The position numbers were made by a program, and so were the translations under genes. 64,000 bases of DNA. It comes from Okamejei kenojei. Lineage: Eukaryota. The stretch is taken from NCBI GenBank assembly GCA_035221665.1, contig CM069155.1:23932001-23996000 (forward strand). The letters are read 5' to 3'. Shown one piece after another: positions 1 through 64,000 of this stretch. A model generated the notes under the pieces. It searched no databases. It was not told the origin of the DNA and saw nothing but the letters and a program-made list of their open reading frames with translations. How positions within the stretch are numbered: the stretch's first letter is position 1; each line of letters starts with the position of its first letter.

Positions 1-312
1 GGACATCTGCAATCATTTTCCTTTAAATCTTAAATCAGACTAGAATCACAGGCGAACATTGCGATAACTAGGTCAAGACCTCCATGTTTCTGAAGGGTGG
101 GGCTGTAGGAGTTCCCCGCATTTCTCAACGCATGGAATGCACATTCAGGAGACCCAGCATTATGGGGCAGGGGATGCGTTCCTGCAAAGCCGTCCTTGGC
201 GCGACTCTCCATAACTTAAAGCCCCATCGTCTGCGCAAGAGTCAAAGAACGTGAAAAGAAATACATTTAGTCTTCATTTATTTTCTTCTTTTTCCATATA
301 AATTCCATGAGA

Positions 313-426
313 ATGAACAAACGTGAAGAAAGTCTGAAGAAGGGTCTCGACCCGAAACGTCACACATTCCTTCTCGCCAGAGATGCTGCCTCACCCGCTG
401 AGTTACTCCAGCATTTTCTGTCTATC
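313..426 (+). mobile_element. Short Penelope-like element (pLTR-derived) carrying a hammerhead motif
   Basis: Family sequence CTGAAGAAGGGTCTCGACCCGAAACGTCAC...GAGATGCTGCC..CCCGCTGAGTTACTCCAGCATTTT; flanked by a 10-bp direct repeat TTCCATGAGA (303-312, 427-436). Confidence 0.85.
331..364 (+). ncRNA. Minimal type I hammerhead ribozyme motif (best-preserved copy); predicted cleavage after C361
   Basis: AGT-CTGAAGA(334-340)-A-GGGT-CTCG-ACCC-GAAA(354-357)-C-GTC(359-361)-ACA: intact core boxes, helix II, GT/AC helix I base and palindromic ACGT in place of helix III. Confidence 0.75.
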
Positions 427-453
427 TTCCATGAGAGCAAGTTTTATTCCATA

Positions 454-481
454 CTAGACCAAGTGGGACCCGTTGGGTCCC
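454..481 (-). mobile_element. Helitron-like 3' terminus; the element probably extends rightwards into the GC-rich 480-1100 segment
   Basis: - strand reads GGGACCC-AAC-GGGTCCC hairpin, 7-nt spacer, then CTAG followed by T, the canonical Helitron end arrangement. Confidence 0.55.
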
Positions 482-1107
482 GTCCCCTCAACGCGCGGCT
501 GCGGGGGGTGTAGGGTGGCCTGCGGCATCACACGCACTAACCACCCCCCACAACCAGGGGCCGCGGCACCGGGGGGACTGGGGGGGGGGGGCTGCAGCCC
601 CTCCACTTTTTTGGCAAGACATGCTTCATAACCCGAAATTATCCGGCCCGCAGGCGTATTTTTCTCTTCTTCTGAGGACCTCCGACATCCAGAATCTCAG
701 AACAAGCGCACAGTGAGCGCGGCAAAACCAAAGATCATAGGAGCTCCGCTCTTTGATCTTTGGGTAAAACCATGATCAGCCGTGGCGGAAACCGACTGCC
801 CCCCCCCCCCCGAAAAAAACCATCCCTCCTCTCCGCTCAACGGGCAATCACGGTGCGGTTGGGATATGGGGCAGTGAACAAAGTGGTGGGAGGGAGGGAG
901 GGAGGGAGGATGGGCCCCGTGGGTCCAGAGAGTGAGAGAGAGTCGGCCCCGAGAGGGAGGGAGAGAGAAGGGGGATATATCCACCCATGCTGAGTTGGGG
1001 GATGGCCTGTATTATCCCCCAGTTATTGGAGGTCGAGTTAATAATATGCCACCCTCGCCGCACTAGGTCGCTCCCCTTCCTCACCAGGTATCCCCGGGTG
1101 ATCAGTG

Positions 1108-1243
1108 ATAAAAGGCTGGAGAAACTCAGCGGGTGCAGCAGCATCTAAGGAGCGAAGGAGATAGGCGGCCCTTCTTCAGACTGGTCGGGGATCAGGGAAA
1201 CGAGAGATATAGACGGTGATGTGGAGAGATAAAGAACAATGAA
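1108..1243 (-). mobile_element. Penelope-like pLTR fragment with the GAAA half of the hammerhead deleted
   Basis: GCTGGAGAAACTCAGCGGG...CCCTTCTTCAGACTG, then the GGGAAACGAGAGATATAGACGGTGAT block shared with 2035-2250. Confidence 0.7.
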
Positions 1244-1264
1244 ACAATGTATGGGGTCCCTTAC

Positions 1265-1327
1265 AGCTGCCGTAGGCACACAAAATTTCCATCGTTAAAA
1301 TAGTCCCTTCTTCATCCAACCAATGCT
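1265..1327 (-). other. Candidate internal exon of the - strand transcription unit
   Basis: TTACTTTTCAAAG acceptor, GTAAGG donor, 63 nt, non-repetitive. Confidence 0.35.
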
Positions 1328-1444
1328 CTTTGAAAAGTAAATCAGAATTAACATGGAGTAACAATTCCCATGCATTTGTTAAATGTGTTTGTCATGAACC
1401 AGAAGTCCCTGTGAATTGGCACCCAGTACAACATAATCACCAAC

Positions 1445-1490
1445 CTTCACTTGTGCCTGCTTGCAAACTGTACAACATCCTTGTGAAACA
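1445..1490 (-). other. Candidate internal exon
   Basis: CCTTATTCTGCAG acceptor, AAG|GTTGGT donor, 46 nt. Confidence 0.3.
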
Positions 1491-2034
1491 CTGCAGAATA
1501 AGGACGGCTCATTGAAGTTCTACAATATTGGTCAGTACACACTAGTTGCTATACACAGACAAGCATATGTCCAGAAATATTTTTTTTAATTTATTGAGAT
1601 TCTTCCCAACTGATTTTGCTTTAGATCAGAGATTTAAAGCCACTGCCTAAAAAACTAGAATTCATACCACCAGGTTTACAATTTATGTTATCATAGATAA
1701 TATCAGATTTACAGAAATGTTCTTACTACAATGATATAAGAAAATTAGTACTATATATCAGAAATGCCTTTCCAATCCAACAATTTGTATGCCTATTATT
1801 GGCAATTTGTCTTGAAGCATTAACAGCTTCTTCTACAAGACTTCTACGAGAATTGCCGTTAGTCCCATCAGTCCCTGGTAGCAGAGTTGAGCTGAAACAC
1901 TGACATCTACTTCCGTCCCCCAGTTTTTGACAATATCAATGTTATGAGTCAGATGGCACAACTCAGTTAATACAAGGTTAAATATTACTTTCCTTTTAAC
2001 AAAAGAAAGGGATTCCAAATTAAAAAAAACTAAC

Positions 2035-2250
2035 GATAGACAAAAAATGTGGGAGTAACTCAGCCGGTCAGACAGCATCGCTGGAGAGAAAGAATAGGTG
2101 ACGCTTCGGGTCAAGGCCCTTTTTCAGACTGAGTGTCAAGGCAAAGGGAAACGAGAGATATAGACGGTGATATTGAGAGATATAGAACAAATGAATGAAA
2201 GATATACAAAAAAGTCACGATGATAAAGGAAACGGTCCATTGTTAGCCAA
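2035..2250 (-). mobile_element. Penelope-like pLTR fragment with degenerate hammerhead
   Basis: - strand CTGAAAAAGGGCCTTGACCCGAAGCGTCAC plus family flanks. Confidence 0.75.
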
Positions 2251-2336
2251 GGGCTAGGAGACACAAAACTGACATGCACTCAAACAATTCAGAAAGAGCA
2301 GCCACAAGCCAAACCAGCGAACAACAATTACTAAAA

Positions 2337-2427
2337 ACAGACACAAAATGCCAGAGTAACTCAGCGGGCCAGGCAGCATCTCTGGAGAGAAGGAATGGGT
2401 GATGTTTCTGGTCGAGCCAATCTTCAG
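2337..2427 (-). mobile_element. Short Penelope-like hammerhead element with 13-bp TSD
   Basis: ACAATTACTAAAA at 2324-2336 and 2428-2440, with family sequence between. Confidence 0.85.
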
Positions 2428-3023
2428 ACAATTACTAAAAGCTTGTTTTTAATATCAAAGCTTCAGAAGTTAGCCACATTTTATTCAGACAAGATTGATG
2501 CAGTGAGTATCAGCTCCTAATTCAAATCAGTGCTTTCCCATTTTTCCAACATGTGGAATTGGAATTCTTCAACGCAGCGTTCAGCTCAGCAGCAACTCGT
2601 TCAACCGATCACATCAGACCCGGCTCCATTCTTCAGCACAATTTACTGCACACATCCACTGTACTCAATTCGAGACGCTATATATGTTGTCAGCTTGTAC
2701 ATTATCGCAGCAAAATCATGGACTTCTTTAGTTCCTTATGGTGAAAGTTTGCCAGTACCTTCATCAGGAAAGGGAGAGAAAACTCAACCTGATCAAACTC
2801 TGATCAGACTGCCGTAAAATGTCCACAGCAATTCCAATGTATCCAAAACTTGAAGAATAACAATGATTATCAGAAATAAACTTTTAAATTATCCACCATG
2901 AAAAGGTAAACGCGTCGTACCAAAACAATTAGTGATGACATTTAGCTGGAGATACGTTCAACTTTGTTGAACTCTATGCCAATGGTAGATATGAAGCTCG
3001 ACCTGAAAGGTTAACTGCTCAAT

Positions 3024-3159
3024 GATAGACACAAAATGCTGGAGTAACTCAGCGGGACAGGCAGCATCATTGGAGAGAAGGAATGAGTGACATTTCGGGT
3101 CGAGACCCTTCTTCAGACTGATGTCGATTTACGCCAGCATCTGCAGTTCCTTCCTACAC
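3024..3159. mobile_element. Penelope-like element (inverted arm plus 3' tail) nested in an older family copy
   Basis: Antisense arm 3024-3120, sense tail GCCAGCATCTGCAGTTCCTTCCTACAC; imperfect TSD AGGTTAACTGCTCA / AGGTTACCTGATCA. Confidence 0.8.
3086..3119 (-). ncRNA. Minimal hammerhead ribozyme motif
   Basis: - strand AGT-CTGAAGA-A-GGGTCTCGACCC-GAAA-T-GTC-ACT; helix I AGT/ACT perfect; helix III ATGT (CpG decay of ACGT). Confidence 0.65.
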
Positions 3160-4587
3160 AGGTTACCTGATCACCTTACCACAGATGCTGCCTGACCAGC
3201 CGAGTATTCTATTTTTTATTTTAGGTACAAATTTTTCGTCACTTGGTACGTTTATATGATGGGAGCTAAAATGTTCTCAAAAACATTTGTGGACTGTTGA
3301 ATCGAGGAACTGGAGCCGTAGAAAGTTGCTGCATTTTCCAATTCCATTCACAAAACTAACAAGGTACTATTGGAACGATAGCCAAATTCTACTTTTGTTC
3401 ATTCTGAAGACTTGGCACAAAGTCTGACACCCAAGGACCAAACAAACCTACGTTGTATTATTGTGCCCAGCAGCAGTGTTGTAATCTTAATGCATGATTG
3501 TTTTAGTTTATTATTAAATTTTTTTATAAAAAGACTGCATCAAATAGCATTTCCCACACAAAAATAAAATTATATTTATGATTACACTTTAAAGGTCTGC
3601 TGTAAAGGCGATTCATGTTCCTTTCAATATCTCCAAGTTTCACCTGCACGGGAACAATGGAGACCAAAGCCCCTTAACCATCAGATAGTCTCAGAATTGT
3701 GTCGTAGCTTTATTTTAATAATTACATTTTGAGGTCATTTTGCCTGCCGCACTTACAGCAAAGCTATTTCCCAGTGACAATGGCTGATGCTAACACGCAC
3801 GTGCTGGGTCTCAGCGTTCTACCTCCCTCATGGTTTATTCAATAACTTAGCAATTGTCAGGGTCATTTCCTACTGTTCCAAAAAGCAAACTCCACACTTT
3901 TCAAGAGATAGCTATCTATAAAATTACTTCAGTTATAGGATTATATTATTGTCATCCATAGGATCACTGCACCTCTATTGTTATAGGCAATCTATATGCA
4001 TCCATTACTTTGAAAGGCAACTGGAAGCAAGGTTGCAATTCTCAAATGCAAGAAATGTATTTCAATCACTGATCTAATGCAGAATTTATGGATGAATGTT
4101 AGTTCTAATGTAAAATTGCTCCAAGTTACACTTAAGATCCTATTTAATTCAAATGATGGAGTATTTCATGGTGTCAGCCCTGTTGTGGTGACGTGCCTGC
4201 TGTAGACAACCCACTGATATACTTTACTGGAACCGTAATGGATGAAAGGCAAAGTGCAAGGATTTTACATACCGCATTATATATTTCACTGATATCACAG
4301 CAGCGTCGCCCAGATAGCAAATGTAAGTCGCTGCCGTTCCAAGCAGGATTCAAAACAAACTTGTGGAGAGAAACCAAGTTTCGGATCACTGACCTTTCAT
4401 CTGAATGAATGAATTAATAAGTTTGAATGAATTGAATAAGAACTATTCAAACTAACCCATAACCTTCGGTTGAGGGTTATTATCGTCACGTGTACCAAGG
4501 TACAGTGAAAGGCTTTGCTTTGCATGCCAGCCAAACAGATCAGATAATGCTGGACATAAATACAACCAAGCCAAACGCTAGTACAAT

Positions 4588-4683
4588 AGATAGACACAAC
4601 ATTGCTGGAGTAACTCAGTGGGGCAGGTGGTATCTCCGGAGAGAAGGAATGGGTGATGTTTCGGGTCGAGACCCTTCCTCAGG
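4588..4683 (-). mobile_element. Penelope-like element with hammerhead motif (4651-4683)
   Basis: - strand CTGAGGAAGGGTCTCGACCCGAAACATCACCC. Confidence 0.75.
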
Positions 4684-5409
4684 TAAATAATACGCAGGAT
4701 GAAGTGGTAGATACAGAGTGCACAATTTAGTTATCAGCATTGTAGTGCATCAGCGCCATAGACAAGTTAAAGACAAAGTGCTGGGGGAAATCAGTGGGTC
4801 TGGCATCATGTGTGAAGGGAATGGACAGACGGCGTTTCGGGTTGGGACCCTTCTTCTGTTTCTCTCTCTTACTCTAGACTTTGCGTGTAAGCCACTAAGT
4901 AATTCCAGCCTTTGCTTCAGATTGCCACTATCTGAGTATTTTGCTTTTAGGGGTGAATGTTATTAAAAGAGTCTCCAGTTATCAACAGTAAAATGTATGT
5001 AGCTGGCTAAAAAGTAGCTTTGCACATAGTTGCTTCATACATATGCAGAGCTGGGGGAGGGTAGTTGGGTAAGTGCATGCCATAACTGACAAGCATTGTA
5101 TAGCTTGTCAACTGATCCTTCGTGTGGAATGAGGCACATGGATGCCTCACACAAATTAATCAGGTGTATGGTCAGACCTTGCGTTTGCTACAGCTGCTTG
5201 AGAGAGTGACACGGGCTAAAGAATCCAGAGTATAAATGTGAGCCAGGGAGTCAGAAGGTGAGGGGGAGGAGAGGGGTTTAATGATTGAGTCGAGTAAGAG
5301 CTGGCAGAATATGGTCTGCCAAATGCAGGATGTGGCCTGGGGAAGGGGAGGGGGTGGCAGAAGAAGAAACAACCTTGGCTTTCATCCGCTTTGCAAAATG
5401 TATCGGGTA

Positions 5410-5690
5410 TCATGGCCGTGCACAGCACCAGATTGAGCTCAATCCCGACCTCGGGTGCTGCCTGCGTGGAGTTTGCACGATCTCCACGTGATAGTGTGGG
5501 TGAATGGTTTCAAACCACATCCCAAGATGTGCCGGTGGGTTAGTTGGCCACTGTAAATGACCATTCATTGTGGGGAGGTGGTAAAAGAATGGATGAGGAG
5601 TTGACAAGGAACTGAGATGCAGGGTTACAGGGCCAGCTAACAGGGAGGTGGGGGGGGGGGGGGAGAAATGGGACAGATGGGTCTGTCATG
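5410..5690 (+). mobile_element. Degenerate HE1/V-SINE-type tRNA SINE
   Basis: CCCGACCTCGGGTGCTGCCTGCGTGGAGTTTGCACG V-domain-like core. Confidence 0.65.
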
Positions 5691-7867
5691 TCATTGAGTT
5701 TATCGTTGAATACACAAGTACAGTGAAGAACAGGTACATTTAATATGTAAACCAGCATCTGCAGTTCTTTCCTACACAATTAAAATCTTGCTCTATTGGG
5801 AGCCAGCAAGGTACAAGATAGATTGAAATGGCTTCCTTCTATGTTGCAGTTCGCATGGTACAACCCAATGTTTGGCCTGCAGAGTATTAAAGTATTCACG
5901 GTTAAATTCCACTCTTGTCAAAAACTCGGAAATTTAGTATCAGTAGCCTGTCCAAGTGTCAGGCACCTGATATGCTTCACACGACGCAAACTCTTGGCTT
6001 CACTGCATCTGGAGTCATCCGAATTCCGGACACCAATGTCACGCCAGCAGAGGAGAGGGGCGTGCTGTGAACCGAGGAGAATGGAGATGAGGTGCAGGAT
6101 CAGCCACAACCTCACTGAAAGGTGGAGCACGCATGATGGGCCTCTATTTTGCATGTTCTAAAGTTGTCACTATGTGGCTGCACAAAACTGCACTCCATTA
6201 TCTCGGAAATCCTAACAAATCCAAGCAAGAAAAGATGGCAACAAGTCTCACTTTGTACCGGCTTGTCCTCTACACATTGAGGGATGATTTCAAGGAGTAT
6301 AAAGTGAATAAGCTGCACAAGAGTTGTCAGCACCAGTCTCCTCCACGCCTTCAATTCAGTGAGAAGCACTTATACTGGCCCGATGTGGGGCAAGGCATGC
6401 AAACCCTTTCGCCATGGAACACCTTGGACGTGGGTAAATATACACGGGTTACCTCCAGTGTTTTGGTACCAAAACTTCTGCTTCGGTCTTGATCTACATT
6501 TTGTGGTTGGAAAATGGGACAAGGATCTGCCCTATGCCAGTGAATGAAATCAGAATATTGCAACTGAGCTCTTTGTTTATTTGCAATGCAAAGGTGTCAT
6601 AGATTGTACAAATTATAAAAATATACCAGGAATAGAGCGAAGCTCCAGTTACTACACAGGCAAACATCCAGGTACAGTGTGAGCTGGTCACTGATGTAGG
6701 TCGATTTCACACCAGCAAACCGCAATTCCTTTAATCCCCATCACTTCAACACGAGGCAAAAGATGGCAGGGGTAAAGACTGCAATTCTCTTTATTATTCC
6801 CCTTTACTGTATTTCCCAAGGTTAAAGAGTGGTCTGGTTTTACCAGCGGTGCCTTGCCCTTAGCACCACACATCAATGGTCAAAAGCTACAAACTGTTCG
6901 CTGAGGTCTCACTGCGCAACAAACAACAGGGATGGATGAGATATAACAACTGTTTCAAAAAATCCTCCCTAACTATTACAGACTACAATGCAAAGATTGG
7001 GTTATTCTCTCCCATTTCTTCAAAGGCAAAAGAGACGGAAGATTCTGGAATCTGGAACCAGGAGACCAGAAAGCTAGAACTCAGTGGGTCAGCTGACGTC
7101 CTGATGTTGGGTGTGAATTGAAAACATTAACTGGCACCTTTTGCCTTCCCTGGTGCAGCCTGACCTCAGAGTTCCTCCAGCTCCCTGTTCCTGGTCCTCT
7201 GAACCCCACTTCCAGCTGTGGGCTGCGAGCTGCAGTCAGTGCTTCGAGCTGTGAACATGTCGAACGTGAAAAATACAGCTCTGTCAAACTAACGATGTTT
7301 AAATGGTATTATTAAATTTTACTAAGCAAACAGAGATAGGAGATCTTTGGGACTTGACATCGTTGCACAGTTGTTACATGTCATGATTAAACTATATGCA
7401 TCTTCACTCGATGTAGAGCGATCAATTTAGAGGGCAAGACCGAAGGCTGTGTAAATAATCAGGAGTAAAAACGTACACATACTAAATAGTCGGGAATTTC
7501 TGAGTTTTTGACAAGGGTGGAATTTAACCATGAATCATCCAGTGTGATACCCTGAAAAATATATGGACATTTCTGACAACCACAGTAACACCATCTGTAC
7601 ATTCAACAGTAATGCAAAACTGAATGAAAGATACACGCACTAACAATTTTAAAAAAATTAAATAATTGATTATAGAGCAACCCAGCTTCACAAGATGCAA
7701 ATTCTTCAATTTGAATACTTTTCTCAGGACTATTGTTTATAGAATCTTTTGATTAAGTTACTCTGTCAGGCTTTCATTACTTATAATCAAATAGGAACTA
7801 TTAATTAACAAGAAATGTGCACATTCACCCTACAATAAGGAAACGAGATTGCCCAGCACTTGTCTGA

Positions 7868-8069
7868 TAGGATGCAATTAATGATTTCACAATTTATACT
7901 CGACTCTTACTCAAGATAGACACAAAATACTGGAGTAACTCAGCGGGACAGGCAGCATCTCTGGAGAGAAGGAATCTCTGCCTGTCTGGCTCGCTGAGTT
8001 ACTCCAGTATTTTGTGTCTATCTTGAGTAAGAGTCGAGTATAAATTGTGAAATCATTAATTGCATCCTA
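7868..8069. repeat. Perfect 78-bp inverted repeat (7868-7945 / 7992-8069) overlapping a Penelope-like insertion (7915-8128)
   Basis: Arms checked base by base; insertion TSD ACTCTTACTCAA at 7903-7914 and 8129-8140. Confidence 0.95.
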
Positions 8070-8689
8070 CTCCAGCATTTTGTGTCTATCTCCAGTTTGA
8101 ACCAGCATCTGCAGTTCCTTCATACACTACTCTTACTCAATAAGCCCAAGAGATGAAGAATTGCCGAACCTTCACCAAGTTTCCCAATACAGGATGGCAG
8201 CAGCAGAAAAGGCAAGGTGAAAATCCAATCATTTTATTCTATAATCCCTCAACCAACACTGCAATGGGAACCAATGCTGCTTCTTGGGATTATCTGAAAA
8301 CAGCTTCGATCCAACAAACCTCATCGCTAGCTCCCTTGACTCTGTCGCTCTCTCTGAGTTGTCAGCCTAATTATCTCCCCTGAATCATTAGCATCCAGCA
8401 TCAAGGGATGTGGGGAGAAAGCAGGAACAGGGTACAGATTCTGGTTCCAAGGAGGATTTCAGTTCCAGGTTTAGGCTGGATAACAGTGACTGTTCACCTT
8501 GGGACAAGTTTGAGAAGCTTGATAGAGGTGAAAAGCCATAGCAGGCTTCTGTAATTGGACAGAAATTCTTCCTGTTAGGAAGGAGTGTGGGACACAAATC
8601 CAAAGTGATAACAGGTTCAAGTCGTGCTGTTTTAAATTTGACCGCTGGCTATGATGTGGACCTCACTAGCTGGAAGAGTGATGGAAACA

Positions 8690-8829
8690 GGCACTCAGTG
8701 CCTCACAGCATCAGAGACCCGGGTTCGATCCTGATCTTGGGTGTGTCTGTGTGGAGTTTGCACGTTCTCTCTGTGACTGTGTGGATTTCTTCCAGGTGCT
8801 CCGGTTTCCTCACATATCCAAAAGACATA
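8690..8829 (+). mobile_element. HE1/V-SINE 5' half; its 3' half resumes at ~10125-10270 after a LINE insertion
   Basis: B-box GGTTCGATCC and V-domain GTGGAGTTTGCACGTTCTC...GGTGCTCCGGTTTCCTC. Confidence 0.8.
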
Positions 8830-10106
8830 TAGAAACATAGAAAATAGGTGGAGTAGGCCATTTGGCCCTTCGAGCCTGCACCGCCATTCAATATGATCAT
8901 GGCTGATCATCCAACTCAATATCCTGAACTTGTCTTCTCTCCATACCCCCTGATCCATTTAGCCACAAGGGCCACATCTAACTCCCTCTTAAATATAGCC
9001 AATGAACTGGACTCAACTACCTTCTGTGGCAGAGAATTCCAGAGACTCACCACTCTCTGTGTGAAAAATGTTTTCCTCATCTCAGTCCTAAAGGAATTCC
9101 CCCTTATCCTTAGACTGTGACCCCTTGTTCTGGACCTCCCCAACATCGGAAACAATCTTCCTGCATCTAGCCTATCCAACCCCTTAAGAATTATGTAAGT
9201 TTCTACTAGATCCCCCCTCAGTCTTCTAAATTCTAGTGAATACAAGCCATGTCTATCCAGTCCTTCCTCATACGAAAGTCCTGACATCCCAGGAATCAGT
9301 CTGGTGAACCTTCTTTGAACCCCCTCTATGGCAAGAACGTCTTTCCTCAGATTTGGAGACCAAAACTGTACACAATACTCCAGGTGTGGTCTCACCAAAA
9401 CCCTGTATAACTGCAGTAGAACCTCCCTGCTCCTATACTCAAATCCTTTGACAATGAATACTAACATACCATTTGCTTTCTTCACTGCCTGCTGCACCTG
9501 CATGCTTACTTTCAATGATTGGTGTACCATGACACCCAGGTCTCGTTGCATCTCCCCTTTTCCTAATTTGCCACCATTCAGATAATAGTCTACCCTCCTG
9601 TTTTTGCCACCAAAGTGGATAACCTCACATTTATCCACATTATACTGCATCTGCCATGCATTTGCCCACTCACCCAGCCTATCCAAGTCACCTTGCAGCC
9701 TCCTAGCATCCTCCTCACACCTAACACTACCCCCAGCTTAGTGTCATCCGCAAACTTGGAGATGTTGCATTCAATTCCCTCGTCCAAATCATTAATATAT
9801 ATTGTAAATAGCTGGGGTCCCAGCATTGAGCCTTGCGGTACCCCACTAGTCACTGCCTGCCATTCTGAAAAGGACCCGTTTACTCCTACCCTTTGCTTCC
9901 TGTCTGCCAGCCAGTTCTCTATCCACATCAATACTGAACCCCCAATACCGTGTGATTTAAGTTTGTATACTAATCTCTTATGTGGGACCTTGTTGAAAGC
10001 CTTCTGAAAGTCTAGATATAACACACCCACTGGTTCTCTAGTTACATCCTCGAAAAATTCTATAAGATTCGTCAGACATGATTTACCTTTCGTAAATCCA
10101 TGCTGA
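8830..10106 (-). mobile_element. 5'-truncated CR1-clade (HER1-like) LINE with frameshifted reverse transcriptase ORF2 remnant
   Basis: ORFs 9590-10123 ([36 protein letters not shown]) and 8916-9686 (RPHLEYCVQFWSP, RTRGHSL); (TTTCTATG)n tail at the left end. Confidence 0.95.
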
Positions 10107-10510
10107 CATCCATTCAGACCCATCCATGTGGGCTTGAAGATTGACTGGCCGTCTGTAAATTGCTAAGTGTAGGGAGTGGATGAGAAAGTGAGATAATATA
10201 GAAGTCATGTGATCAGTGGTCAGAGTGGACTGAAGGGCCTGTTTCCATGCTGCATATCAAAAACTCCAAACACCGCTTTCAAGCAGCAACTGGAGATGCA
10301 TTTGAAGGAAAATAGCTCTTAGGGATCTGGGCAAAGAGCAGAGGCATGGGACTAACAGGAAGGTTCCACAGGGCCAGCAGCAACTCGCTGGACTCACTGG
10401 TCTCCTCTGGGTGAAACTGTGATTGCATGGAGGAAAATTGATTTGACATTTTTGAAATAAATTTTCAAAGTGGATGATTATGTATCCATGAGGGGCATAT
10501 AATTCCTCAC

Positions 10511-10561
10511 TGCAGCAGAAATATCCAGTGGCTACATGCCAATGGAACACAATCTACCCTT
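10511..10561 (-). other. Candidate internal exon
   Basis: TTTAAATTTAACAG acceptor, GTGAGG donor, 51 nt. Confidence 0.35.
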
Positions 10562-10789
10562 CTGTTAAATTTAAATAAAGTTTTTGCTATAAGGAAAATA
10601 ATGACAGGATTGACAAATAAATCCCAGAGTAATCTTCTCCCTGTGGCATTTATTACAAGCAGAAATTTTAACTTCAGTTTAAATTTCAGGTAAACGTAAA
10701 AATTGCCAGTCTTGCACCTAATGCAATTTGACCCCTCAGCCCTGCCCCACATCCATTCAAGCTGACCCACGCTGGCACCTGATCCACCA

Positions 10790-11215
10790 TCCTACGAGGA
10801 TGATGTCAGGACTCGAGGGAACCTGAGCTTTAGGGAGAGGGTCGACAGGCCAGGACTTTATTCCTTGGAGCGCAGGAGGATGAGGGGTGATTGTATAGAG
10901 GTGTATAAAATTATGAGGGGAATAGATAGGGTGAATGCACAAAATCTTTTTCCCCAGAGTAGAGGACCGAGGGGTCTTTTTTTTGCCACACAGAAGGTGA
11001 TGGGTACATGGAACAAGCTGCCAGAAGGGGTCGTTGAGGTAGCAACATTTTAACAGCATTTAAGACATTTAGACGGGTACATGGATAGGAAAGGTTTGAG
11101 GGATACGGGCCAAATGTAGATAAATTGGACCATCTTAGATGGGGGCATCTTGGTCAGTATGAACATGTTGGGCTGAAGGGCCCCATTTCTATTCTGCATG
11201 ATTCTATGACTCTGC
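10790..11215 (+). mobile_element. CR1 LINE 3' fragment
   Basis: ERRRMRGDxIEVYKIMRGIDRV motif and CR1 3' UTR. Confidence 0.85.
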
Positions 11216-12004
11216 CTTAAACTGTAAATCTTTTTTTTTCTCTTTCGATTGTTACAACCCTGTTCCCTGGCTCGGTATCTGCAACCTCTCTCACCAGATC
11301 TCCCCATGCTTTCCTGCTGCACCGCCCTTCAGCCCACCACTGGGAACATTGTAAACCTCTCCCTAAACCCACTGGCCCTCCCCACTTCTCCAACCTCTCT
11401 CCAGCCGATCCGTTAGACTCACTCTTTGCTTCTTACATCTGTTTTCCCCACATCGCTGTGAAGTGCCTGGGACATTTTTCTTTCCACATTCCAAGCACTT
11501 TATCAATGCAAGTTGTTGTTTTCTGCCACAATATGTTGCCAACGCTGAATTTATTAATAAATTAACCAAAGATCGCGTGTGTGTTTTAACATTTAAATTG
11601 CAGCACCTTTTCCACAGGAAGGAAGGAAGGACACCATCAATCTTTTGGTCTGAAAGCAGTGAAGTTCATTGAAAGCTCCCCATTCTTGACTAATTTTTAA
11701 CGCTGCATCGTAAATTTAAGCTCGGCATCTCGTCGCTCCCAAGAGCCACTTTTCAATAACAGGGTCTGAACCTGAATACTGAACAACCAGCCATTTCCAA
11801 ACACAGTAAACATGCCAAACCTCTTCCAACAGCTGATCTCTATTAACCACGTCACACTAACCTTCTGATCTTCACCCTTTGGAACACCTTTTCTTGTTTT
11901 ATTTTCTTTCTTTTTTTTTGAAACAGCATTTAGTAGGCAAAATGCCAAGAGTCACGATGCTTGAAACATGTAAATTATGCCAGGAATTTTAAACGACTCT
12001 CACT

Positions 12005-12110
12005 AATCACTAGGAGAAGGGGGTTGAGAGGGAAAATAGATCAGCCACGATTGAATGGCAGAGTAGACTCAATGGGCCGAATGGCCTAATTCTGCTCCTA
12101 TGACTGATGA
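12005..12110 (+). mobile_element. CR1 3' tail fragment
   Basis: GATCAGCCACGATTGAATGGCAGAGTAGACTCAATGGGCCGAATGGCCTAATTCTGCTCCTATG. Confidence 0.75.
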
Positions 12111-12943
12111 ACTGGCGATATAATGTAATGATGGGCTGAATGGGATAGAAAGATAGAAGCCAGATAATCATTTTGTCTAACGAATGCTTAGCATAAGCAG
12201 TGAAATACATTTCAACTCTCTCTCTCTCTCTTTATCCCCCCCATTTCTCACTACAATTGCTACTTATTTCTTCCACTATAATGGGAAATTCGAGTGTGAC
12301 TGATACTCTAAGTGGCAGAACACACATTACTCGTTGTTCCATTTGTTGAAGACAATTTGTGAAACATGGCTCAGTGACTAAACACAACAAGGCACAATAA
12401 AGACTTTCCAACCAGATCTGGAAATTATGGGCGTGCTCCAGTACTAATGTGTAATCACAGCCTGGCCTTTTTTTGTACTCAATTAAAGCCCCCGCAAATA
12501 AACACCAACACAAACGGAGCTCATAATCAAATAAACACTGCCGATTACCTCACACCTATTTAACAATAGTTGGCAAATTTGGCCAGATTTCTAGCCATCA
12601 ACATCCAGGGCTAATCCCTGCTTACATTGAACCACACGATAAGCATTCAGGGTGCATCTGACTTATCACCGTCCACCCCACCTTAAATGTATTTCAATGG
12701 ACTGCACATACTGTCGTTAAACATTTTAAGAGACCCTGCATCTTCTTACAATTTTGTTTTTTTTTAAATAGAATTGTACTTTAGCCGACCCTGGTCGACA
12801 CAAATGCACCCGCCCTCCAGTGGGAACACACTGAACTGTCTCTGCGATTCCTTGGCAATCGCCTGCTACAAGCTGAGCCCGCGTCCAATAGAAAATGCTG
12901 CATTTATGTCAGTCCATTTAAAAAACAGGTTTGCACATAATAC

Positions 12944-13116
12944 TGAAGACAGACACAAAATGCTGGAGTAACTCAGCGGGACAGGCAGCATCTCTGGAGA
13001 GGGAGGGGGAGGGAATAATTCCTTCCCTCCAGAGATGCTGCCTGTCCCGCTGAGTTACTCCAGCATTTTGTGTCTCTCTTCGGTGTAAACCAGCATCTGC
13101 AGTTCATTCCTGCACA
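12944..13116 (+). mobile_element. Fold-back Penelope-like element (inverted arm, sense arm, tail) lacking the hammerhead core
   Basis: ~55-bp near-perfect inverted arms; probable TSD TTGCACAT (12931-12938, 13117-13124). Confidence 0.85.
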
Positions 13117-13188
13117 TTGCACATGAAACACATTGTCAGACGTGTCTGTATCCTCAACACCATCGACACGCATGTCGCATCCACTTAC

Positions 13189-13222
13189 AACGGGCACAAC
13201 CGGTGCATAAAGCGTTGCACAT
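13189..13222 (-). other. Candidate exon 3
   Basis: TCCTTTTATTCAAG acceptor, consensus GTAAGT donor, 34 nt. Confidence 0.4.
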
Positions 13223-13337
13223 CTTGAATAAAAGGAACGATTGCAACAATTGGACTCTGGGTTTGTTTTTTTTTTTGGGGGGGGGGGGGAAATTGGGCTG
13301 GACATTGGCAGCAACACTGCCTGCAGGCAGCACTCAC

Positions 13338-13443
13338 TGCCACAGACTGGGCAACTCGCCCACCTGGACCTGGACTTCGCCACTGACTGTCGCCTGCAGT
13401 TTTGATCACACTGGCATCCCGGGCCATTCACAGACACCAGACC
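13338..13443 (-). other. Candidate exon 2
   Basis: TTGTTACAG acceptor, consensus GTGAGT donor, 106 nt. Confidence 0.4.
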
Positions 13444-13704
13444 CTGTAACAATTGGCCCCACCAGCCACGACTGACACGCACAGTGTGGACAGGCTGGAT
13501 GTACAGTTACTCCGCGCCGGCACATTCTCGCGCAGAATGGCAACACGGGGTTGTTTTTTTTTTAAAGGCACAAAAAAAAAGTTTTCCGCAGCAATAGATC
13601 ACAAGCATGCTAAACGTTCAGAGTGACAACGCGAGGACAGCATCGTCCCGGCAGGAACACCGCTTGGGGCGAGTGACAGGCGCTGTCCCACACGGAAACT
13701 GGGT

Positions 13705-14270
13705 GATCCCCTCTCTCCCTCTCCCACACTCACTCCTTCTCTCTCCCTCTCCTCTCTACCCAGTCTTCCCTTCTCCTTGCCCCCACCCCCGCCCTGCCTG
13801 TACCCCCTGTCCCCGTCCTGCCACCCTCTCTCACTCCCTCTACTCCTACCTTCCCCTCTCTCCCCCGTCTCTACCTCTCACTCATCTCCTGTCTACTCCT
13901 CTCCCCCCTCCTGTCTCTCTCCCCTCTCCTGCCCCCCCCCCCCCCCATTCTGTCCCTCGCCTACCTCTCCCCCTCCTGTCCCCCTCTCTGCTCTCTCCTG
14001 TCTACCCCCTATTCTGTCTCTCTCCCCCCTCTGTCCCCCTCTCCGCTCTCTCCTGTCTACCCCCTATTCTGTCTCTCTCCCCCTCTCCCCCTCCTGTCCC
14101 CCTCTCCCTCTCCGCTCTCTCCTGTCTAGCCCCCTATTCTGTCTCTCTCCCCCTCCTGTCCCCCTCTCCCTCTCTGCTCTCTCCTGTCTACCCCCTATTC
14201 TGTCTCTCTCCCCCTCTCTGCTCTCTCCTGTCTACCCCCTGTCCTGCCTCTCTCCCCCTCCTGTCCCCCC
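13705..14270. repeat. CT-rich low-complexity minisatellite
   Basis: Recurrent unit CTCTCTCCTGTCTACCCCCTATTCTGTCTCTCTCCCC; overwhelmingly pyrimidine on the + strand. Confidence 0.9.
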
Positions 14271-14278
14271 GTTCTCAC

Positions 14279-14650
14279 CTTCTTCCGGGGCTGCCATTTC
14301 ATCATATTTGGACGGGCGGGTTGCGGGGAGCATCAAGAGTGTGTGCAGGGTGTCCACATGCTGTCTGGCAGCAGCCGCCGTCCCACAGCGCGGGGCAGGA
14401 GGGTCCGGGGCGGGCGCCTCAGGGCCGGGGGCCACGCATGGTCCGGCAGCCGGGGCCGGCCCGCTCCCTTTCCCCGCTGCGGGTGTGCGAGCCGTCCCTC
14501 CGCCGCCGCGCTGCTCCGCTCCGCTCCGAGAGCGCAGTGTCGGCCAGCGCAGCCTCCACTACAGGCGGGGGAGGCAGGCGCGCCCCCGCCAGCAGCCAGG
14601 CGCGCCCCCGCCATCGCTGCTCGTTCCGGGACCGGGAGGGGAGGGGGAGA
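14279..14650 (-). promoter_or_regulatory. CpG island promoter and putative first exon of a - strand transcription unit
   Basis: The only dense non-repeat CpG/GC island in the window; AAG|GTGAGA donor at 14279/14278; several short upstream ATG ORFs. Confidence 0.7.
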
Positions 14651-14780
14651 CAGAGATAGGGGGAGGTTGGGGGGAGAGAGGGGGCAGACTTGCCAAGTGG
14701 TCACTTCTGGACTCTCCACACGACAGGAATGCCCCACCCAGTTCTCCCTGGCATGTTCCCTCTCTACAATGCCCCTTCTT

Positions 14781-14838
14781 TTTACAAACCTTGTTCTCTT
14801 TTTACAAACCTTGTTCTCTTTTCACAAACCTTGTTCTC
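14781..14838. repeat. 20-bp tandem repeat, about 3 copies
   Basis: TTTACAAACCTTGTTCTCTT at 14781, 14801 and 14821 (third copy has one substitution). Confidence 0.9.
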
Positions 14839-14839
14839 G

Positions 14840-14960
14840 GGTTATCTAAACCTACATTTTATTAGTCGTTTGAGTTATGACATCGGATGGAAGTTGCAAA
14901 CCAAATATCGTTGCACTTATGTGTAATGACAATAAAATATATTATTATTATTATTATTAT
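14840..14960 (+). mobile_element. Non-LTR retroelement 3' end with (ATT)n tail; second copy on the - strand at ~29605-29720
   Basis: GTTATGACATCGGATGGAAGTTGCAAACCAAAT...GACAATAAAATAT(ATT)n is shared between the two loci. Confidence 0.7.
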
Positions 14961-15184
14961 GATGGAGAGTTTGAATATAAAAGTCATATTATCGCCAGCT
15001 ACTCAGTAAATGGCAGCCTGAATTCACTGCTTCAACATTGAGGGTTTAACTGACTGACAGGACACCCCCAATAATGAACATATTCAGACAGAATGACGCA
15101 GTTAGATTTACCGGGTAACCACCAGTAAAATAGAACTTACTGGACCATGGTGGATTCGCTGAACAAACAAACTAAAATGTTCAG

Positions 15185-15392
15185 GAGACAGACAAAAAAA
15201 GCTGGAGTAACTCAGCGCGTCAGACAGCATCTCTGAAGAAAAGGAATAGGTGAAGCATGTCCCAATTAGAAGGAAGGATCCCAACCCAAAACGTCTCTTA
15301 TCAATGTGCTCCAGAGATGTAATAACAAGGAACTGCAGATGCTGGTTTATACCAAAGAAAAACACAAAATACTGAAGTAACACAACAGGTCA
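15185..15392. mobile_element. Penelope-like pLTR pieces, continuing at 15643-15737 after a CR1 insertion
   Basis: Family arms and tail; degenerate hammerheads at ~15268-15297 (+) and ~15675-15708 (-). Confidence 0.7.
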
Positions 15393-15642
15393 TAGAAACA
15401 TAGAAACATAGAAAATAGGTGCAGGAGTAGGCCATTCGGCCCTTCGAGCCTGCACCGCCATTCAATATGATCATGGCTGATCATCCAACTCAGTATCCTG
15501 TACCTGCCTTCTCTCCATGACCCCCTGATCCCTCTAGCCACAAGGGCCACATCTAACTCCCTCTTAAATATAGCCAATGAACGGACCTCAACTACCTTCT
15601 GTGGCAGAGAATTCCAAAGACTCACCACTCTCTGTGTGAAAA
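15393..15642 (-). mobile_element. CR1 3' end with 6-bp TSD
   Basis: AGGTCA at 15387-15392 and 15643-15648; (CATAGAAA)n tail. Confidence 0.9.
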
Positions 15643-15737
15643 AGGTCAGGCTGCACCCCTGGAGAACATGGATAGGTGACATATTGGGTTGGGACCTTTC
15701 TTCAGACTGATATCCAGAGGTGTTGCCTGACTGCTGA

Positions 15738-16148
15738 CACTGGAATTTAGAAGGATGAGAGATCTCACAGAAACATATACAATTCTTAAGGGATTGGACA
15801 GGCTAGGAAAAATTATCCTGATGTTGGGGGAATCCAGAACCAGCCAGGGGGTCACAGTTTAAGAATAAGGGGTATGTCATTTAGGAGTGAGATGAGGAAA
15901 AACATTTTCACCCAGAGAGTTGTGAATCTGTGGAATTCTCTGCCACAGAATGCAGTGGAGGCCAATTCACTGGATGTTTTCAAGAGAGTTAGATTTAGCT
16001 CTTTGGGTTAAGGGAATCAAGAGATATGGGGATAAAGCAGGTACAGGGTACTGATTTTAGATGATCGGCCATGATCATATTGAATGGCAATATTGGCTCG
16101 AAGGGCCGAATGGCCTACTTCTGCACCTATTTTTCTATGTTCTATGTA
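15738..16148 (+). mobile_element. CR1 3' fragment
   Basis: End of ORF2 plus 3' UTR ending TTTCTATGTTCTATG. Confidence 0.9.
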
Positions 16149-17295
16149 CTCTAATGTTTTCTTGTCATTTTTTTCTAACTTAAATCCCTTTCTCTTGGCA
16201 TTCAGGGAATAATATCAGTATCACAATAGAAGTTCATATCATCACAAGGTTTTTAGATTAACATCTGACAACAGATTTTTGCTCTCCAAAATGACAGCAC
16301 CTATACTTCAAAACAGCAATCGCCAAATATTTGAAATTTCTATGCAAAATAAACTTTTATTGTCACTGGTAATGGTTGTGCGGTATTTTAAACCATCTCA
16401 CTCCAAGAATAGGGCAACATCACAAATTGAGCTGACATTTACATAATGCAAATGTCAAGTGATAACTATCTCAAGGAGAAAATGGTTTCTCTGATGTTTT
16501 CATGGCACTGCCATATCCGACTCCTTCATTGCGAAAACATCATTCTGACGACTAAACTAGACCAATGACATCGGCAATATGGATGCAAGAAAGAGACTGA
16601 GGCTGCTGCGATGAACAAATCCAACAATTCAAAGCCTTGCCACAGCCCACAGGGCAGTATGGGATGAAATAGTGCCCTCGCCTTTGACCAGACCCCGGGT
16701 AGATTTAAACGTTTCAAACGGTGTCGAAGGAGAAGGCAGGTACCTTCTACCACCAACTGTGGACAACTACCGATGGCTTACCCACATCATCCAGATAGCA
16801 ATGAAACCTTCCTAACATGCCTCCAGTTTAATTACAGTGATGCTTTGAAAGTCGGAGATATTCTGCCAGGAAGACAAATGAGGAGATATAATACAACCCA
16901 TGGCACTTTCCCCACCAGCCATCTCCTCAGGGGCACGTGGTCTTCAGCCCAATGTCCATAATGCCCCAGCGGCTGGTGAGATGATCCTTGGTGATCAAAA
17001 AGCTATTCAATTTATGGACGTTATGCATCATGTTGACTGTCACTGCAAAGTTAGATCTTGTCTGTATTTCCTGATTTATTGGCACTAACGTTGTTTTATA
17101 TTAACAGACTATTATTTCCATTTGGATAACTGACTGTTGGCAGTTGGAACTGTGATCCCCAAAGTCATCATATTTTTATATATTCGCTGCTGTATTTATT
17201 AACCTGATGCCGTGTTATTTGTGTTCATGACATAGTGATAAATATTGTTTCTGCTAATATTGTATGCTTGGCCTTGCACTGACAACACAGGGTTC

Positions 17296-17640
17296 AAGAG
17301 TCAAGAGTCGATTCAGGACTGTTTAATGGTCATGAACCGGAACGGAACAGTGAAATTCTTCCTTGCTCCAGCCTAACAGGCTCGTTAATGCAACAACACA
17401 CAGCTACATATATAATAATCAGGATACAATAAATTAATAACAGTCGTACAAACTGAAGTCCAAAAGGACACAGTCCAGGGCAGCTCATTATTGCTGAGGT
17501 AGTGGTTAGTGTTGTGCAGTGTTCAAGAGCCTGAAGGTTGTTGGGAAGAAGCTGTTCTCAAACCGGTTTTGAGATGAGAGCGTGGCCAGGGTGGTGTGGG
17601 TCTTTGATGATACTGACTGCCTTTATGAGGTAGCGCCTCC
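17296..17640 (-). mobile_element. Rex1/Babar non-LTR retrotransposon 3' fragment
   Basis: - strand RRYLIKAVSIIKDPHHPGHALIS...RFENSFFPTTFRLLN and (GACTCTT)n tail. Confidence 0.8.
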
Positions 17641-17807
17641 TTCAGGAAACATTCAGAATGGTTTCCAACTCTCGGGACAGAGTTTGTAAATGACTTTTGA
17701 ATATTAGTTTAATCACCATAACTAGTGAGTCAAGCAGTTTAGGATTTAACGTTATCTCCAACGTAGCTATGCTTTTACCAGCAAACAACTCCGCAGTTGT
17801 TGAAAAC

Positions 17808-18013
17808 AAAATACACAAAGTGCTGGACTAACTCAGTGGGTCAGGCAGCATCTCTGGAGAACATGGATTGGTGACAGGAGCCTTCAGTCTGAAGAGTCCC
17901 GATCCGAAACGTCACCTATCCATGTTCTCCAGAGATGTTGCCTGACCTACTGAGTTACTGCAGCACTTTGGATCTTTTTCTGTAAACCAGCATCTGCAGT
18001 TTTATGTATCTCC
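17808..18013 (+). mobile_element. Fold-back Penelope-like element with hammerhead motif at 17886-17916
   Basis: Inverted arm to 17875, then AGTCTGAAGAGTCCCGATCCGAAACGTCACC and tail. Confidence 0.8.
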
Positions 18014-18286
18014 ATATTCGTTAAACTATGACTCAGACCTATATAAACCAAAACAGGATTTGGTTCAACCATCTTGGGTGTACTTCTTTCACTGACATTT
18101 AAATTCACATGATATGTACATGTAAAATAATGTCAAACAGATGGATGCTTCAAAATCAAATACTGATCCAAAAACAAGAGACACTCCCAAGGCTGCAAAC
18201 CAACTTTCCACTCACTGAGCCCACCTTGAAACAGTGTGCTCTACCTGCTAAGTTTGCCTTTTGCGGACATCTCTCATCACTAGCCA

Positions 18287-18457
18287 TGTGTAGGAAGGAG
18301 CTGCAGATGCTGGTGTACACTGAAGATAGACACAAAATGCTGGAGTAACTCAGCGGGACAGGCAACATCTCTGGAGAGAAGGAATGGGAGACGTCACCCA
18401 TTCGTTCTACCCAGAGATGCGGCCTGTCCCGCTGAGCTACTCCAGCATTTTGTGTCT
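18287..18457 (-). mobile_element. Fold-back Penelope-like element centred on the hammerhead ACGT
   Basis: GGAATGGGAG-ACGT-CACCCATTC centre (18391-18394); TSD TCTCTCATCACT (18270-18281, 18455-18466). Confidence 0.85.
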
Positions 18458-18827
18458 CTCATCACTCGCTATCGCCATCGTGTGCTGACCTTCTCCAATA
18501 CTGCCCACTCCATCTGCAGCCACAGGCCCACACTCAACCATGTCGCCACTTCCCCGGTGCAGACGGGCAAATCTTTTACACTTGCCTGCACATCCTTTCA
18601 CAATGATACTGGCCCATCACAAGGGTGAGAAAGCTTTCTGAACCTCCAAGGCTAAGAGAATGATGTGCTTCAAGTAAGAGGAAGTGTAAGGTCTGTAGAT
18701 GCACACTGCCATGGACAAATCCCCAGAGCATGAATAAATCGATCGCAGGGGCTGACGGGAAACAAGGCAGGAGATTCCTGTGTCTCGGCCAGAGACTGCT
18801 ACGTCATCTACGGTGAGGGACTGCAAG

Positions 18828-19170
18828 ACTGGAGGGTAGCAAACTCTACTCCCATATTCTGGAAGAGTGGTGGGGATAAACCAGGAAACCACAGGCCCAT
18901 CAGTTTTACATCAGCGGCAGGGAAACTATGGGAAAAAAATCTTGGAGACTGGAAGTATGATCCCTTGGAGAAGCAGAGATTGATTATGGGGAGTCAGTGT
19001 GGTTTGTGCAGGGAAAACTCTGCCTCACAAATTTGGCTGAGATTTCTGAGCTGATTATAAAGGAAAATGATGTAGGCAAGGCAATGTCCTGTACATGGGC
19101 TTTAGGAAGGTTTTGGCAAGCTCCCTGCATTTGATAAGAGCAAAAAGCTAAGGTACATAGTGTCCAAGGT
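18828..19170 (+). mobile_element. Old CR1 RT-domain fragment
   Basis: WRVANSTPIFWKSGGDKPGNHRPISFTSAAGKL resembles the CR1 motif W+xANV.PIFKKG...GNYRPVSLTS. Confidence 0.7.
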
Positions 19171-19284
19171 GTTTTCACAAGCCTTTTTTCTTGCTATTTT
19201 AACAAAGACATTTCTTACTTAAGCACAGATGAATATGGAGGGTTGGGAAGAAATATTGCTCTGACAATATCACTGTTGACAATT

Positions 19285-19533
19285 AGAATCATAGAATCAT
19301 AGAAAATAGGTGCAGGGGTAGGCCATTCGGCCCTTCGAGCCTGCACCGCCATTCAATACGATCATGGCTGATCATCCAACTCAGTATCCCGTACCTGCCT
19401 TCTCTCCACACCCCCGATCCCTTTAGCCACAAGGGCCACATCTAACTCCCTCTTAAATGTAGCCAATGAACTGGCCTCAACTACCTTCTGTGGCAGAGAA
19501 TTCCACAGACTCACCACTCTCTGTGTGAAAAAA
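19285..19533 (-). mobile_element. CR1 3' end
   Basis: Closely similar to 15393-15642 and truncated at the same TGTGTGAAAAA position. Confidence 0.9.
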
Positions 19534-20574
19534 ATTGTCAGACAAAGACCAATTACAGAAATCTTAAAGCATTGTATTCTTAATGTTCAGCTTTGAAAAC
19601 ATGAAAACGTGACTGTAAATGAAATAAAATATAATTTCACATCCCAAACCACACTGGTTTAAATATCCATTAATGCTGCTCAAAAGCACCAGCCGCATCA
19701 GATTTGTGCTTAATCTAAAACTTCCGACTCAGAGAATAGGGAGCCACTGACCCAAGCCAGCACTCACAAAGGGTTATAACATTCAGGCAGATTGTGGTAT
19801 GCTTCATGAGTTTAGTTGGTACCATCTGCTTTTCTAAAATATGTTTTTGCAATAAGCATGATTAAGCATGTCCCTTAAAGTCCAAAGAGTATTTAATTGT
19901 TGTCCTCGTGTGACTGGGGAATATAATTATAACAAAAAGGATCGTTCAACAAACTTCTCAAATCTGCCTATTTCTGAACAGGATGTCACACACCATTAGT
20001 TTTGCAAGATTGTGCAAGCCTTATGAAAACAGAGCCAAAGAGTTTACTGTCTAGATGCTAGTGCTTGCTGGTTGAGTGATTTAGACCTGGCACCTACTTA
20101 TCTACAGTCGTGACACCATATGCAGGCAAGAAAACAGCGCAGAGACAAGCTACAGTAAGATGGTGCGTTTTCAACTAATTTCCATGCAAAAGGTGCTTTG
20201 TAAATCAGAATGAAAGGCATTCGGTTATTTTAGCACAAATTTCCTCATGTTCATCCCGTGAAGGAAGGTATCTCCTTCCCCATCGCCCCACCATGCACCT
20301 CCACCCAAACCCTTCTTCCTGTTACCCTCCCACCTCACACTCATCCCATGCTGAAATATGCTTACTGGCTGAATCATCTTCATTAATTGTTTTCAAACGA
20401 TAGACAGTGCATTGAAAACAAACCAGGAACTGTGTACATCTATTCCAGATGCACCCCTTTAGAAGCATTGATGAGACAATCCAAACCTAGGGCAGGAAGT
20501 ACCGCATAGGGGAATATTCCAGTATTCGGAGGCAGCCCCCTTGCATATTGGAGAATTCGACATGCAAGCCGCTG

Positions 20575-20880
20575 GATAGTTACAAAAAGTTGGAGTAACT
20601 CCGCGGGGAGAGGCAGCATCTCTGGAGAGAAGGAATGGGTGACTTTTCGGGTCGAGATCCTTCTTCAGACCGGGTTGTGAGCTATCCAAGCGGAATATGA
20701 GGTGCTGTGGCCTCACGCTGGCAATGGAGGAGGCCCAGGACGGAAATTGACAGCGTGGGAATGGGAAGGGGAGTTAAAATTGTGAGCGACTGGGAGATCC
20801 AGCAGGCCTGGGTGGGCGGAGTGCAGGTGTGTGGCAAATCAATTGCTTAATCTGCACTTGGACTTGCCAATGTGAAGGAG
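20575..20880 (-). mobile_element. Penelope-like element fragment: degraded GIY-YIG endonuclease C-terminus followed by hammerhead (20638-20672) and pLTR end
   Basis: - strand LLHIGKSKCRLSN*FATHLHS...DLPVAHNFNSPSHS/SVLGLLHCQREAT/QHLIFRLDSSQPG, then GGTCTGAAGAAGGATCTCGACCCGAAAAGTCACC. Confidence 0.85.
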
Positions 20881-22165
20881 GGCACTTTGAGGGAAATGAT
20901 GATTCTTTGGAAAAGCGCAGGTGCCGGGTTTCCCTGCTGCTTGACCTGCTCCACTGTACAAAGCACACTTCCGGAGTTCACTGCATACACATGAATTAGA
21001 TTCAAGGACGGGATATGAATGGTGCACTGCCCAAAGACTGCAGACACCTCCGTGGTCTCTGTGTGTTTGTGTGTGTACATGGATTACACGAGCAGAACTC
21101 ATTACATGGTAGCTTTTGATTAGATTTAATGATCCATTTTTCCTACAATTTCATCGCATGTTGCATGGAAAATAAAACTGCAATGTGATTAAATTGCTGG
21201 AACAAATGCGATGCTTTTAACTGATTATTATTATGTACTTTATTTTATAAATTAGAATGTTAAATAGCATTTCTCGGCAGAGTTTTCACCGGTTATTAAA
21301 ACAGATCTTGCTTGATTTCAGCCTAAATTCCTTTATGCAAATCTCGAAATCCCAAATCTGCCATGAACTAATGCAATAAGCAAGAGGGTTTAGAATCTCT
21401 TTCAACTGACTGGCTTACTGGTTACTGTGGAAGAGCAGGAAGCTGCTGCTGCTTTATTTGGAGTGTTCACAAAATAAACAGCCCCGGTCCATGTCTCTTC
21501 CACCTCCTGAGAGTCAAACAATTTTAAGCAATTGAACATGATCATGAAACAATGTCACCCAGCAGTTAGCTGGTTAGATTGGTGTAAAGCAGTCAATTTC
21601 TTGCTAGATTTGAATTATTAAAATTGCCTATGTCAATGAACTTGTCCCTAAATAACTAATAGCCATCAGGCTCATTTATCATTTCTTATTTTGTATACAG
21701 AGTACTGTGTTTACAGATTCTGTTGCGCTGCTGCAAGTAAGAATTTCATTGTTCTGTTCAGGACATTTGACATTAAAACACATGCCTCGTTCAGGCTTTC
21801 AGCATCATTAAAACAGCACAAACGCACTCTGGTGACTATGTTGATTTGAGGACCTCTCTAACTTTGCGGCTGGGGCCAATCAATTGCTTCATCTGCGATG
21901 ATGACCCAGGTATCCAAAGTCCACTCAATGGAACTCGTGCAGTGGTTCCTTGGGTTTGGCCAATTGCATGTGGCTTGCGGCAAGACGCAACAACTGAGTG
22001 GTGAATGATCATCACTTTTCATCCTTGTCTTGATGTTGCCCTTTTCGCTAACCACTCTCTCCCAAAGGAGTGTGCACCATGTTCCACAACATGGCAACGA
22101 CGGTGATCCAAGTCTCTCTGGAATCTCCATGATCGTTCTTTGATTGTTTACTCAGCACAAATCTT

Positions 22166-22753
22166 GGCAGAGTGTGGATTTGCAAAGAGAGTCTGGAGAA
22201 GTACGCAAGAGTCCCTGGCACGCTTTATCCCGAACAGCTCCGTCACAGAGGACTCTGTGATTTACGGACTGTTCCCAGGGACACTTTCAGAGACTGACAT
22301 CGAGTGCTGCTGGAAGGTCATCAACTCAGTGAAAGACGCCCTTTGGTCTGCCCGAGCATTGTTCACCACCCAGCAGAGCGAGATGTCCATCAGGGAATGT
22401 TGCCGACTGGCCCGCTGCAGACTCTAGAAGTACGTGCTGAGGGACGCACTGACGCTCGGTGCAGCCAACGCCAAGGCTCAGTGGGGGAGGCCACAGTCCA
22501 GGGTCCTTCCGCTGCTGGACATGGGGGGGCAGGGTGTGGTGGAGACGCCCCTCAAAATAAGGGAAGGTATCCCACGCCAGGGAGCCACATGAGTGGCACG
22601 GGTGGGGGACAGACTTGTGAAATTTGAGAAATGTATATAGACTGTATTGAACAATTTGTATAGCCTCCGAAAATGCCGGATGAATTGTTCGCATGGTTCA
22701 CGTATTGTATATATTTATTACCTGAATAAAGTCTATTTTGCAATTTTTAAAAA
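22166..22753 (+). mobile_element. 5'-truncated Tx1/L1-clade retrotransposon with 20-bp TSD
   Basis: ECGFAKRVW...VIYGLFPG...CWKVINSVKDALWSAR ORF2 C-terminus, AATAAA, short A tail; GTTTACTCAGCACAAATCTT at 22146-22165 and 22754-22773. Confidence 0.85.
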
Positions 22754-22814
22754 GTTTACTCAGCACAAATCTTCAAATGCTCTTTTCAAAGGCACTTCAG
22801 TTTTTTACCTGCCG

Positions 22815-23235
22815 TTTAGTCATAGAGCCACACAGCACAACAACAGGCCTTTCCGCCCAACTTGTCCATGCTGACCAAGATGCCCCGTCTCAAGAAGCCA
22901 GTCGCATTTGCACAGGTTTGCCCAAATCCCGCTAAACGTTCACTGCCCATGTAACTGCCCAAATGTCTTTTAAATGTTGTTACAGTACCCGTCGCCATGC
23001 TCCGTGTGAAAAAGTTGCCTCTCAGATTCCTATTAAGTCTTTCCCCTCTCACCTGAAACCTATGTCCTCTGGTTCTTGATTCCCCTACCATGGGTAAAAG
23101 ACTCATGGTGCATTCACCATATCCATTCTCCTCATGATCTTATACACCTCTATAAGATCACCCCTCATCCTCCTGCGCTCTGAGGAATAAAGACCTAACC
23201 TGCCCAACCTCTCCCTACAGCTCAGGCCCTTGAGT
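22815..23235 (-). mobile_element. CR1 3' fragment
   Basis: LGLYSSERRRMRGDLIEVYKIM and ESRTRGHRF motifs. Confidence 0.85.
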
Positions 23236-23451
23236 GTGAAATAAAATCGATCTTGTTCAGGTTTGTTCACTAAATTAAATTTTTGAGATGAGTGAAATGG
23301 CCAGAGCAATACCGAACAAAGACATCACTTGATATGAACTTCGGAGCAGGTGCAGGGTGAACCCAGTGACAAGCAACCCAGGGATTCCATCGCCAGATTA
23401 TCTGTGGACGTTAGCAAGTATCTCCACCACTAGTGCTTCAGCCTGTGCACA

Positions 23452-23805
23452 TACTGAAAGGCTTGGATAGAGTGGATGTGGAGAAGATGTTTCCACTAAT
23501 GGGAGAGTCTTGGACCTGAGGTCATAGCCTCAGAATAAAAGGACCTTTATTTAGGAAGGAGATGAGGAGGAATTTCTTTAGTTGATAAATCTGTGGAAGT
23601 CATTGATATAGAAGGCTGTGGAGGCCGTCAGTGGATGTTTTAAGGCAGAGACATATGAGATTCTTCTTTAACATAAGTGTCAGTGGTTATGGGGAGAAGC
23701 GTGGAGAATAGGATTGAGAGGGAGATAGAGATCAGCCATGATTGAATATGGTGGAGTAGACTAGATGGGCCGAATGTCCTCATTCTGCTCCTATCACTTA
23801 TGAAA
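23452..23805 (+). mobile_element. CR1 3' fragment
   Basis: GGCTTGGATAGAGTGGATGTGGAGAAGATGTTTCC... through the 3' UTR. Confidence 0.85.
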
Positions 23806-26800
23806 TTATGAACCTGCAGCCGAAATATCCCGTACAATGACACTGACACTGAAGGACGGGAATGTTAGATTGTACTGACCACACTGAGACCCCCACTGCA
23901 CAGGAAGACCAACAGTTACTGACCACGTGCAAAATGAATTTCTTCCATGGCTGCTATGTTTAATTAATATAAACTAGCTGCCTGACGTACACACAGTTTG
24001 CTGATAAGCTGGTGCTTACAATGTTTCTGCATGGTGATGCTGCAGAGACGCTGTCGGATACTGTTTACAGTTTCCCTTCGGATGGGAAGGTTATAATTGG
24101 CTCGCATTACTGTACATCGCTACCATCGCTGCTGCCGTGGTCGTCGCAAGGTAAGCGTGCTCCTTGTAGATCAGACTGGCATATCTATCAACACCGTCGA
24201 TAGTGAGCCTCACATCCAAGCAGCGGTAGGAAGTCACCGCGAGACTGACAGGTCTGGCATTCAATTCTGAGACCATCTGTTTGGTTGGAAAGAAGGCTGA
24301 CTACCATCTGTGCCATCGTTGAACCTTCCAGAGTATTAGCTCTGGTTCCCCATTCTCCCATCAATCAACATCCAAAAGCCATTTGCCAACTCACAAAGAA
24401 TTTTTTTTTTCTCGTACAAACTTTTACAGTGGAGATTTTACTTCATCTACTTATCTACTGTATGTACCTGTAGTGACGCTTAACATCTTGGTCAGCTTCC
24501 CTGATAGATGAGGAGTGGTTACGCTTATAATCCACAGCACACTAGAAGGTCCCAAGTTTGAGTTTTAATTTGTGCTGAGTTGGCTAATCTCACTCTGAGC
24601 TTTGCTTACAAATGTTAACATCAGTTGCAAGGTGGGGAGGAGGCAGGAGATATCGACATTCTGACATCAAGGGAACCTACATTTGACCGGACAATGGTGT
24701 TCCTTGCAGCTGAATGGTTCAGCAGCACTCACCAATCTTGTACATGAATAATGGCCGCTGGCCAACAGTCCTGGAGGAGTAACAATGCCATGTAATGCTA
24801 TCTCAGCAAGACGCCAGGGAGGGGGCCAAAGAAAAAACGTATCTCTCTGATAGTAAATGTAACAACACTAATCATAGAAACAAGCTTGAGTCCGACAACT
24901 GCTTGTCCCTCAAGTGCTCCAGTGAAAATGCGGCACGTAATTTCACAGTATCATAACATTTCTATTTTACATAGAGATAATAAATTACCTTTTAAATTAA
25001 AAGTAGCTTTATATGTAATGTTCTGCAGTTTTGAATGAATTTTTTTTTTTAAGTTTTAAGTTTTTTTTTAAAGTTTCCATCATTAATACAGCTGCATTAA
25101 AGTTCTGCTTTAATGTGTCTGTGGAGAGGAATTACTTTTTTAAACCATTCTCCGTTCACATGCTCCATAACTATGTTTATTTTCATGCAATGAATTTCAA
25201 TGCTTCTAAAAATAGTTAGCTGGATTAAAAAGTGTTATGCTGATTATTGTCTTAAAATATTATGAGAAAGGGCAACCGTCTTTGAAGAAATAGTTGTGAT
25301 GGTTGTAGGTAAATTGAATTTTTACAATTACCGCTGGCAACATTCCCCTCGCCTGACACATGAAAGCAGGACTTCATTGCAGCTATGTTATTAATGATGG
25401 AAACTTTTCTACAAAAATACATTCTTCGCTCAGCTTCAATAAACTAAAACCTGCAGGATTGTTTTAATTTCCCACTCTCCGTATCTGCCAGGTGGTGTGA
25501 ATATCAATATTGATGAACAATAATATTTCATAAAAGATATTTGACATTAACAAAGTTAACCAATGAAAAGATTTCAGATATTAGATAGATTTTACTGGAA
25601 ATTCTACGTGCATAAAATCACCTTCTTACAAAAATAATCGGTTCTTGCCAGCGATTACAAACCAATAATTTAACAAAGGTGTTCAGATGATATCATCAAC
25701 CATAAAAGCCAAGGTCGCACTACATGAAACATTGCCTGAACCTTGGGATTAGATAATTGCTTTGAAGTCAGTCCAAGACAAAGTTAATTTTTCTACAAAC
25801 GGTTTTACACCCGTGTTTTTTTGGGACATCACTATGGATACTAACTGCTAGTGCACCTTTGAGTTCTGAGACGGATACAAGGAGACTAATTTTTTAAGTT
25901 AGTACTGGCAGATGAGATTGTTGTGGGAGTGTGCCTGGAGAGGAGTTTGAACTCAAGGTTCCCACTCTCAGTCATGCATTGCGTGAAAGCAATGGCGAGG
26001 TTCCGGCCTGTTCCTCGGAAGGTTACGGGGAATAAAAGAAGGGAGAAAATAGAATCAGAAACAGAGGCACTCACATAAACTCTCCTGGAAGTTAGCTTCA
26101 GGCCAGTCTTGCGAAAGATGTGGGGAATATATTGGGAAAGACCTTGACACGATTCACAACTATAGATGAGGCACTGAGATCCAGGGAAAGGAAATTCATT
26201 TATTTTCAATTGGCATTGATATCTTGTATAAACAAACTCTACTCTGGCAGGGACACAGGCCAAAAGGAAACTTACATTTTTGTTACAGAAGTGATTACCT
26301 TAACTTAATTTGTTTTTCCTTAAAAAAGCATACCGCTAGAATACAATGAACTATGCTGTTTTATTCAATGGAAAACAAGCAAAGCAATATTACCATATCA
26401 GAGTTGGTTAAAACACCACAGGCCACTATTAAAAGCACGCATGGTGGGTGAAATCACCATTTCCTCTTGCAGTGATTTGAAGGGAACAATGTAAAGGGAG
26501 AAAGGCCAGCAGTGGGCTACTTGGTGCTGCTGAAGCAAGGGCTTGCTGTAACACACCATGTCCTCCCAAGCCGTAACCATCCTCCTGATTCACCAACATG
26601 GTTGTATAATGCTACAAAAGTATGCTTTTATTGACTCTAGTAATGTCCCGTTGGCCAATACTTTGGGGGATTGGAAATGGGTCATAGAGAGATTCGTTAA
26701 TAGAGAAAAAAAGAGGAATTAAATTACATGGGGAATCTCAAGATGGTGAAAGGATTTCGTAGAGCTCCCGCATAGCCATTCCATGACCTTGTCGGTAAAC

Positions 26801-26874
26801 ACAGCGACTGTATTGGAAATATTTATTTGCAGCGATTACTTGTTTGGAATAGCACGTTATCCACCAGATATAAA

Positions 26875-27150
26875 GTCATAGAGAATCAGAACTGTGCGGC
26901 ACATAAACAGGCCTTTGGCCCGCATTGCCCATGCCCACCAAGGTGCCCCATCTAAGCTAGTCCATTTAACTCCATTTGGCCCATATCCCTCGGAAACCTT
27001 CCTATCCATTTGTCTGTCCAAACTTCTCTAAAAATAATTGATTGTGTCTGCTTCTGCAGCATCCTCTGGCAGCTTGTTCCAGATACGAATTACCCTATGA
27101 GTGAAAAAGTTGCACCTGAGGTCTCTTAAATCTCTCCCCTTTCACCTCAA
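26875..27150 (-). mobile_element. CR1 3' fragment
   Basis: Similar to 22815-23060 and 47520-47740. Confidence 0.75.
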
Positions 27151-27849
27151 GGCCATACCATCCAGTATTAAATTTAAAGCTTCACCATCATTTGGATCAA
27201 AACAGCAAAAGCCTAAAAAAATTGTAGGAGTAAATTCATTTGAAAATTCCTGGTTGTTTTTGGTTTCTTTAGAAATTACAGCCTTGATTTAAAGTAAGAA
27301 ACTGTGCCATCCGATTGTGAAACATAGTTTATAATGCACTTGCTACAATGGAGGAGCCGCATTCAATACTCCAGTTCTATTTTAACATTAAGAAGCTAAA
27401 GCGGAGGGTGAGAAATAAAGGTAATAATATTAAATAAATCATAAAGTCGTACAAATGTAGCAGAAGATGAATGCGAGTGACTTTTTTTTATACAAGTTTG
27501 AAAAATTACGGCTGGTCATGTTTGACCAGAATATCACACTGAGCAACCTACGATTGATTTTGGCAATTTGTGAGAGGCGGCCACCCATAAGTGCGCACAC
27601 ATCAGGCTCGATTGTAAGATCGGGGCTTGGGCAATTGCTCACCGTTTGCATCGGGCTACACAGCAAAGGTTTCCGAGTTAAGTCCAACATTTCATTACAC
27701 GACACATTTTCCATAACAGGGGTGCAAAGAGATTGTTCAGAGCGAGCTTCAGAAGTGAACTGCAAAATAACCAATTTGGTTATTTTAGTTTCTTGAAAAA
27801 TAAAAACGCACCCTGTGCTCCTTATTTGGAAATAAAATCCGAGCATTTA

Positions 27850-28150
27850 TTGAGGTGACTTAGCAGGTCAGGCTGCCTCTGTGGAGGGAATGGACGGACC
27901 ATGTTTCGGGTCAGGACCTTCCTCTGACTGACCGGGGAAGGGGTGAGAAAGCTGGAAAAGAGAGGGAGTTTGGCAAAGTCTGGCAAGTAATAAATGGATA
28001 CAGGTGAGGGGGGGGGGGGGGGGGTTCGCAGAAGGGTGGAGTAAATGACAAAGGCTAAATAATCCCTCCTCCAGCTTTACATTTCATTCCTCCTCTTCTC
28101 TGTCTATCTGATATTTGTTCCCATTTCACCTCCAGTCACTTAATCCAGCC
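27850..28150 (-). mobile_element. Old Penelope-like pLTR fragments
   Basis: TGTTTCGGGTCAGGACCTTCCTCTGACTG degenerate hammerhead plus purine-rich pLTR body. Confidence 0.6.
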
Positions 28151-29603
28151 ATTTGCTCATCTAATGAGTGGCGTAATCTCAGTACACTTGCCCCTCCAAG
28201 TACGTGAACACTTGTATTCATGTTACCTTTACCATGTATTTAAATTCCAGTGCCAAGAATTTTTCAACTTGTCCAAATTCAATGCACTGTTATGGGAGAA
28301 TCTGAACGAACCGAATGCGTAGGGAAATATTTTTTTTTGCATTCTAATCAAAGTTAACACTTTAGCATGTACATGGTGTCTGAAGCTATACTGAGGATGT
28401 AGGAGGCTCCATGGGTGGAAAGTGTTGGGTCAGTGTTGTTCAGTCTGTGCACCACAGGGCCACTGCAGCACCTGGCTGATGTCCTCATTTAACTACAAAC
28501 TCTAAGTTGACCAATTGCTCTGTGATAGATTTCACCACTGACTTGGGTCCTCATCATTAGCAAAAGGCCAATCTGCATCTCGTGTACCGCCAATTAAAAA
28601 CAAGACTGGTAGTTGTGGGGGGGAGGGGAATTATTAGCAAACAAAATCTGTATTTTCTATTAAATTGACACGGTCAGAGAATGTTCACTATTCCATATTC
28701 GCTATGTGTTCAGGATAGATTGGTGTCAATCAGGAAGTGGCAGCCCTGTTCTTTTAAACTGATTTTTCTAAATTATATTATGATTATTAGGAGCAGGCGT
28801 ACAGTTCTCTGCAGAATGGGCCTCAGAATTAACACAAATATTCACCAGGGAAAAGGCTGTTCAGTCAATAAGTACCATGACCTTTCCCCTCAGGGATCAA
28901 AGCTTGAAATCTGGTCAGGATAAGATAAGTATTCTTTTTTCTATAATGGCTGGTAATGTTTCCTAAGTAAAATGAATTCGGGCAGTCTTAACTCAGTCCA
29001 CACCGGGCAAAGTTCACAGTAGAAAATTTCCCTTTATAATTGCCATTAATTGATTACATTTTGGTCTGCAGCCAAGCCAAAGTGAGAGCTAACCTTCACT
29101 GACAGAGTCTCCATCTGCCTAGTTAATTCCCTCTCTCCTACACAAATCATCCCCTCGTTACAGTGTCAAGCAGAAAGGCCTTATTTTGCCGAGAATACCC
29201 TTCCTCCAAGGTACATCCCCTACTTTTCATTAAGTTAGGTAGTTTGGGGCTGCCTGCTAATTTGCAAACATCTATTTCCTGCAGGAAAGCAGCTGTTTCC
29301 TATTTCTTTTTGTCCAAACACAGGAATATCATTGGAAATAAATTCAATGAATATGCATCAAATGCTTCCCTCCTCTTCTAGGCATTTTGCGTGCATTCAA
29401 AGGTTTGCCAACCAAGCTTAAATTATATTTCCTCCTCTCCGCAACATATGGCAATACATTTGAAATAAAAATTAATCATGCGCCCAATGGCAAAGCAAGA
29501 TACACAGAGTTCCACTCTGGCCAACGACCAAACAGTTATATGCTGCCATATAGTGAACATCCCAAGACACGTCACAGGAGTGTGCTCAAATAAAAGTAGA
29601 CAC

Positions 29604-29639
<36 letters not shown>

Positions 29640-29981
29640 TATTTTATTGTCATTGCACATAGGTGCAACGAGAGAGATTTGGTATGCAGCTTGCATCCGG
29701 TGTCATAACTTAAACAAAATTTATATACCCAGAGAAACATGATTTATAACAATAAAAACACGCAAAAAAGCTACGACAGCTTGGGTTAAGAATTGTATTT
29801 AATAGTCTCTGGTATGGATGTCAAATACAGAGGACCAAGGTATCCTACGTAAATGTCAGTAGGGTGACAATGGTGATCCTGTTGCTGGGAACCAGAGTGA
29901 AAATGACCATTCTACAAGGCACTCCATACAAAACCTACAGCCCACAATATCTGTGCTTAACATGATGCAAGATACACTAAA

Positions 29982-30134
29982 TGTGTAGGAAGGAACTGCA
30001 CATGCTAGTTTACGCTGAAGATAGACAGCAACTCTGGGACAGGCAACATCTCTGTAGAACTGACCCGCTGAGTTACACCAGCACTTTGTGTCTATCTTCA
30101 GTATAAACCAGCATCTGCTGTTCCTTCCTAAACA
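29982..30134. mobile_element. Fold-back Penelope-like element with a tail on both arms
   Basis: TGTGTAGGAAGGAACTGCA... / ...GCATCTGCTGTTCCTTCCTAAACA inverted termini. Confidence 0.8.
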
Positions 30135-30202
30135 ATTACATATATTAATCCCATTTGAGATGAATGGTTTCGTCTTTTATCGAATTAGTGCATAAAGGAA
30201 TT

Positions 30203-30452
30203 TAAGTAAGTAAGTAAGTAAGTAAGTTTATTGGCCAATATACAAGGAATTTGCCTTGGTGCTCCGCCCACAAGTAACAACATGACATACAGTGACAGTT
30301 ACAGGAAACACTAAACATTAATAATAATAAAACATCAATGATAAAACACCATTGATCAAGCATGTGAACCAACAAAATACCAGATCAAAGGGAGGCTACA
30401 GATTTTTGGCCGTTGAGTAGAGCAACTACTCGTGGATAAAAACTGTTTTTAT
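30203..30452 (-). mobile_element. Non-LTR (Rex1/L2-like) 3' end with (TAAG)n microsatellite tail
   Basis: (TAAG)6 followed by TTTATTGG; - strand KNSFYPRVVALLNG at the end of the ORF. Confidence 0.65.
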
Positions 30453-31409
30453 CCTTTCATGCAAATATGTTAGCAGACAGTTCGCAACAAAGCACAAGGT
30501 AAGATCGGCAGAGATGGTGCCGGTAGATTATCACAGATGTGCGTGCTGACTGCAGCACAGTGCCCGTGGCCACTCTGGGCTAGGCTCATTGAAAGCCACC
30601 ACTTATTTGCTCAGGTAAGTACGGATAAAGGATCATGGTTTTAGCAGGCAGTTTTCGCAGCTTACCAGACGAGTTACAAATTCTGTTCATGAAAAACACA
30701 CCACTGGGAGTGAAGAATAAGCACCTGAGCTCCATGGATCACCCCATGCTATTGATATTTCAATATCAGCTCATGTCAATACAATGAAGTGTGGCTTTTT
30801 CACTTCAGCACCAATCATGTGTATTAGCCACAGTCTGGATCCAGGAAGCTAAAGTCTCAGACAGCTAATACTATTATCTCTTTCATTGACCATCTGAAAC
30901 TGTGAGCATTCAAGTGTGCACAATCTCTGAATTATTCCACTGATTACTCTCGGGTTTATATGAAGGATGCTGCAATGTTTTGTGCTGCTGTAAATGCCAA
31001 GACCTGGTATTAACATATCATCTTAACAATATGAATGATATCCATTCCAACGCCACACTGCACACTAACTTCTGCTGGTACATAACATTGTGGGGAGCGG
31101 ATGAGAAAGTGGGATAACTTAGGACTATTATTTCCTTTATGAATCTAGTCAACGTATTGCTGGGCAATGTTTTACAATTTTTCTGAATCTTCCATTAGCA
31201 TTTCTAAAAATCATATTTCTAATCTCTGCAAAGTACATCTGGCAGTTTCACACGCTCATTATGTGGAGAAGACGCAGGAAGAAAATCACATCCACGTGGT
31301 CCCCCCCTCCCACCCCACATGCACTCTCACACACACACATCTTTAAATGAAGGTCTCCATAGGAGATTTCCTGATTCCCAAGCTATGATTTAGCCACTAT
31401 AAAACCATT

Positions 31410-31730
31410 GGTTGGCACAGCGGATAGAGTTGCTGTCTCACAGCACCAGAGACCCGTGTTCGAACCTGACCTCGGGTGCCGTCTATGTGGAGTTTGCACG
31501 TTCTCCCTGTCACCGCGTGGGTTTCTCCAGGTGCTCAGATTTCCTCTCACACCCCAAAGAGACGTGCGGGCTTACAGAGGGCGATTAACTGAATTGTCCT
31601 GTGTAAATTGCCACCCCCCGTGTGTAGTGAGTGGATGAAAAAGTGGGATGACTTAGAACTAGTGATCAATGGTCGACATGGACTCGGTGAACTGAACAGC
31701 CTGCTTCCCTGACGTTGCTCTAAAAACTAA
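31410..31730 (+). mobile_element. HE1/V-SINE
   Basis: tRNA-like head, V-domain, CR1-like tail. Confidence 0.85.
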
Positions 31731-33997
31731 GAAGGAAAAAAAAACTTTTACCGATTCAATCCTTTCCTCAGTCTGTGTTCACAAATAACTCACCGCCTTC
31801 TGGAATCCCCTTGGCAATAAAACCTGGCACGATATGCTGCCCGTGCCAGTCAAAGGGCATGGCCCCAAAACAATACCAACCTAAAAACAAAGTCATTGGG
31901 ATATTTATTTTGAAAACAACTTGCATGAGTAATGGTTCTGTGGTCTGTAGATTGTCGTACTCGCCACACTTGAGCAAAACAAAAAACACGCGTTTTCCAG
32001 ATGTCCATTAATGAAAAATAGTTTTAAAACCTCGACATAACATTCTCCGAGATTAATATAAACTCTCATTTGGAAAAAACAAATTCACAAGTGATGGATT
32101 GTAGGTTGTGCAAATACAAAAGAGGATTGTCAAAGCGGTTATTTTTAAAAATCTGAGCCCACTAATGAATAGCAACATGAAAAATCAACCATCTTTCTCA
32201 GAATAATTGCTGAGATTACATGAAGCCCTGGAATATACGGGAATACCAACCCAGGAAAGCTAGTTTTCCATTATAGTTTATAATTACAATGCTTAACCCA
32301 CAAACAGACTTGTGCAGGCTCTTCCTTGCTCCCATTGGAATGAAGTTTTAGTTTACAGCATTCTGAATCCGTAACCAACCTATACAGTTGCCTCTAGAGA
32401 GGCAATAAAAATATCCAGACTAATATCAGAACAACAGAAGCTACAATTTCAATAGTTGGGCTACAGAAATACTGCTCCAGTGTAGTTGTAAATTAATCAG
32501 GTGTTAGAAACAGCTCGCCTCGGACACTGGTGTAATGTACCTTTTCCACTAATGGAGGAATGCATATGCAATTACCACACCGTGCGATCACCTTTGCTCA
32601 TGGAAATCGTTATTATATTTTCCTGCCGACCCTGAATAATCCTCCATGTACACACCGGGAGAGTATTTTATGACTGGAATTTTGGAGACAAGATATTAAT
32701 TGAGTGTTCAGATTATACTGTACGCACGCTGGTCGAAGCAAAGGGCGAATGACTTGGCTTCGAACATGAACTTTGCCTGCATTTTGACTCTTGGCCCGAA
32801 CATGACCATTTCAGCCAAAGCAGAGAGAGACCACATATCCATCCAGTCTGTGCACAGCGCGTTGAATGGCCATCCATAGACCGAGATCACTGCTCTGAGA
32901 AAGGATTGGAGATGCTACGAGACTATCAGCAGATGGAACCAATCCATCAACAAATCTATTACATGTGTCCTATTAGAGAACACTCTGGCCAATGTAGAAT
33001 GATATTCCGGTATATTCTTCGTATATCCCTGTAGTATATTTTAATGTTACAGTGTAAATCACTTCCTGTAATTTTGCCTCTCGACTTTATCTAACTCGCC
33101 CATTGTGATGTTCCATGCCCCCCATCATTTGCCAATCCCCCCCCCCCCCCCCCCCCCGGCCTCTGCAACTTTCCCACTGATTATTCATTTCTCACAAGGG
33201 GGGGGGGGTGGGAGGAAGAAATTAAAAGGCACCCCACGGGGGTTTCCTCGGTGTGGGTTACCCCGGCTGAGAGCCCTGGTGAACCTCCGCCTCTAACACA
33301 CACACAGAGCGAGCGAGGATGAGTTTCGAGTGAAGTGTGAGACATCAGGTGCTCGCTTCACAATTCAGCTGCTCTGATCTGCGTCTCTTGCACATTTCAC
33401 ATTACGCTCAAGTACAGAACATGCTGTATGTAGCCGAATGCACACAGAGGCGAGAATAAATCAGCGTGGCCGCGATGAAAGGGTGGTCGATAGTGGATAA
33501 TTTCTCATCTTTAAACGCGGGGCCAGGGCTGAAGACTTGCAGAGAGAGCCCAGCGACGGCAGCAGAGGCTGTGCGTTACACGGCACACATATGGCGAGCA
33601 ATCCTGCCTCTCCCAGCCTCATCACCATCGCCCTCCAACCTGCTGCAAGCATATGGTGGAGATGGAGTAAACGGAATATCACCTGCAGCCAAGTGTTTGA
33701 GAGCAGCCAAAGCTGTGCTGTGGGAGTCAGGGTGGATTTGTTTAGCATCTTGAATAGGCAATCGGCGGTCAGGTTAATGGCACATAGATCTCTCCTGTAA
33801 TCTTTGCGCAAATTGAATTAGATGGAATCCATAACACAGAACTAGGTCGTGTGGCCCGACATTAAACATCAATATAACGTGTAAACCAGGCTCAAATTTA
33901 TGCTTCATTTGCTGCCAAGGATTCGTTCCCGAAGCAGGACGGCATGTCCGTGCATCGTGCAACACACACACACACAGAGAATAATCTCATAAACGTT

Positions 33998-34056
33998 TCA
34001 AAATGCTGGAGTAACTCAGCGGGGCAGCCAGCATCTCCGGAGAGAAGGAATAGGTG
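33998..34056 (-). mobile_element. Penelope-like arm ending at the hammerhead cleavage position
   Basis: AAATGCTGGAGTAACTCAGCGGGGCAGCCAGCATCTCCGGAGAGAAGGAATAGGTG. Confidence 0.75.
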
Positions 34057-34959
34057 CCGAAAAACCTAAACTCATTTTGAAGGCGAGGGGGGGTGGCTCC
34101 AGACTGAAGCCGACATTTAACGTACATCATCAGGATGCAAGGAAAAACTGATCGAGGAAACTCTGGCAGGTGAGGGCTGAGGATTACCGATGCCCTAACA
34201 CTAATTAGGGAGTTGTACCACTGTGGGCTTCAAAGGACTGCAGAATGACCCAAAGAGATAAGGTAAATGCCCAAAGCAGTCACCATTGGCAAAGATTTCC
34301 CCCATCTGTGTATGTGTGTGTGTAGGGCAGTCATACCCTGAGGATTATGGCAAGGCTGCAGGTTCTTAGCCCTAATTACAAAGCCTCTCTTTGTACCACG
34401 CTTTGATCAAATAGGTTAATACAGGATTAGAGTTAATCGCATTGTGGTGCTAAATAGCCCTTTCACTCACAACTGAGCTTTATTTACAGTAAATGTGGAT
34501 TATAAACTGAACATATATTCCCATATTCAATCACAGATTTCCAAATTACCATTACATCCATGGAAATGGTCATAGGCTTCTTTAACGATCTAGTTGGATT
34601 ACCAGAGGCAGTTGTAAACCTCAAATGGCCAGGCACCCTCAAGCGTCAAGGGTCATAAATGAGGCAAGTGTGTAATTGTCGTTTTACCCACAACTGAATA
34701 ACATTTTTACTTGCAGCAGTATACAGGTCTGTAAACACAGAGCTCATAGATAACCTCTTTTTTTTAAATTCAATAAAGTAAAGACCCCATATTAATGCAA
34801 AGAGCCCGAAGTCCTTTGTGCAATGACAGCTCACAGTTTAGTTGGTGTTTGCAGTGTTCAGAACCTGCTAGTAGCTGGCTGGGGTGGTGATTGCCAGTCA
34901 TCCCCCCCCCCCCCCGGACATTCCTTCCCCCAGTGACTGATCTCCCCCCTCTGAAATTT

Positions 34960-35121
34960 GCACTATTGCTACTGTATATACATATACATATATTACTGTT
35001 CCATTATTCTGTGTTCGCATTTCTGGGTGAGATGCAAACTGCATTTCGTTGTCTCTGTACTTGTACACTGCACAATGACAATAAAATGTTGAATCTGAAT
35101 CTGAATCTGAATCTGAATCTG
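34960..35121 (+). mobile_element. Rex1-like 3' UTR with (AATCTG)5 tail
   Basis: CATTTCGTTGTCTCTGTACTTGTACACTGCACAATGACAATAAA plus hexamer tail. Confidence 0.65.
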
Positions 35122-35867
35122 GGGTTGCTGCCCACTGTGAGGTACCTCCGTGGAACAGGCCAAGTCCCGCCCATCACCGTCTCCTCCTTTCCGATGCTGC
35201 TGACTTCAGCAGGCCCATTACACAAAAGGAGCAAGGCAAATAGAAGAAACATTTTAAAATGATTGTAAATGAGGCAGGAATGCAGCTCGGTGAAGTACAG
35301 CTCAGCAAATCTAATTGAGGGGTCCAGATGCGAATGTGAATCATGAGGCAAGCTCTTCTTGTAATTGGATTACTTCTGTCCATTCACCAGCAACGTCCTG
35401 TTATAAAATGGAGCAATACCACTTTGGACAATTCATTGTCAGGATGAGATTTGATGGCAATCAAGGACATCACCGATGGCAAAATAACAAAGGACGTCAA
35501 AGCTGAACCTGAAGGAATATTAAAGTTCTAATCGCATGGGACCTTTGAACCCGCCAGTGTGCATAGCATCTCCTGCTTTGTACCTGACCAATCAATATGT
35601 TTCTTGTGGTCACTGTTCCAGATTCCAAGCATTGTGCTGTGGGATGTGGGACTGAATACCAATGCACTCATATGCAAGCTCTTGGATATTTTAACAGAAT
35701 TATAAACCTGTAAAAATATCCCTGCATAATTGCATCACAAGCTTTCAGTGTGACTCTTTTTTTTCTTTCCAGTGGTCTTACTCAGCAACATGTTCTGTGA
35801 GTTCCTTGAGTGACCTTTATATACCATTGCTCCATAACCATGTCCACACCTAGTCGTTCCTGTTGGA

Positions 35868-36060
35868 TAGGAAGGAACTACCTAGGTAGATGCTGGTTTA
35901 AACCGAAGATGGACACAAAAAACTCAGTGGGTCAGACAGCATCTTTGGAGAAAAGGAATAGGTGACGTATCGTTTCGGGTTGAGACCCCTCTTCCGTCTC
36001 CTATTCCATTTCTCCAGAGATGCTGCCTGACCCGTTGAGTTACTCCAGCTTTTTGTGCCC
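35868..36060 (-). mobile_element. Fold-back Penelope-like element with partial hammerhead
   Basis: Inverted arms; flanking direct repeat GTTCCTGTTG (35856-35865, 36067-36076). Confidence 0.8.
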
Positions 36061-38434
36061 CCAATGGTTCCTGTTGCTTCGTTCTCACCTCGCTCTGCTC
36101 ACACAGCAATGTAAGGTTGGGAAAATGTTAATAACGCTTTGGGATTGGTAGATAGGATGCCAATCTCAGTATCCACTTTTTAAAACCCACTTTCCCATTT
36201 TTCGAACCTGTTTTAAGAAATGCTAATACACTAGAAATTTCAGAGAAGGAGCAGAATTCTTCTTGTGACGTTTCCCACTGGCACAGACTGGGGAGAGTTT
36301 CGGGTATCAAGCATTTTAATATTGTGAATACCAACAACATGGCAATTCAATGAATATTTACACCAGTGTGGCGGTTTAATAAATGTTGAGTTATAAATAC
36401 AGAACGCAGAGAGGCAGTCAGGATGTAAGGAAGCATTACAAGATAATGTGCCAAGGATTGTTGAGTGCATTCAGTTGCATGTCATCAGTAAGTTAAGACT
36501 TTGCAACTTCAGATCTCTCACTGACATTGCTCTAAACCAGCTTCACTTGGGGAAATGGATAGCAGGCAGGATACAATTAAACAAGAGGAAACTGATCATT
36601 GCCCTGCCAGGGGGACGTGTGGTGCGGTTCTTTACACCAGTACATCAGCACAAGCAGCATCTAAAGTTAACATCTCTCTGAGAGGCAGAGGTTTCACTGG
36701 GACACAGCCCATCTCTGACGTTTCACAGCCCAGCACTTCCTCATCACTTCCTCGTGGGGACATCGATTTTGTGTTCAAAGCGCAGAATTGGTCCTTCAGG
36801 CCTTGGAAATGGATGTTTCTGCACACACATGCCACCTGCCACAGGGAGGTCGGGTGGGAGAGGACTGAAGGTCACCTCGGGATCAGGATGCCTTTCAGGT
36901 GAGCGGTTGGGGAGAGGGTACGAGTGGAGGTCTCCAGCGAGGGCCATGCTTGGACTGAGGAGGTGGGAAGAACAAGCAGGTGAGGAAGCGGTGGATAAAA
37001 GGTGAGTGTGGGATTATCCAGTGTGCAGTGCTCTGAGTGCAGAGTATTCTGAGGAGCACCCAAAGGTGAATGCCCACAGGACATCACGGACTCATCCACA
37101 GGCACTGCGGCAGAAGGGTTGCCTGGGGAAAGCCCCAGGATCACATGGACATTGTTTCACACGCCCCTCATGCCAAGAAGCGCCCTGGTCAATTTCTGGA
37201 TTGATGCTTAAGCACATTTCAGTTGGGGAGCGCTGTATTAAACGCTACACAACATCCGTTCTGGGCCGCTGCCTGTTCATTTGGAACATTTGACTGTTCC
37301 ACACTTATTCTGTTACCCACACTGAGAACAGGGCACATTCCGGCTTCGGCGGCAAGTTCCGAAGTCACAATGACGTTAGGCAGGCTGCATACTTGAAGCA
37401 AATTAATTGAAATGCCCTAATGAATAAAAAATTGCTCAATGCTAAAAAAATACAAACCTCATTTGCAACTACTGACAGGATCAGTGTTCTGTAAACTGCA
37501 GATAAAAAGGAAGCATTCATCTCTTTGCATACAGCATAGACTAATAAATTGCACATTCAGCAATTCCATCTTTACAAAATCACCACAATTCTCGGAGATA
37601 TTTGTTTTATTACATTATAACTATAAAGCTTTGAAAATGTGCTTCATGACATTTGGCAGCAGCTCACTATATTTAATGTGCGCAGCATTAAACTAATTTT
37701 GGAGCACATGTTACGTTTGCAGCAGGAATGTTATGCCAATGCTTTAAGCCCATTGTGCTCACATTCAATGGAAATATCTCGGGTCGCTAACATTCAGTGT
37801 AGTGGAAACTGAAAGAGCCAAAAGTTTTATTATGCTCAGTGTTGACAAAAATCAAAAGCGGTTCCTTTCCGTTTCTGCCAGCATCCACATTTCTGGCTCC
37901 AGCTCGGTCAACCTTCCACGTTGCTGGAGTGAAGCAGGCTCTGAAACCCCAGGGTTTGGTTCTCACCCTCAGATGTCCTTCAGAGTCCGAGCCAGCCATT
38001 GCTGGCTACATCCCTCTGCTGTTGGCACACTGCCTGCCTCAGCCCCTGCCTCTCCCAGCCTCGTCCGTGAGCTGCTTCCTCATCTCCTCCTCTCAACGTC
38101 ATGCTCCATGATATCACAGTCCCTCACTCTGTATGCCCCTTGCCCTCTGCCTACCTCATTACACCATATTCCCACTGCACACATATCAAGGTCCAATTTC
38201 ACACACCGTCCAAGCCCACTTGAGTAATGCATTCTCTTCTCACATAAGTTCTGCTCTTCCAACTTCAACCCAATGCTTGGCGACCATCATTTGGAAAACA
38301 GTCCTTCAGTTGCCATGGGCCTCCTCTTTAGAACTCTCCCAAGATGAGTCATCTTGCCTTGCTATTAGTTGTAACCTCCAGAAACCTCAGTGACATTTGC
38401 ATGTTACCTGACTGCATAGGAGGAGGCCACTTTA

Positions 38435-38570
38435 AGCAAAACACAAAACGCTGGAGGAACTCAGCGAGTCAGGCAGCATCTGTGAACGGAACGGATAGGT
38501 GACATTTCCGGTCAGGACTATTCTCGAGATGCTCAAGATTCCGGCATCTGCAGTTTCTTGTCTCCACACG
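38435..38570. mobile_element. Older Penelope-like element (inverted arm plus tail)
   Basis: GCTGGAGGAACTCAGCGAGTCAGGCAGCATC...GGTGACATTTCCGGTCAGGAC...GCATCTGCAGTTTC. Confidence 0.7.
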
Positions 38571-38654
38571 CTCCCACTGATTTTCCATATAACCTCCACA
38601 CTTTTCAGTTTTTCCATCATCTCTCCACGGTTTACGCCATTCATCTCCACATGA

Positions 38655-38912
38655 GGGGCAATTAACATGGCCCATTTACCCATCAACCAACATGTCTTTG
38701 GGATGTGTAAGCAGGCTGGAGCACAGGGAGACAAGGAGAACATGCAAACTCCACAACGGGGTTCCGGATCAAGCCCGAGGCTGAGCTATGAGGCAGCAGC
38801 TCTCCTTGATCCAGCAGGGAGAACGTGCAAACTCCGCACAGACAGCACCGGAGGTCAGGATCGAACCCGAGTCTCTGGGCTGAGAGTGACAGCTCTACCA
38901 GCTCCGCCACAG
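38655..38912 (-). mobile_element. HE1/V-SINE fragments (two adjacent pieces)
   Basis: GAGAACATGCAAACTCC and GAGAACGTGCAAACTCC...GGATCGAACCC. Confidence 0.75.
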
Positions 38913-39089
38913 TGTCGAATCTGTGTTTGGCTTTTGCAGAGTGATGTAGAAGGTCGAGGACAGACGTGTTGGTGTGGGAGTTGGGAGTTGGAAGTAGAGT
39001 TAAAGTAACATGCAGGCGGAAATGGTCGGTGCTCCACAGCAGTTAGTGATCTACACTTCCAACCAGATTTCTTCCTCTTCTGCTCAAGT

Positions 39090-39400
39090 CTGCCACCCCA
39101 TTTCCCACCCCCTGAGTCCATCTGCTCACCCTCCTCCCTGTCTGCCTCCACCTATCACCTCCCAGCCTTGGTCCCAAACTCCCCACCTGACTTGCTTGCA
39201 TTTGCCCATCATACCTTTCCCATCCGGCTCCACCTATTACCTACCACTTGCCCCATCCCCTACCCCTGGTGACCGATCCTGCCCCCTCTCAGTCGATGCA
39301 GGGTCTCAACCTGAACCATCAGACCCTACTTTCTGCCTCTACGGATGCTGCCCAGCCAGCTGAGTTCTTCCACTGTTCTGTTTATGTTCTCGATTCCAGC
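39090..39400 (+). mobile_element. Old Penelope-like pLTR
   Basis: Pyrimidine-rich body, CAGTCGATGCAGGGTCTCAACCTGAA degenerate hammerhead, GATGCTGCC...GCTGAGTTCTTCC. Confidence 0.6.
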
Positions 39401-41611
39401 ACCGGTAGTCAGTCTTGTCGGGCATTAACAATGTTTGCTGAAATTTTATTGGTTGTGAAGGCACAAAGGCACTTTAATATTTTCCACAATGCCTCACAGA
39501 GCACTCACTCCTCTCCACAGAAAATTCTCTTTAATCCACAACATGGGTAAAACAAAGATCTCACAGCTTTTATGCACAATATATTATTTTTGAAACCAGT
39601 TACTGATCTTAAAACAACGGGCCCCATAATTCAATAAGAGAGCCAACATGTGAAATGTAAAAGCCATGTTACTCTGTGGAAATGTTCGTGCTGTGAATGG
39701 TGGCATTGTTTTAAACAGCAAACTAAGTGCATTTTGGAACAATATTAAAAGCAACTGGAAGGTTGAGTATAAAATTGCAAGTTTTCGTTAGAAAAATTCC
39801 CCACTAGATTTCCTATTTATGAAACAATGCTAGGAAATTAAATGATAATGCATTCACACAAATCTGCAAAATCCATTTACAATTCTGGGAATTACATTTC
39901 AACTGGACTCCAAAATAAATCTTTAATTAAGGCAGAGCAGAAATGTACAATTCAAGTCCCAAGAATGGGCTCAATTAATTTACCAGTGAGAGTGTCCAAG
40001 CGAGTGAGATCAGTGATAGATGGTTTGTGGTTTTAATATCTACCATCATTATCATACCATTTATTTAATTAATTAGAACTACAAAGAAATGAGCAATCTG
40101 CATCTAAAGTGCAAGCAAGCCAGCATCGCTCACCGAACTGGATCTTAGTTTCACATCAGAAGGTACGAATTTAAACCTATTCCACGGTTCAGCCACGCAG
40201 TTGTGACAGGGAGCAGTGAGGGATCACTGCATTAATGGATGTTCGACTCTGGACAAGGTTTTAGCCCATGGGATGATTTTAAATTCCAGCACAGCAATGT
40301 CCCGGAGTTCAAAATTGGAGAGTGTGTCTGTCTACGTGAACAAAATAATTTAATTTAGCTGGAGTTTCATTGATAACCAAAGGTGACATTACCTAAGATT
40401 TACAAATGCTGTCGTGTAAATTAGACTCTGACCCTTCAGTGATCCGCTGAAACATGCAACAGCAACGAAACAACGATGCCGTGATAAATGTCAGGCGTGA
40501 ATCATCCTAATCTGCCGCTTGTGATGTTTAATTAGATATTAAGCTCTGAGCTCCTCCTGATGTCTGGCCATCAGGGCTTTTAAGTAAAGATGGATCTACA
40601 CTGCCACATTCGATGAATTTTTCATGTCAAGAATGAAATATTACTTTTATTCCTTTAAAGGAGTCACAGATAAAATGAATAGCTGGAACTTTACAAGGGA
40701 TTATCAGATCGGACTGACTGACATATTATAGCCATGCTACAAGTTCAGGCCAGAGAATGATCAAAATACTTCATTGTTTTTAAGGTGGGAAAAACTGTGT
40801 GTTATCACAGAGGCAGGGCACTCCATTCATGCCAGGTAATAGAAACTTGGACAGATCAACAAGGCACACAAAGCAGACTGGGACAGCTTTTGAGATTCTG
40901 CCCCCTTTTGTCTCTTTCCTCAGAGTTCCTGCTCAGCGGAGAGGAAGTGGTGTCTGTTGAGCACCGTGGTGTTACTCGGTGTGTTGTATCTACGCCCCAG
41001 TGTAGGGGCTGTCACTTTTCTACAGTCATTCCCACGTCTCTGCACAACACCTATCTTTGTTCTCATGGCATCTTTAGTTTAAAAACGAAAAACGTTACAA
41101 GAGCATTCTGACATAGAGAACAAGAGGTATTATGACAGATATCAAAAGCTCGGTCCGAAAGGCACAGTTTAAGGAGGATCTAAATGGAGAAAGGAGTGAA
41201 CGGGAAGTTATGGAAAACCGGGAGTTTGACAGTTGAATGCCAATGGTGGAATGCATCAACCAAGGTACATGGAAGAGCTTAGCAAGTAGATGCCGTGTGA
41301 TTTTACAGACTGTGGCATAATGAGTTCACAGATATTGGGATAGTTATCAAACCATACGGGAATGTGAAAAAAAAGGTTAAAATGTCAAAACTTGTGGTGT
41401 TGATTTACGTAGGTGAACAGACTATTGATGTCACCTCAGATGAGGTGGACTCAAAGATATCTTCAATTTACAATCCATCCTCTGCCCTCCTCCAAATTCT
41501 GCAATACGAAGGTTTGGAGATCAGTAGTCCAGCTTACGCCTCGGGTCAGGTCAGCTCCGTTTTTATGGGACCCGCGTATGACTTGCAACTACTGATGATT
41601 TGTATCACCCT

Positions 41612-41705
41612 CTCAAACAAGGGTCCTGACCTACAACGCCTCCTCCCCATGTCCTCCAGAGTTGCTGCCTGACCCACTGAGTTGCTCCAGCACGTTGTGT
41701 TCTGT
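41612..41705 (+). mobile_element. Degenerate Penelope-like hammerhead element
   Basis: AAGGGTCCTGACC...CCAGAGTTGCTGCCTGACCCACTGAGTTGCTCCAGCAC. Confidence 0.65.
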
Positions 41706-43004
41706 GCAGCATCACTTGAAGGAAGCATTAATCAGGCAATCATTCCACAAACGTCCCATCTCACAGTAACATCCTAACCCTTGTCTCTTCTCCCTTTCTG
41801 AAAGGCTCCTTTCATCACTGGCACTCAGTTGAAGGAGACACCTCCAAAGCAAAGCAACCCTAGCGAGGCTGAATTGGTGTGTGTTGCAACCTTCTGGAGT
41901 GGCAGCGCAGTACAGGCACTCGACTGGGTTCAGACAGTGCGCCAGGGAACCACATGAAGCCTTGCACTGTACCTCGCTACACGATAAACTAAACGGAACT
42001 GAACTGAGACACCCACCATCAACGGCAGACGCTCATGCAGAGCAGATATCATCGCATGTCTGCCGCGGAGAGTTTTTCAATGCAGTTTTTGCACTCATTG
42101 TGCTGAAACCTATTTTTAATGGGATAGTTTTCAAACCAGAAAGGAACATGAAAAGCAGATTGGATGGCAAACGGCTGATGACAAGATACTCTTCAAGGCT
42201 CACTGAGCAACACTGGGTGGGCATTTCAGTGACCGAATACCTTTCAGCAAAATGAGTGCCAGAATTTCAATGAGAAACTCAATTTTCCATTCATGCTGGT
42301 GATATATGCAAAGGTAAACCGATGAGTTTAATGGTGCCTATCATGGTAAATGAATCAAACATGTAATGACCTGTGGAGAGGAAGAGATGCCATGTGAATT
42401 GTTAAAACCACACAACGCCGGTGGATGCACGCCATCCTTATTAAAGCAGCAACGTGCCCTCAACTGGCTTTCAAGAGTTTAACACCTTTGCTCGCCATGT
42501 GCCCACTTAAATTGTTGCTCAATATTAGGGCTGGCATTTACGTATCTATTCAATATTGAGATATATAATCTATTTGATGCAATCACAGACATTGTCTTAA
42601 TTTCAATTTCCATTCTTCACTTTTCCTATGTATCTCTTTGTTCTTTCTCTCTTAATCTTTCTATTCCATTCTGTTTCTCTCTATGTAATTGGCTGACTCC
42701 AGTTCACCTCAGTTGCTCTTCCCTTCAGTTTCCCTTCCCTTCTCTGTCCCTGTACGAGAGCTGGTGTCTGCCAATCTCCGGGGTCAAAGCTTACGGGGGA
42801 GAGTCCAGCTAAGGTGCTCCAGCAGGATCTCGGTCACTACATTAGTGTGCAACAGTACAAGAGCACTGCAGCAAGAAAGCGTAGCCCGCTTCCGAAGAGG
42901 ACAGACCTCTGCCATCGAGAGTAAATGGACTCTTGCAACACCACTGACCGAACATCAGCCAACCTCCACATCATCTCCAGTCCTTGACTTGATTCCAGTC
43001 AGAT

Positions 43005-43262
43005 TACCTCACAGCACCAGAGACCCGAGTTCAAAGCTGACCTCGGTTGCTGTCTGTGTGGAGTTTGCACGTTCTCCCGGTGACGGCGTGGGTTTCCTCC
43101 AGGTGCTCCGGGATCCTCCCACATCCAAAGACGTGCGAGTTTGCAGGTTAATTGGCCCCCTGTCAATTGCCCATGTGTAAAACTAGTGTGAACAGGTGAT
43201 CGACGGTCAGCATGGACAAGGTGGGCCAAAGGGCCTGGTTTCACGTTATAACTCTAAAAAAC
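43005..43262 (+). mobile_element. HE1/V-SINE
   Basis: V-domain and CTCTAAA tail. Confidence 0.85.
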
Positions 43263-44457
43263 TATGTAAAGAACATTTTGAGGCAGCCTGGGGAAAGGCT
43301 TCTAATTTTAAGCAACTGTAAAAAGATGAAATGTACAAAACAAAAACAAAAAGTGTTCACATTATGGAAATGAAATCTGGCTTTGAAACGTAATACATTG
43401 TGAAACACAAAAGTTAAAAGCATCAACACTGACAGATTCCATCGCCTGGCTCTCAAAGCAGCTCACAACATCTATCCTCAGCTTGGCCTTTCCTCTTTCA
43501 TGAGATGCATCATTATTTAAACTGTGGAGCATTAGGCTTGCATTGACACTTTGTAAAGACAATAGTGTTTAATTCCCCTCTGTTACCACCTAATGAAAAG
43601 TGACAGCATGTGTTCTGGCCTTTGTCCTTTCTCATTTCAGAATGAGAGTTGAGCAGAGTATAGGGAATGATTAGCACAGATGATGTTCTGTGCCAAACAT
43701 GATTATATTCTAAAGCCACAAGTGTGTGGGGTGTTGGGAGAATTCTAATGATCTAAGAGGCAGTCATGGCACGAGGGTGAGTTCTGCTTCAACTGTGCTA
43801 CTGCACAGGGCCCCTGGAACACGAGTCCTGAGCATCAATAGCTTGTGGAACAGGAGCATAAAGGTTGTCTGCTGGTGCACATGTACAGCATTACTCCCCA
43901 CGGCACAAGCAGATGAGAATAGTTTCACTTGGCATCACGTCAGCACAGACATTGTGGGCCGAAGGGCCAGTTCCTATGCTGTACTGTTCTTTGTAAGTTA
44001 AGACTGGGCAAGGAGCATCCATAACCTACATGCACAATCCTTCCCTCGGCCTGCTGGCCAGGAACTATTGTGATATTTCCATTTCTGATTCTATTATAGA
44101 ATATAAAATAATAAACGGCAAATGTTTATTTTCCTTTGTGGGGATTTGGGGTTCCGGAAGCACATACGTTGATTAATTGTTCCCCAGCCGCTCCACCATG
44201 CTGTGCCATACCAGGCCACTGCTCCTGCTGTCATTATTATGCTCAACCCCAGCTCTCCGCTGCTCTCCCCACCCACAGGGACTCTGTTCATTGGGCCGGG
44301 TGAATGGATCGAAATGCACGCCAGACTAAATCTTTCACTACCATCTTCTTGGGCTCTTTTTTGATTTGAAGGACATAGATCTTTAAAAAATATATATATA
44401 TACACTTTAACTCCGAAGCACACTCCTATATAGTGGGGAGGGGAGGAAGTGTGCAGT

Positions 44458-44496
<39 letters not shown>
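44458..44496. repeat. Poly-G homopolymer (39 G)
   Basis: Counted directly. Confidence 0.9.
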
Positions 44497-44497
<1 letters not shown>

Positions 44498-44499
44498 CC

Positions 44500-44870
44500 C
44501 TTCCTCTGACCTCACAGCTTACTACTTTTTTATCCTTATCTGACACCCTGTTGTCTACTTCTACCCCGGCCTATGCATGTCCACCCATCTGCCAATCTAT
44601 CTCCCCCACCTGTATCCACCTATCACTTGCCAGGATTTGTTCTGCTACCACCATTATTTTCCCATTTTCTCCCCCCACATCAGTCTGAAGAAGGGTCCCG
44701 ACTGGAAATGCCGCCTATCCACGTCCTCCAGAGATGCTGCGTAACCCGCTGAGTTACTCCCGCACTTTGTGTCTTTTGCTCTCGACCTGAAACATCGACC
44801 ATCCACAGATGCTGCCTGGCCCACTGACTCCTCCAGCAGTTTGTTTTTTTTGCTCTGGTTTCCAGTCTCT
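44500..44870 (+). mobile_element. Penelope-like pLTR with hammerhead motif (44682-44714) next to an older family copy
   Basis: CAGTCTGAAGAAGGGTCCCGACTGGAAATGCCGCC, then a second CTCGACCTGAAACATCGAC. Confidence 0.75.
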
Positions 44871-45867
44871 TGGTTAATTCTCGTTCCCCTGACGCTTGAG
44901 CCACCCGTCACGGGGAACAACTTCCTTCTAAGCAGTCTGACGAGAGCCGCCGCGTACGCCTCCATCAAATCTTCTTTCATCCGTCTTTGCTCCAAGGATT
45001 ACAAACCCGGCTTTCACAAAATAAACTTATCCCAAATAAATAAATTTATCAGCTCCACACTTCTTTCGGCACAACCCATTAAGAGCAGGTGGGCATCATG
45101 TTACAATGGCTTTATCCCAGCATGTCAGGTTAAAGCGCTAATGGACGTCATGTTCCTTCAGACATCTTTTTTGACGTTTATTTATTGGATGGATTATCTG
45201 AGGGAGAAGGCAATGGCAATGTGGTTGAGCTTTCATGTTACACAAACAAACCGGTGGGGCCAGCTGTGTGGTGCGCCACTCAGCCCTCACAACTCCAGGC
45301 CCAATGGGACAAAGGGACCTCAACCAGGATGACTTTCAAGTCGCACAAAGAGAAGGGAAAGGAAAACTTCACAGCAGCCAACTTGGACTGAGAGCGGAAA
45401 GCGAGTAACCAGCCTTGCTGCAGCTGTACTGAAGTAATCGAAAATGTGAAATACAAACCATGCATAACCACAAAAATACTTTGGCTTTCCAACTGCAAGA
45501 TTTTTCTGCCTTTTTGCACGAGATGACATCAAGGCTCACAAAATGTCGCAACTGTTTATAACTGTCCAGTTTTGTAAGGAACAAAAATAGTTTGAATTTC
45601 ATGAAATGAAGGTCATGCAATTGTTGCATTTAACACTTTACTGTTCGGTTGAGATTAGTCTAGATATAACATGGAAACAGGCCCTTTGGCCCACCGAGTC
45701 CAGGACGACCACCGATCGATCACATTAAGGGCATGTCTCACTTACGTGTGCTTGGCACGCAAATTACGCGACCTCGTGGTCGGAGGTGTTGCTTCAGGTC
45801 CCATGATAGGATTTGAAATGATTTAAGCTGGGAACCCGGGAGTATTTAGGGAGTTCTGCAATGATAG

Positions 45868-46060
45868 TGGAGATACAGATGCCGGAATCTGGAGCAAGAA
45901 ACAAACTGCTGGAACAGGTCGAGTGGCACCTGTGGGGGAAGGAACGTTTCAACGTTTCGGGTCGAGCTCCTGCATCGAGACTGAGCGTGGGGTGGGAAGA
46001 CAGCCAGTATAAAGACGAGAAGGAACAGGGGTGAAAGGCCGGTAGGTGATAGGTGAAACA
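45868..46060 (-). mobile_element. Old Penelope-like pLTR
   Basis: ACGTTTCGGGTCGAG hammerhead remnant with tail. Confidence 0.6.
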
Positions 46061-47519
46061 AGGAAATAAAACTAGGAAATCTGGATGAATAAATGTACAT
46101 TGATTGATCTATTCTCAACCAATGAATCAAACTGCTTTGTCTCAATGCAGGTATTAAGCATTTTAATGACATTAATGATATATTGGGCAGATTTATGAGA
46201 CCGTGGATTGAGAATGTGATTTTATAATACAAAAAATATGTAGAAAACTCACTCGTGTTACAGCGGAGCATGGAGGTTGTGAGACTGTGTAAAATTAATA
46301 AAACTCATGAAAGACGACTGCAGCTGTAAGTGCACAACCCATTCTGGCAAGCTGCAAGTTTTTACTTTATTTCCGATTCATATGAACTCAGGCTGTTTAT
46401 CAAACATTTTTGATCATACAACTTGACAGACTAGGCGAGTTTTTTCTATAAAAGCACAACTGGTATTACATTTTTTCCATGACTGAACGAGGCAGTGTGA
46501 CTACTGGAGCTGCGGGATTTTTTTTTCAAGCTTCTCCTTTTTTTAAAACGGAACCATTAATCATATTTTTTCTGAAGGTTTATGAAGGGTGAATTTAATA
46601 AGATTTCTCGACTTTGCTGCCAAAAGCTACATGCAATCTGCAAGGTCAGTGGGAGCTTAAAATTTAAAACCTCATTCTTTTTAATTCTGAGATCAGAAAG
46701 CAAGCGCTCCCTGCGTTTGAGTGACTCTCTTTACAGACCTAATGGATAAGCAACATGCATTAATAAATCTCCCACTTACATGAAACCGGGTGATTTCCTT
46801 GTAAACCTTTTAACCGTATTACTCGGATTTCTTTGGTCGTTTTAAACAATTAGCAGCGACGCTAGCATCTGCCAGATGGTAAATCTAAGTGTCCACTCGA
46901 TCTATTATTTTTAATAATGCTCGTACAAATATCTCAACTCATTATGCAGATATAGAGGATCAACACACACTTCCGTGTAGAAGAAGAAGCAATGTTCTCA
47001 ACTACTGACAGGTGGAACCCATACTGGAGAGTGCAAACTTCTGTCATACAGAGTGGGTAAGGCCTCGGTGCCTGAGTGTTTCAACATTTAATAAAACACT
47101 GGACATTTTTTTTTAAGTGATTGTGTGATAAAATATTAAAAAATGAGGCTTCCCTGTGAACATTAAGATGCCAGCTCCATATCTCTGAACCTTCCTTCTC
47201 CCACTGCCAGCTCTTGCTTGGTTTAATACAACGTGGGCTGCATGTCAAACACATACCCATAGTTTCTCCCTCCACTTGCAGGAACAACAAACTGCTCAAA
47301 ATTAGTTTGTTTTTTTTAAAAAAAGGTTAATAACAAGTTGCATTATTTATTGCCAGCAGGTAAATAGTATATACCAAAGAATGTGTGAAAGTGCCTCTGA
47401 AAGGAAACTGATGAATGAAGAGAGAGCTTTATTGTTGGCCTCTGGGAATTCACTCCACACTTGTCTCTGATCGGGTCTGGTTACCGAGTATTACTGATTA
47501 TTAATTTATTGTATTAGAG

Positions 47520-47830
47520 TCACAGTCATAGAATCATAGAGCACGGAAACTGGCTCTTCAGCCCAACCTGTCCACGTCGACCAAGATGCCCAATCAAACC
47601 TAGTCTCATTTGCTCACGTTTGGCCCATATCCCTCCAAACCTTTCCTATCCATGTAGCTGTGCAAGTGTTTTTTAAATGTTGTTATAGTACCTGCCTCAA
47701 CTACCTCCTCTAGCAGCTGTTCCACATATCCACCTCCCTTTGAGTGTATTATTTATGATTGAATATTTATTTGCGTGTTATTGCATTAATGGGCCTGTTA
47801 AGCTGCAGCAAGTAAGAATGTTATTAGACA
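47520..47830 (-). mobile_element. CR1 3' fragment (-) followed by Rex1-like tail (+)
   Basis: Similarity to other copies in the window. Confidence 0.75.
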
Positions 47831-48074
47831 TTCGTGACTCTCCCAGCATAGACATGGACAGAGCAAGCTCTTTAGGTTTACAACCTATAATAAGTATCTT
47901 TCCGCTTTGTCAGAGACTGCATTAGAACAGACCATGGCATTGACCCAAAAGACTTAATTATAGCTCCATCATAATCATAATCAAAGCTTTCAAGATGTTA
48001 TCTGAAGATGGTGTAAAAGTCACACATTCTCGGGTTGTTCTTCAGAGCTTTCCTAGTCCAGAGAAAAATAGAAA

Positions 48075-48400
48075 AGTTTAGTTTAGTTTAGAGATTCAGC
48101 ACGGAAACAGGCCCTTCGGCCCACCGAGTCCGCACCGACCAGCAATCCCCGCACATTGACACAAGCCTACACACACTAGGGACAATTTACACTTATACCA
48201 AGTATACAAACCTTAGCCAATTAACCTACAAACCTGTACGTCTTTGGTGTGTGGGAGGAAACCGAAGATCTCGGCGAAAACCCACGTGGTCACGGGGAGA
48301 ACGTAGAAACTCCCTACAGACAGCGCCTGCAGTCGGGATCGATCCCGGGTCTCAGGCGCTGCAAGCGCTGCAAGGCAGCAACTCTACCGCTGCGTCACCT
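48075..48400 (-). mobile_element. Near full-length HE1/V-SINE
   Basis: (GTTTA)n tail, V-domain, tRNA head GGATCGATCCC...CAACTCTACCGCTGCG. Confidence 0.9.
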
Positions 48401-48962
48401 GTTCAAAGTTGAACAGTTGAATAGGAAGGCGATGGCTGGAGGCCCTGCAGCAGCCTGGGGCTTGCCTGGATCGGGCGACGTTCATAAGAACTGGAACGTG
48501 GACTGGGCTCTGAAAATGGTGCAAAAACATGGCGCCTCTTGCGTGCCAGCTCATTAGATTATTTTTGTGTATTTGCAAGTCAAGGATGTGCTTGGGTATG
48601 GCACTACTGTACTGGACTGTATGTAAGAACTATAATTTCACTGTGCATTTGCACATGTCACAATAAAAGCACCACTGAACCATCTCTGTGTCCTGAACAA
48701 CACCTACTCACTTTTCGCTTTGTTCTTCCCCCGTTTGGAAATCCCTCACCTCTGCATGGAACATTTGACCGTGCTGCAAATCAAGACAGTCAGGCAAACA
48801 ACGCAGGGTTTGCCATTCTGTAGCACTCGTTGGGAGATTTCCCTCCTGTAATCAGCAATGCAGGGATACTCCAGGCCACAGTAACATGCTGAAGTTGACT
48901 TTGCCATCTAACCCGTCATGAAATCTGCAGAAATCACCTGCCTGGCCATTAAAATGCCGAAA

Positions 48963-49058
48963 TAGTCCGATGAAGGGTCCCGACACGAAATGGCAGCTGC
49001 CCATTCCCTCCCCGGATGCTGCCCTACACACTGAGGTCCTGCAGTACTTTTGTGTTTA
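48963..49058 (+). mobile_element. Degenerate Penelope-like hammerhead element
   Basis: AGTCCGATGAAGGGTCCCGACACGAAATGGC. Confidence 0.6.
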
Positions 49059-50400
49059 GATTAAAATTGCACAGCCAATCCCAGGATAATCGTGAGGTCT
49101 AGGATGGAAAATAAGTGAATTTAGGGATGATCAGTATTTGGGATGCGATGGTATGTCCAGGAGAGTTGGAGCTGAGGGAGCTCTCTTCCTCATCCTCCGT
49201 CTGGCTCCTCAAAGAGAGCAGTAATATCGCAGGGACTGGCAAGCACGCAACGAAAAGCTTTTCATTGTATCTCGGTACACGTGGCAATAAACTAAACTGA
49301 GTTTAATAAAAGTAAAGTAGAATTAAAGAAGAATGCTTACCCTCTGAGTTTTAAGCTCCCCCCCCGGTTCATCAATCATAATGAAGCCTTAATTTTGGTG
49401 AATCTCCTCCATTCACCATTTACCGCAGAGCTCTGCTGTACAGATGTATCTGCACCTGCACACCAAGGTCTCACTATGTAATGAGTCTTAAAGCAAAATA
49501 GCTGCCACAACAATCTGCCTGGATATCAATGCTGGTCGCTACAGCAACATCTACACATCTCGACAGCAGAAACATCCAAGGACCGTCAGGGGACCTGTTT
49601 ACCTCACACTTCCCTTTGTCCGATAAGGCCTTGTTGAGTCTTTCCCACCAGCTCTTATCAGGTTTTTGTTTAACAAATATAAACAGGGACTATAGTTGGT
49701 ATTGTTCGCAGAATGTTACTTTTCTTCCCGATCTTGTAAAAACACTCTGAACACAATGATTACTAAGTGCTTGTCAGAGAAAAATGACAAGTTTAGTTCA
49801 CCCAGTGCCAAGTAATCATACTGCAGCACCTGCCTCTTCAGGGAGCTAACAGCAGCAGGGCAGCGAGCCAGCTGATTGCAGACTATCAAACAATATAGGG
49901 AGAATTGTTTGTTGAACAAAATGCATGAGAGGCCTATTATCTCCCTTTTACAGGTGGAAGGAAACAGTGCTTGATGACGAGTTCAATCAGTACAGCTTGT
50001 TACAAAGCAATTGTATGCTTCATTGTAAGTGGAGTGCACGCACATCTTACAAGAGGGATATCCACATGTGCGGAAGAGTGGTGATACTTTTTAAATATAA
50101 AAGGAAAACAATTGTCATTCTGATTGCCCATTGCTGACATATACTTCTTTGTTTAAGAAAATCAATCGCTCAGCGGGAAGGCATGTATTTCACCTTGTCT
50201 CCTGAGTAAACGTGAGAGAGTCATAGTGCTATACAGGCGAGAGAGCTGCTTTATTTTTCTTCAAATACAAGCTAGTCTGGTGGAAGGAAAACTCTAGAGA
50301 AAGAAATAGTCTATTAAAGTGAAGGGTTCTTGTGCCTACAGCTGAAGGGTTGTCATTGGGGTTTGTCCTTGAGGAAGGCAACACAAAACATCAAAGGCAC

Positions 50401-50539
50401 CAGTCTGAGGAAGGGTCCTGACCTGATCCAAATCGCCACCTTATCCATGTTCTCCAGAGATGCTGGCTGACCCGCTGAGTTACTCCAGTACTTTATGTCT
50501 TCTTTTGTAAACCAGCATCTGTAGTTCCTTGTTTCTACA
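50401..50539 (+). mobile_element. Penelope-like element with damaged hammerhead and tail
   Basis: CAGTCTGAGGAAGGGTCCTGACC...GTAAACCAGCATCTGTAGTTCC. Confidence 0.75.
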
Positions 50540-51479
50540 AATGAATGGAAGAATACTCGAGGGTTGTAAATCCCATGAGAGGTTTATGGGATCGCTCCTG
50601 GGTGTTGCCAATCTCACCTCCGGCTACACAAAATGTGGGAAGGAGGGAGACTGACCAGTCAATACAATAAAGAAGCAAAGTCCAGCAGTGCTGAAAGTGT
50701 TTGCCATAACTACTGGATTGAATGATACTGTGTATGAATTACAATGGAGAGTGAGTGTTTCAGCTGGGTGCTTTACTAGGATGGTGGCACCAAGGGTTAT
50801 GACTGCGATGGCTGTAATGATGGCAGGATGCATTAAAGATCATGTTACAACGAGGAGCCTCCAGCAAAAAACAATACTCGTACTGTGCCTTTAAAGCAAT
50901 AACATGCCCCCAAGGTCAGGGAAACAACCCAAAAGCAGAGAAAATCCAGACTCACAAAACAGCAGCAAAAGTCAGAAGAGATGGTAACATAGTAAAGGGT
51001 GTTCATGAGGGTGAATGTATTGAAGTTAAAGTGTTGGGACCATGGGAAGCACATGGGTACAAGTGCCGAGTACTGAGTGGGAAGGGAAATAACCAGTGAG
51101 GTCCTGGATGAGTGTCTGTAGTGAATGACATGGGATGTTGCCAAGCACAGCACTGGAAGATTCAGATGTCATGAGGAAGAAGCTGTGAATAAAGATCTCA
51201 GCAGATGCAGAAAGAGGGTAGGGTGTGACCACGTGATGTTTTGGAGGCTGAGGTACTCTGTGATAAATTGGCTGTGGAAATATAGATTCAAATTTTATCT
51301 CGTGCAATGAAATTCCTTGTCCTTATGATGCATCCCAGAGTTGAAAGTACACATGGTAATGATAAATAAAGTAGTATTTCTCATCACCTTGTATATTGGC
51401 ATTTGGTTTATTATTGGCATGTGTACCGAGATACAGTTTAAAGCTTTGTTTGTGTGCTATCCAGTCAGACCACACAAGA

Positions 51480-51915
51480 CCAGACCAGACACCCGGCTTC
51501 AGAGCTGTGGTGCTCCAGCGTTCCAGCGGCGGACCCGGCTTCAGAGCTGTGGTGCTCCAGCGTTCCAGCGGCGGACCCGGCTTCAGAGCTGTGGCGGTGC
51601 TCCAGCGTTCCCGCGACGGTGGCGGCGGCAGCCCGGCCTCGGAGGCTCGGCCGCGGGCCTAGTGGACGACAACATCGGAGGCCTGGCTCGCCTCAGCGCA
51701 GAGGGAGAACAAGGAGGGAAAAAGACAGAGACTTGAAGACTTTTGCCTTCCACCACAGTCAGGAGCTGCCTGGTAAACTCACTGTGGTGGATGTTAAATA
51801 TGTGTTTATTGTGTGTTTTGTTTTTTATTATATGTTATGACTGCAGGCAACAAAGTTTCGTTCAGACTGAAAGGTCTGAATGACAATAAAGGATGCTTTG
51901 ACTTTTTGACTTTGA
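51480..51915 (+). mobile_element. Unclassified GC-rich non-autonomous retroelement with Rex1-like 3' end
   Basis: 3' stem-loop TTCAGAC-TGAAAG-GTCTGAA, then TGACAATAAA and (TTTGAC)-type tail. Confidence 0.55.
51491..51612. repeat. 42-bp GC-rich tandem repeat, about 3 copies
   Basis: ACCCGGCTTCAGAGCTGTGGTGCTCCAGCGTTCCAGCGGCGG starting at 51491, 51533 and 51575. Confidence 0.9.
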
Positions 51916-52207
51916 GTACAAGCAAGCCATACATGAGTACAGGAGATAATGAAAAGTAGTGCAGAATATAGTGTGACAGTGCTACACTAACAGAGAAAAA
52001 GTCTAGTGCTCGCAATGAGGTGGGATGGAAGATCAGGTTATATAATCAGCAGAGATGAAACTCGTCAGAATGTGTTCTGGGCAGAAACAATGCAATGAAG
52101 TAAGTACCACATCATTTTACAATTTTACAACAAGAAATTAAAACCCCAAAACTGCAGATTTTGTACATTTGAATTTAAAAATAGGAAACGCTGGTACAAT
52201 GCTGGAA

Positions 52208-52550
52208 GGGGTGGCACGGTGGCGCAGCGGTAGAGTTGCTCCCTTACAGCGCCAGAGATGTGGGTTCGATCCTGACTATGGGTGCTGTCTGTACGGAGTT
52301 TGTACGTTCTCCCCATGATTGCGTAGGTTTCCCCCCGGGTGCTCCGGTTTCCTCCCACATTCCAAAGACTGTACCTTAATTGGTGCACGTGACAATAAAC
52401 GTGAATCTGAAGACGCGCAGGTTTGTAGGCTAATTAGCTTTGGTCAAAATTGGCAATTGTTCCTCGTGTCTAGTGTACTGGGATCGCTGGTCGGCGCAGA
52501 TTTGGTGGGCCAAAGGGCCTGTTCATGCGCTGGATCTCTAAACTAAAACT
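52208..52550 (+). mobile_element. Full-length HE1/V-SINE with a small internal insertion
   Basis: A box TGGCGCAGCGG, B box GGTTCGATCC, V-domain, CTAAACTAAAA tail. Confidence 0.9.
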
Positions 52551-52726
52551 GAATTCAGCAGGTCACTCTGCCTCTGAGGAAAAGAAACAGTTACCATCTC
52601 AAGTCCAGGACGTTAGTGAGCAACAGAATGCATCTTTTATTCTCCTTAACAATTCCCTCACTTCAGCATAATGTGATGCCTACAACCACAATCTTGTGCC
52701 CTCTAATACTTTGCCCAGTAAAGCAC

Positions 52727-52790
52727 GTCAGGCAACATCCCTGGAGTTCACGGATAGGTGACGGTTTGAGTCAGGACCCTTCTTCAGACT
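52727..52790 (-). mobile_element. Penelope-like hammerhead fragment
   Basis: GGATAGGTGACGGTTTGAGTCAGGACCCTTCTTCAGACT. Confidence 0.65.
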
Positions 52791-54319
52791 TTGTCCAGGA
52801 TGGTTCACAGTCATCAAGATGCATACACCTTCGCCAGCAATCATTGCTGGGCAGCAGTAAAGATCAAGACTTCTGCTGACCCTAAATACAGTCTGCTACC
52901 TGCCAGAGCCGACTGCTGTTAGTTCATTCAGTGGAGACTATGGCTACTGGTGATCCAGCTGCACGTGCAATACAATTGCTGAACCAGCAAGGAAATTGAT
53001 ATCGTTTCTTATCTAAGCCAATTTGCCACCTTCCCCCTGGGAGGACAGAGTCAGCAACCTGGAAGTATATTGTGAGGGAGTTTACGATGTTGGACATCAC
53101 TGAACTCCACTCTGCGGATGTTTGACGCCACTGTGACCTTCTCTCAGAGGCACAAACACCTGTAGTGCCGACAGAAGCGGGTGAATGGCAAGCCTCACTT
53201 CACCCCAAAGAATTACCCTCAAAGTTCCCCTTGCAATATTCAGCCTCTGTCCCTTCAGATCCAATTTTCTTTTAACTAAAAACTTCTCTCTTATTTCCAT
53301 TACAGATACAACAATTGAATTCACAAATTTACAGATTCCTGACAGAGCCGGCAAGCCAGTATCACTGCACAAGCTGCTATCAGCTCCCTCGTGGCTGCAC
53401 ATTAATCAAAAGGCAGCGAAAAAGGCACCAAACTAAAAACTGTGGCTGCGCGATTAATCCCCATGGGCTAAGGTGACTGCATTAAAAGCTGTTAAAAGTT
53501 TGTTAACAATAACAACCTGAGAACCCCTGAGGAACACGGCTAGAAAATTGCATCTCGGTTTCAAATGCAAGTTAATTCACTCGGATCCAGGCTTTATTAT
53601 TCATTCATTCAACCTATAGTTTTCACCCCAGCAGTAAGGTCTGTAACCTTGTAAACACAATGCTCGACCTTCACCTTCACTATAGTGCAATAGAACCGCC
53701 GTTTTTATGTTCTCTAAACAGGACACATTCCAGTTCAAAGAAGTACTGTATTCTATGAATTGATAGAACTGAAGCTGGCCATTTGGCCCATTCTGTTCAT
53801 ACTGGATGTATGACAGTTTAGCGGATCGTACCATCTGGTTCATGGTCTGTGGGCTCTAGTTTCCTCTTCCAAGTTGTTTTAAATGCAACAAAGGCATCCT
53901 TCACCACCAGCATTGTAGGTAATGAGTTCCAGACTCTCTCTTCCCTCTGACTGAAAAGTTTCCCTTCAATCCCCAGTTAATCTTTCTCACAATAACCAAG
54001 GGATATTGATTTTCAAGATTTTAACACCTCTGCTGAGGCACATAGATCCTTCTCATCCACTCTGCCTCAGTTTCTCATAACCTTGTGCAGTCTCAGTGCT
54101 AGGACTCTTGCTCACCTTGTGAATCAAAAGCTGTGAGTTCAGGTCCAGAGACTTAGGTGCAAGATTTTGGATTCACTTGAAAACATTACATTGATACTCA
54201 CAAAAATTCAACACGCTTGAGCAAATTAGGCCTCTTCATAGGCAAATTCAAAATCTTTCAACAGATTCCATGTCAGCATTGTGAGAGAAAACCAATCAGA
54301 GTCTGGCCATACATCAACA

Positions 54320-54780
54320 AATACGGATGAGGTGAAGATCGGAGGTGTTGCCAATAGCCAGGATGGTTGTCCAAGGCTACAGCAGATGATAGATCAGATG
54401 GGTTCATCATCAGAAAGACGGCCGAATAAAATAAAGACTATTCCAATACTCTCCTGGCTGCACATCTTGCCCAACATTATCAATAAGGTTTTATGCCATA
54501 TCTTTGATAAAGGTTTAAGATGAGAGGGATAAGATTTTATAGGAACCTGAGGGGCAATATCTTTCACAGAGAGGGTGGTGGGTATATGGAACGAGCTGCC
54601 ACAGGAGGTAGTTGCGGCAGGTACTGTAACAACATTAAAAATACATTTGGACAGGTGCATAGATAGAAAAGGTTTAGAGGGATATGGACCAAATACAGGA
54701 CTAATGTAGATGGGGCATCATGGGCGGTGTGGGCAAGTTGGGCAGAAGGACCTGTTTCCACACTGTATGGCTCTAGTTAT
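54320..54780 (+). mobile_element. CR1 fragments
   Basis: DEVKIGGVA (decayed ADDTKIGG) and 3' ORF/UTR. Confidence 0.75.
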
Positions 54781-56261
54781 GTTTGTTATATCTAATATAA
54801 ATGTATCCACATATTCAAACGCTCCATTATCTCATACATTGATCCCTCTAAACATCCCCGTCTCTCCACCCCACAGATATTTTACTTTGCCATTGCATGC
54901 GTTCATCCATCCTCTCCCCAACACCGATTATCAAGCCAGGTAGGGATTCAACTCTGGAGTCAACAGGCTAAACCAACCCATCTCCCTCCACAAGTCTCCA
55001 TCCCCCTTTAACACTTCCCCTAAAACGTTTCCCCAACATTTTAATCATATCTTCTGTTTCATTTTAATGTACAGTGATACACAACAAATGGGGGCATTCT
55101 CCAGCATAAAAGGCACTCTGTGAACGCAAATTGTGGTTGGAATGCTATTAAGGATGTCACGGTGTCACGGCCGCAGCTATACAAGGGTACACAGTGAGAT
55201 GGTGTGTTGTACAGGAGATGGGTTGGAAACTTCACCATGAAGATAATTGGGAGGTACAGTCACACAGATTGCTTCTGCACCTCCCTGCGCCATGCGCCTT
55301 ACAACGGAACTGCTTCTGTGGATTTATTGTGTGTTAAAGTGTGGGAGTGGAAAGGCCACTACTCGTTTAGCAAGGGGGTGGGGGGGGGGGGGGGGTGGGG
55401 AAATCGAGTGAAATGAAATGTTACTCATAAAAAGTAGAGTTCCTAATGTTATTGTTAATGTTATGTTCTTCTCCACTCTCAAGGGCCATTTCCCAGCTGT
55501 CAATGTGGGTTAAATCACAAACAATGCTCCATGCATCTGTTCACCTTTGTGTTAGATTTTGTATGACTTTAAGATAAACACTGATTCCTGCCAGTTGAAT
55601 TGCTGGACGAAGTCCATTGTTTCTATAGCAATGCTGACCGGCAGCCCAATCAGTCCCTGCCTGGACTGGATAGATTTTATTTGTTGGTGTCAACACCTCT
55701 GCTGAGAAATTAATTCAGTTAAAACTTACTTGATGGCTTGGACTGTGCGCTTGAAAGGTTAACCCAAGGAGGTTAATTGACCGTGGAACAGACAAATTCA
55801 ATTACTCTGATTGGGAAACCATTAAAACAAGCTGCTCTCGGTCCCAGCACAACATTAATAGGACGCGAGAGCCATCTGCAAATACATGACTGCGAGTTAA
55901 AAGATTCCTATTGATAAATAATAATACTGATGGCTTCCATTTATTGTTTTGTCTGAAGATCTGCTTTCTCGGGGATTGAAAATTGACATCCAGATAAGAG
56001 GTTGCACTAGGAAAATCTGCTTGGGATTGTTTCATCTCTAAGACCTGCCTAACGTGCAAGCTCTACATGGAATCCACTCAAGGATGACATTCTGGGTTAA
56101 TTCTATCTTGTTGTGTTCTTTACCCTACAATGTATTTTTCTTCTGCTTATTGCTCACATCATAGTTTTAGCTTGGCTGCTTTATTTTGACAGAGTACAGA
56201 GAGGGTGCTGAGTACACTCTCTGCAGGTGACCCTGCATTTATTTAAGAACTTTAAGCTCTT

Positions 56262-57050
56262 CAAGCTGGAAAGGGTACAGTGAAGATTTACGAGGATGTT
56301 GCCAGGACTAGAGGATCTGAGCTTATAGGCAGAGGTTGAGCATGCTGGGACTGTATTCCTTGGAGCGCAGGCGGATGAGGGGTGGTCTTATAGAGGTGTA
56401 TAAGATCGTGAGAGGAATAGATCGGGTAGATGCACAGAGTCTCTTGCCCAGAGTAAGTGAATCGCGAACCAGAGGACATAGGTTTAAGGTGAAGGAGAAA
56501 AGATTTAATAGGAATCTGAGGGATAACGTTTGCACACGAAGGGAGGTGGGGGTATGGAACAAGCTGCCAGAGGAGGTAGTTGAGGCAGGGACTATCCCAA
56601 CATTTAGGAAACATTTAGACAGGTACATGACTAGGACAGGTTTGACAATTTGACAATAGACAATAGGTGCAGGAGTAGGCCATTTGACGCTTCGAGCCAA
56701 TGTGATCATGGCTGATCATCCCCAATCAGTACCCCGTTCCTGCCTTCTCCCCATATCCCTGATTTCGCTATTTTTAAGAGCCCTATCTAGCTCTCTCTTG
56801 AAAGCATCCAGAGAACTTGCCTCCACCGCCCTCTGAGGCAGAGAATTCCACAGACTCACCACTCTTTGTGAGAAAAAGTGTTTCCTCGTCTCGTTCTAAA
56901 TGGCTTACTCCTTATTCTTAAACTGTGTTTGGAAGGATATAGACCAAATGCTGGCAGGTGGGACTGAGTGTAACTGGGACATGTTGGCCGGTGTGGGCAA
57001 GTTGGGCAGAAGGGCCTGTTTCCACACTGTATCGCTCAATGACTCTAACT
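56262..57050 (+). mobile_element. CR1 3' fragment interrupted by an opposite-strand CR1 (56645-56926)
   Basis: LGLYSLERRRMRGGLIEVYKI...HLDRYM; host resumes at GTTTGGAAGGATATAGACC. Confidence 0.9.
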
Positions 57051-57119
57051 GCCAATGCAGCAGCAAGCTCAGTGTTACACATCACTCACTGAGTTTCCAT
57101 GTGAAATATGAAGGAGTCT

Positions 57120-57478
57120 TTGGACAGAGTGCGGAAGAGGTTTACCAGAATGCTGTCTGGAAAAGTGGGTATTGGCTGTAAGGAGAGGTTGGACAAATTG
57201 GAGCACAGGAGGCTGAGGGGAGACGATAGAAATATATACAAAATATGAAAGGCACAAAGGAGAAGCATGGGGCAAGTTCTTGACACAGTGTGGTGGGTGT
57301 CTGGATCGTGCTGCCAGGAGTGATGGTGGAGGAAGATACAAGAATGGCATTTAAAATGGTTTTTAATAGCACTTGGATATGGAGGGATATGGATCGCGTG
57401 CAGGCAGAGCTGATTAATTTAACCTGCCATCATGTTCGGCATGCGGGCCGAAGGGCCTGCTCCTGTTCTATGTTCTAA
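57120..57478 (+). mobile_element. Old CR1 3' fragment
   Basis: AGAGTGCGGAAGAGGTTTACCAGAATG... and TTCTATGTTCTA tail. Confidence 0.75.
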
Positions 57479-58774
57479 GGATCGGAAAAGACAAACAGGG
57501 ACTTGGTGGAGCCAACGGCAAGTCCACGATTTCTCCTCCACCTCCACCCCACCCTGTCCATCCGTCTCGTGTGCCAGTGTTAGACACTGTTGGATTAACT
57601 CTTCGTAACTGGCACACACACAGTGCAGCTTCGAATCCTCCAATGCCCATCCCCATATCGCACAAAACCATCCCATCGGCTGCAAGAGCTATTTTGCCGA
57701 TGAATGGAGTGGTTACCAGGGAACACTCCCCTGATCTAATGCTTTATCGAAGGTCACCCTGTTCACAGCGTTCTCCATGGTCAGCACTGTCATTACTGAT
57801 GGAATCGGGCCACCAAAGTCAATGGGAATTGAAGTTGTACAACTGAGGTCTGATCCAGACAGAAAACGCACTGAACAGATCACACTTGTGTTAACCCCAC
57901 ATCTGGCTCTTTTACACGCACATGCACGTACGCAATAAAGAGATAAAATGTGGAATGTTACAATGCAGAACCAGGTTGATTCATCAAACCTACTTTGGCA
58001 CTTTCCTCCATGACTTTCCTGCTCTAATCGTTCTCTCTCGCTCACTGCCCTGCTATTTGAGATTCCTTGTTTTCAAGCAACCATCTAATGGCCTTTGCAA
58101 AGAATTTATGGAATATATTTCCACGTGGTTTGCTGTGGAGAGTCCCACAGTCTGAGCACCCTCCAGGGTAATGAATTCTTTGCTAAATTTATGACCCCTT
58201 TGCTGACCAATGAAAACAATTTTTCGCTCCTTGCCTCATCAAAATAGCTGCCAAGTCTTACACCAGTCTCTGCTTCTAGGGGGGGGGGGGGAGAGGTGAA
58301 CGTGAAGGAAGAGGACTCCAAGATGATGCGCTCAATCACAACGCACTGCACTAGTACACATGTTGAACGCAGCACAACAGTCCAGTGTTCATCTACGTCC
58401 CATACCTCTGCTCTCAACCTCTGTCCTACCCGCCAGAGAAAGTCTAGGGTTCCACTTCCACCCCACCAGCCTCTCGTTCAACAGATCCACAGAGGGGACC
58501 AACGGTTGATCAAAGAGACACGTTTTGCAGAGTGCCATAAATGAGGAAACAGCGATGGGGAAGCAAAGGTTAATGGAAAGAATTATTGGCAGCTGCAGGC
58601 AAAAGCACCAATCCGGAAACAATTACATTCAGGAATGATCCCGAAGCCAGAGATCCCGGCGTGTTATGGGATGGGAGGAGGTGCCAGTGATAGGGATGAA
58701 CTATCCCCATCATGAATCAGATTTCAGATTCAATGCCAATCAATGCCAGCAAGTGGAGCGTCGATAGACGAACT

Positions 58775-59350
58775 GGTTGTCATGGAGTCAAACAGCATGG
58801 ACACAGGAGCATCGGCCCAACCTGTCCACGCTGACTAAGATGCAACGTTCAAGCTGGTTCCATTTACCTGCTCCCAGCCCATGTCCCTCTAAACCAGGGG
58901 TTCTCAACCAGGGGGGAATTCCCCCCCAGGGGGGGAATTTCAGGTTTTCAGGGGGGGAATTGGGACCACAGATTAGCAAACTCAAACTGTTAGAAATAAA
59001 GGATTTTCAGTATTATATGCATAATATTTGGAATGCACTTTTTGAGGCAGACAATCTTGGAAAGGAGGGGAATGACATTCTGACATATGGTGAAAGGGGT
59101 GCATGGGGCAAACAAGGTTGAGAACCACTGCTCTAAACCTTTCTTATCCACGTACCTGCTCAAATGTTGTTATTGTACTTGCCTCGACTACTTCCTCTGG
59201 CAGCTCGTTCCATATACCCACAACTCTGGAGTGAAAATGTTGCCCTTCAGGTCCCTCTCACCTTAAGCCTAAGCCCTTGAGTTCTTGATTCCCCTCCCTG
59301 GAGAAAAGACTGAGCATTCATCCTGTCAACTGCCCTCATGACTTTATACA
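58775..59350 (-). mobile_element. CR1 3' fragment interrupted by a hAT MITE
   Basis: CR1 sequence is continuous on both sides of 58895-59130. Confidence 0.8.
58895..59130. mobile_element. 236-bp non-autonomous hAT (Charlie-like) DNA transposon
   Basis: TIRs CAGGGGTTCTCAACC / GGTTGAGAACCACTG (14/15 match); 8-bp TSD CTCTAAAC (58887-58894, 59131-59138). Confidence 0.9.
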
Positions 59351-60749
59351 TGTGTGAGCATTTGGACCCTATTTGGATAACCTTGTGCATGGAGAGAAGA
59401 ACAAGGAAGGCCAGCCATATTGCTGTGATCCAGCTTTGAAGGAAGTTTCAAGGGCTTTGAGCCTTAGCCAAGTGCTGAATCGGGCAATGTTATGAAGCGA
59501 AAAGAGACGCTCTTGATGATGGTGCGGATTCACGATCTGAGCCTAATTTCTGGAACAAATATATAACAAGATTTAACGAAGCAGATCCAGAGAAGTGCAA
59601 GGTATGGGATGGAATCACAATTGAAGGCACATTCCGAATGGCTCAGAGGCGCTTGTACCATGAAGACAGTCAGTATAATATTTGTGGCCTCCTCCTGCAC
59701 CTATTTGCTATGTTTCTATAATAACGAGTAATAGCTTTAATGGCGATCGTAGATATACAGAAAAACATGATTTAATAAATCGGTATTACTTGCCATGTCT
59801 GTACAAATGGAGGGCCACAGGTCAGGGAACTGCCAATCCAAACAAATGATGCCAGATTTTTAACGAGGGGCAGAGACCGAACTAAGGTGGGAGATGGGTC
59901 GGGGAAGGGAATAGATGGTACTTCAAGGAAGTGAGATCGATACAAGGAAGTGTTGCGATGGTGCTGTGATTGAGCAGGTTTGAAAAGTGAGATAGCAAGC
60001 CCAAGGAAACAACTGTGAATACAGGATGGAGAGTTAAAGTGGAGGAAAAACATAGGTAGGAGGGAGGTGGATAATAAGATCAGCGGACATGACAGGGCAG
60101 CGAGCAGAGTGATTGAGCCCGCAGTTCTGATCACAATAATAATGCAACACTTCCTGTACATCTGATTATGCTTCCCACACATATTAACTTTAAGGCTTGC
60201 ATTTTAGCTAATTTTCTCCTTGCATCTATGTTCCTAATTCTACATTAGAATGTTGACTTTTCTTTTCAATTATTATCCTTATTGTACAAATATTTACATA
60301 TAGCTTCAAATGATATTTGAACCCTTTAAATCCAGGGCACTCCAGTCTGGAATTCATTCCTTATTTGCCCTCCCCTACAATATACTTGACCTCCTTTTTT
60401 ACCTCCTTTTAAAAGTTTGATCTTAGTTTTCCTTCCTCTTGCCTGCAAAGTGTAGTGACTGAATCCCTTCTATTACTGATCATTGCATTAAATTACTTTT
60501 CTCTGCAAAGTTTTAACTCTTTGTGGGGATGTGGTTCCAAAGGCATCAGATGAACTTCCATTCCTTATTTATGTTTACTAAGATCACATGAATGTTTTGC
60601 CTCCATGTAGAGTGCCCATGGGCCAGGGATCCTCAGGAGGCAGTGGGGGAAGGTGCATTTCTTCCATGGAGCTCATAGTATTGAATCTGTTTCTCCTGTA
60701 GCCCTGGTAATGTCTTCCCATGACAGGGCTTGCAATAGGTGCTTCAGGA

Positions 60750-60865
60750 GTCATATAGTCACAGTGTCATACAGCATGGAAACAGGCCCTTCTGCCCAAC
60801 ATGCCCATGCCTGACCAGGATGTCCCAACTACGCCAGTCCCACCTGCCCGTGTTTGGCCCACATT
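60750..60865 (-). mobile_element. CR1 3' tail fragment
   Basis: CATGGAAACAGGCCCTTCTGCCCAAC...TTTGGCCCACAT. Confidence 0.7.
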
Positions 60866-62787
60866 CCACTTTCAAAAAGGAAGGAGTCTGGTGTCAGACA
60901 TACGAATGGCATCATGTGCTCAACAAAGCTGAGGGGGTGCCGCTATGAAACCAGACTGGATGTAAGTCATCCTCGATCCCGAGCGGTTGCCTGAGGAGAA
61001 GGTTGCAGCAGTCTGCCCGTTACAGGGACCCTTGTAGTCAATCTGATGCTGTCAACTGACCCTGACTGGTATTAACCTACGTGAGCACTGCTTGTAGACT
61101 GAAACTCAAAACCTCCTGGTCTGTCTGATTCAGGCACTCGTTGACTCAACCCACAGAATTGCCATTAGAATATTAGAATCAAATCATAACAACAGCCCAG
61201 AAGAGACATCTCACAATGTGACCCTGTGGAAACATAAAGGACTCGTCAGGAATTATGTTGCCTCGTGCAGCACTGGAGTCAGACATGCTCTAGAGGGTTA
61301 ATTCTAAATCCCTTGAGTTTACATTACTGTTGAGGTTTGCCATTAAAATGTGAACTGTTCACTCATTTATTCTGCAATGCTATCTAATGAGAGCTAATTA
61401 ACTTATACAAACATATGAATATTACTCACACGTACACCAACTCTCTCAAAGGACACTTGAATCCCATCATGTTTATAGCAAGCCTTTTTTTTGTAATTAT
61501 TTATTTGAGATTCCTTATTAATATGCAGAGACATTGTAAAGGAGCTGACTTGGAGAGTACTCTGAAGTGACAATCTGGTGGCAAGTGCAAATCCCGTCTT
61601 TATTTGATGAACGCACCAATTAAGAACATGCTCAGACTAACGGCGGTGAAGAGCAGGTCTGCAGAGCACAAGCTGTGACTGTTTGTACTACGACTGGGAG
61701 AAATGAAGGCAACGACCCCCTGGGAAAACCTGCCAGCAAAGTCTCTTCCTTCCAGCTCAGTGCCACCCTGATGGATCTGCTGCCTGCCTACTCCCCTCCC
61801 AGAGAGGGCATAAGCCGAGCCCGACCGACCAACGCCGTTTATCATCAATCGGACACGGTGCAGTTACAGGGGTGGCCTCTCCCTTCCTGGGTGGGGATAT
61901 GATGCAACAAGAGGCATCACTTGGTGACTTGTTAGCTCGGGAAATATAAATCTTTCTGGGCAGTTCGACAGCACGGTGATGGATCAAACCAATTAGCACC
62001 ATTTTCATCACAGGCCTCTCATGGAGTGCAGAGAGACTTTGATTCAGCCACCAGTTGAAAGTTAGTTTGCTTGATTGTGTAGAGTGTGTGTTTTCAAAGG
62101 AGCGCAGCTGGAGATTTACACTGCCTCTTCAGTTCCTGGCCCCAGGGGCTCAATGCGATAGTTTAACGCAACAAAATATGAGAGCTGCCATCAATGCAGA
62201 TGACGCTTTATAATTCATGGGGATTTATAGGCTGCATTCCTGCCAATCTAGAGACGCTTTTAGTGACAATTGATTGCGGTATGATTAGCTCCAGGGAACA
62301 GATTCCATGCCAAGATTATTTTTGCAACAGCCGGGAAGAAATCAATAGTTTAATATTAATTGACAGCCAGGCGAAGTCCACACATGTGAAGTATTGCCAT
62401 ATTTGAAAAACCCCAATAATATTTAGGTTTACTCTATCCTTTAACTATCTTCCCCAGCAGGAGATGAAAACAAGTTTCCCGGCTCGGTTGTTAATCATTC
62501 GAGCTGCTGTGGTTTGGTGGCTCGGAGATATGAAGCCTTCCTATCTTGGGGTTATAGCACTGAAAGAGCACAGCACTAAGTTTTGTTCCAATTAAGTGTA
62601 TTCCAGTGAGTGGCTCTGCATTTGTATCTCTAACCTCCGCGATGCTCCAGCTTCCAGGCCCCAGTAGGGTTTCAGACAACACAGGTCATTACTCTGTGCA
62701 GCAGCTTCTGATATGATTTAAATTGCCCAAGCAGCTCTAATGGCAGCGTATCTTTCTGGCACAGCTCTGCTGCAGGGAGCCCACCAC

Positions 62788-62981
62788 TAGGAAGGAACTG
62801 CAGATGATGGTTTAATCCGAAGATAGACACAATAAGGTGGAGTAACTCAGCGGGACAGGCAGCATCTCTGGAGAGAAGGAATGGGTGACGTTTTGGGTCG
62901 AGACCAAGGGTCACTCACCCATTCCTTCTCTCCAGAGACGCTGCCTGTCCCGCTGAGTTACTCCAGCTTTTTGTGTCTATC
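62788..62981 (-). mobile_element. Fold-back Penelope-like element with partial hammerhead
   Basis: Tailed arm 62788-62905, inverted arm 62915-62981. Confidence 0.85.
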
Positions 62982-63065
62982 ACTGCTAGGATGAGCTCCA
63001 GAGCAGAGTATGGACCCGGACGACGCAGCTGAGAGTATTTCCACCACAACTGGGACAACACCTTT

Positions 63066-63380
63066 GTCATAAGGTCATAAGTGATAGGAGCAGAATTACG
63101 CCATTCGGCCCATGAAGTCTACGCCATTCAATCATGGTTGATCTCCCTCTCTCCCACTTAACCCCATTTTCCTGCCTTCTCTCCGTAACCCCTGACACCC
63201 GTACTAATCAAGAATCTATCTATCTCTGCCTTAAAAATTATCCATTGAGGGCCTCCACTGCCTTTTGTGGCAAAGAATTCCACAGATTCACCACCCTCTG
63301 ACTAAAGAAATTCCTCCTCATCTCCTTCCTAAAGGAACGTCCTTTAATTCTGAGGCTGTGACCTCCAGTTCAAGACTCTC
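63066..63380 (-). mobile_element. CR1 3' fragment
   Basis: (GTCATAAG)n tail, UTR and ORF2 end. Confidence 0.85.
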
Positions 63381-64000
63381 TCTACTTGTCGTTGAAAATA
63401 TTGACCCATTGCAATCAGAGTCTGCTCGCACAGTGATGCTGCCTCTGGGCCGATAACACAGAGTCCCAAACTATTAACTGAGAAATACACATTAAACCAT
63501 AGCGTGCCAGGTGGGAAATTTAAATTTAGTTAATTAAATGATCCGGAATATCTGTAACAGTGCCCATTGTCATAACCACTGGATTGTCATAACAACTCAC
63601 CTGGTTCTCCAATGGCCCACCCTGCCTACACATCACTGTTTATGTGTGGCTCTGCACTGACCTGAGACCCAGTTATCCTCTGGAGTGGCCACTTGGGTTA
63701 ACTGTTGACTTTGACAATGACACTCGCATCACAAGCCATGAAGAGAAAACACGTGGACTGGTCAGCTTTTGTGTAGCCATATTTTTCCCTCTCTCTAGTT
63801 TACAGCCTTATGTGTGACCTTCACTCCCAGGTACAAACCCCTCTCTACTTCTGCAAGTTCAGGTCTCCCCCCAGAGATGGTGAGATCCACAGCACTGAGG
63901 CAGTTCAGTGAGGAACAGTGATGTACTTGCAACCAGTGCATCAGGGTGAACAACACCAAGATGCCAGCATTTCCCCGACACAGATGCTCTTATCCTGCTC

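Follow-up and report, generated by a model that had tools for sequence, protein, structure and literature searches.

Short hammerhead-bearing repeats in the skate Okamejei kenojei as probable terminal pieces of a Penelope-like retrotransposon

A stretch of 64,000 nucleotides from the skate Okamejei kenojei (contig CM069155.1, positions 23,932,001 to 23,996,000, hereafter the window) is crowded with short copies of a repeat that carries a hammerhead ribozyme motif, and the question it raises is whether these copies form a non-autonomous retroposon family in their own right, as a first-pass annotation of the DNA proposed, or are pieces of a larger element. Scanning the window with an HMM built from its own copies returned 46 segments at E<1 and 41 at E<1e-3, the latter making up 28 loci that occupy 3,649 bp, or 5.7% of the window, and the resulting density of about one locus per 2.3 kb is slightly higher than the roughly one copy per 3 kb that had been claimed. 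The reality of the family is borne out by the controls, in that the reversed window gave no HMM match, ten block shuffles gave four in total with a top score of 5.8 bits, and no control match reached E<1e-3; a family copy was present at each of the six coordinates quoted as best preserved, and both the high abundance of the repeat and its derivation from Penelope are supported. No published account of the family was found in the literature, Repbase and Dfam lying outside that search, and exact-pattern scans of viral contigs and metagenome contigs, collections not expected to contain fish DNA, gave no match. The window has 332 open stretches of at least 62 aa, and the 150 that were searched against Pfam matched no family, so that no host gene was identified. 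In read mapping, the depth of the element bins was about 4e4 times that of unique bins (run X2), a repeat-swamped figure that is not a copy number, and several insertions appeared common to four organisms, in mapping that was likewise swamped by repeats and gave no view of empty sites.

The majority sequence reads CUGAAGA-A-(4-bp helix II)-GAAA-C-G-U-C, which bears out the annotation of a minimal type I hammerhead with a helix III that is unable to close as a monomer. A close comparator is the min-HHR of metazoan Penelope-like pseudo-LTRs (Cervera and De la Pena 2014, PMC4209133), which has the same CUGANGA-H core, the same unpaired base between 9 and 10.1, G10.1-C11.1 and palindromic 15.2-16.2 with no loop III, and which also occurs mostly as single dispersed motifs from truncated elements; the fugu, cichlid, lamprey and Xenopus rows of Fig. 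S3 in that paper are also C-G-U-C. The two features that had been pointed out as odd, a palindromic helix III without a loop and an additional A after A9, are the published minimal-hammerhead consensus, and the motif, being already known, adds little as a ribozyme. In the window the extra A is found between 9 and 10.1 in 19 of 21 rows, G10.1-C11.1 is present, and ACGU, with no loop III, is the majority helix III, intact in 7 of 24 segments. The family differs from the typical published motif in having a helix I of 2 bp rather than 4-5 bp, a length that PMC4209133 also records in D. virilis, Culex and Oikopleura, and in its short helix II of 4 bp. Cartilaginous fish are absent from Table S1 and Fig. 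S3 of PMC4209133, where min-HHRs number thousands per genome, and the density of one locus per 2.3 kb looks far above the 4,000-9,000 motifs per genome given there, a count of intact motifs only.

In the case of individual copies, the statement that many retain the motif does not stand. The core letters are kept in 5 of the 24 segments that cover them, and core, ACGU palindrome and 4-bp helix II occur together in one of the 24, the sole complete minimal hammerhead motif, at 334..361 on the plus strand (core, extra A, 4-bp helix II, ACGU helix III), which has a helix I of 2 bp and a predicted cleavage site after C361, position C17 of the 331 copy, as annotated. Five of the six copies named as best are damaged, with palindromes that read AUGU at 3116, ACAU at 4682 and AAGU at 20668, a 3-nt deletion in the copy at 17889, and the loss of U16.1 in the copy at 44685. 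Helix I, which the flanking bases had been expected to form, is just 2 bp in most copies, with a third pair in 2 of 18 rows, and its first two pairs have a predicted pairing probability of 0.001 in the best copy. Helix II is 85.9% paired across the alignment, with predicted pairing of 0.84-0.99 when flanks are included, and when 331-429 is folded alone an alternative fold beats it; the whole unit folds no better than shuffles (z 0.10 and -0.32), and an Rfam search returned no hammerhead family among 31 matches at E<=10. Divergence from the window consensus runs from 3 to 30%, with a median of 15%, CpG changes affect core G12 in 5 of 23 rows, and after insertion the copies likely decay like neutral DNA. 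Given an already published motif that a single copy here keeps intact, the family amounts to a plentiful but mostly unremarkable genomic fossil.

The most diagnostic features of the family are a tail and a set of inverted loci, both absent from the first-pass annotation. The 3' ends of the 41 segments fall at +84 to +101 (23 segments) or at +114 to +134 (13), with five earlier and none at +102 to +113; the modes lie near +94 and +131, and the difference of about 37 nt between the groups is the tail, which carries the unit that far beyond the 3' end previously assigned to it. Ten of the 28 loci are head-to-head inverted, and in seven of them just one arm has the tail. The tail is only on the plus arm at 12942..13119 (8-bp TSD) and at 17813..18001 (8-bp flanking repeat), where the minus arm begins within helix III, whereas it is the minus arm that is tailed at 18286..18463 (12-bp TSD), where the arms join on the helix III ACGT, at 35868..36057 (10-bp TSD), where the plus arm runs from helix III, and at 62788..62981, where the plus arm resumes at helix III. 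At 3024..3160, a locus with a 10-bp TSD containing one mismatch and a small additional fragment at 3179-3205, the minus arm has the hammerhead without a tail and the plus arm is the tail alone; both arms are tailed at 29980..30134, and at 38441..38560 a minus copy is accompanied by an inverted tail-only arm that is a weak HMM match (E 0.66) visible in the sequence. Complex inverted loci are found at 7868..8127, where two arms are accompanied by a third, tailed piece and by flanking DNA that is duplicated in inverted orientation, and at 15186..15392, which has three pieces and adjoins a LINE-type tail repeat.

Solo copies show the same ends. The copy at 331..429 (plus) has no tail and has a 10-bp TSD (303-312 / 427-436), with 18 unassigned bases between TSD and unit on its 5' side, and that at 2339..2429 (minus) has a 13-bp TSD (2324-2336 / 2428-2440); the copy at 4588..4682 (minus) begins at C3 and has a mutated palindrome, that at 4764..4856 (minus) is divergent and older, that at 33999..34059 (minus) begins in helix III, that at 41616..41700 (plus) is divergent, that at 48964..49058 (plus) is old with an 8-bp TSD, and that at 50401..50541 (plus) is tailed. 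There are also a short copy at 52717..52790 (minus) with an 11-bp TSD containing one mismatch, a 3'-truncated copy with a mutated core at 15644..15711 (minus), and a fragment that is tail only at 5748..5778 (plus). Exact flanking direct repeats of at least 8 bp occur at 7 of the 28 loci (8, 8, 8, 10, 10, 12 and 13 bp), compared with 2.1% of 756 mismatched flank pairs, which upholds the annotated TSDs. The accompanying view of insertion as short units is right for only some of the copies, as 6 of the 21 that reach the core extend 50-250 bp upstream into pyrimidine-rich sequence (72-82% Y). The 5'-extended copies lie at 1110..1243 (minus), with helix II deleted and an upstream portion in common with the copy at 2027..2195 (minus), which has a mutated core; at 27855..28040 (minus), an old copy whose upstream part is pyrimidine-rich; at 39118..39389 (plus), the oldest, 30% from the window consensus; at 44580..44844 (plus), followed in the same direction by a second partial copy without the CUGA half; and at 45876..46055 (minus), old and with a partial tail.

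A comparator for this anatomy is provided by the EN+ PLEs, probably Neptune (Arkhipova 2013, PMC3846280; Craig 2021, PMC8557442; Poseidon of Anolis, Frangieh 2024, PMC11167929). The family has in common with them 5'-truncated copies, head-to-head pseudo-LTRs containing the hammerhead, TSDs of about 8-13 bp, and a tail of 30-40 bp that may be present at one end. Among shark and skate proteins, related ORFs show a cysteine linker ahead of the GIY-YIG domain. Inverted head-to-head copies with a tail on one arm and TSDs of 8-10 bp are described there for Penelope (PMC3846280), the 30-40 bp tail is described as peculiar to PLEs and as a sign of two RT start sites (PMC11167929; PMC8557442), and strong 5' truncation is given as the PLE norm (PMC8557442). 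The family differs from them in that the window has no coding copy and most copies are shorter than 200 bp, and in a two-spot pile-up of 5' ends in the hammerhead, a description of which was not found in the available portions of PMC3846280, PMC8557442 and PMC11167929. We consider it probable that the 28 loci are pieces from the termini (pseudo-LTRs) of a Penelope-like retrotransposon of sharks and skates, one that probably belongs to the Neptune clade and whose own RT and endonuclease probably copied them; such pieces account for most of the anatomy, and the distinct non-autonomous family originally proposed is not borne out.

Under the proposed mechanism, the GIY-YIG endonuclease would nick the target with a stagger of 8-13 bp, and the RT would start inside the RNA at either of two sites about 37 nt apart, which would give copies with or without the tail. 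The RT would mostly halt after 60-130 nt, most commonly at or just beyond the hammerhead, and head-to-head loci might form either by copying of both nicked strands or by fold-back. The hammerhead would be inherited from the parent element, where cleavage would depend on dimerisation or on help from a protein, and insertion would not require it.

The link to the parent element is indirect, as it is made at the protein level and in other species. The window holds no full-length element or RT remnant, and a profile of eight Penelope proteins matches only the 3' end of a GIY-YIG endonuclease ORF of Penelope-like type at 20546..20886 (minus), broken by one stop and frameshifts; this remnant is interrupted by the solo copy at 20575..20670 (minus) and is the insertion target of that copy, not its upstream ORF. 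The relatives of this remnant were found by phmmer, with 52-60% identity to shark and skate proteins, and all six of the named ones are shark or skate records, which lends indirect support to the annotated elasmobranch host; a word-based protein search with the 50-aa remnant and a Pfam search gave no match, and Atlas gave no usable one. The top phmmer match, P0001, was dropped as a repetitive false match. The cysteine linker between RT and endonuclease is visible in P0007 and P0012-P0016, which are relatives rather than the proven parent. P0012, from the zebra shark Stegostoma, contains Penelope-type RT and endonuclease parts followed by about 120 low-complexity codons, and its C-terminal peptide is identical to the family translation at 8 of 10 positions, a match that is weak alone (E 0.002 in a tiny database). 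It is also the sole protein of 15 compatible with a minimal-hammerhead descriptor, with which 2 of 100 shuffles are compatible, and its match agrees with the family in the length of helix II and in the CG palindrome. In P0020, the family and tail are followed by endonuclease sequence (E 2.7e-7), and this is one of 17 family-containing proteins, the other 16 being without Penelope sequence. N-terminal peptides of P0004 and P0005 that resemble the family were discounted, with scores of 24.0 and 24.4 against shuffle maxima of 24.0 and 22.8.

Random 5' truncation of a parent element would leave the position of the 5' ends unaccounted for, in that 15 of 21 copies begin between -5 and +6 relative to C3, a 12-nt interval, chosen post hoc, in which 10% would be expected. 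The boundary near C3 is set independently by a TSD or a known target in five solo copies (331, 2429, 20670, 48964 and 52790), and 7 of 30 starts fall at helix III, which is above chance, six of them in inverted loci. The 5' ends pile up immediately ahead of the core and on the palindrome of helix III, and never at the cleavage site. The fixed boundary, and the count of 28 loci against one ORF remnant in 64 kb, would suit a distinct non-autonomous master RNA that measured about 95-131 nt, came from the pseudo-LTR, began shortly upstream of the hammerhead and was mobilised in trans by the Penelope enzyme; the boundary matches an initiator-like pattern and also a pyrimidine tract and CAG splice acceptor, and the D. 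virilis Penelope intron ends 5 nt before C3. We nonetheless regard such a master as unlikely, since the six copies that continue upstream include both young and old sequence types, heavy 5' truncation is usual for PLEs, and an identical pile-up would be expected if, on the parent RNA, the RT stopped or transcripts began at this point. The short copies also have no upstream exon in common, and a spliced template was rejected for now on this account.

More doubtful again is the suggestion that a hammerhead without a usable helix I serves as a pairing and stop signal, not as a cutter, such that two template RNAs would be paired via ACGU, a dimeric Penelope RT would copy one of them per nicked strand, and the cDNAs would meet at the palindrome, which would make the head-to-head insertions the footprint of a double-hammerhead dimer. 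The arms of the locus at 18286..18463 are centred exactly on ACGT, and if this suggestion were true the dimer footprint would be readable in very many skate copies.

The family can also be compared with the non-LTR retrozymes (Cervera and De la Pena 2020, PMC7229834; Li, Clavereau and Pollet 2026 preprint), which are likewise short, non-coding and hammerhead-bearing, originate in pseudo-LTRs, include dispersed monomers, and have been reported in one chondrichthyan with a mean unit of 363 bp (Li et al. preprint). That the copies arose in this way, from tandem units through paired-hammerhead cutting, circularisation and re-insertion, is very improbable, however, as the window has no tandem head-to-tail array of the unit and shows inverted pairs instead, the sole direct pair (44580-44844) is missing one half of its second core, no circular permutation was seen, and the motif is minimal and not canonical. 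The ends appear to be fixed by RT start sites and not by the cleavage site, with none of the 41 segments beginning at the cleavage product position +29, and insertion of self-cleaved RNA was rejected on the same count. That the host maintains the copies as working ribozymes is scarcely credible, since the lower mismatch of the core (10.9% vs 18.0% downstream in the same 19 rows; Fisher p 0.018, per-column test p 0.068) disappears against a conserved downstream block (13.2%) and thus reflects subfamily differences, 23 of 24 segments are broken, and in the covariation test that the annotation had itself named no measure beats shuffles (94, 165, 117, 79 and 29 of 500 reach the observed value, with low power from 18 decayed rows).

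Penelope insertion is poorly understood, and, with terminal pieces of a Penelope-like element as the preferred reading, the family supplies countable TSDs, tails, inversion points and 5' stops. A genome-wide skate tally of these could test in vivo the internal-priming model, which was derived in vitro from one lizard enzyme, and could also test whether the hammerhead must cut at all. The family is of some concern to annotators as well, because its copies have been translated into spurious proteins (17 matches) and its hairpins of 100-200 bp match microRNA models below threshold; the sub-threshold miRNA-type Rfam matches at 12967, 18354, 35927 and 62841 are all inverted loci of this family.

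The repeat family is real and dense, as the first-pass annotation had claimed. A profile HMM built on 15 copies from the window returned 46 segments there at E<1, and after the five with E above 1e-3 were removed prior to counting, 41 (E<1e-3) were left that make up 28 loci and 3,649 bp, or one locus per 2.3 kb; BLAST of the window with the copy at 325-432 gave 36 matches. The reversed window yielded no matches to the profile, and 10 block shuffles yielded four, none scoring above 5.8 bits. At 7 of the 28 loci the copy is flanked by exact direct repeats of at least 8 bp, compared with 2.1% among 756 mismatched flank pairs, and with one mismatch permitted the repeats reach 10 bp at 7 of 28 loci against a background of 2.0%, so that the 8-13 bp target-site duplications (TSDs) that had been proposed are also real. 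Segments of at least 55 columns (32 in number) differ from the window consensus by 3-30%, with a median of 15%. Contigs from four runs, representing four organisms, extend out of unique flank into copies common to all of them (1-352, 1-353, and 1-358, for instance, all reach copy 331), which places several insertions before the splits of these organisms. In one read run, element bins are ~4e4-fold deeper than unique bins, a depth ratio that does not equal copy number.

Counting with C3, a core position of the hammerhead, as +1, the 3' ends of the 41 segments form two groups, with 23 at +84 to +101 and 13 at +114 to +134; the interval separating the groups holds no ends, and the remaining five lie earlier. 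Head-to-head loci account for 10 of the 28, with the optional tail of ~37 nt on a single arm in seven, on both arms in one, and two being complex; the arms within one locus are 87-97% alike (seven pairs). The earlier description of the family, correct in recognizing a genuine repeat, had missed both the tail and the inverted loci. Upstream continuation is found in 6 of 21 core-reaching copies and is of two sequence types, both pyrimidine-rich. The family resembles Penelope-like elements (PLEs) in its inverted arms, one-end tail, and TSDs, the typical PLE combination described in PMC3846280 and PMC8557442 being an inverted 5'-truncated pseudo-LTR (the terminal piece of the element), a 30-40 bp tail at one end, and a TSD of 8-10 bp. 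At the inverted locus 7868-8127, ~45 bp of flanking host DNA is duplicated in inverted orientation (7868-7912 versus 8025-8067) and is followed by a third piece with a tail, which looks like a fold-back into the target during insertion.

The 5' stop lies at -5 to +6 of C3 in 15 of 21 copies, against 10% predicted from background stopping, though the 5'-end windows were picked post hoc and arms of inverted loci supply 5 of the 15 stops. In five solo copies the C3 boundary is fixed independently by a TSD or a known target. The boundary sequence matches an initiator-like pattern, and it also fits a pyrimidine tract with CAG. In Penelope of D. virilis, an intron end lies at 491 (PMC2377424) and C3 at 496 (PMC4209133 Table S1). 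A second group of starts, at +21 to +27, comprises 7 of 30 starts versus 4% expected and lies within or just 5' of the ACGT palindrome; six of the seven belong to inverted loci as arms. In one head-to-head locus the two arms meet at 18388-18394, where they share the helix III ACGT. Palindromes at inverted junctions have been noted before and were read as self-priming (PMC3846280). No segment starts at +29, the position expected for self-cleaved RNA.

The column majority of the aligned window copies reads CUGAAGA, an extra A, helix II (4 bp with a tetraloop), and GAAA-C-G-U-C. Core letters are intact in 5 of the 24 segments spanning the motif, and only the copy at 334-361 (1 of 24) combines them with ACGU and a full four-pair helix II. 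Of the six copies put forward in the first-pass annotation as the best, five are damaged. An A replaces G12 in 5 of 23 rows, helix III position 15.2 is altered in 6 of 23 rows and position 16.2 in 5 of 24, and these motif losses are typical CpG decay. Among 19 core-spanning rows, core letters mismatch at 10.9% and downstream sequence at 18.0% (Fisher p 0.018; 0.068 when tested per column). However, the mismatch rate in the conserved downstream block is 13.2%, so the lower core value stems from differences between subfamilies immediately 3' of the cleavage site. In an alignment of 18 copies, helix II pairing amounts to 85.9%, and for helix I the first and second pairs each form in 13 rows, the third in 2; the covariation check suggested earlier, run on these copies, did not exceed shuffles by any measure. 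ViennaRNA pairing probabilities for the best copy with flanks are 0.84-0.99 for helix II and 0.001 for helix I, and when 331-429 is folded alone the core pairs instead with downstream pyrimidines. An Rfam scan of the window returned no hammerhead match. The oldest copies (39289, 45984, 48964, and 44780) differ at helix I positions, some with G for A after C17, the predicted cleavage nucleotide, and their ancestor may have had a longer helix I, although decay is too advanced to decide.

The loop-less helix III and the extra A, which had been singled out as odd features, were already published for minimal hammerheads, which Cervera and De la Pena defined in 2014 as having no loop III, being palindromic at 15.2-16.2, and carrying a conserved base that separates 9 from 10.1 (PMC4209133). 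The C-G-U-C of the family is identical to that of their fugu, cichlid, lamprey, and Xenopus rows, and Table S1 and Fig. S3 of PMC4209133 contain no cartilaginous fish. The Schistosoma minimal hammerhead was uncleaved as a monomer and weakly cleaved as dimers (PMC4209133).

A broken 3' end of a Penelope-type GIY-YIG endonuclease is present on the minus strand at 20546-20886, with a family copy inserted into it and no recognizable pseudo-LTR behind it. Seven of eight phmmer matches to this remnant are Penelope-type endonuclease pieces of 52-60% identity, and the four named matches are from whale shark (three) and little skate (one); a longer-protein search gave five matches with RT and weak GIY-YIG matches, two of them named, from Stegostoma and Chiloscyllium. 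These homologies indirectly support an elasmobranch host. The Stegostoma protein P0012 continues for ~120 codons beyond the endonuclease, and its terminal peptide is 8/10 identical to a family translation; of 15 proteins, it alone fits a minimal-hammerhead descriptor, with a single match that sits at the extreme end and has the geometry of the family, while 2 of 100 shuffles are compatible anywhere. By the criterion of PMC8557442, the cysteine linker in these Penelope-type proteins suggests Neptune. Through gene callers, 17 database proteins contain a family translation, and these family-derived proteins are probably spurious; in one of them, P0020, endonuclease sequence directly follows the tail, and in the other 16 none was found. 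Because the window contains neither an RT remnant nor an ORF-linked family copy, and only P0020 among the 17 shows endonuclease, a link between the family and a Penelope-type parent element is likely rather than proven. In the younger sequence type (331-429 and related copies), one frame is open across the whole unit, including the tail.

We consider it probable that a Penelope enzyme inserts copies from internal RT start sites, that RT would stop early at the hammerhead, and that the inserted copies would then decay neutrally. For an Anolis element, PMC11167929 describes a tail located between two internal RT start sites, extension on both target strands, a protein required for hammerhead cutting, and in vitro insertion that proceeds without such cutting. 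Mobilization by the same Penelope enzyme of a separate short non-autonomous master is a distinctly less probable origin. A retrozyme, a class reported in one chondrichthyan by the Li et al. 2026 preprint, fits poorly and is improbable, and host co-option, also a poor fit, is scarcely credible. The literature searched yielded no description of hammerheads in a Penelope family of sharks or skates, and a term search of the little skate genome paper did not find the word Penelope; the family is new, or at least poorly described, though it may well be present in Repbase or Dfam and may be listed in the Li et al. supplements.

In many contigs of all four runs, family 3' ends (3160, 5778, 8091, and 8120) are joined to the short tandem tail of a LINE at 8829, and also at 15392-15420; a preference for such targets could explain this, as could simply the high number of copies of the two repeats. 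The LINE 3' fragment itself, at 8850-10162 on the minus strand (RVT_1 match, E 4.5e-19), is presumably CR1-like, and related pieces lie at ~15400-16150, 19280-19540, 56660-57040, and 63070-63380. A second dispersed family, probably a tRNA-derived SINE, occupies 5421-5501, 8699-8830, 31413-31577, 38815-38914, 43007-43156, 48076-48399, and 52215-52547. Finally, within 13941-14700, pyrimidine-rich tandem repeats are followed by a GC-rich stretch that may be a promoter island.
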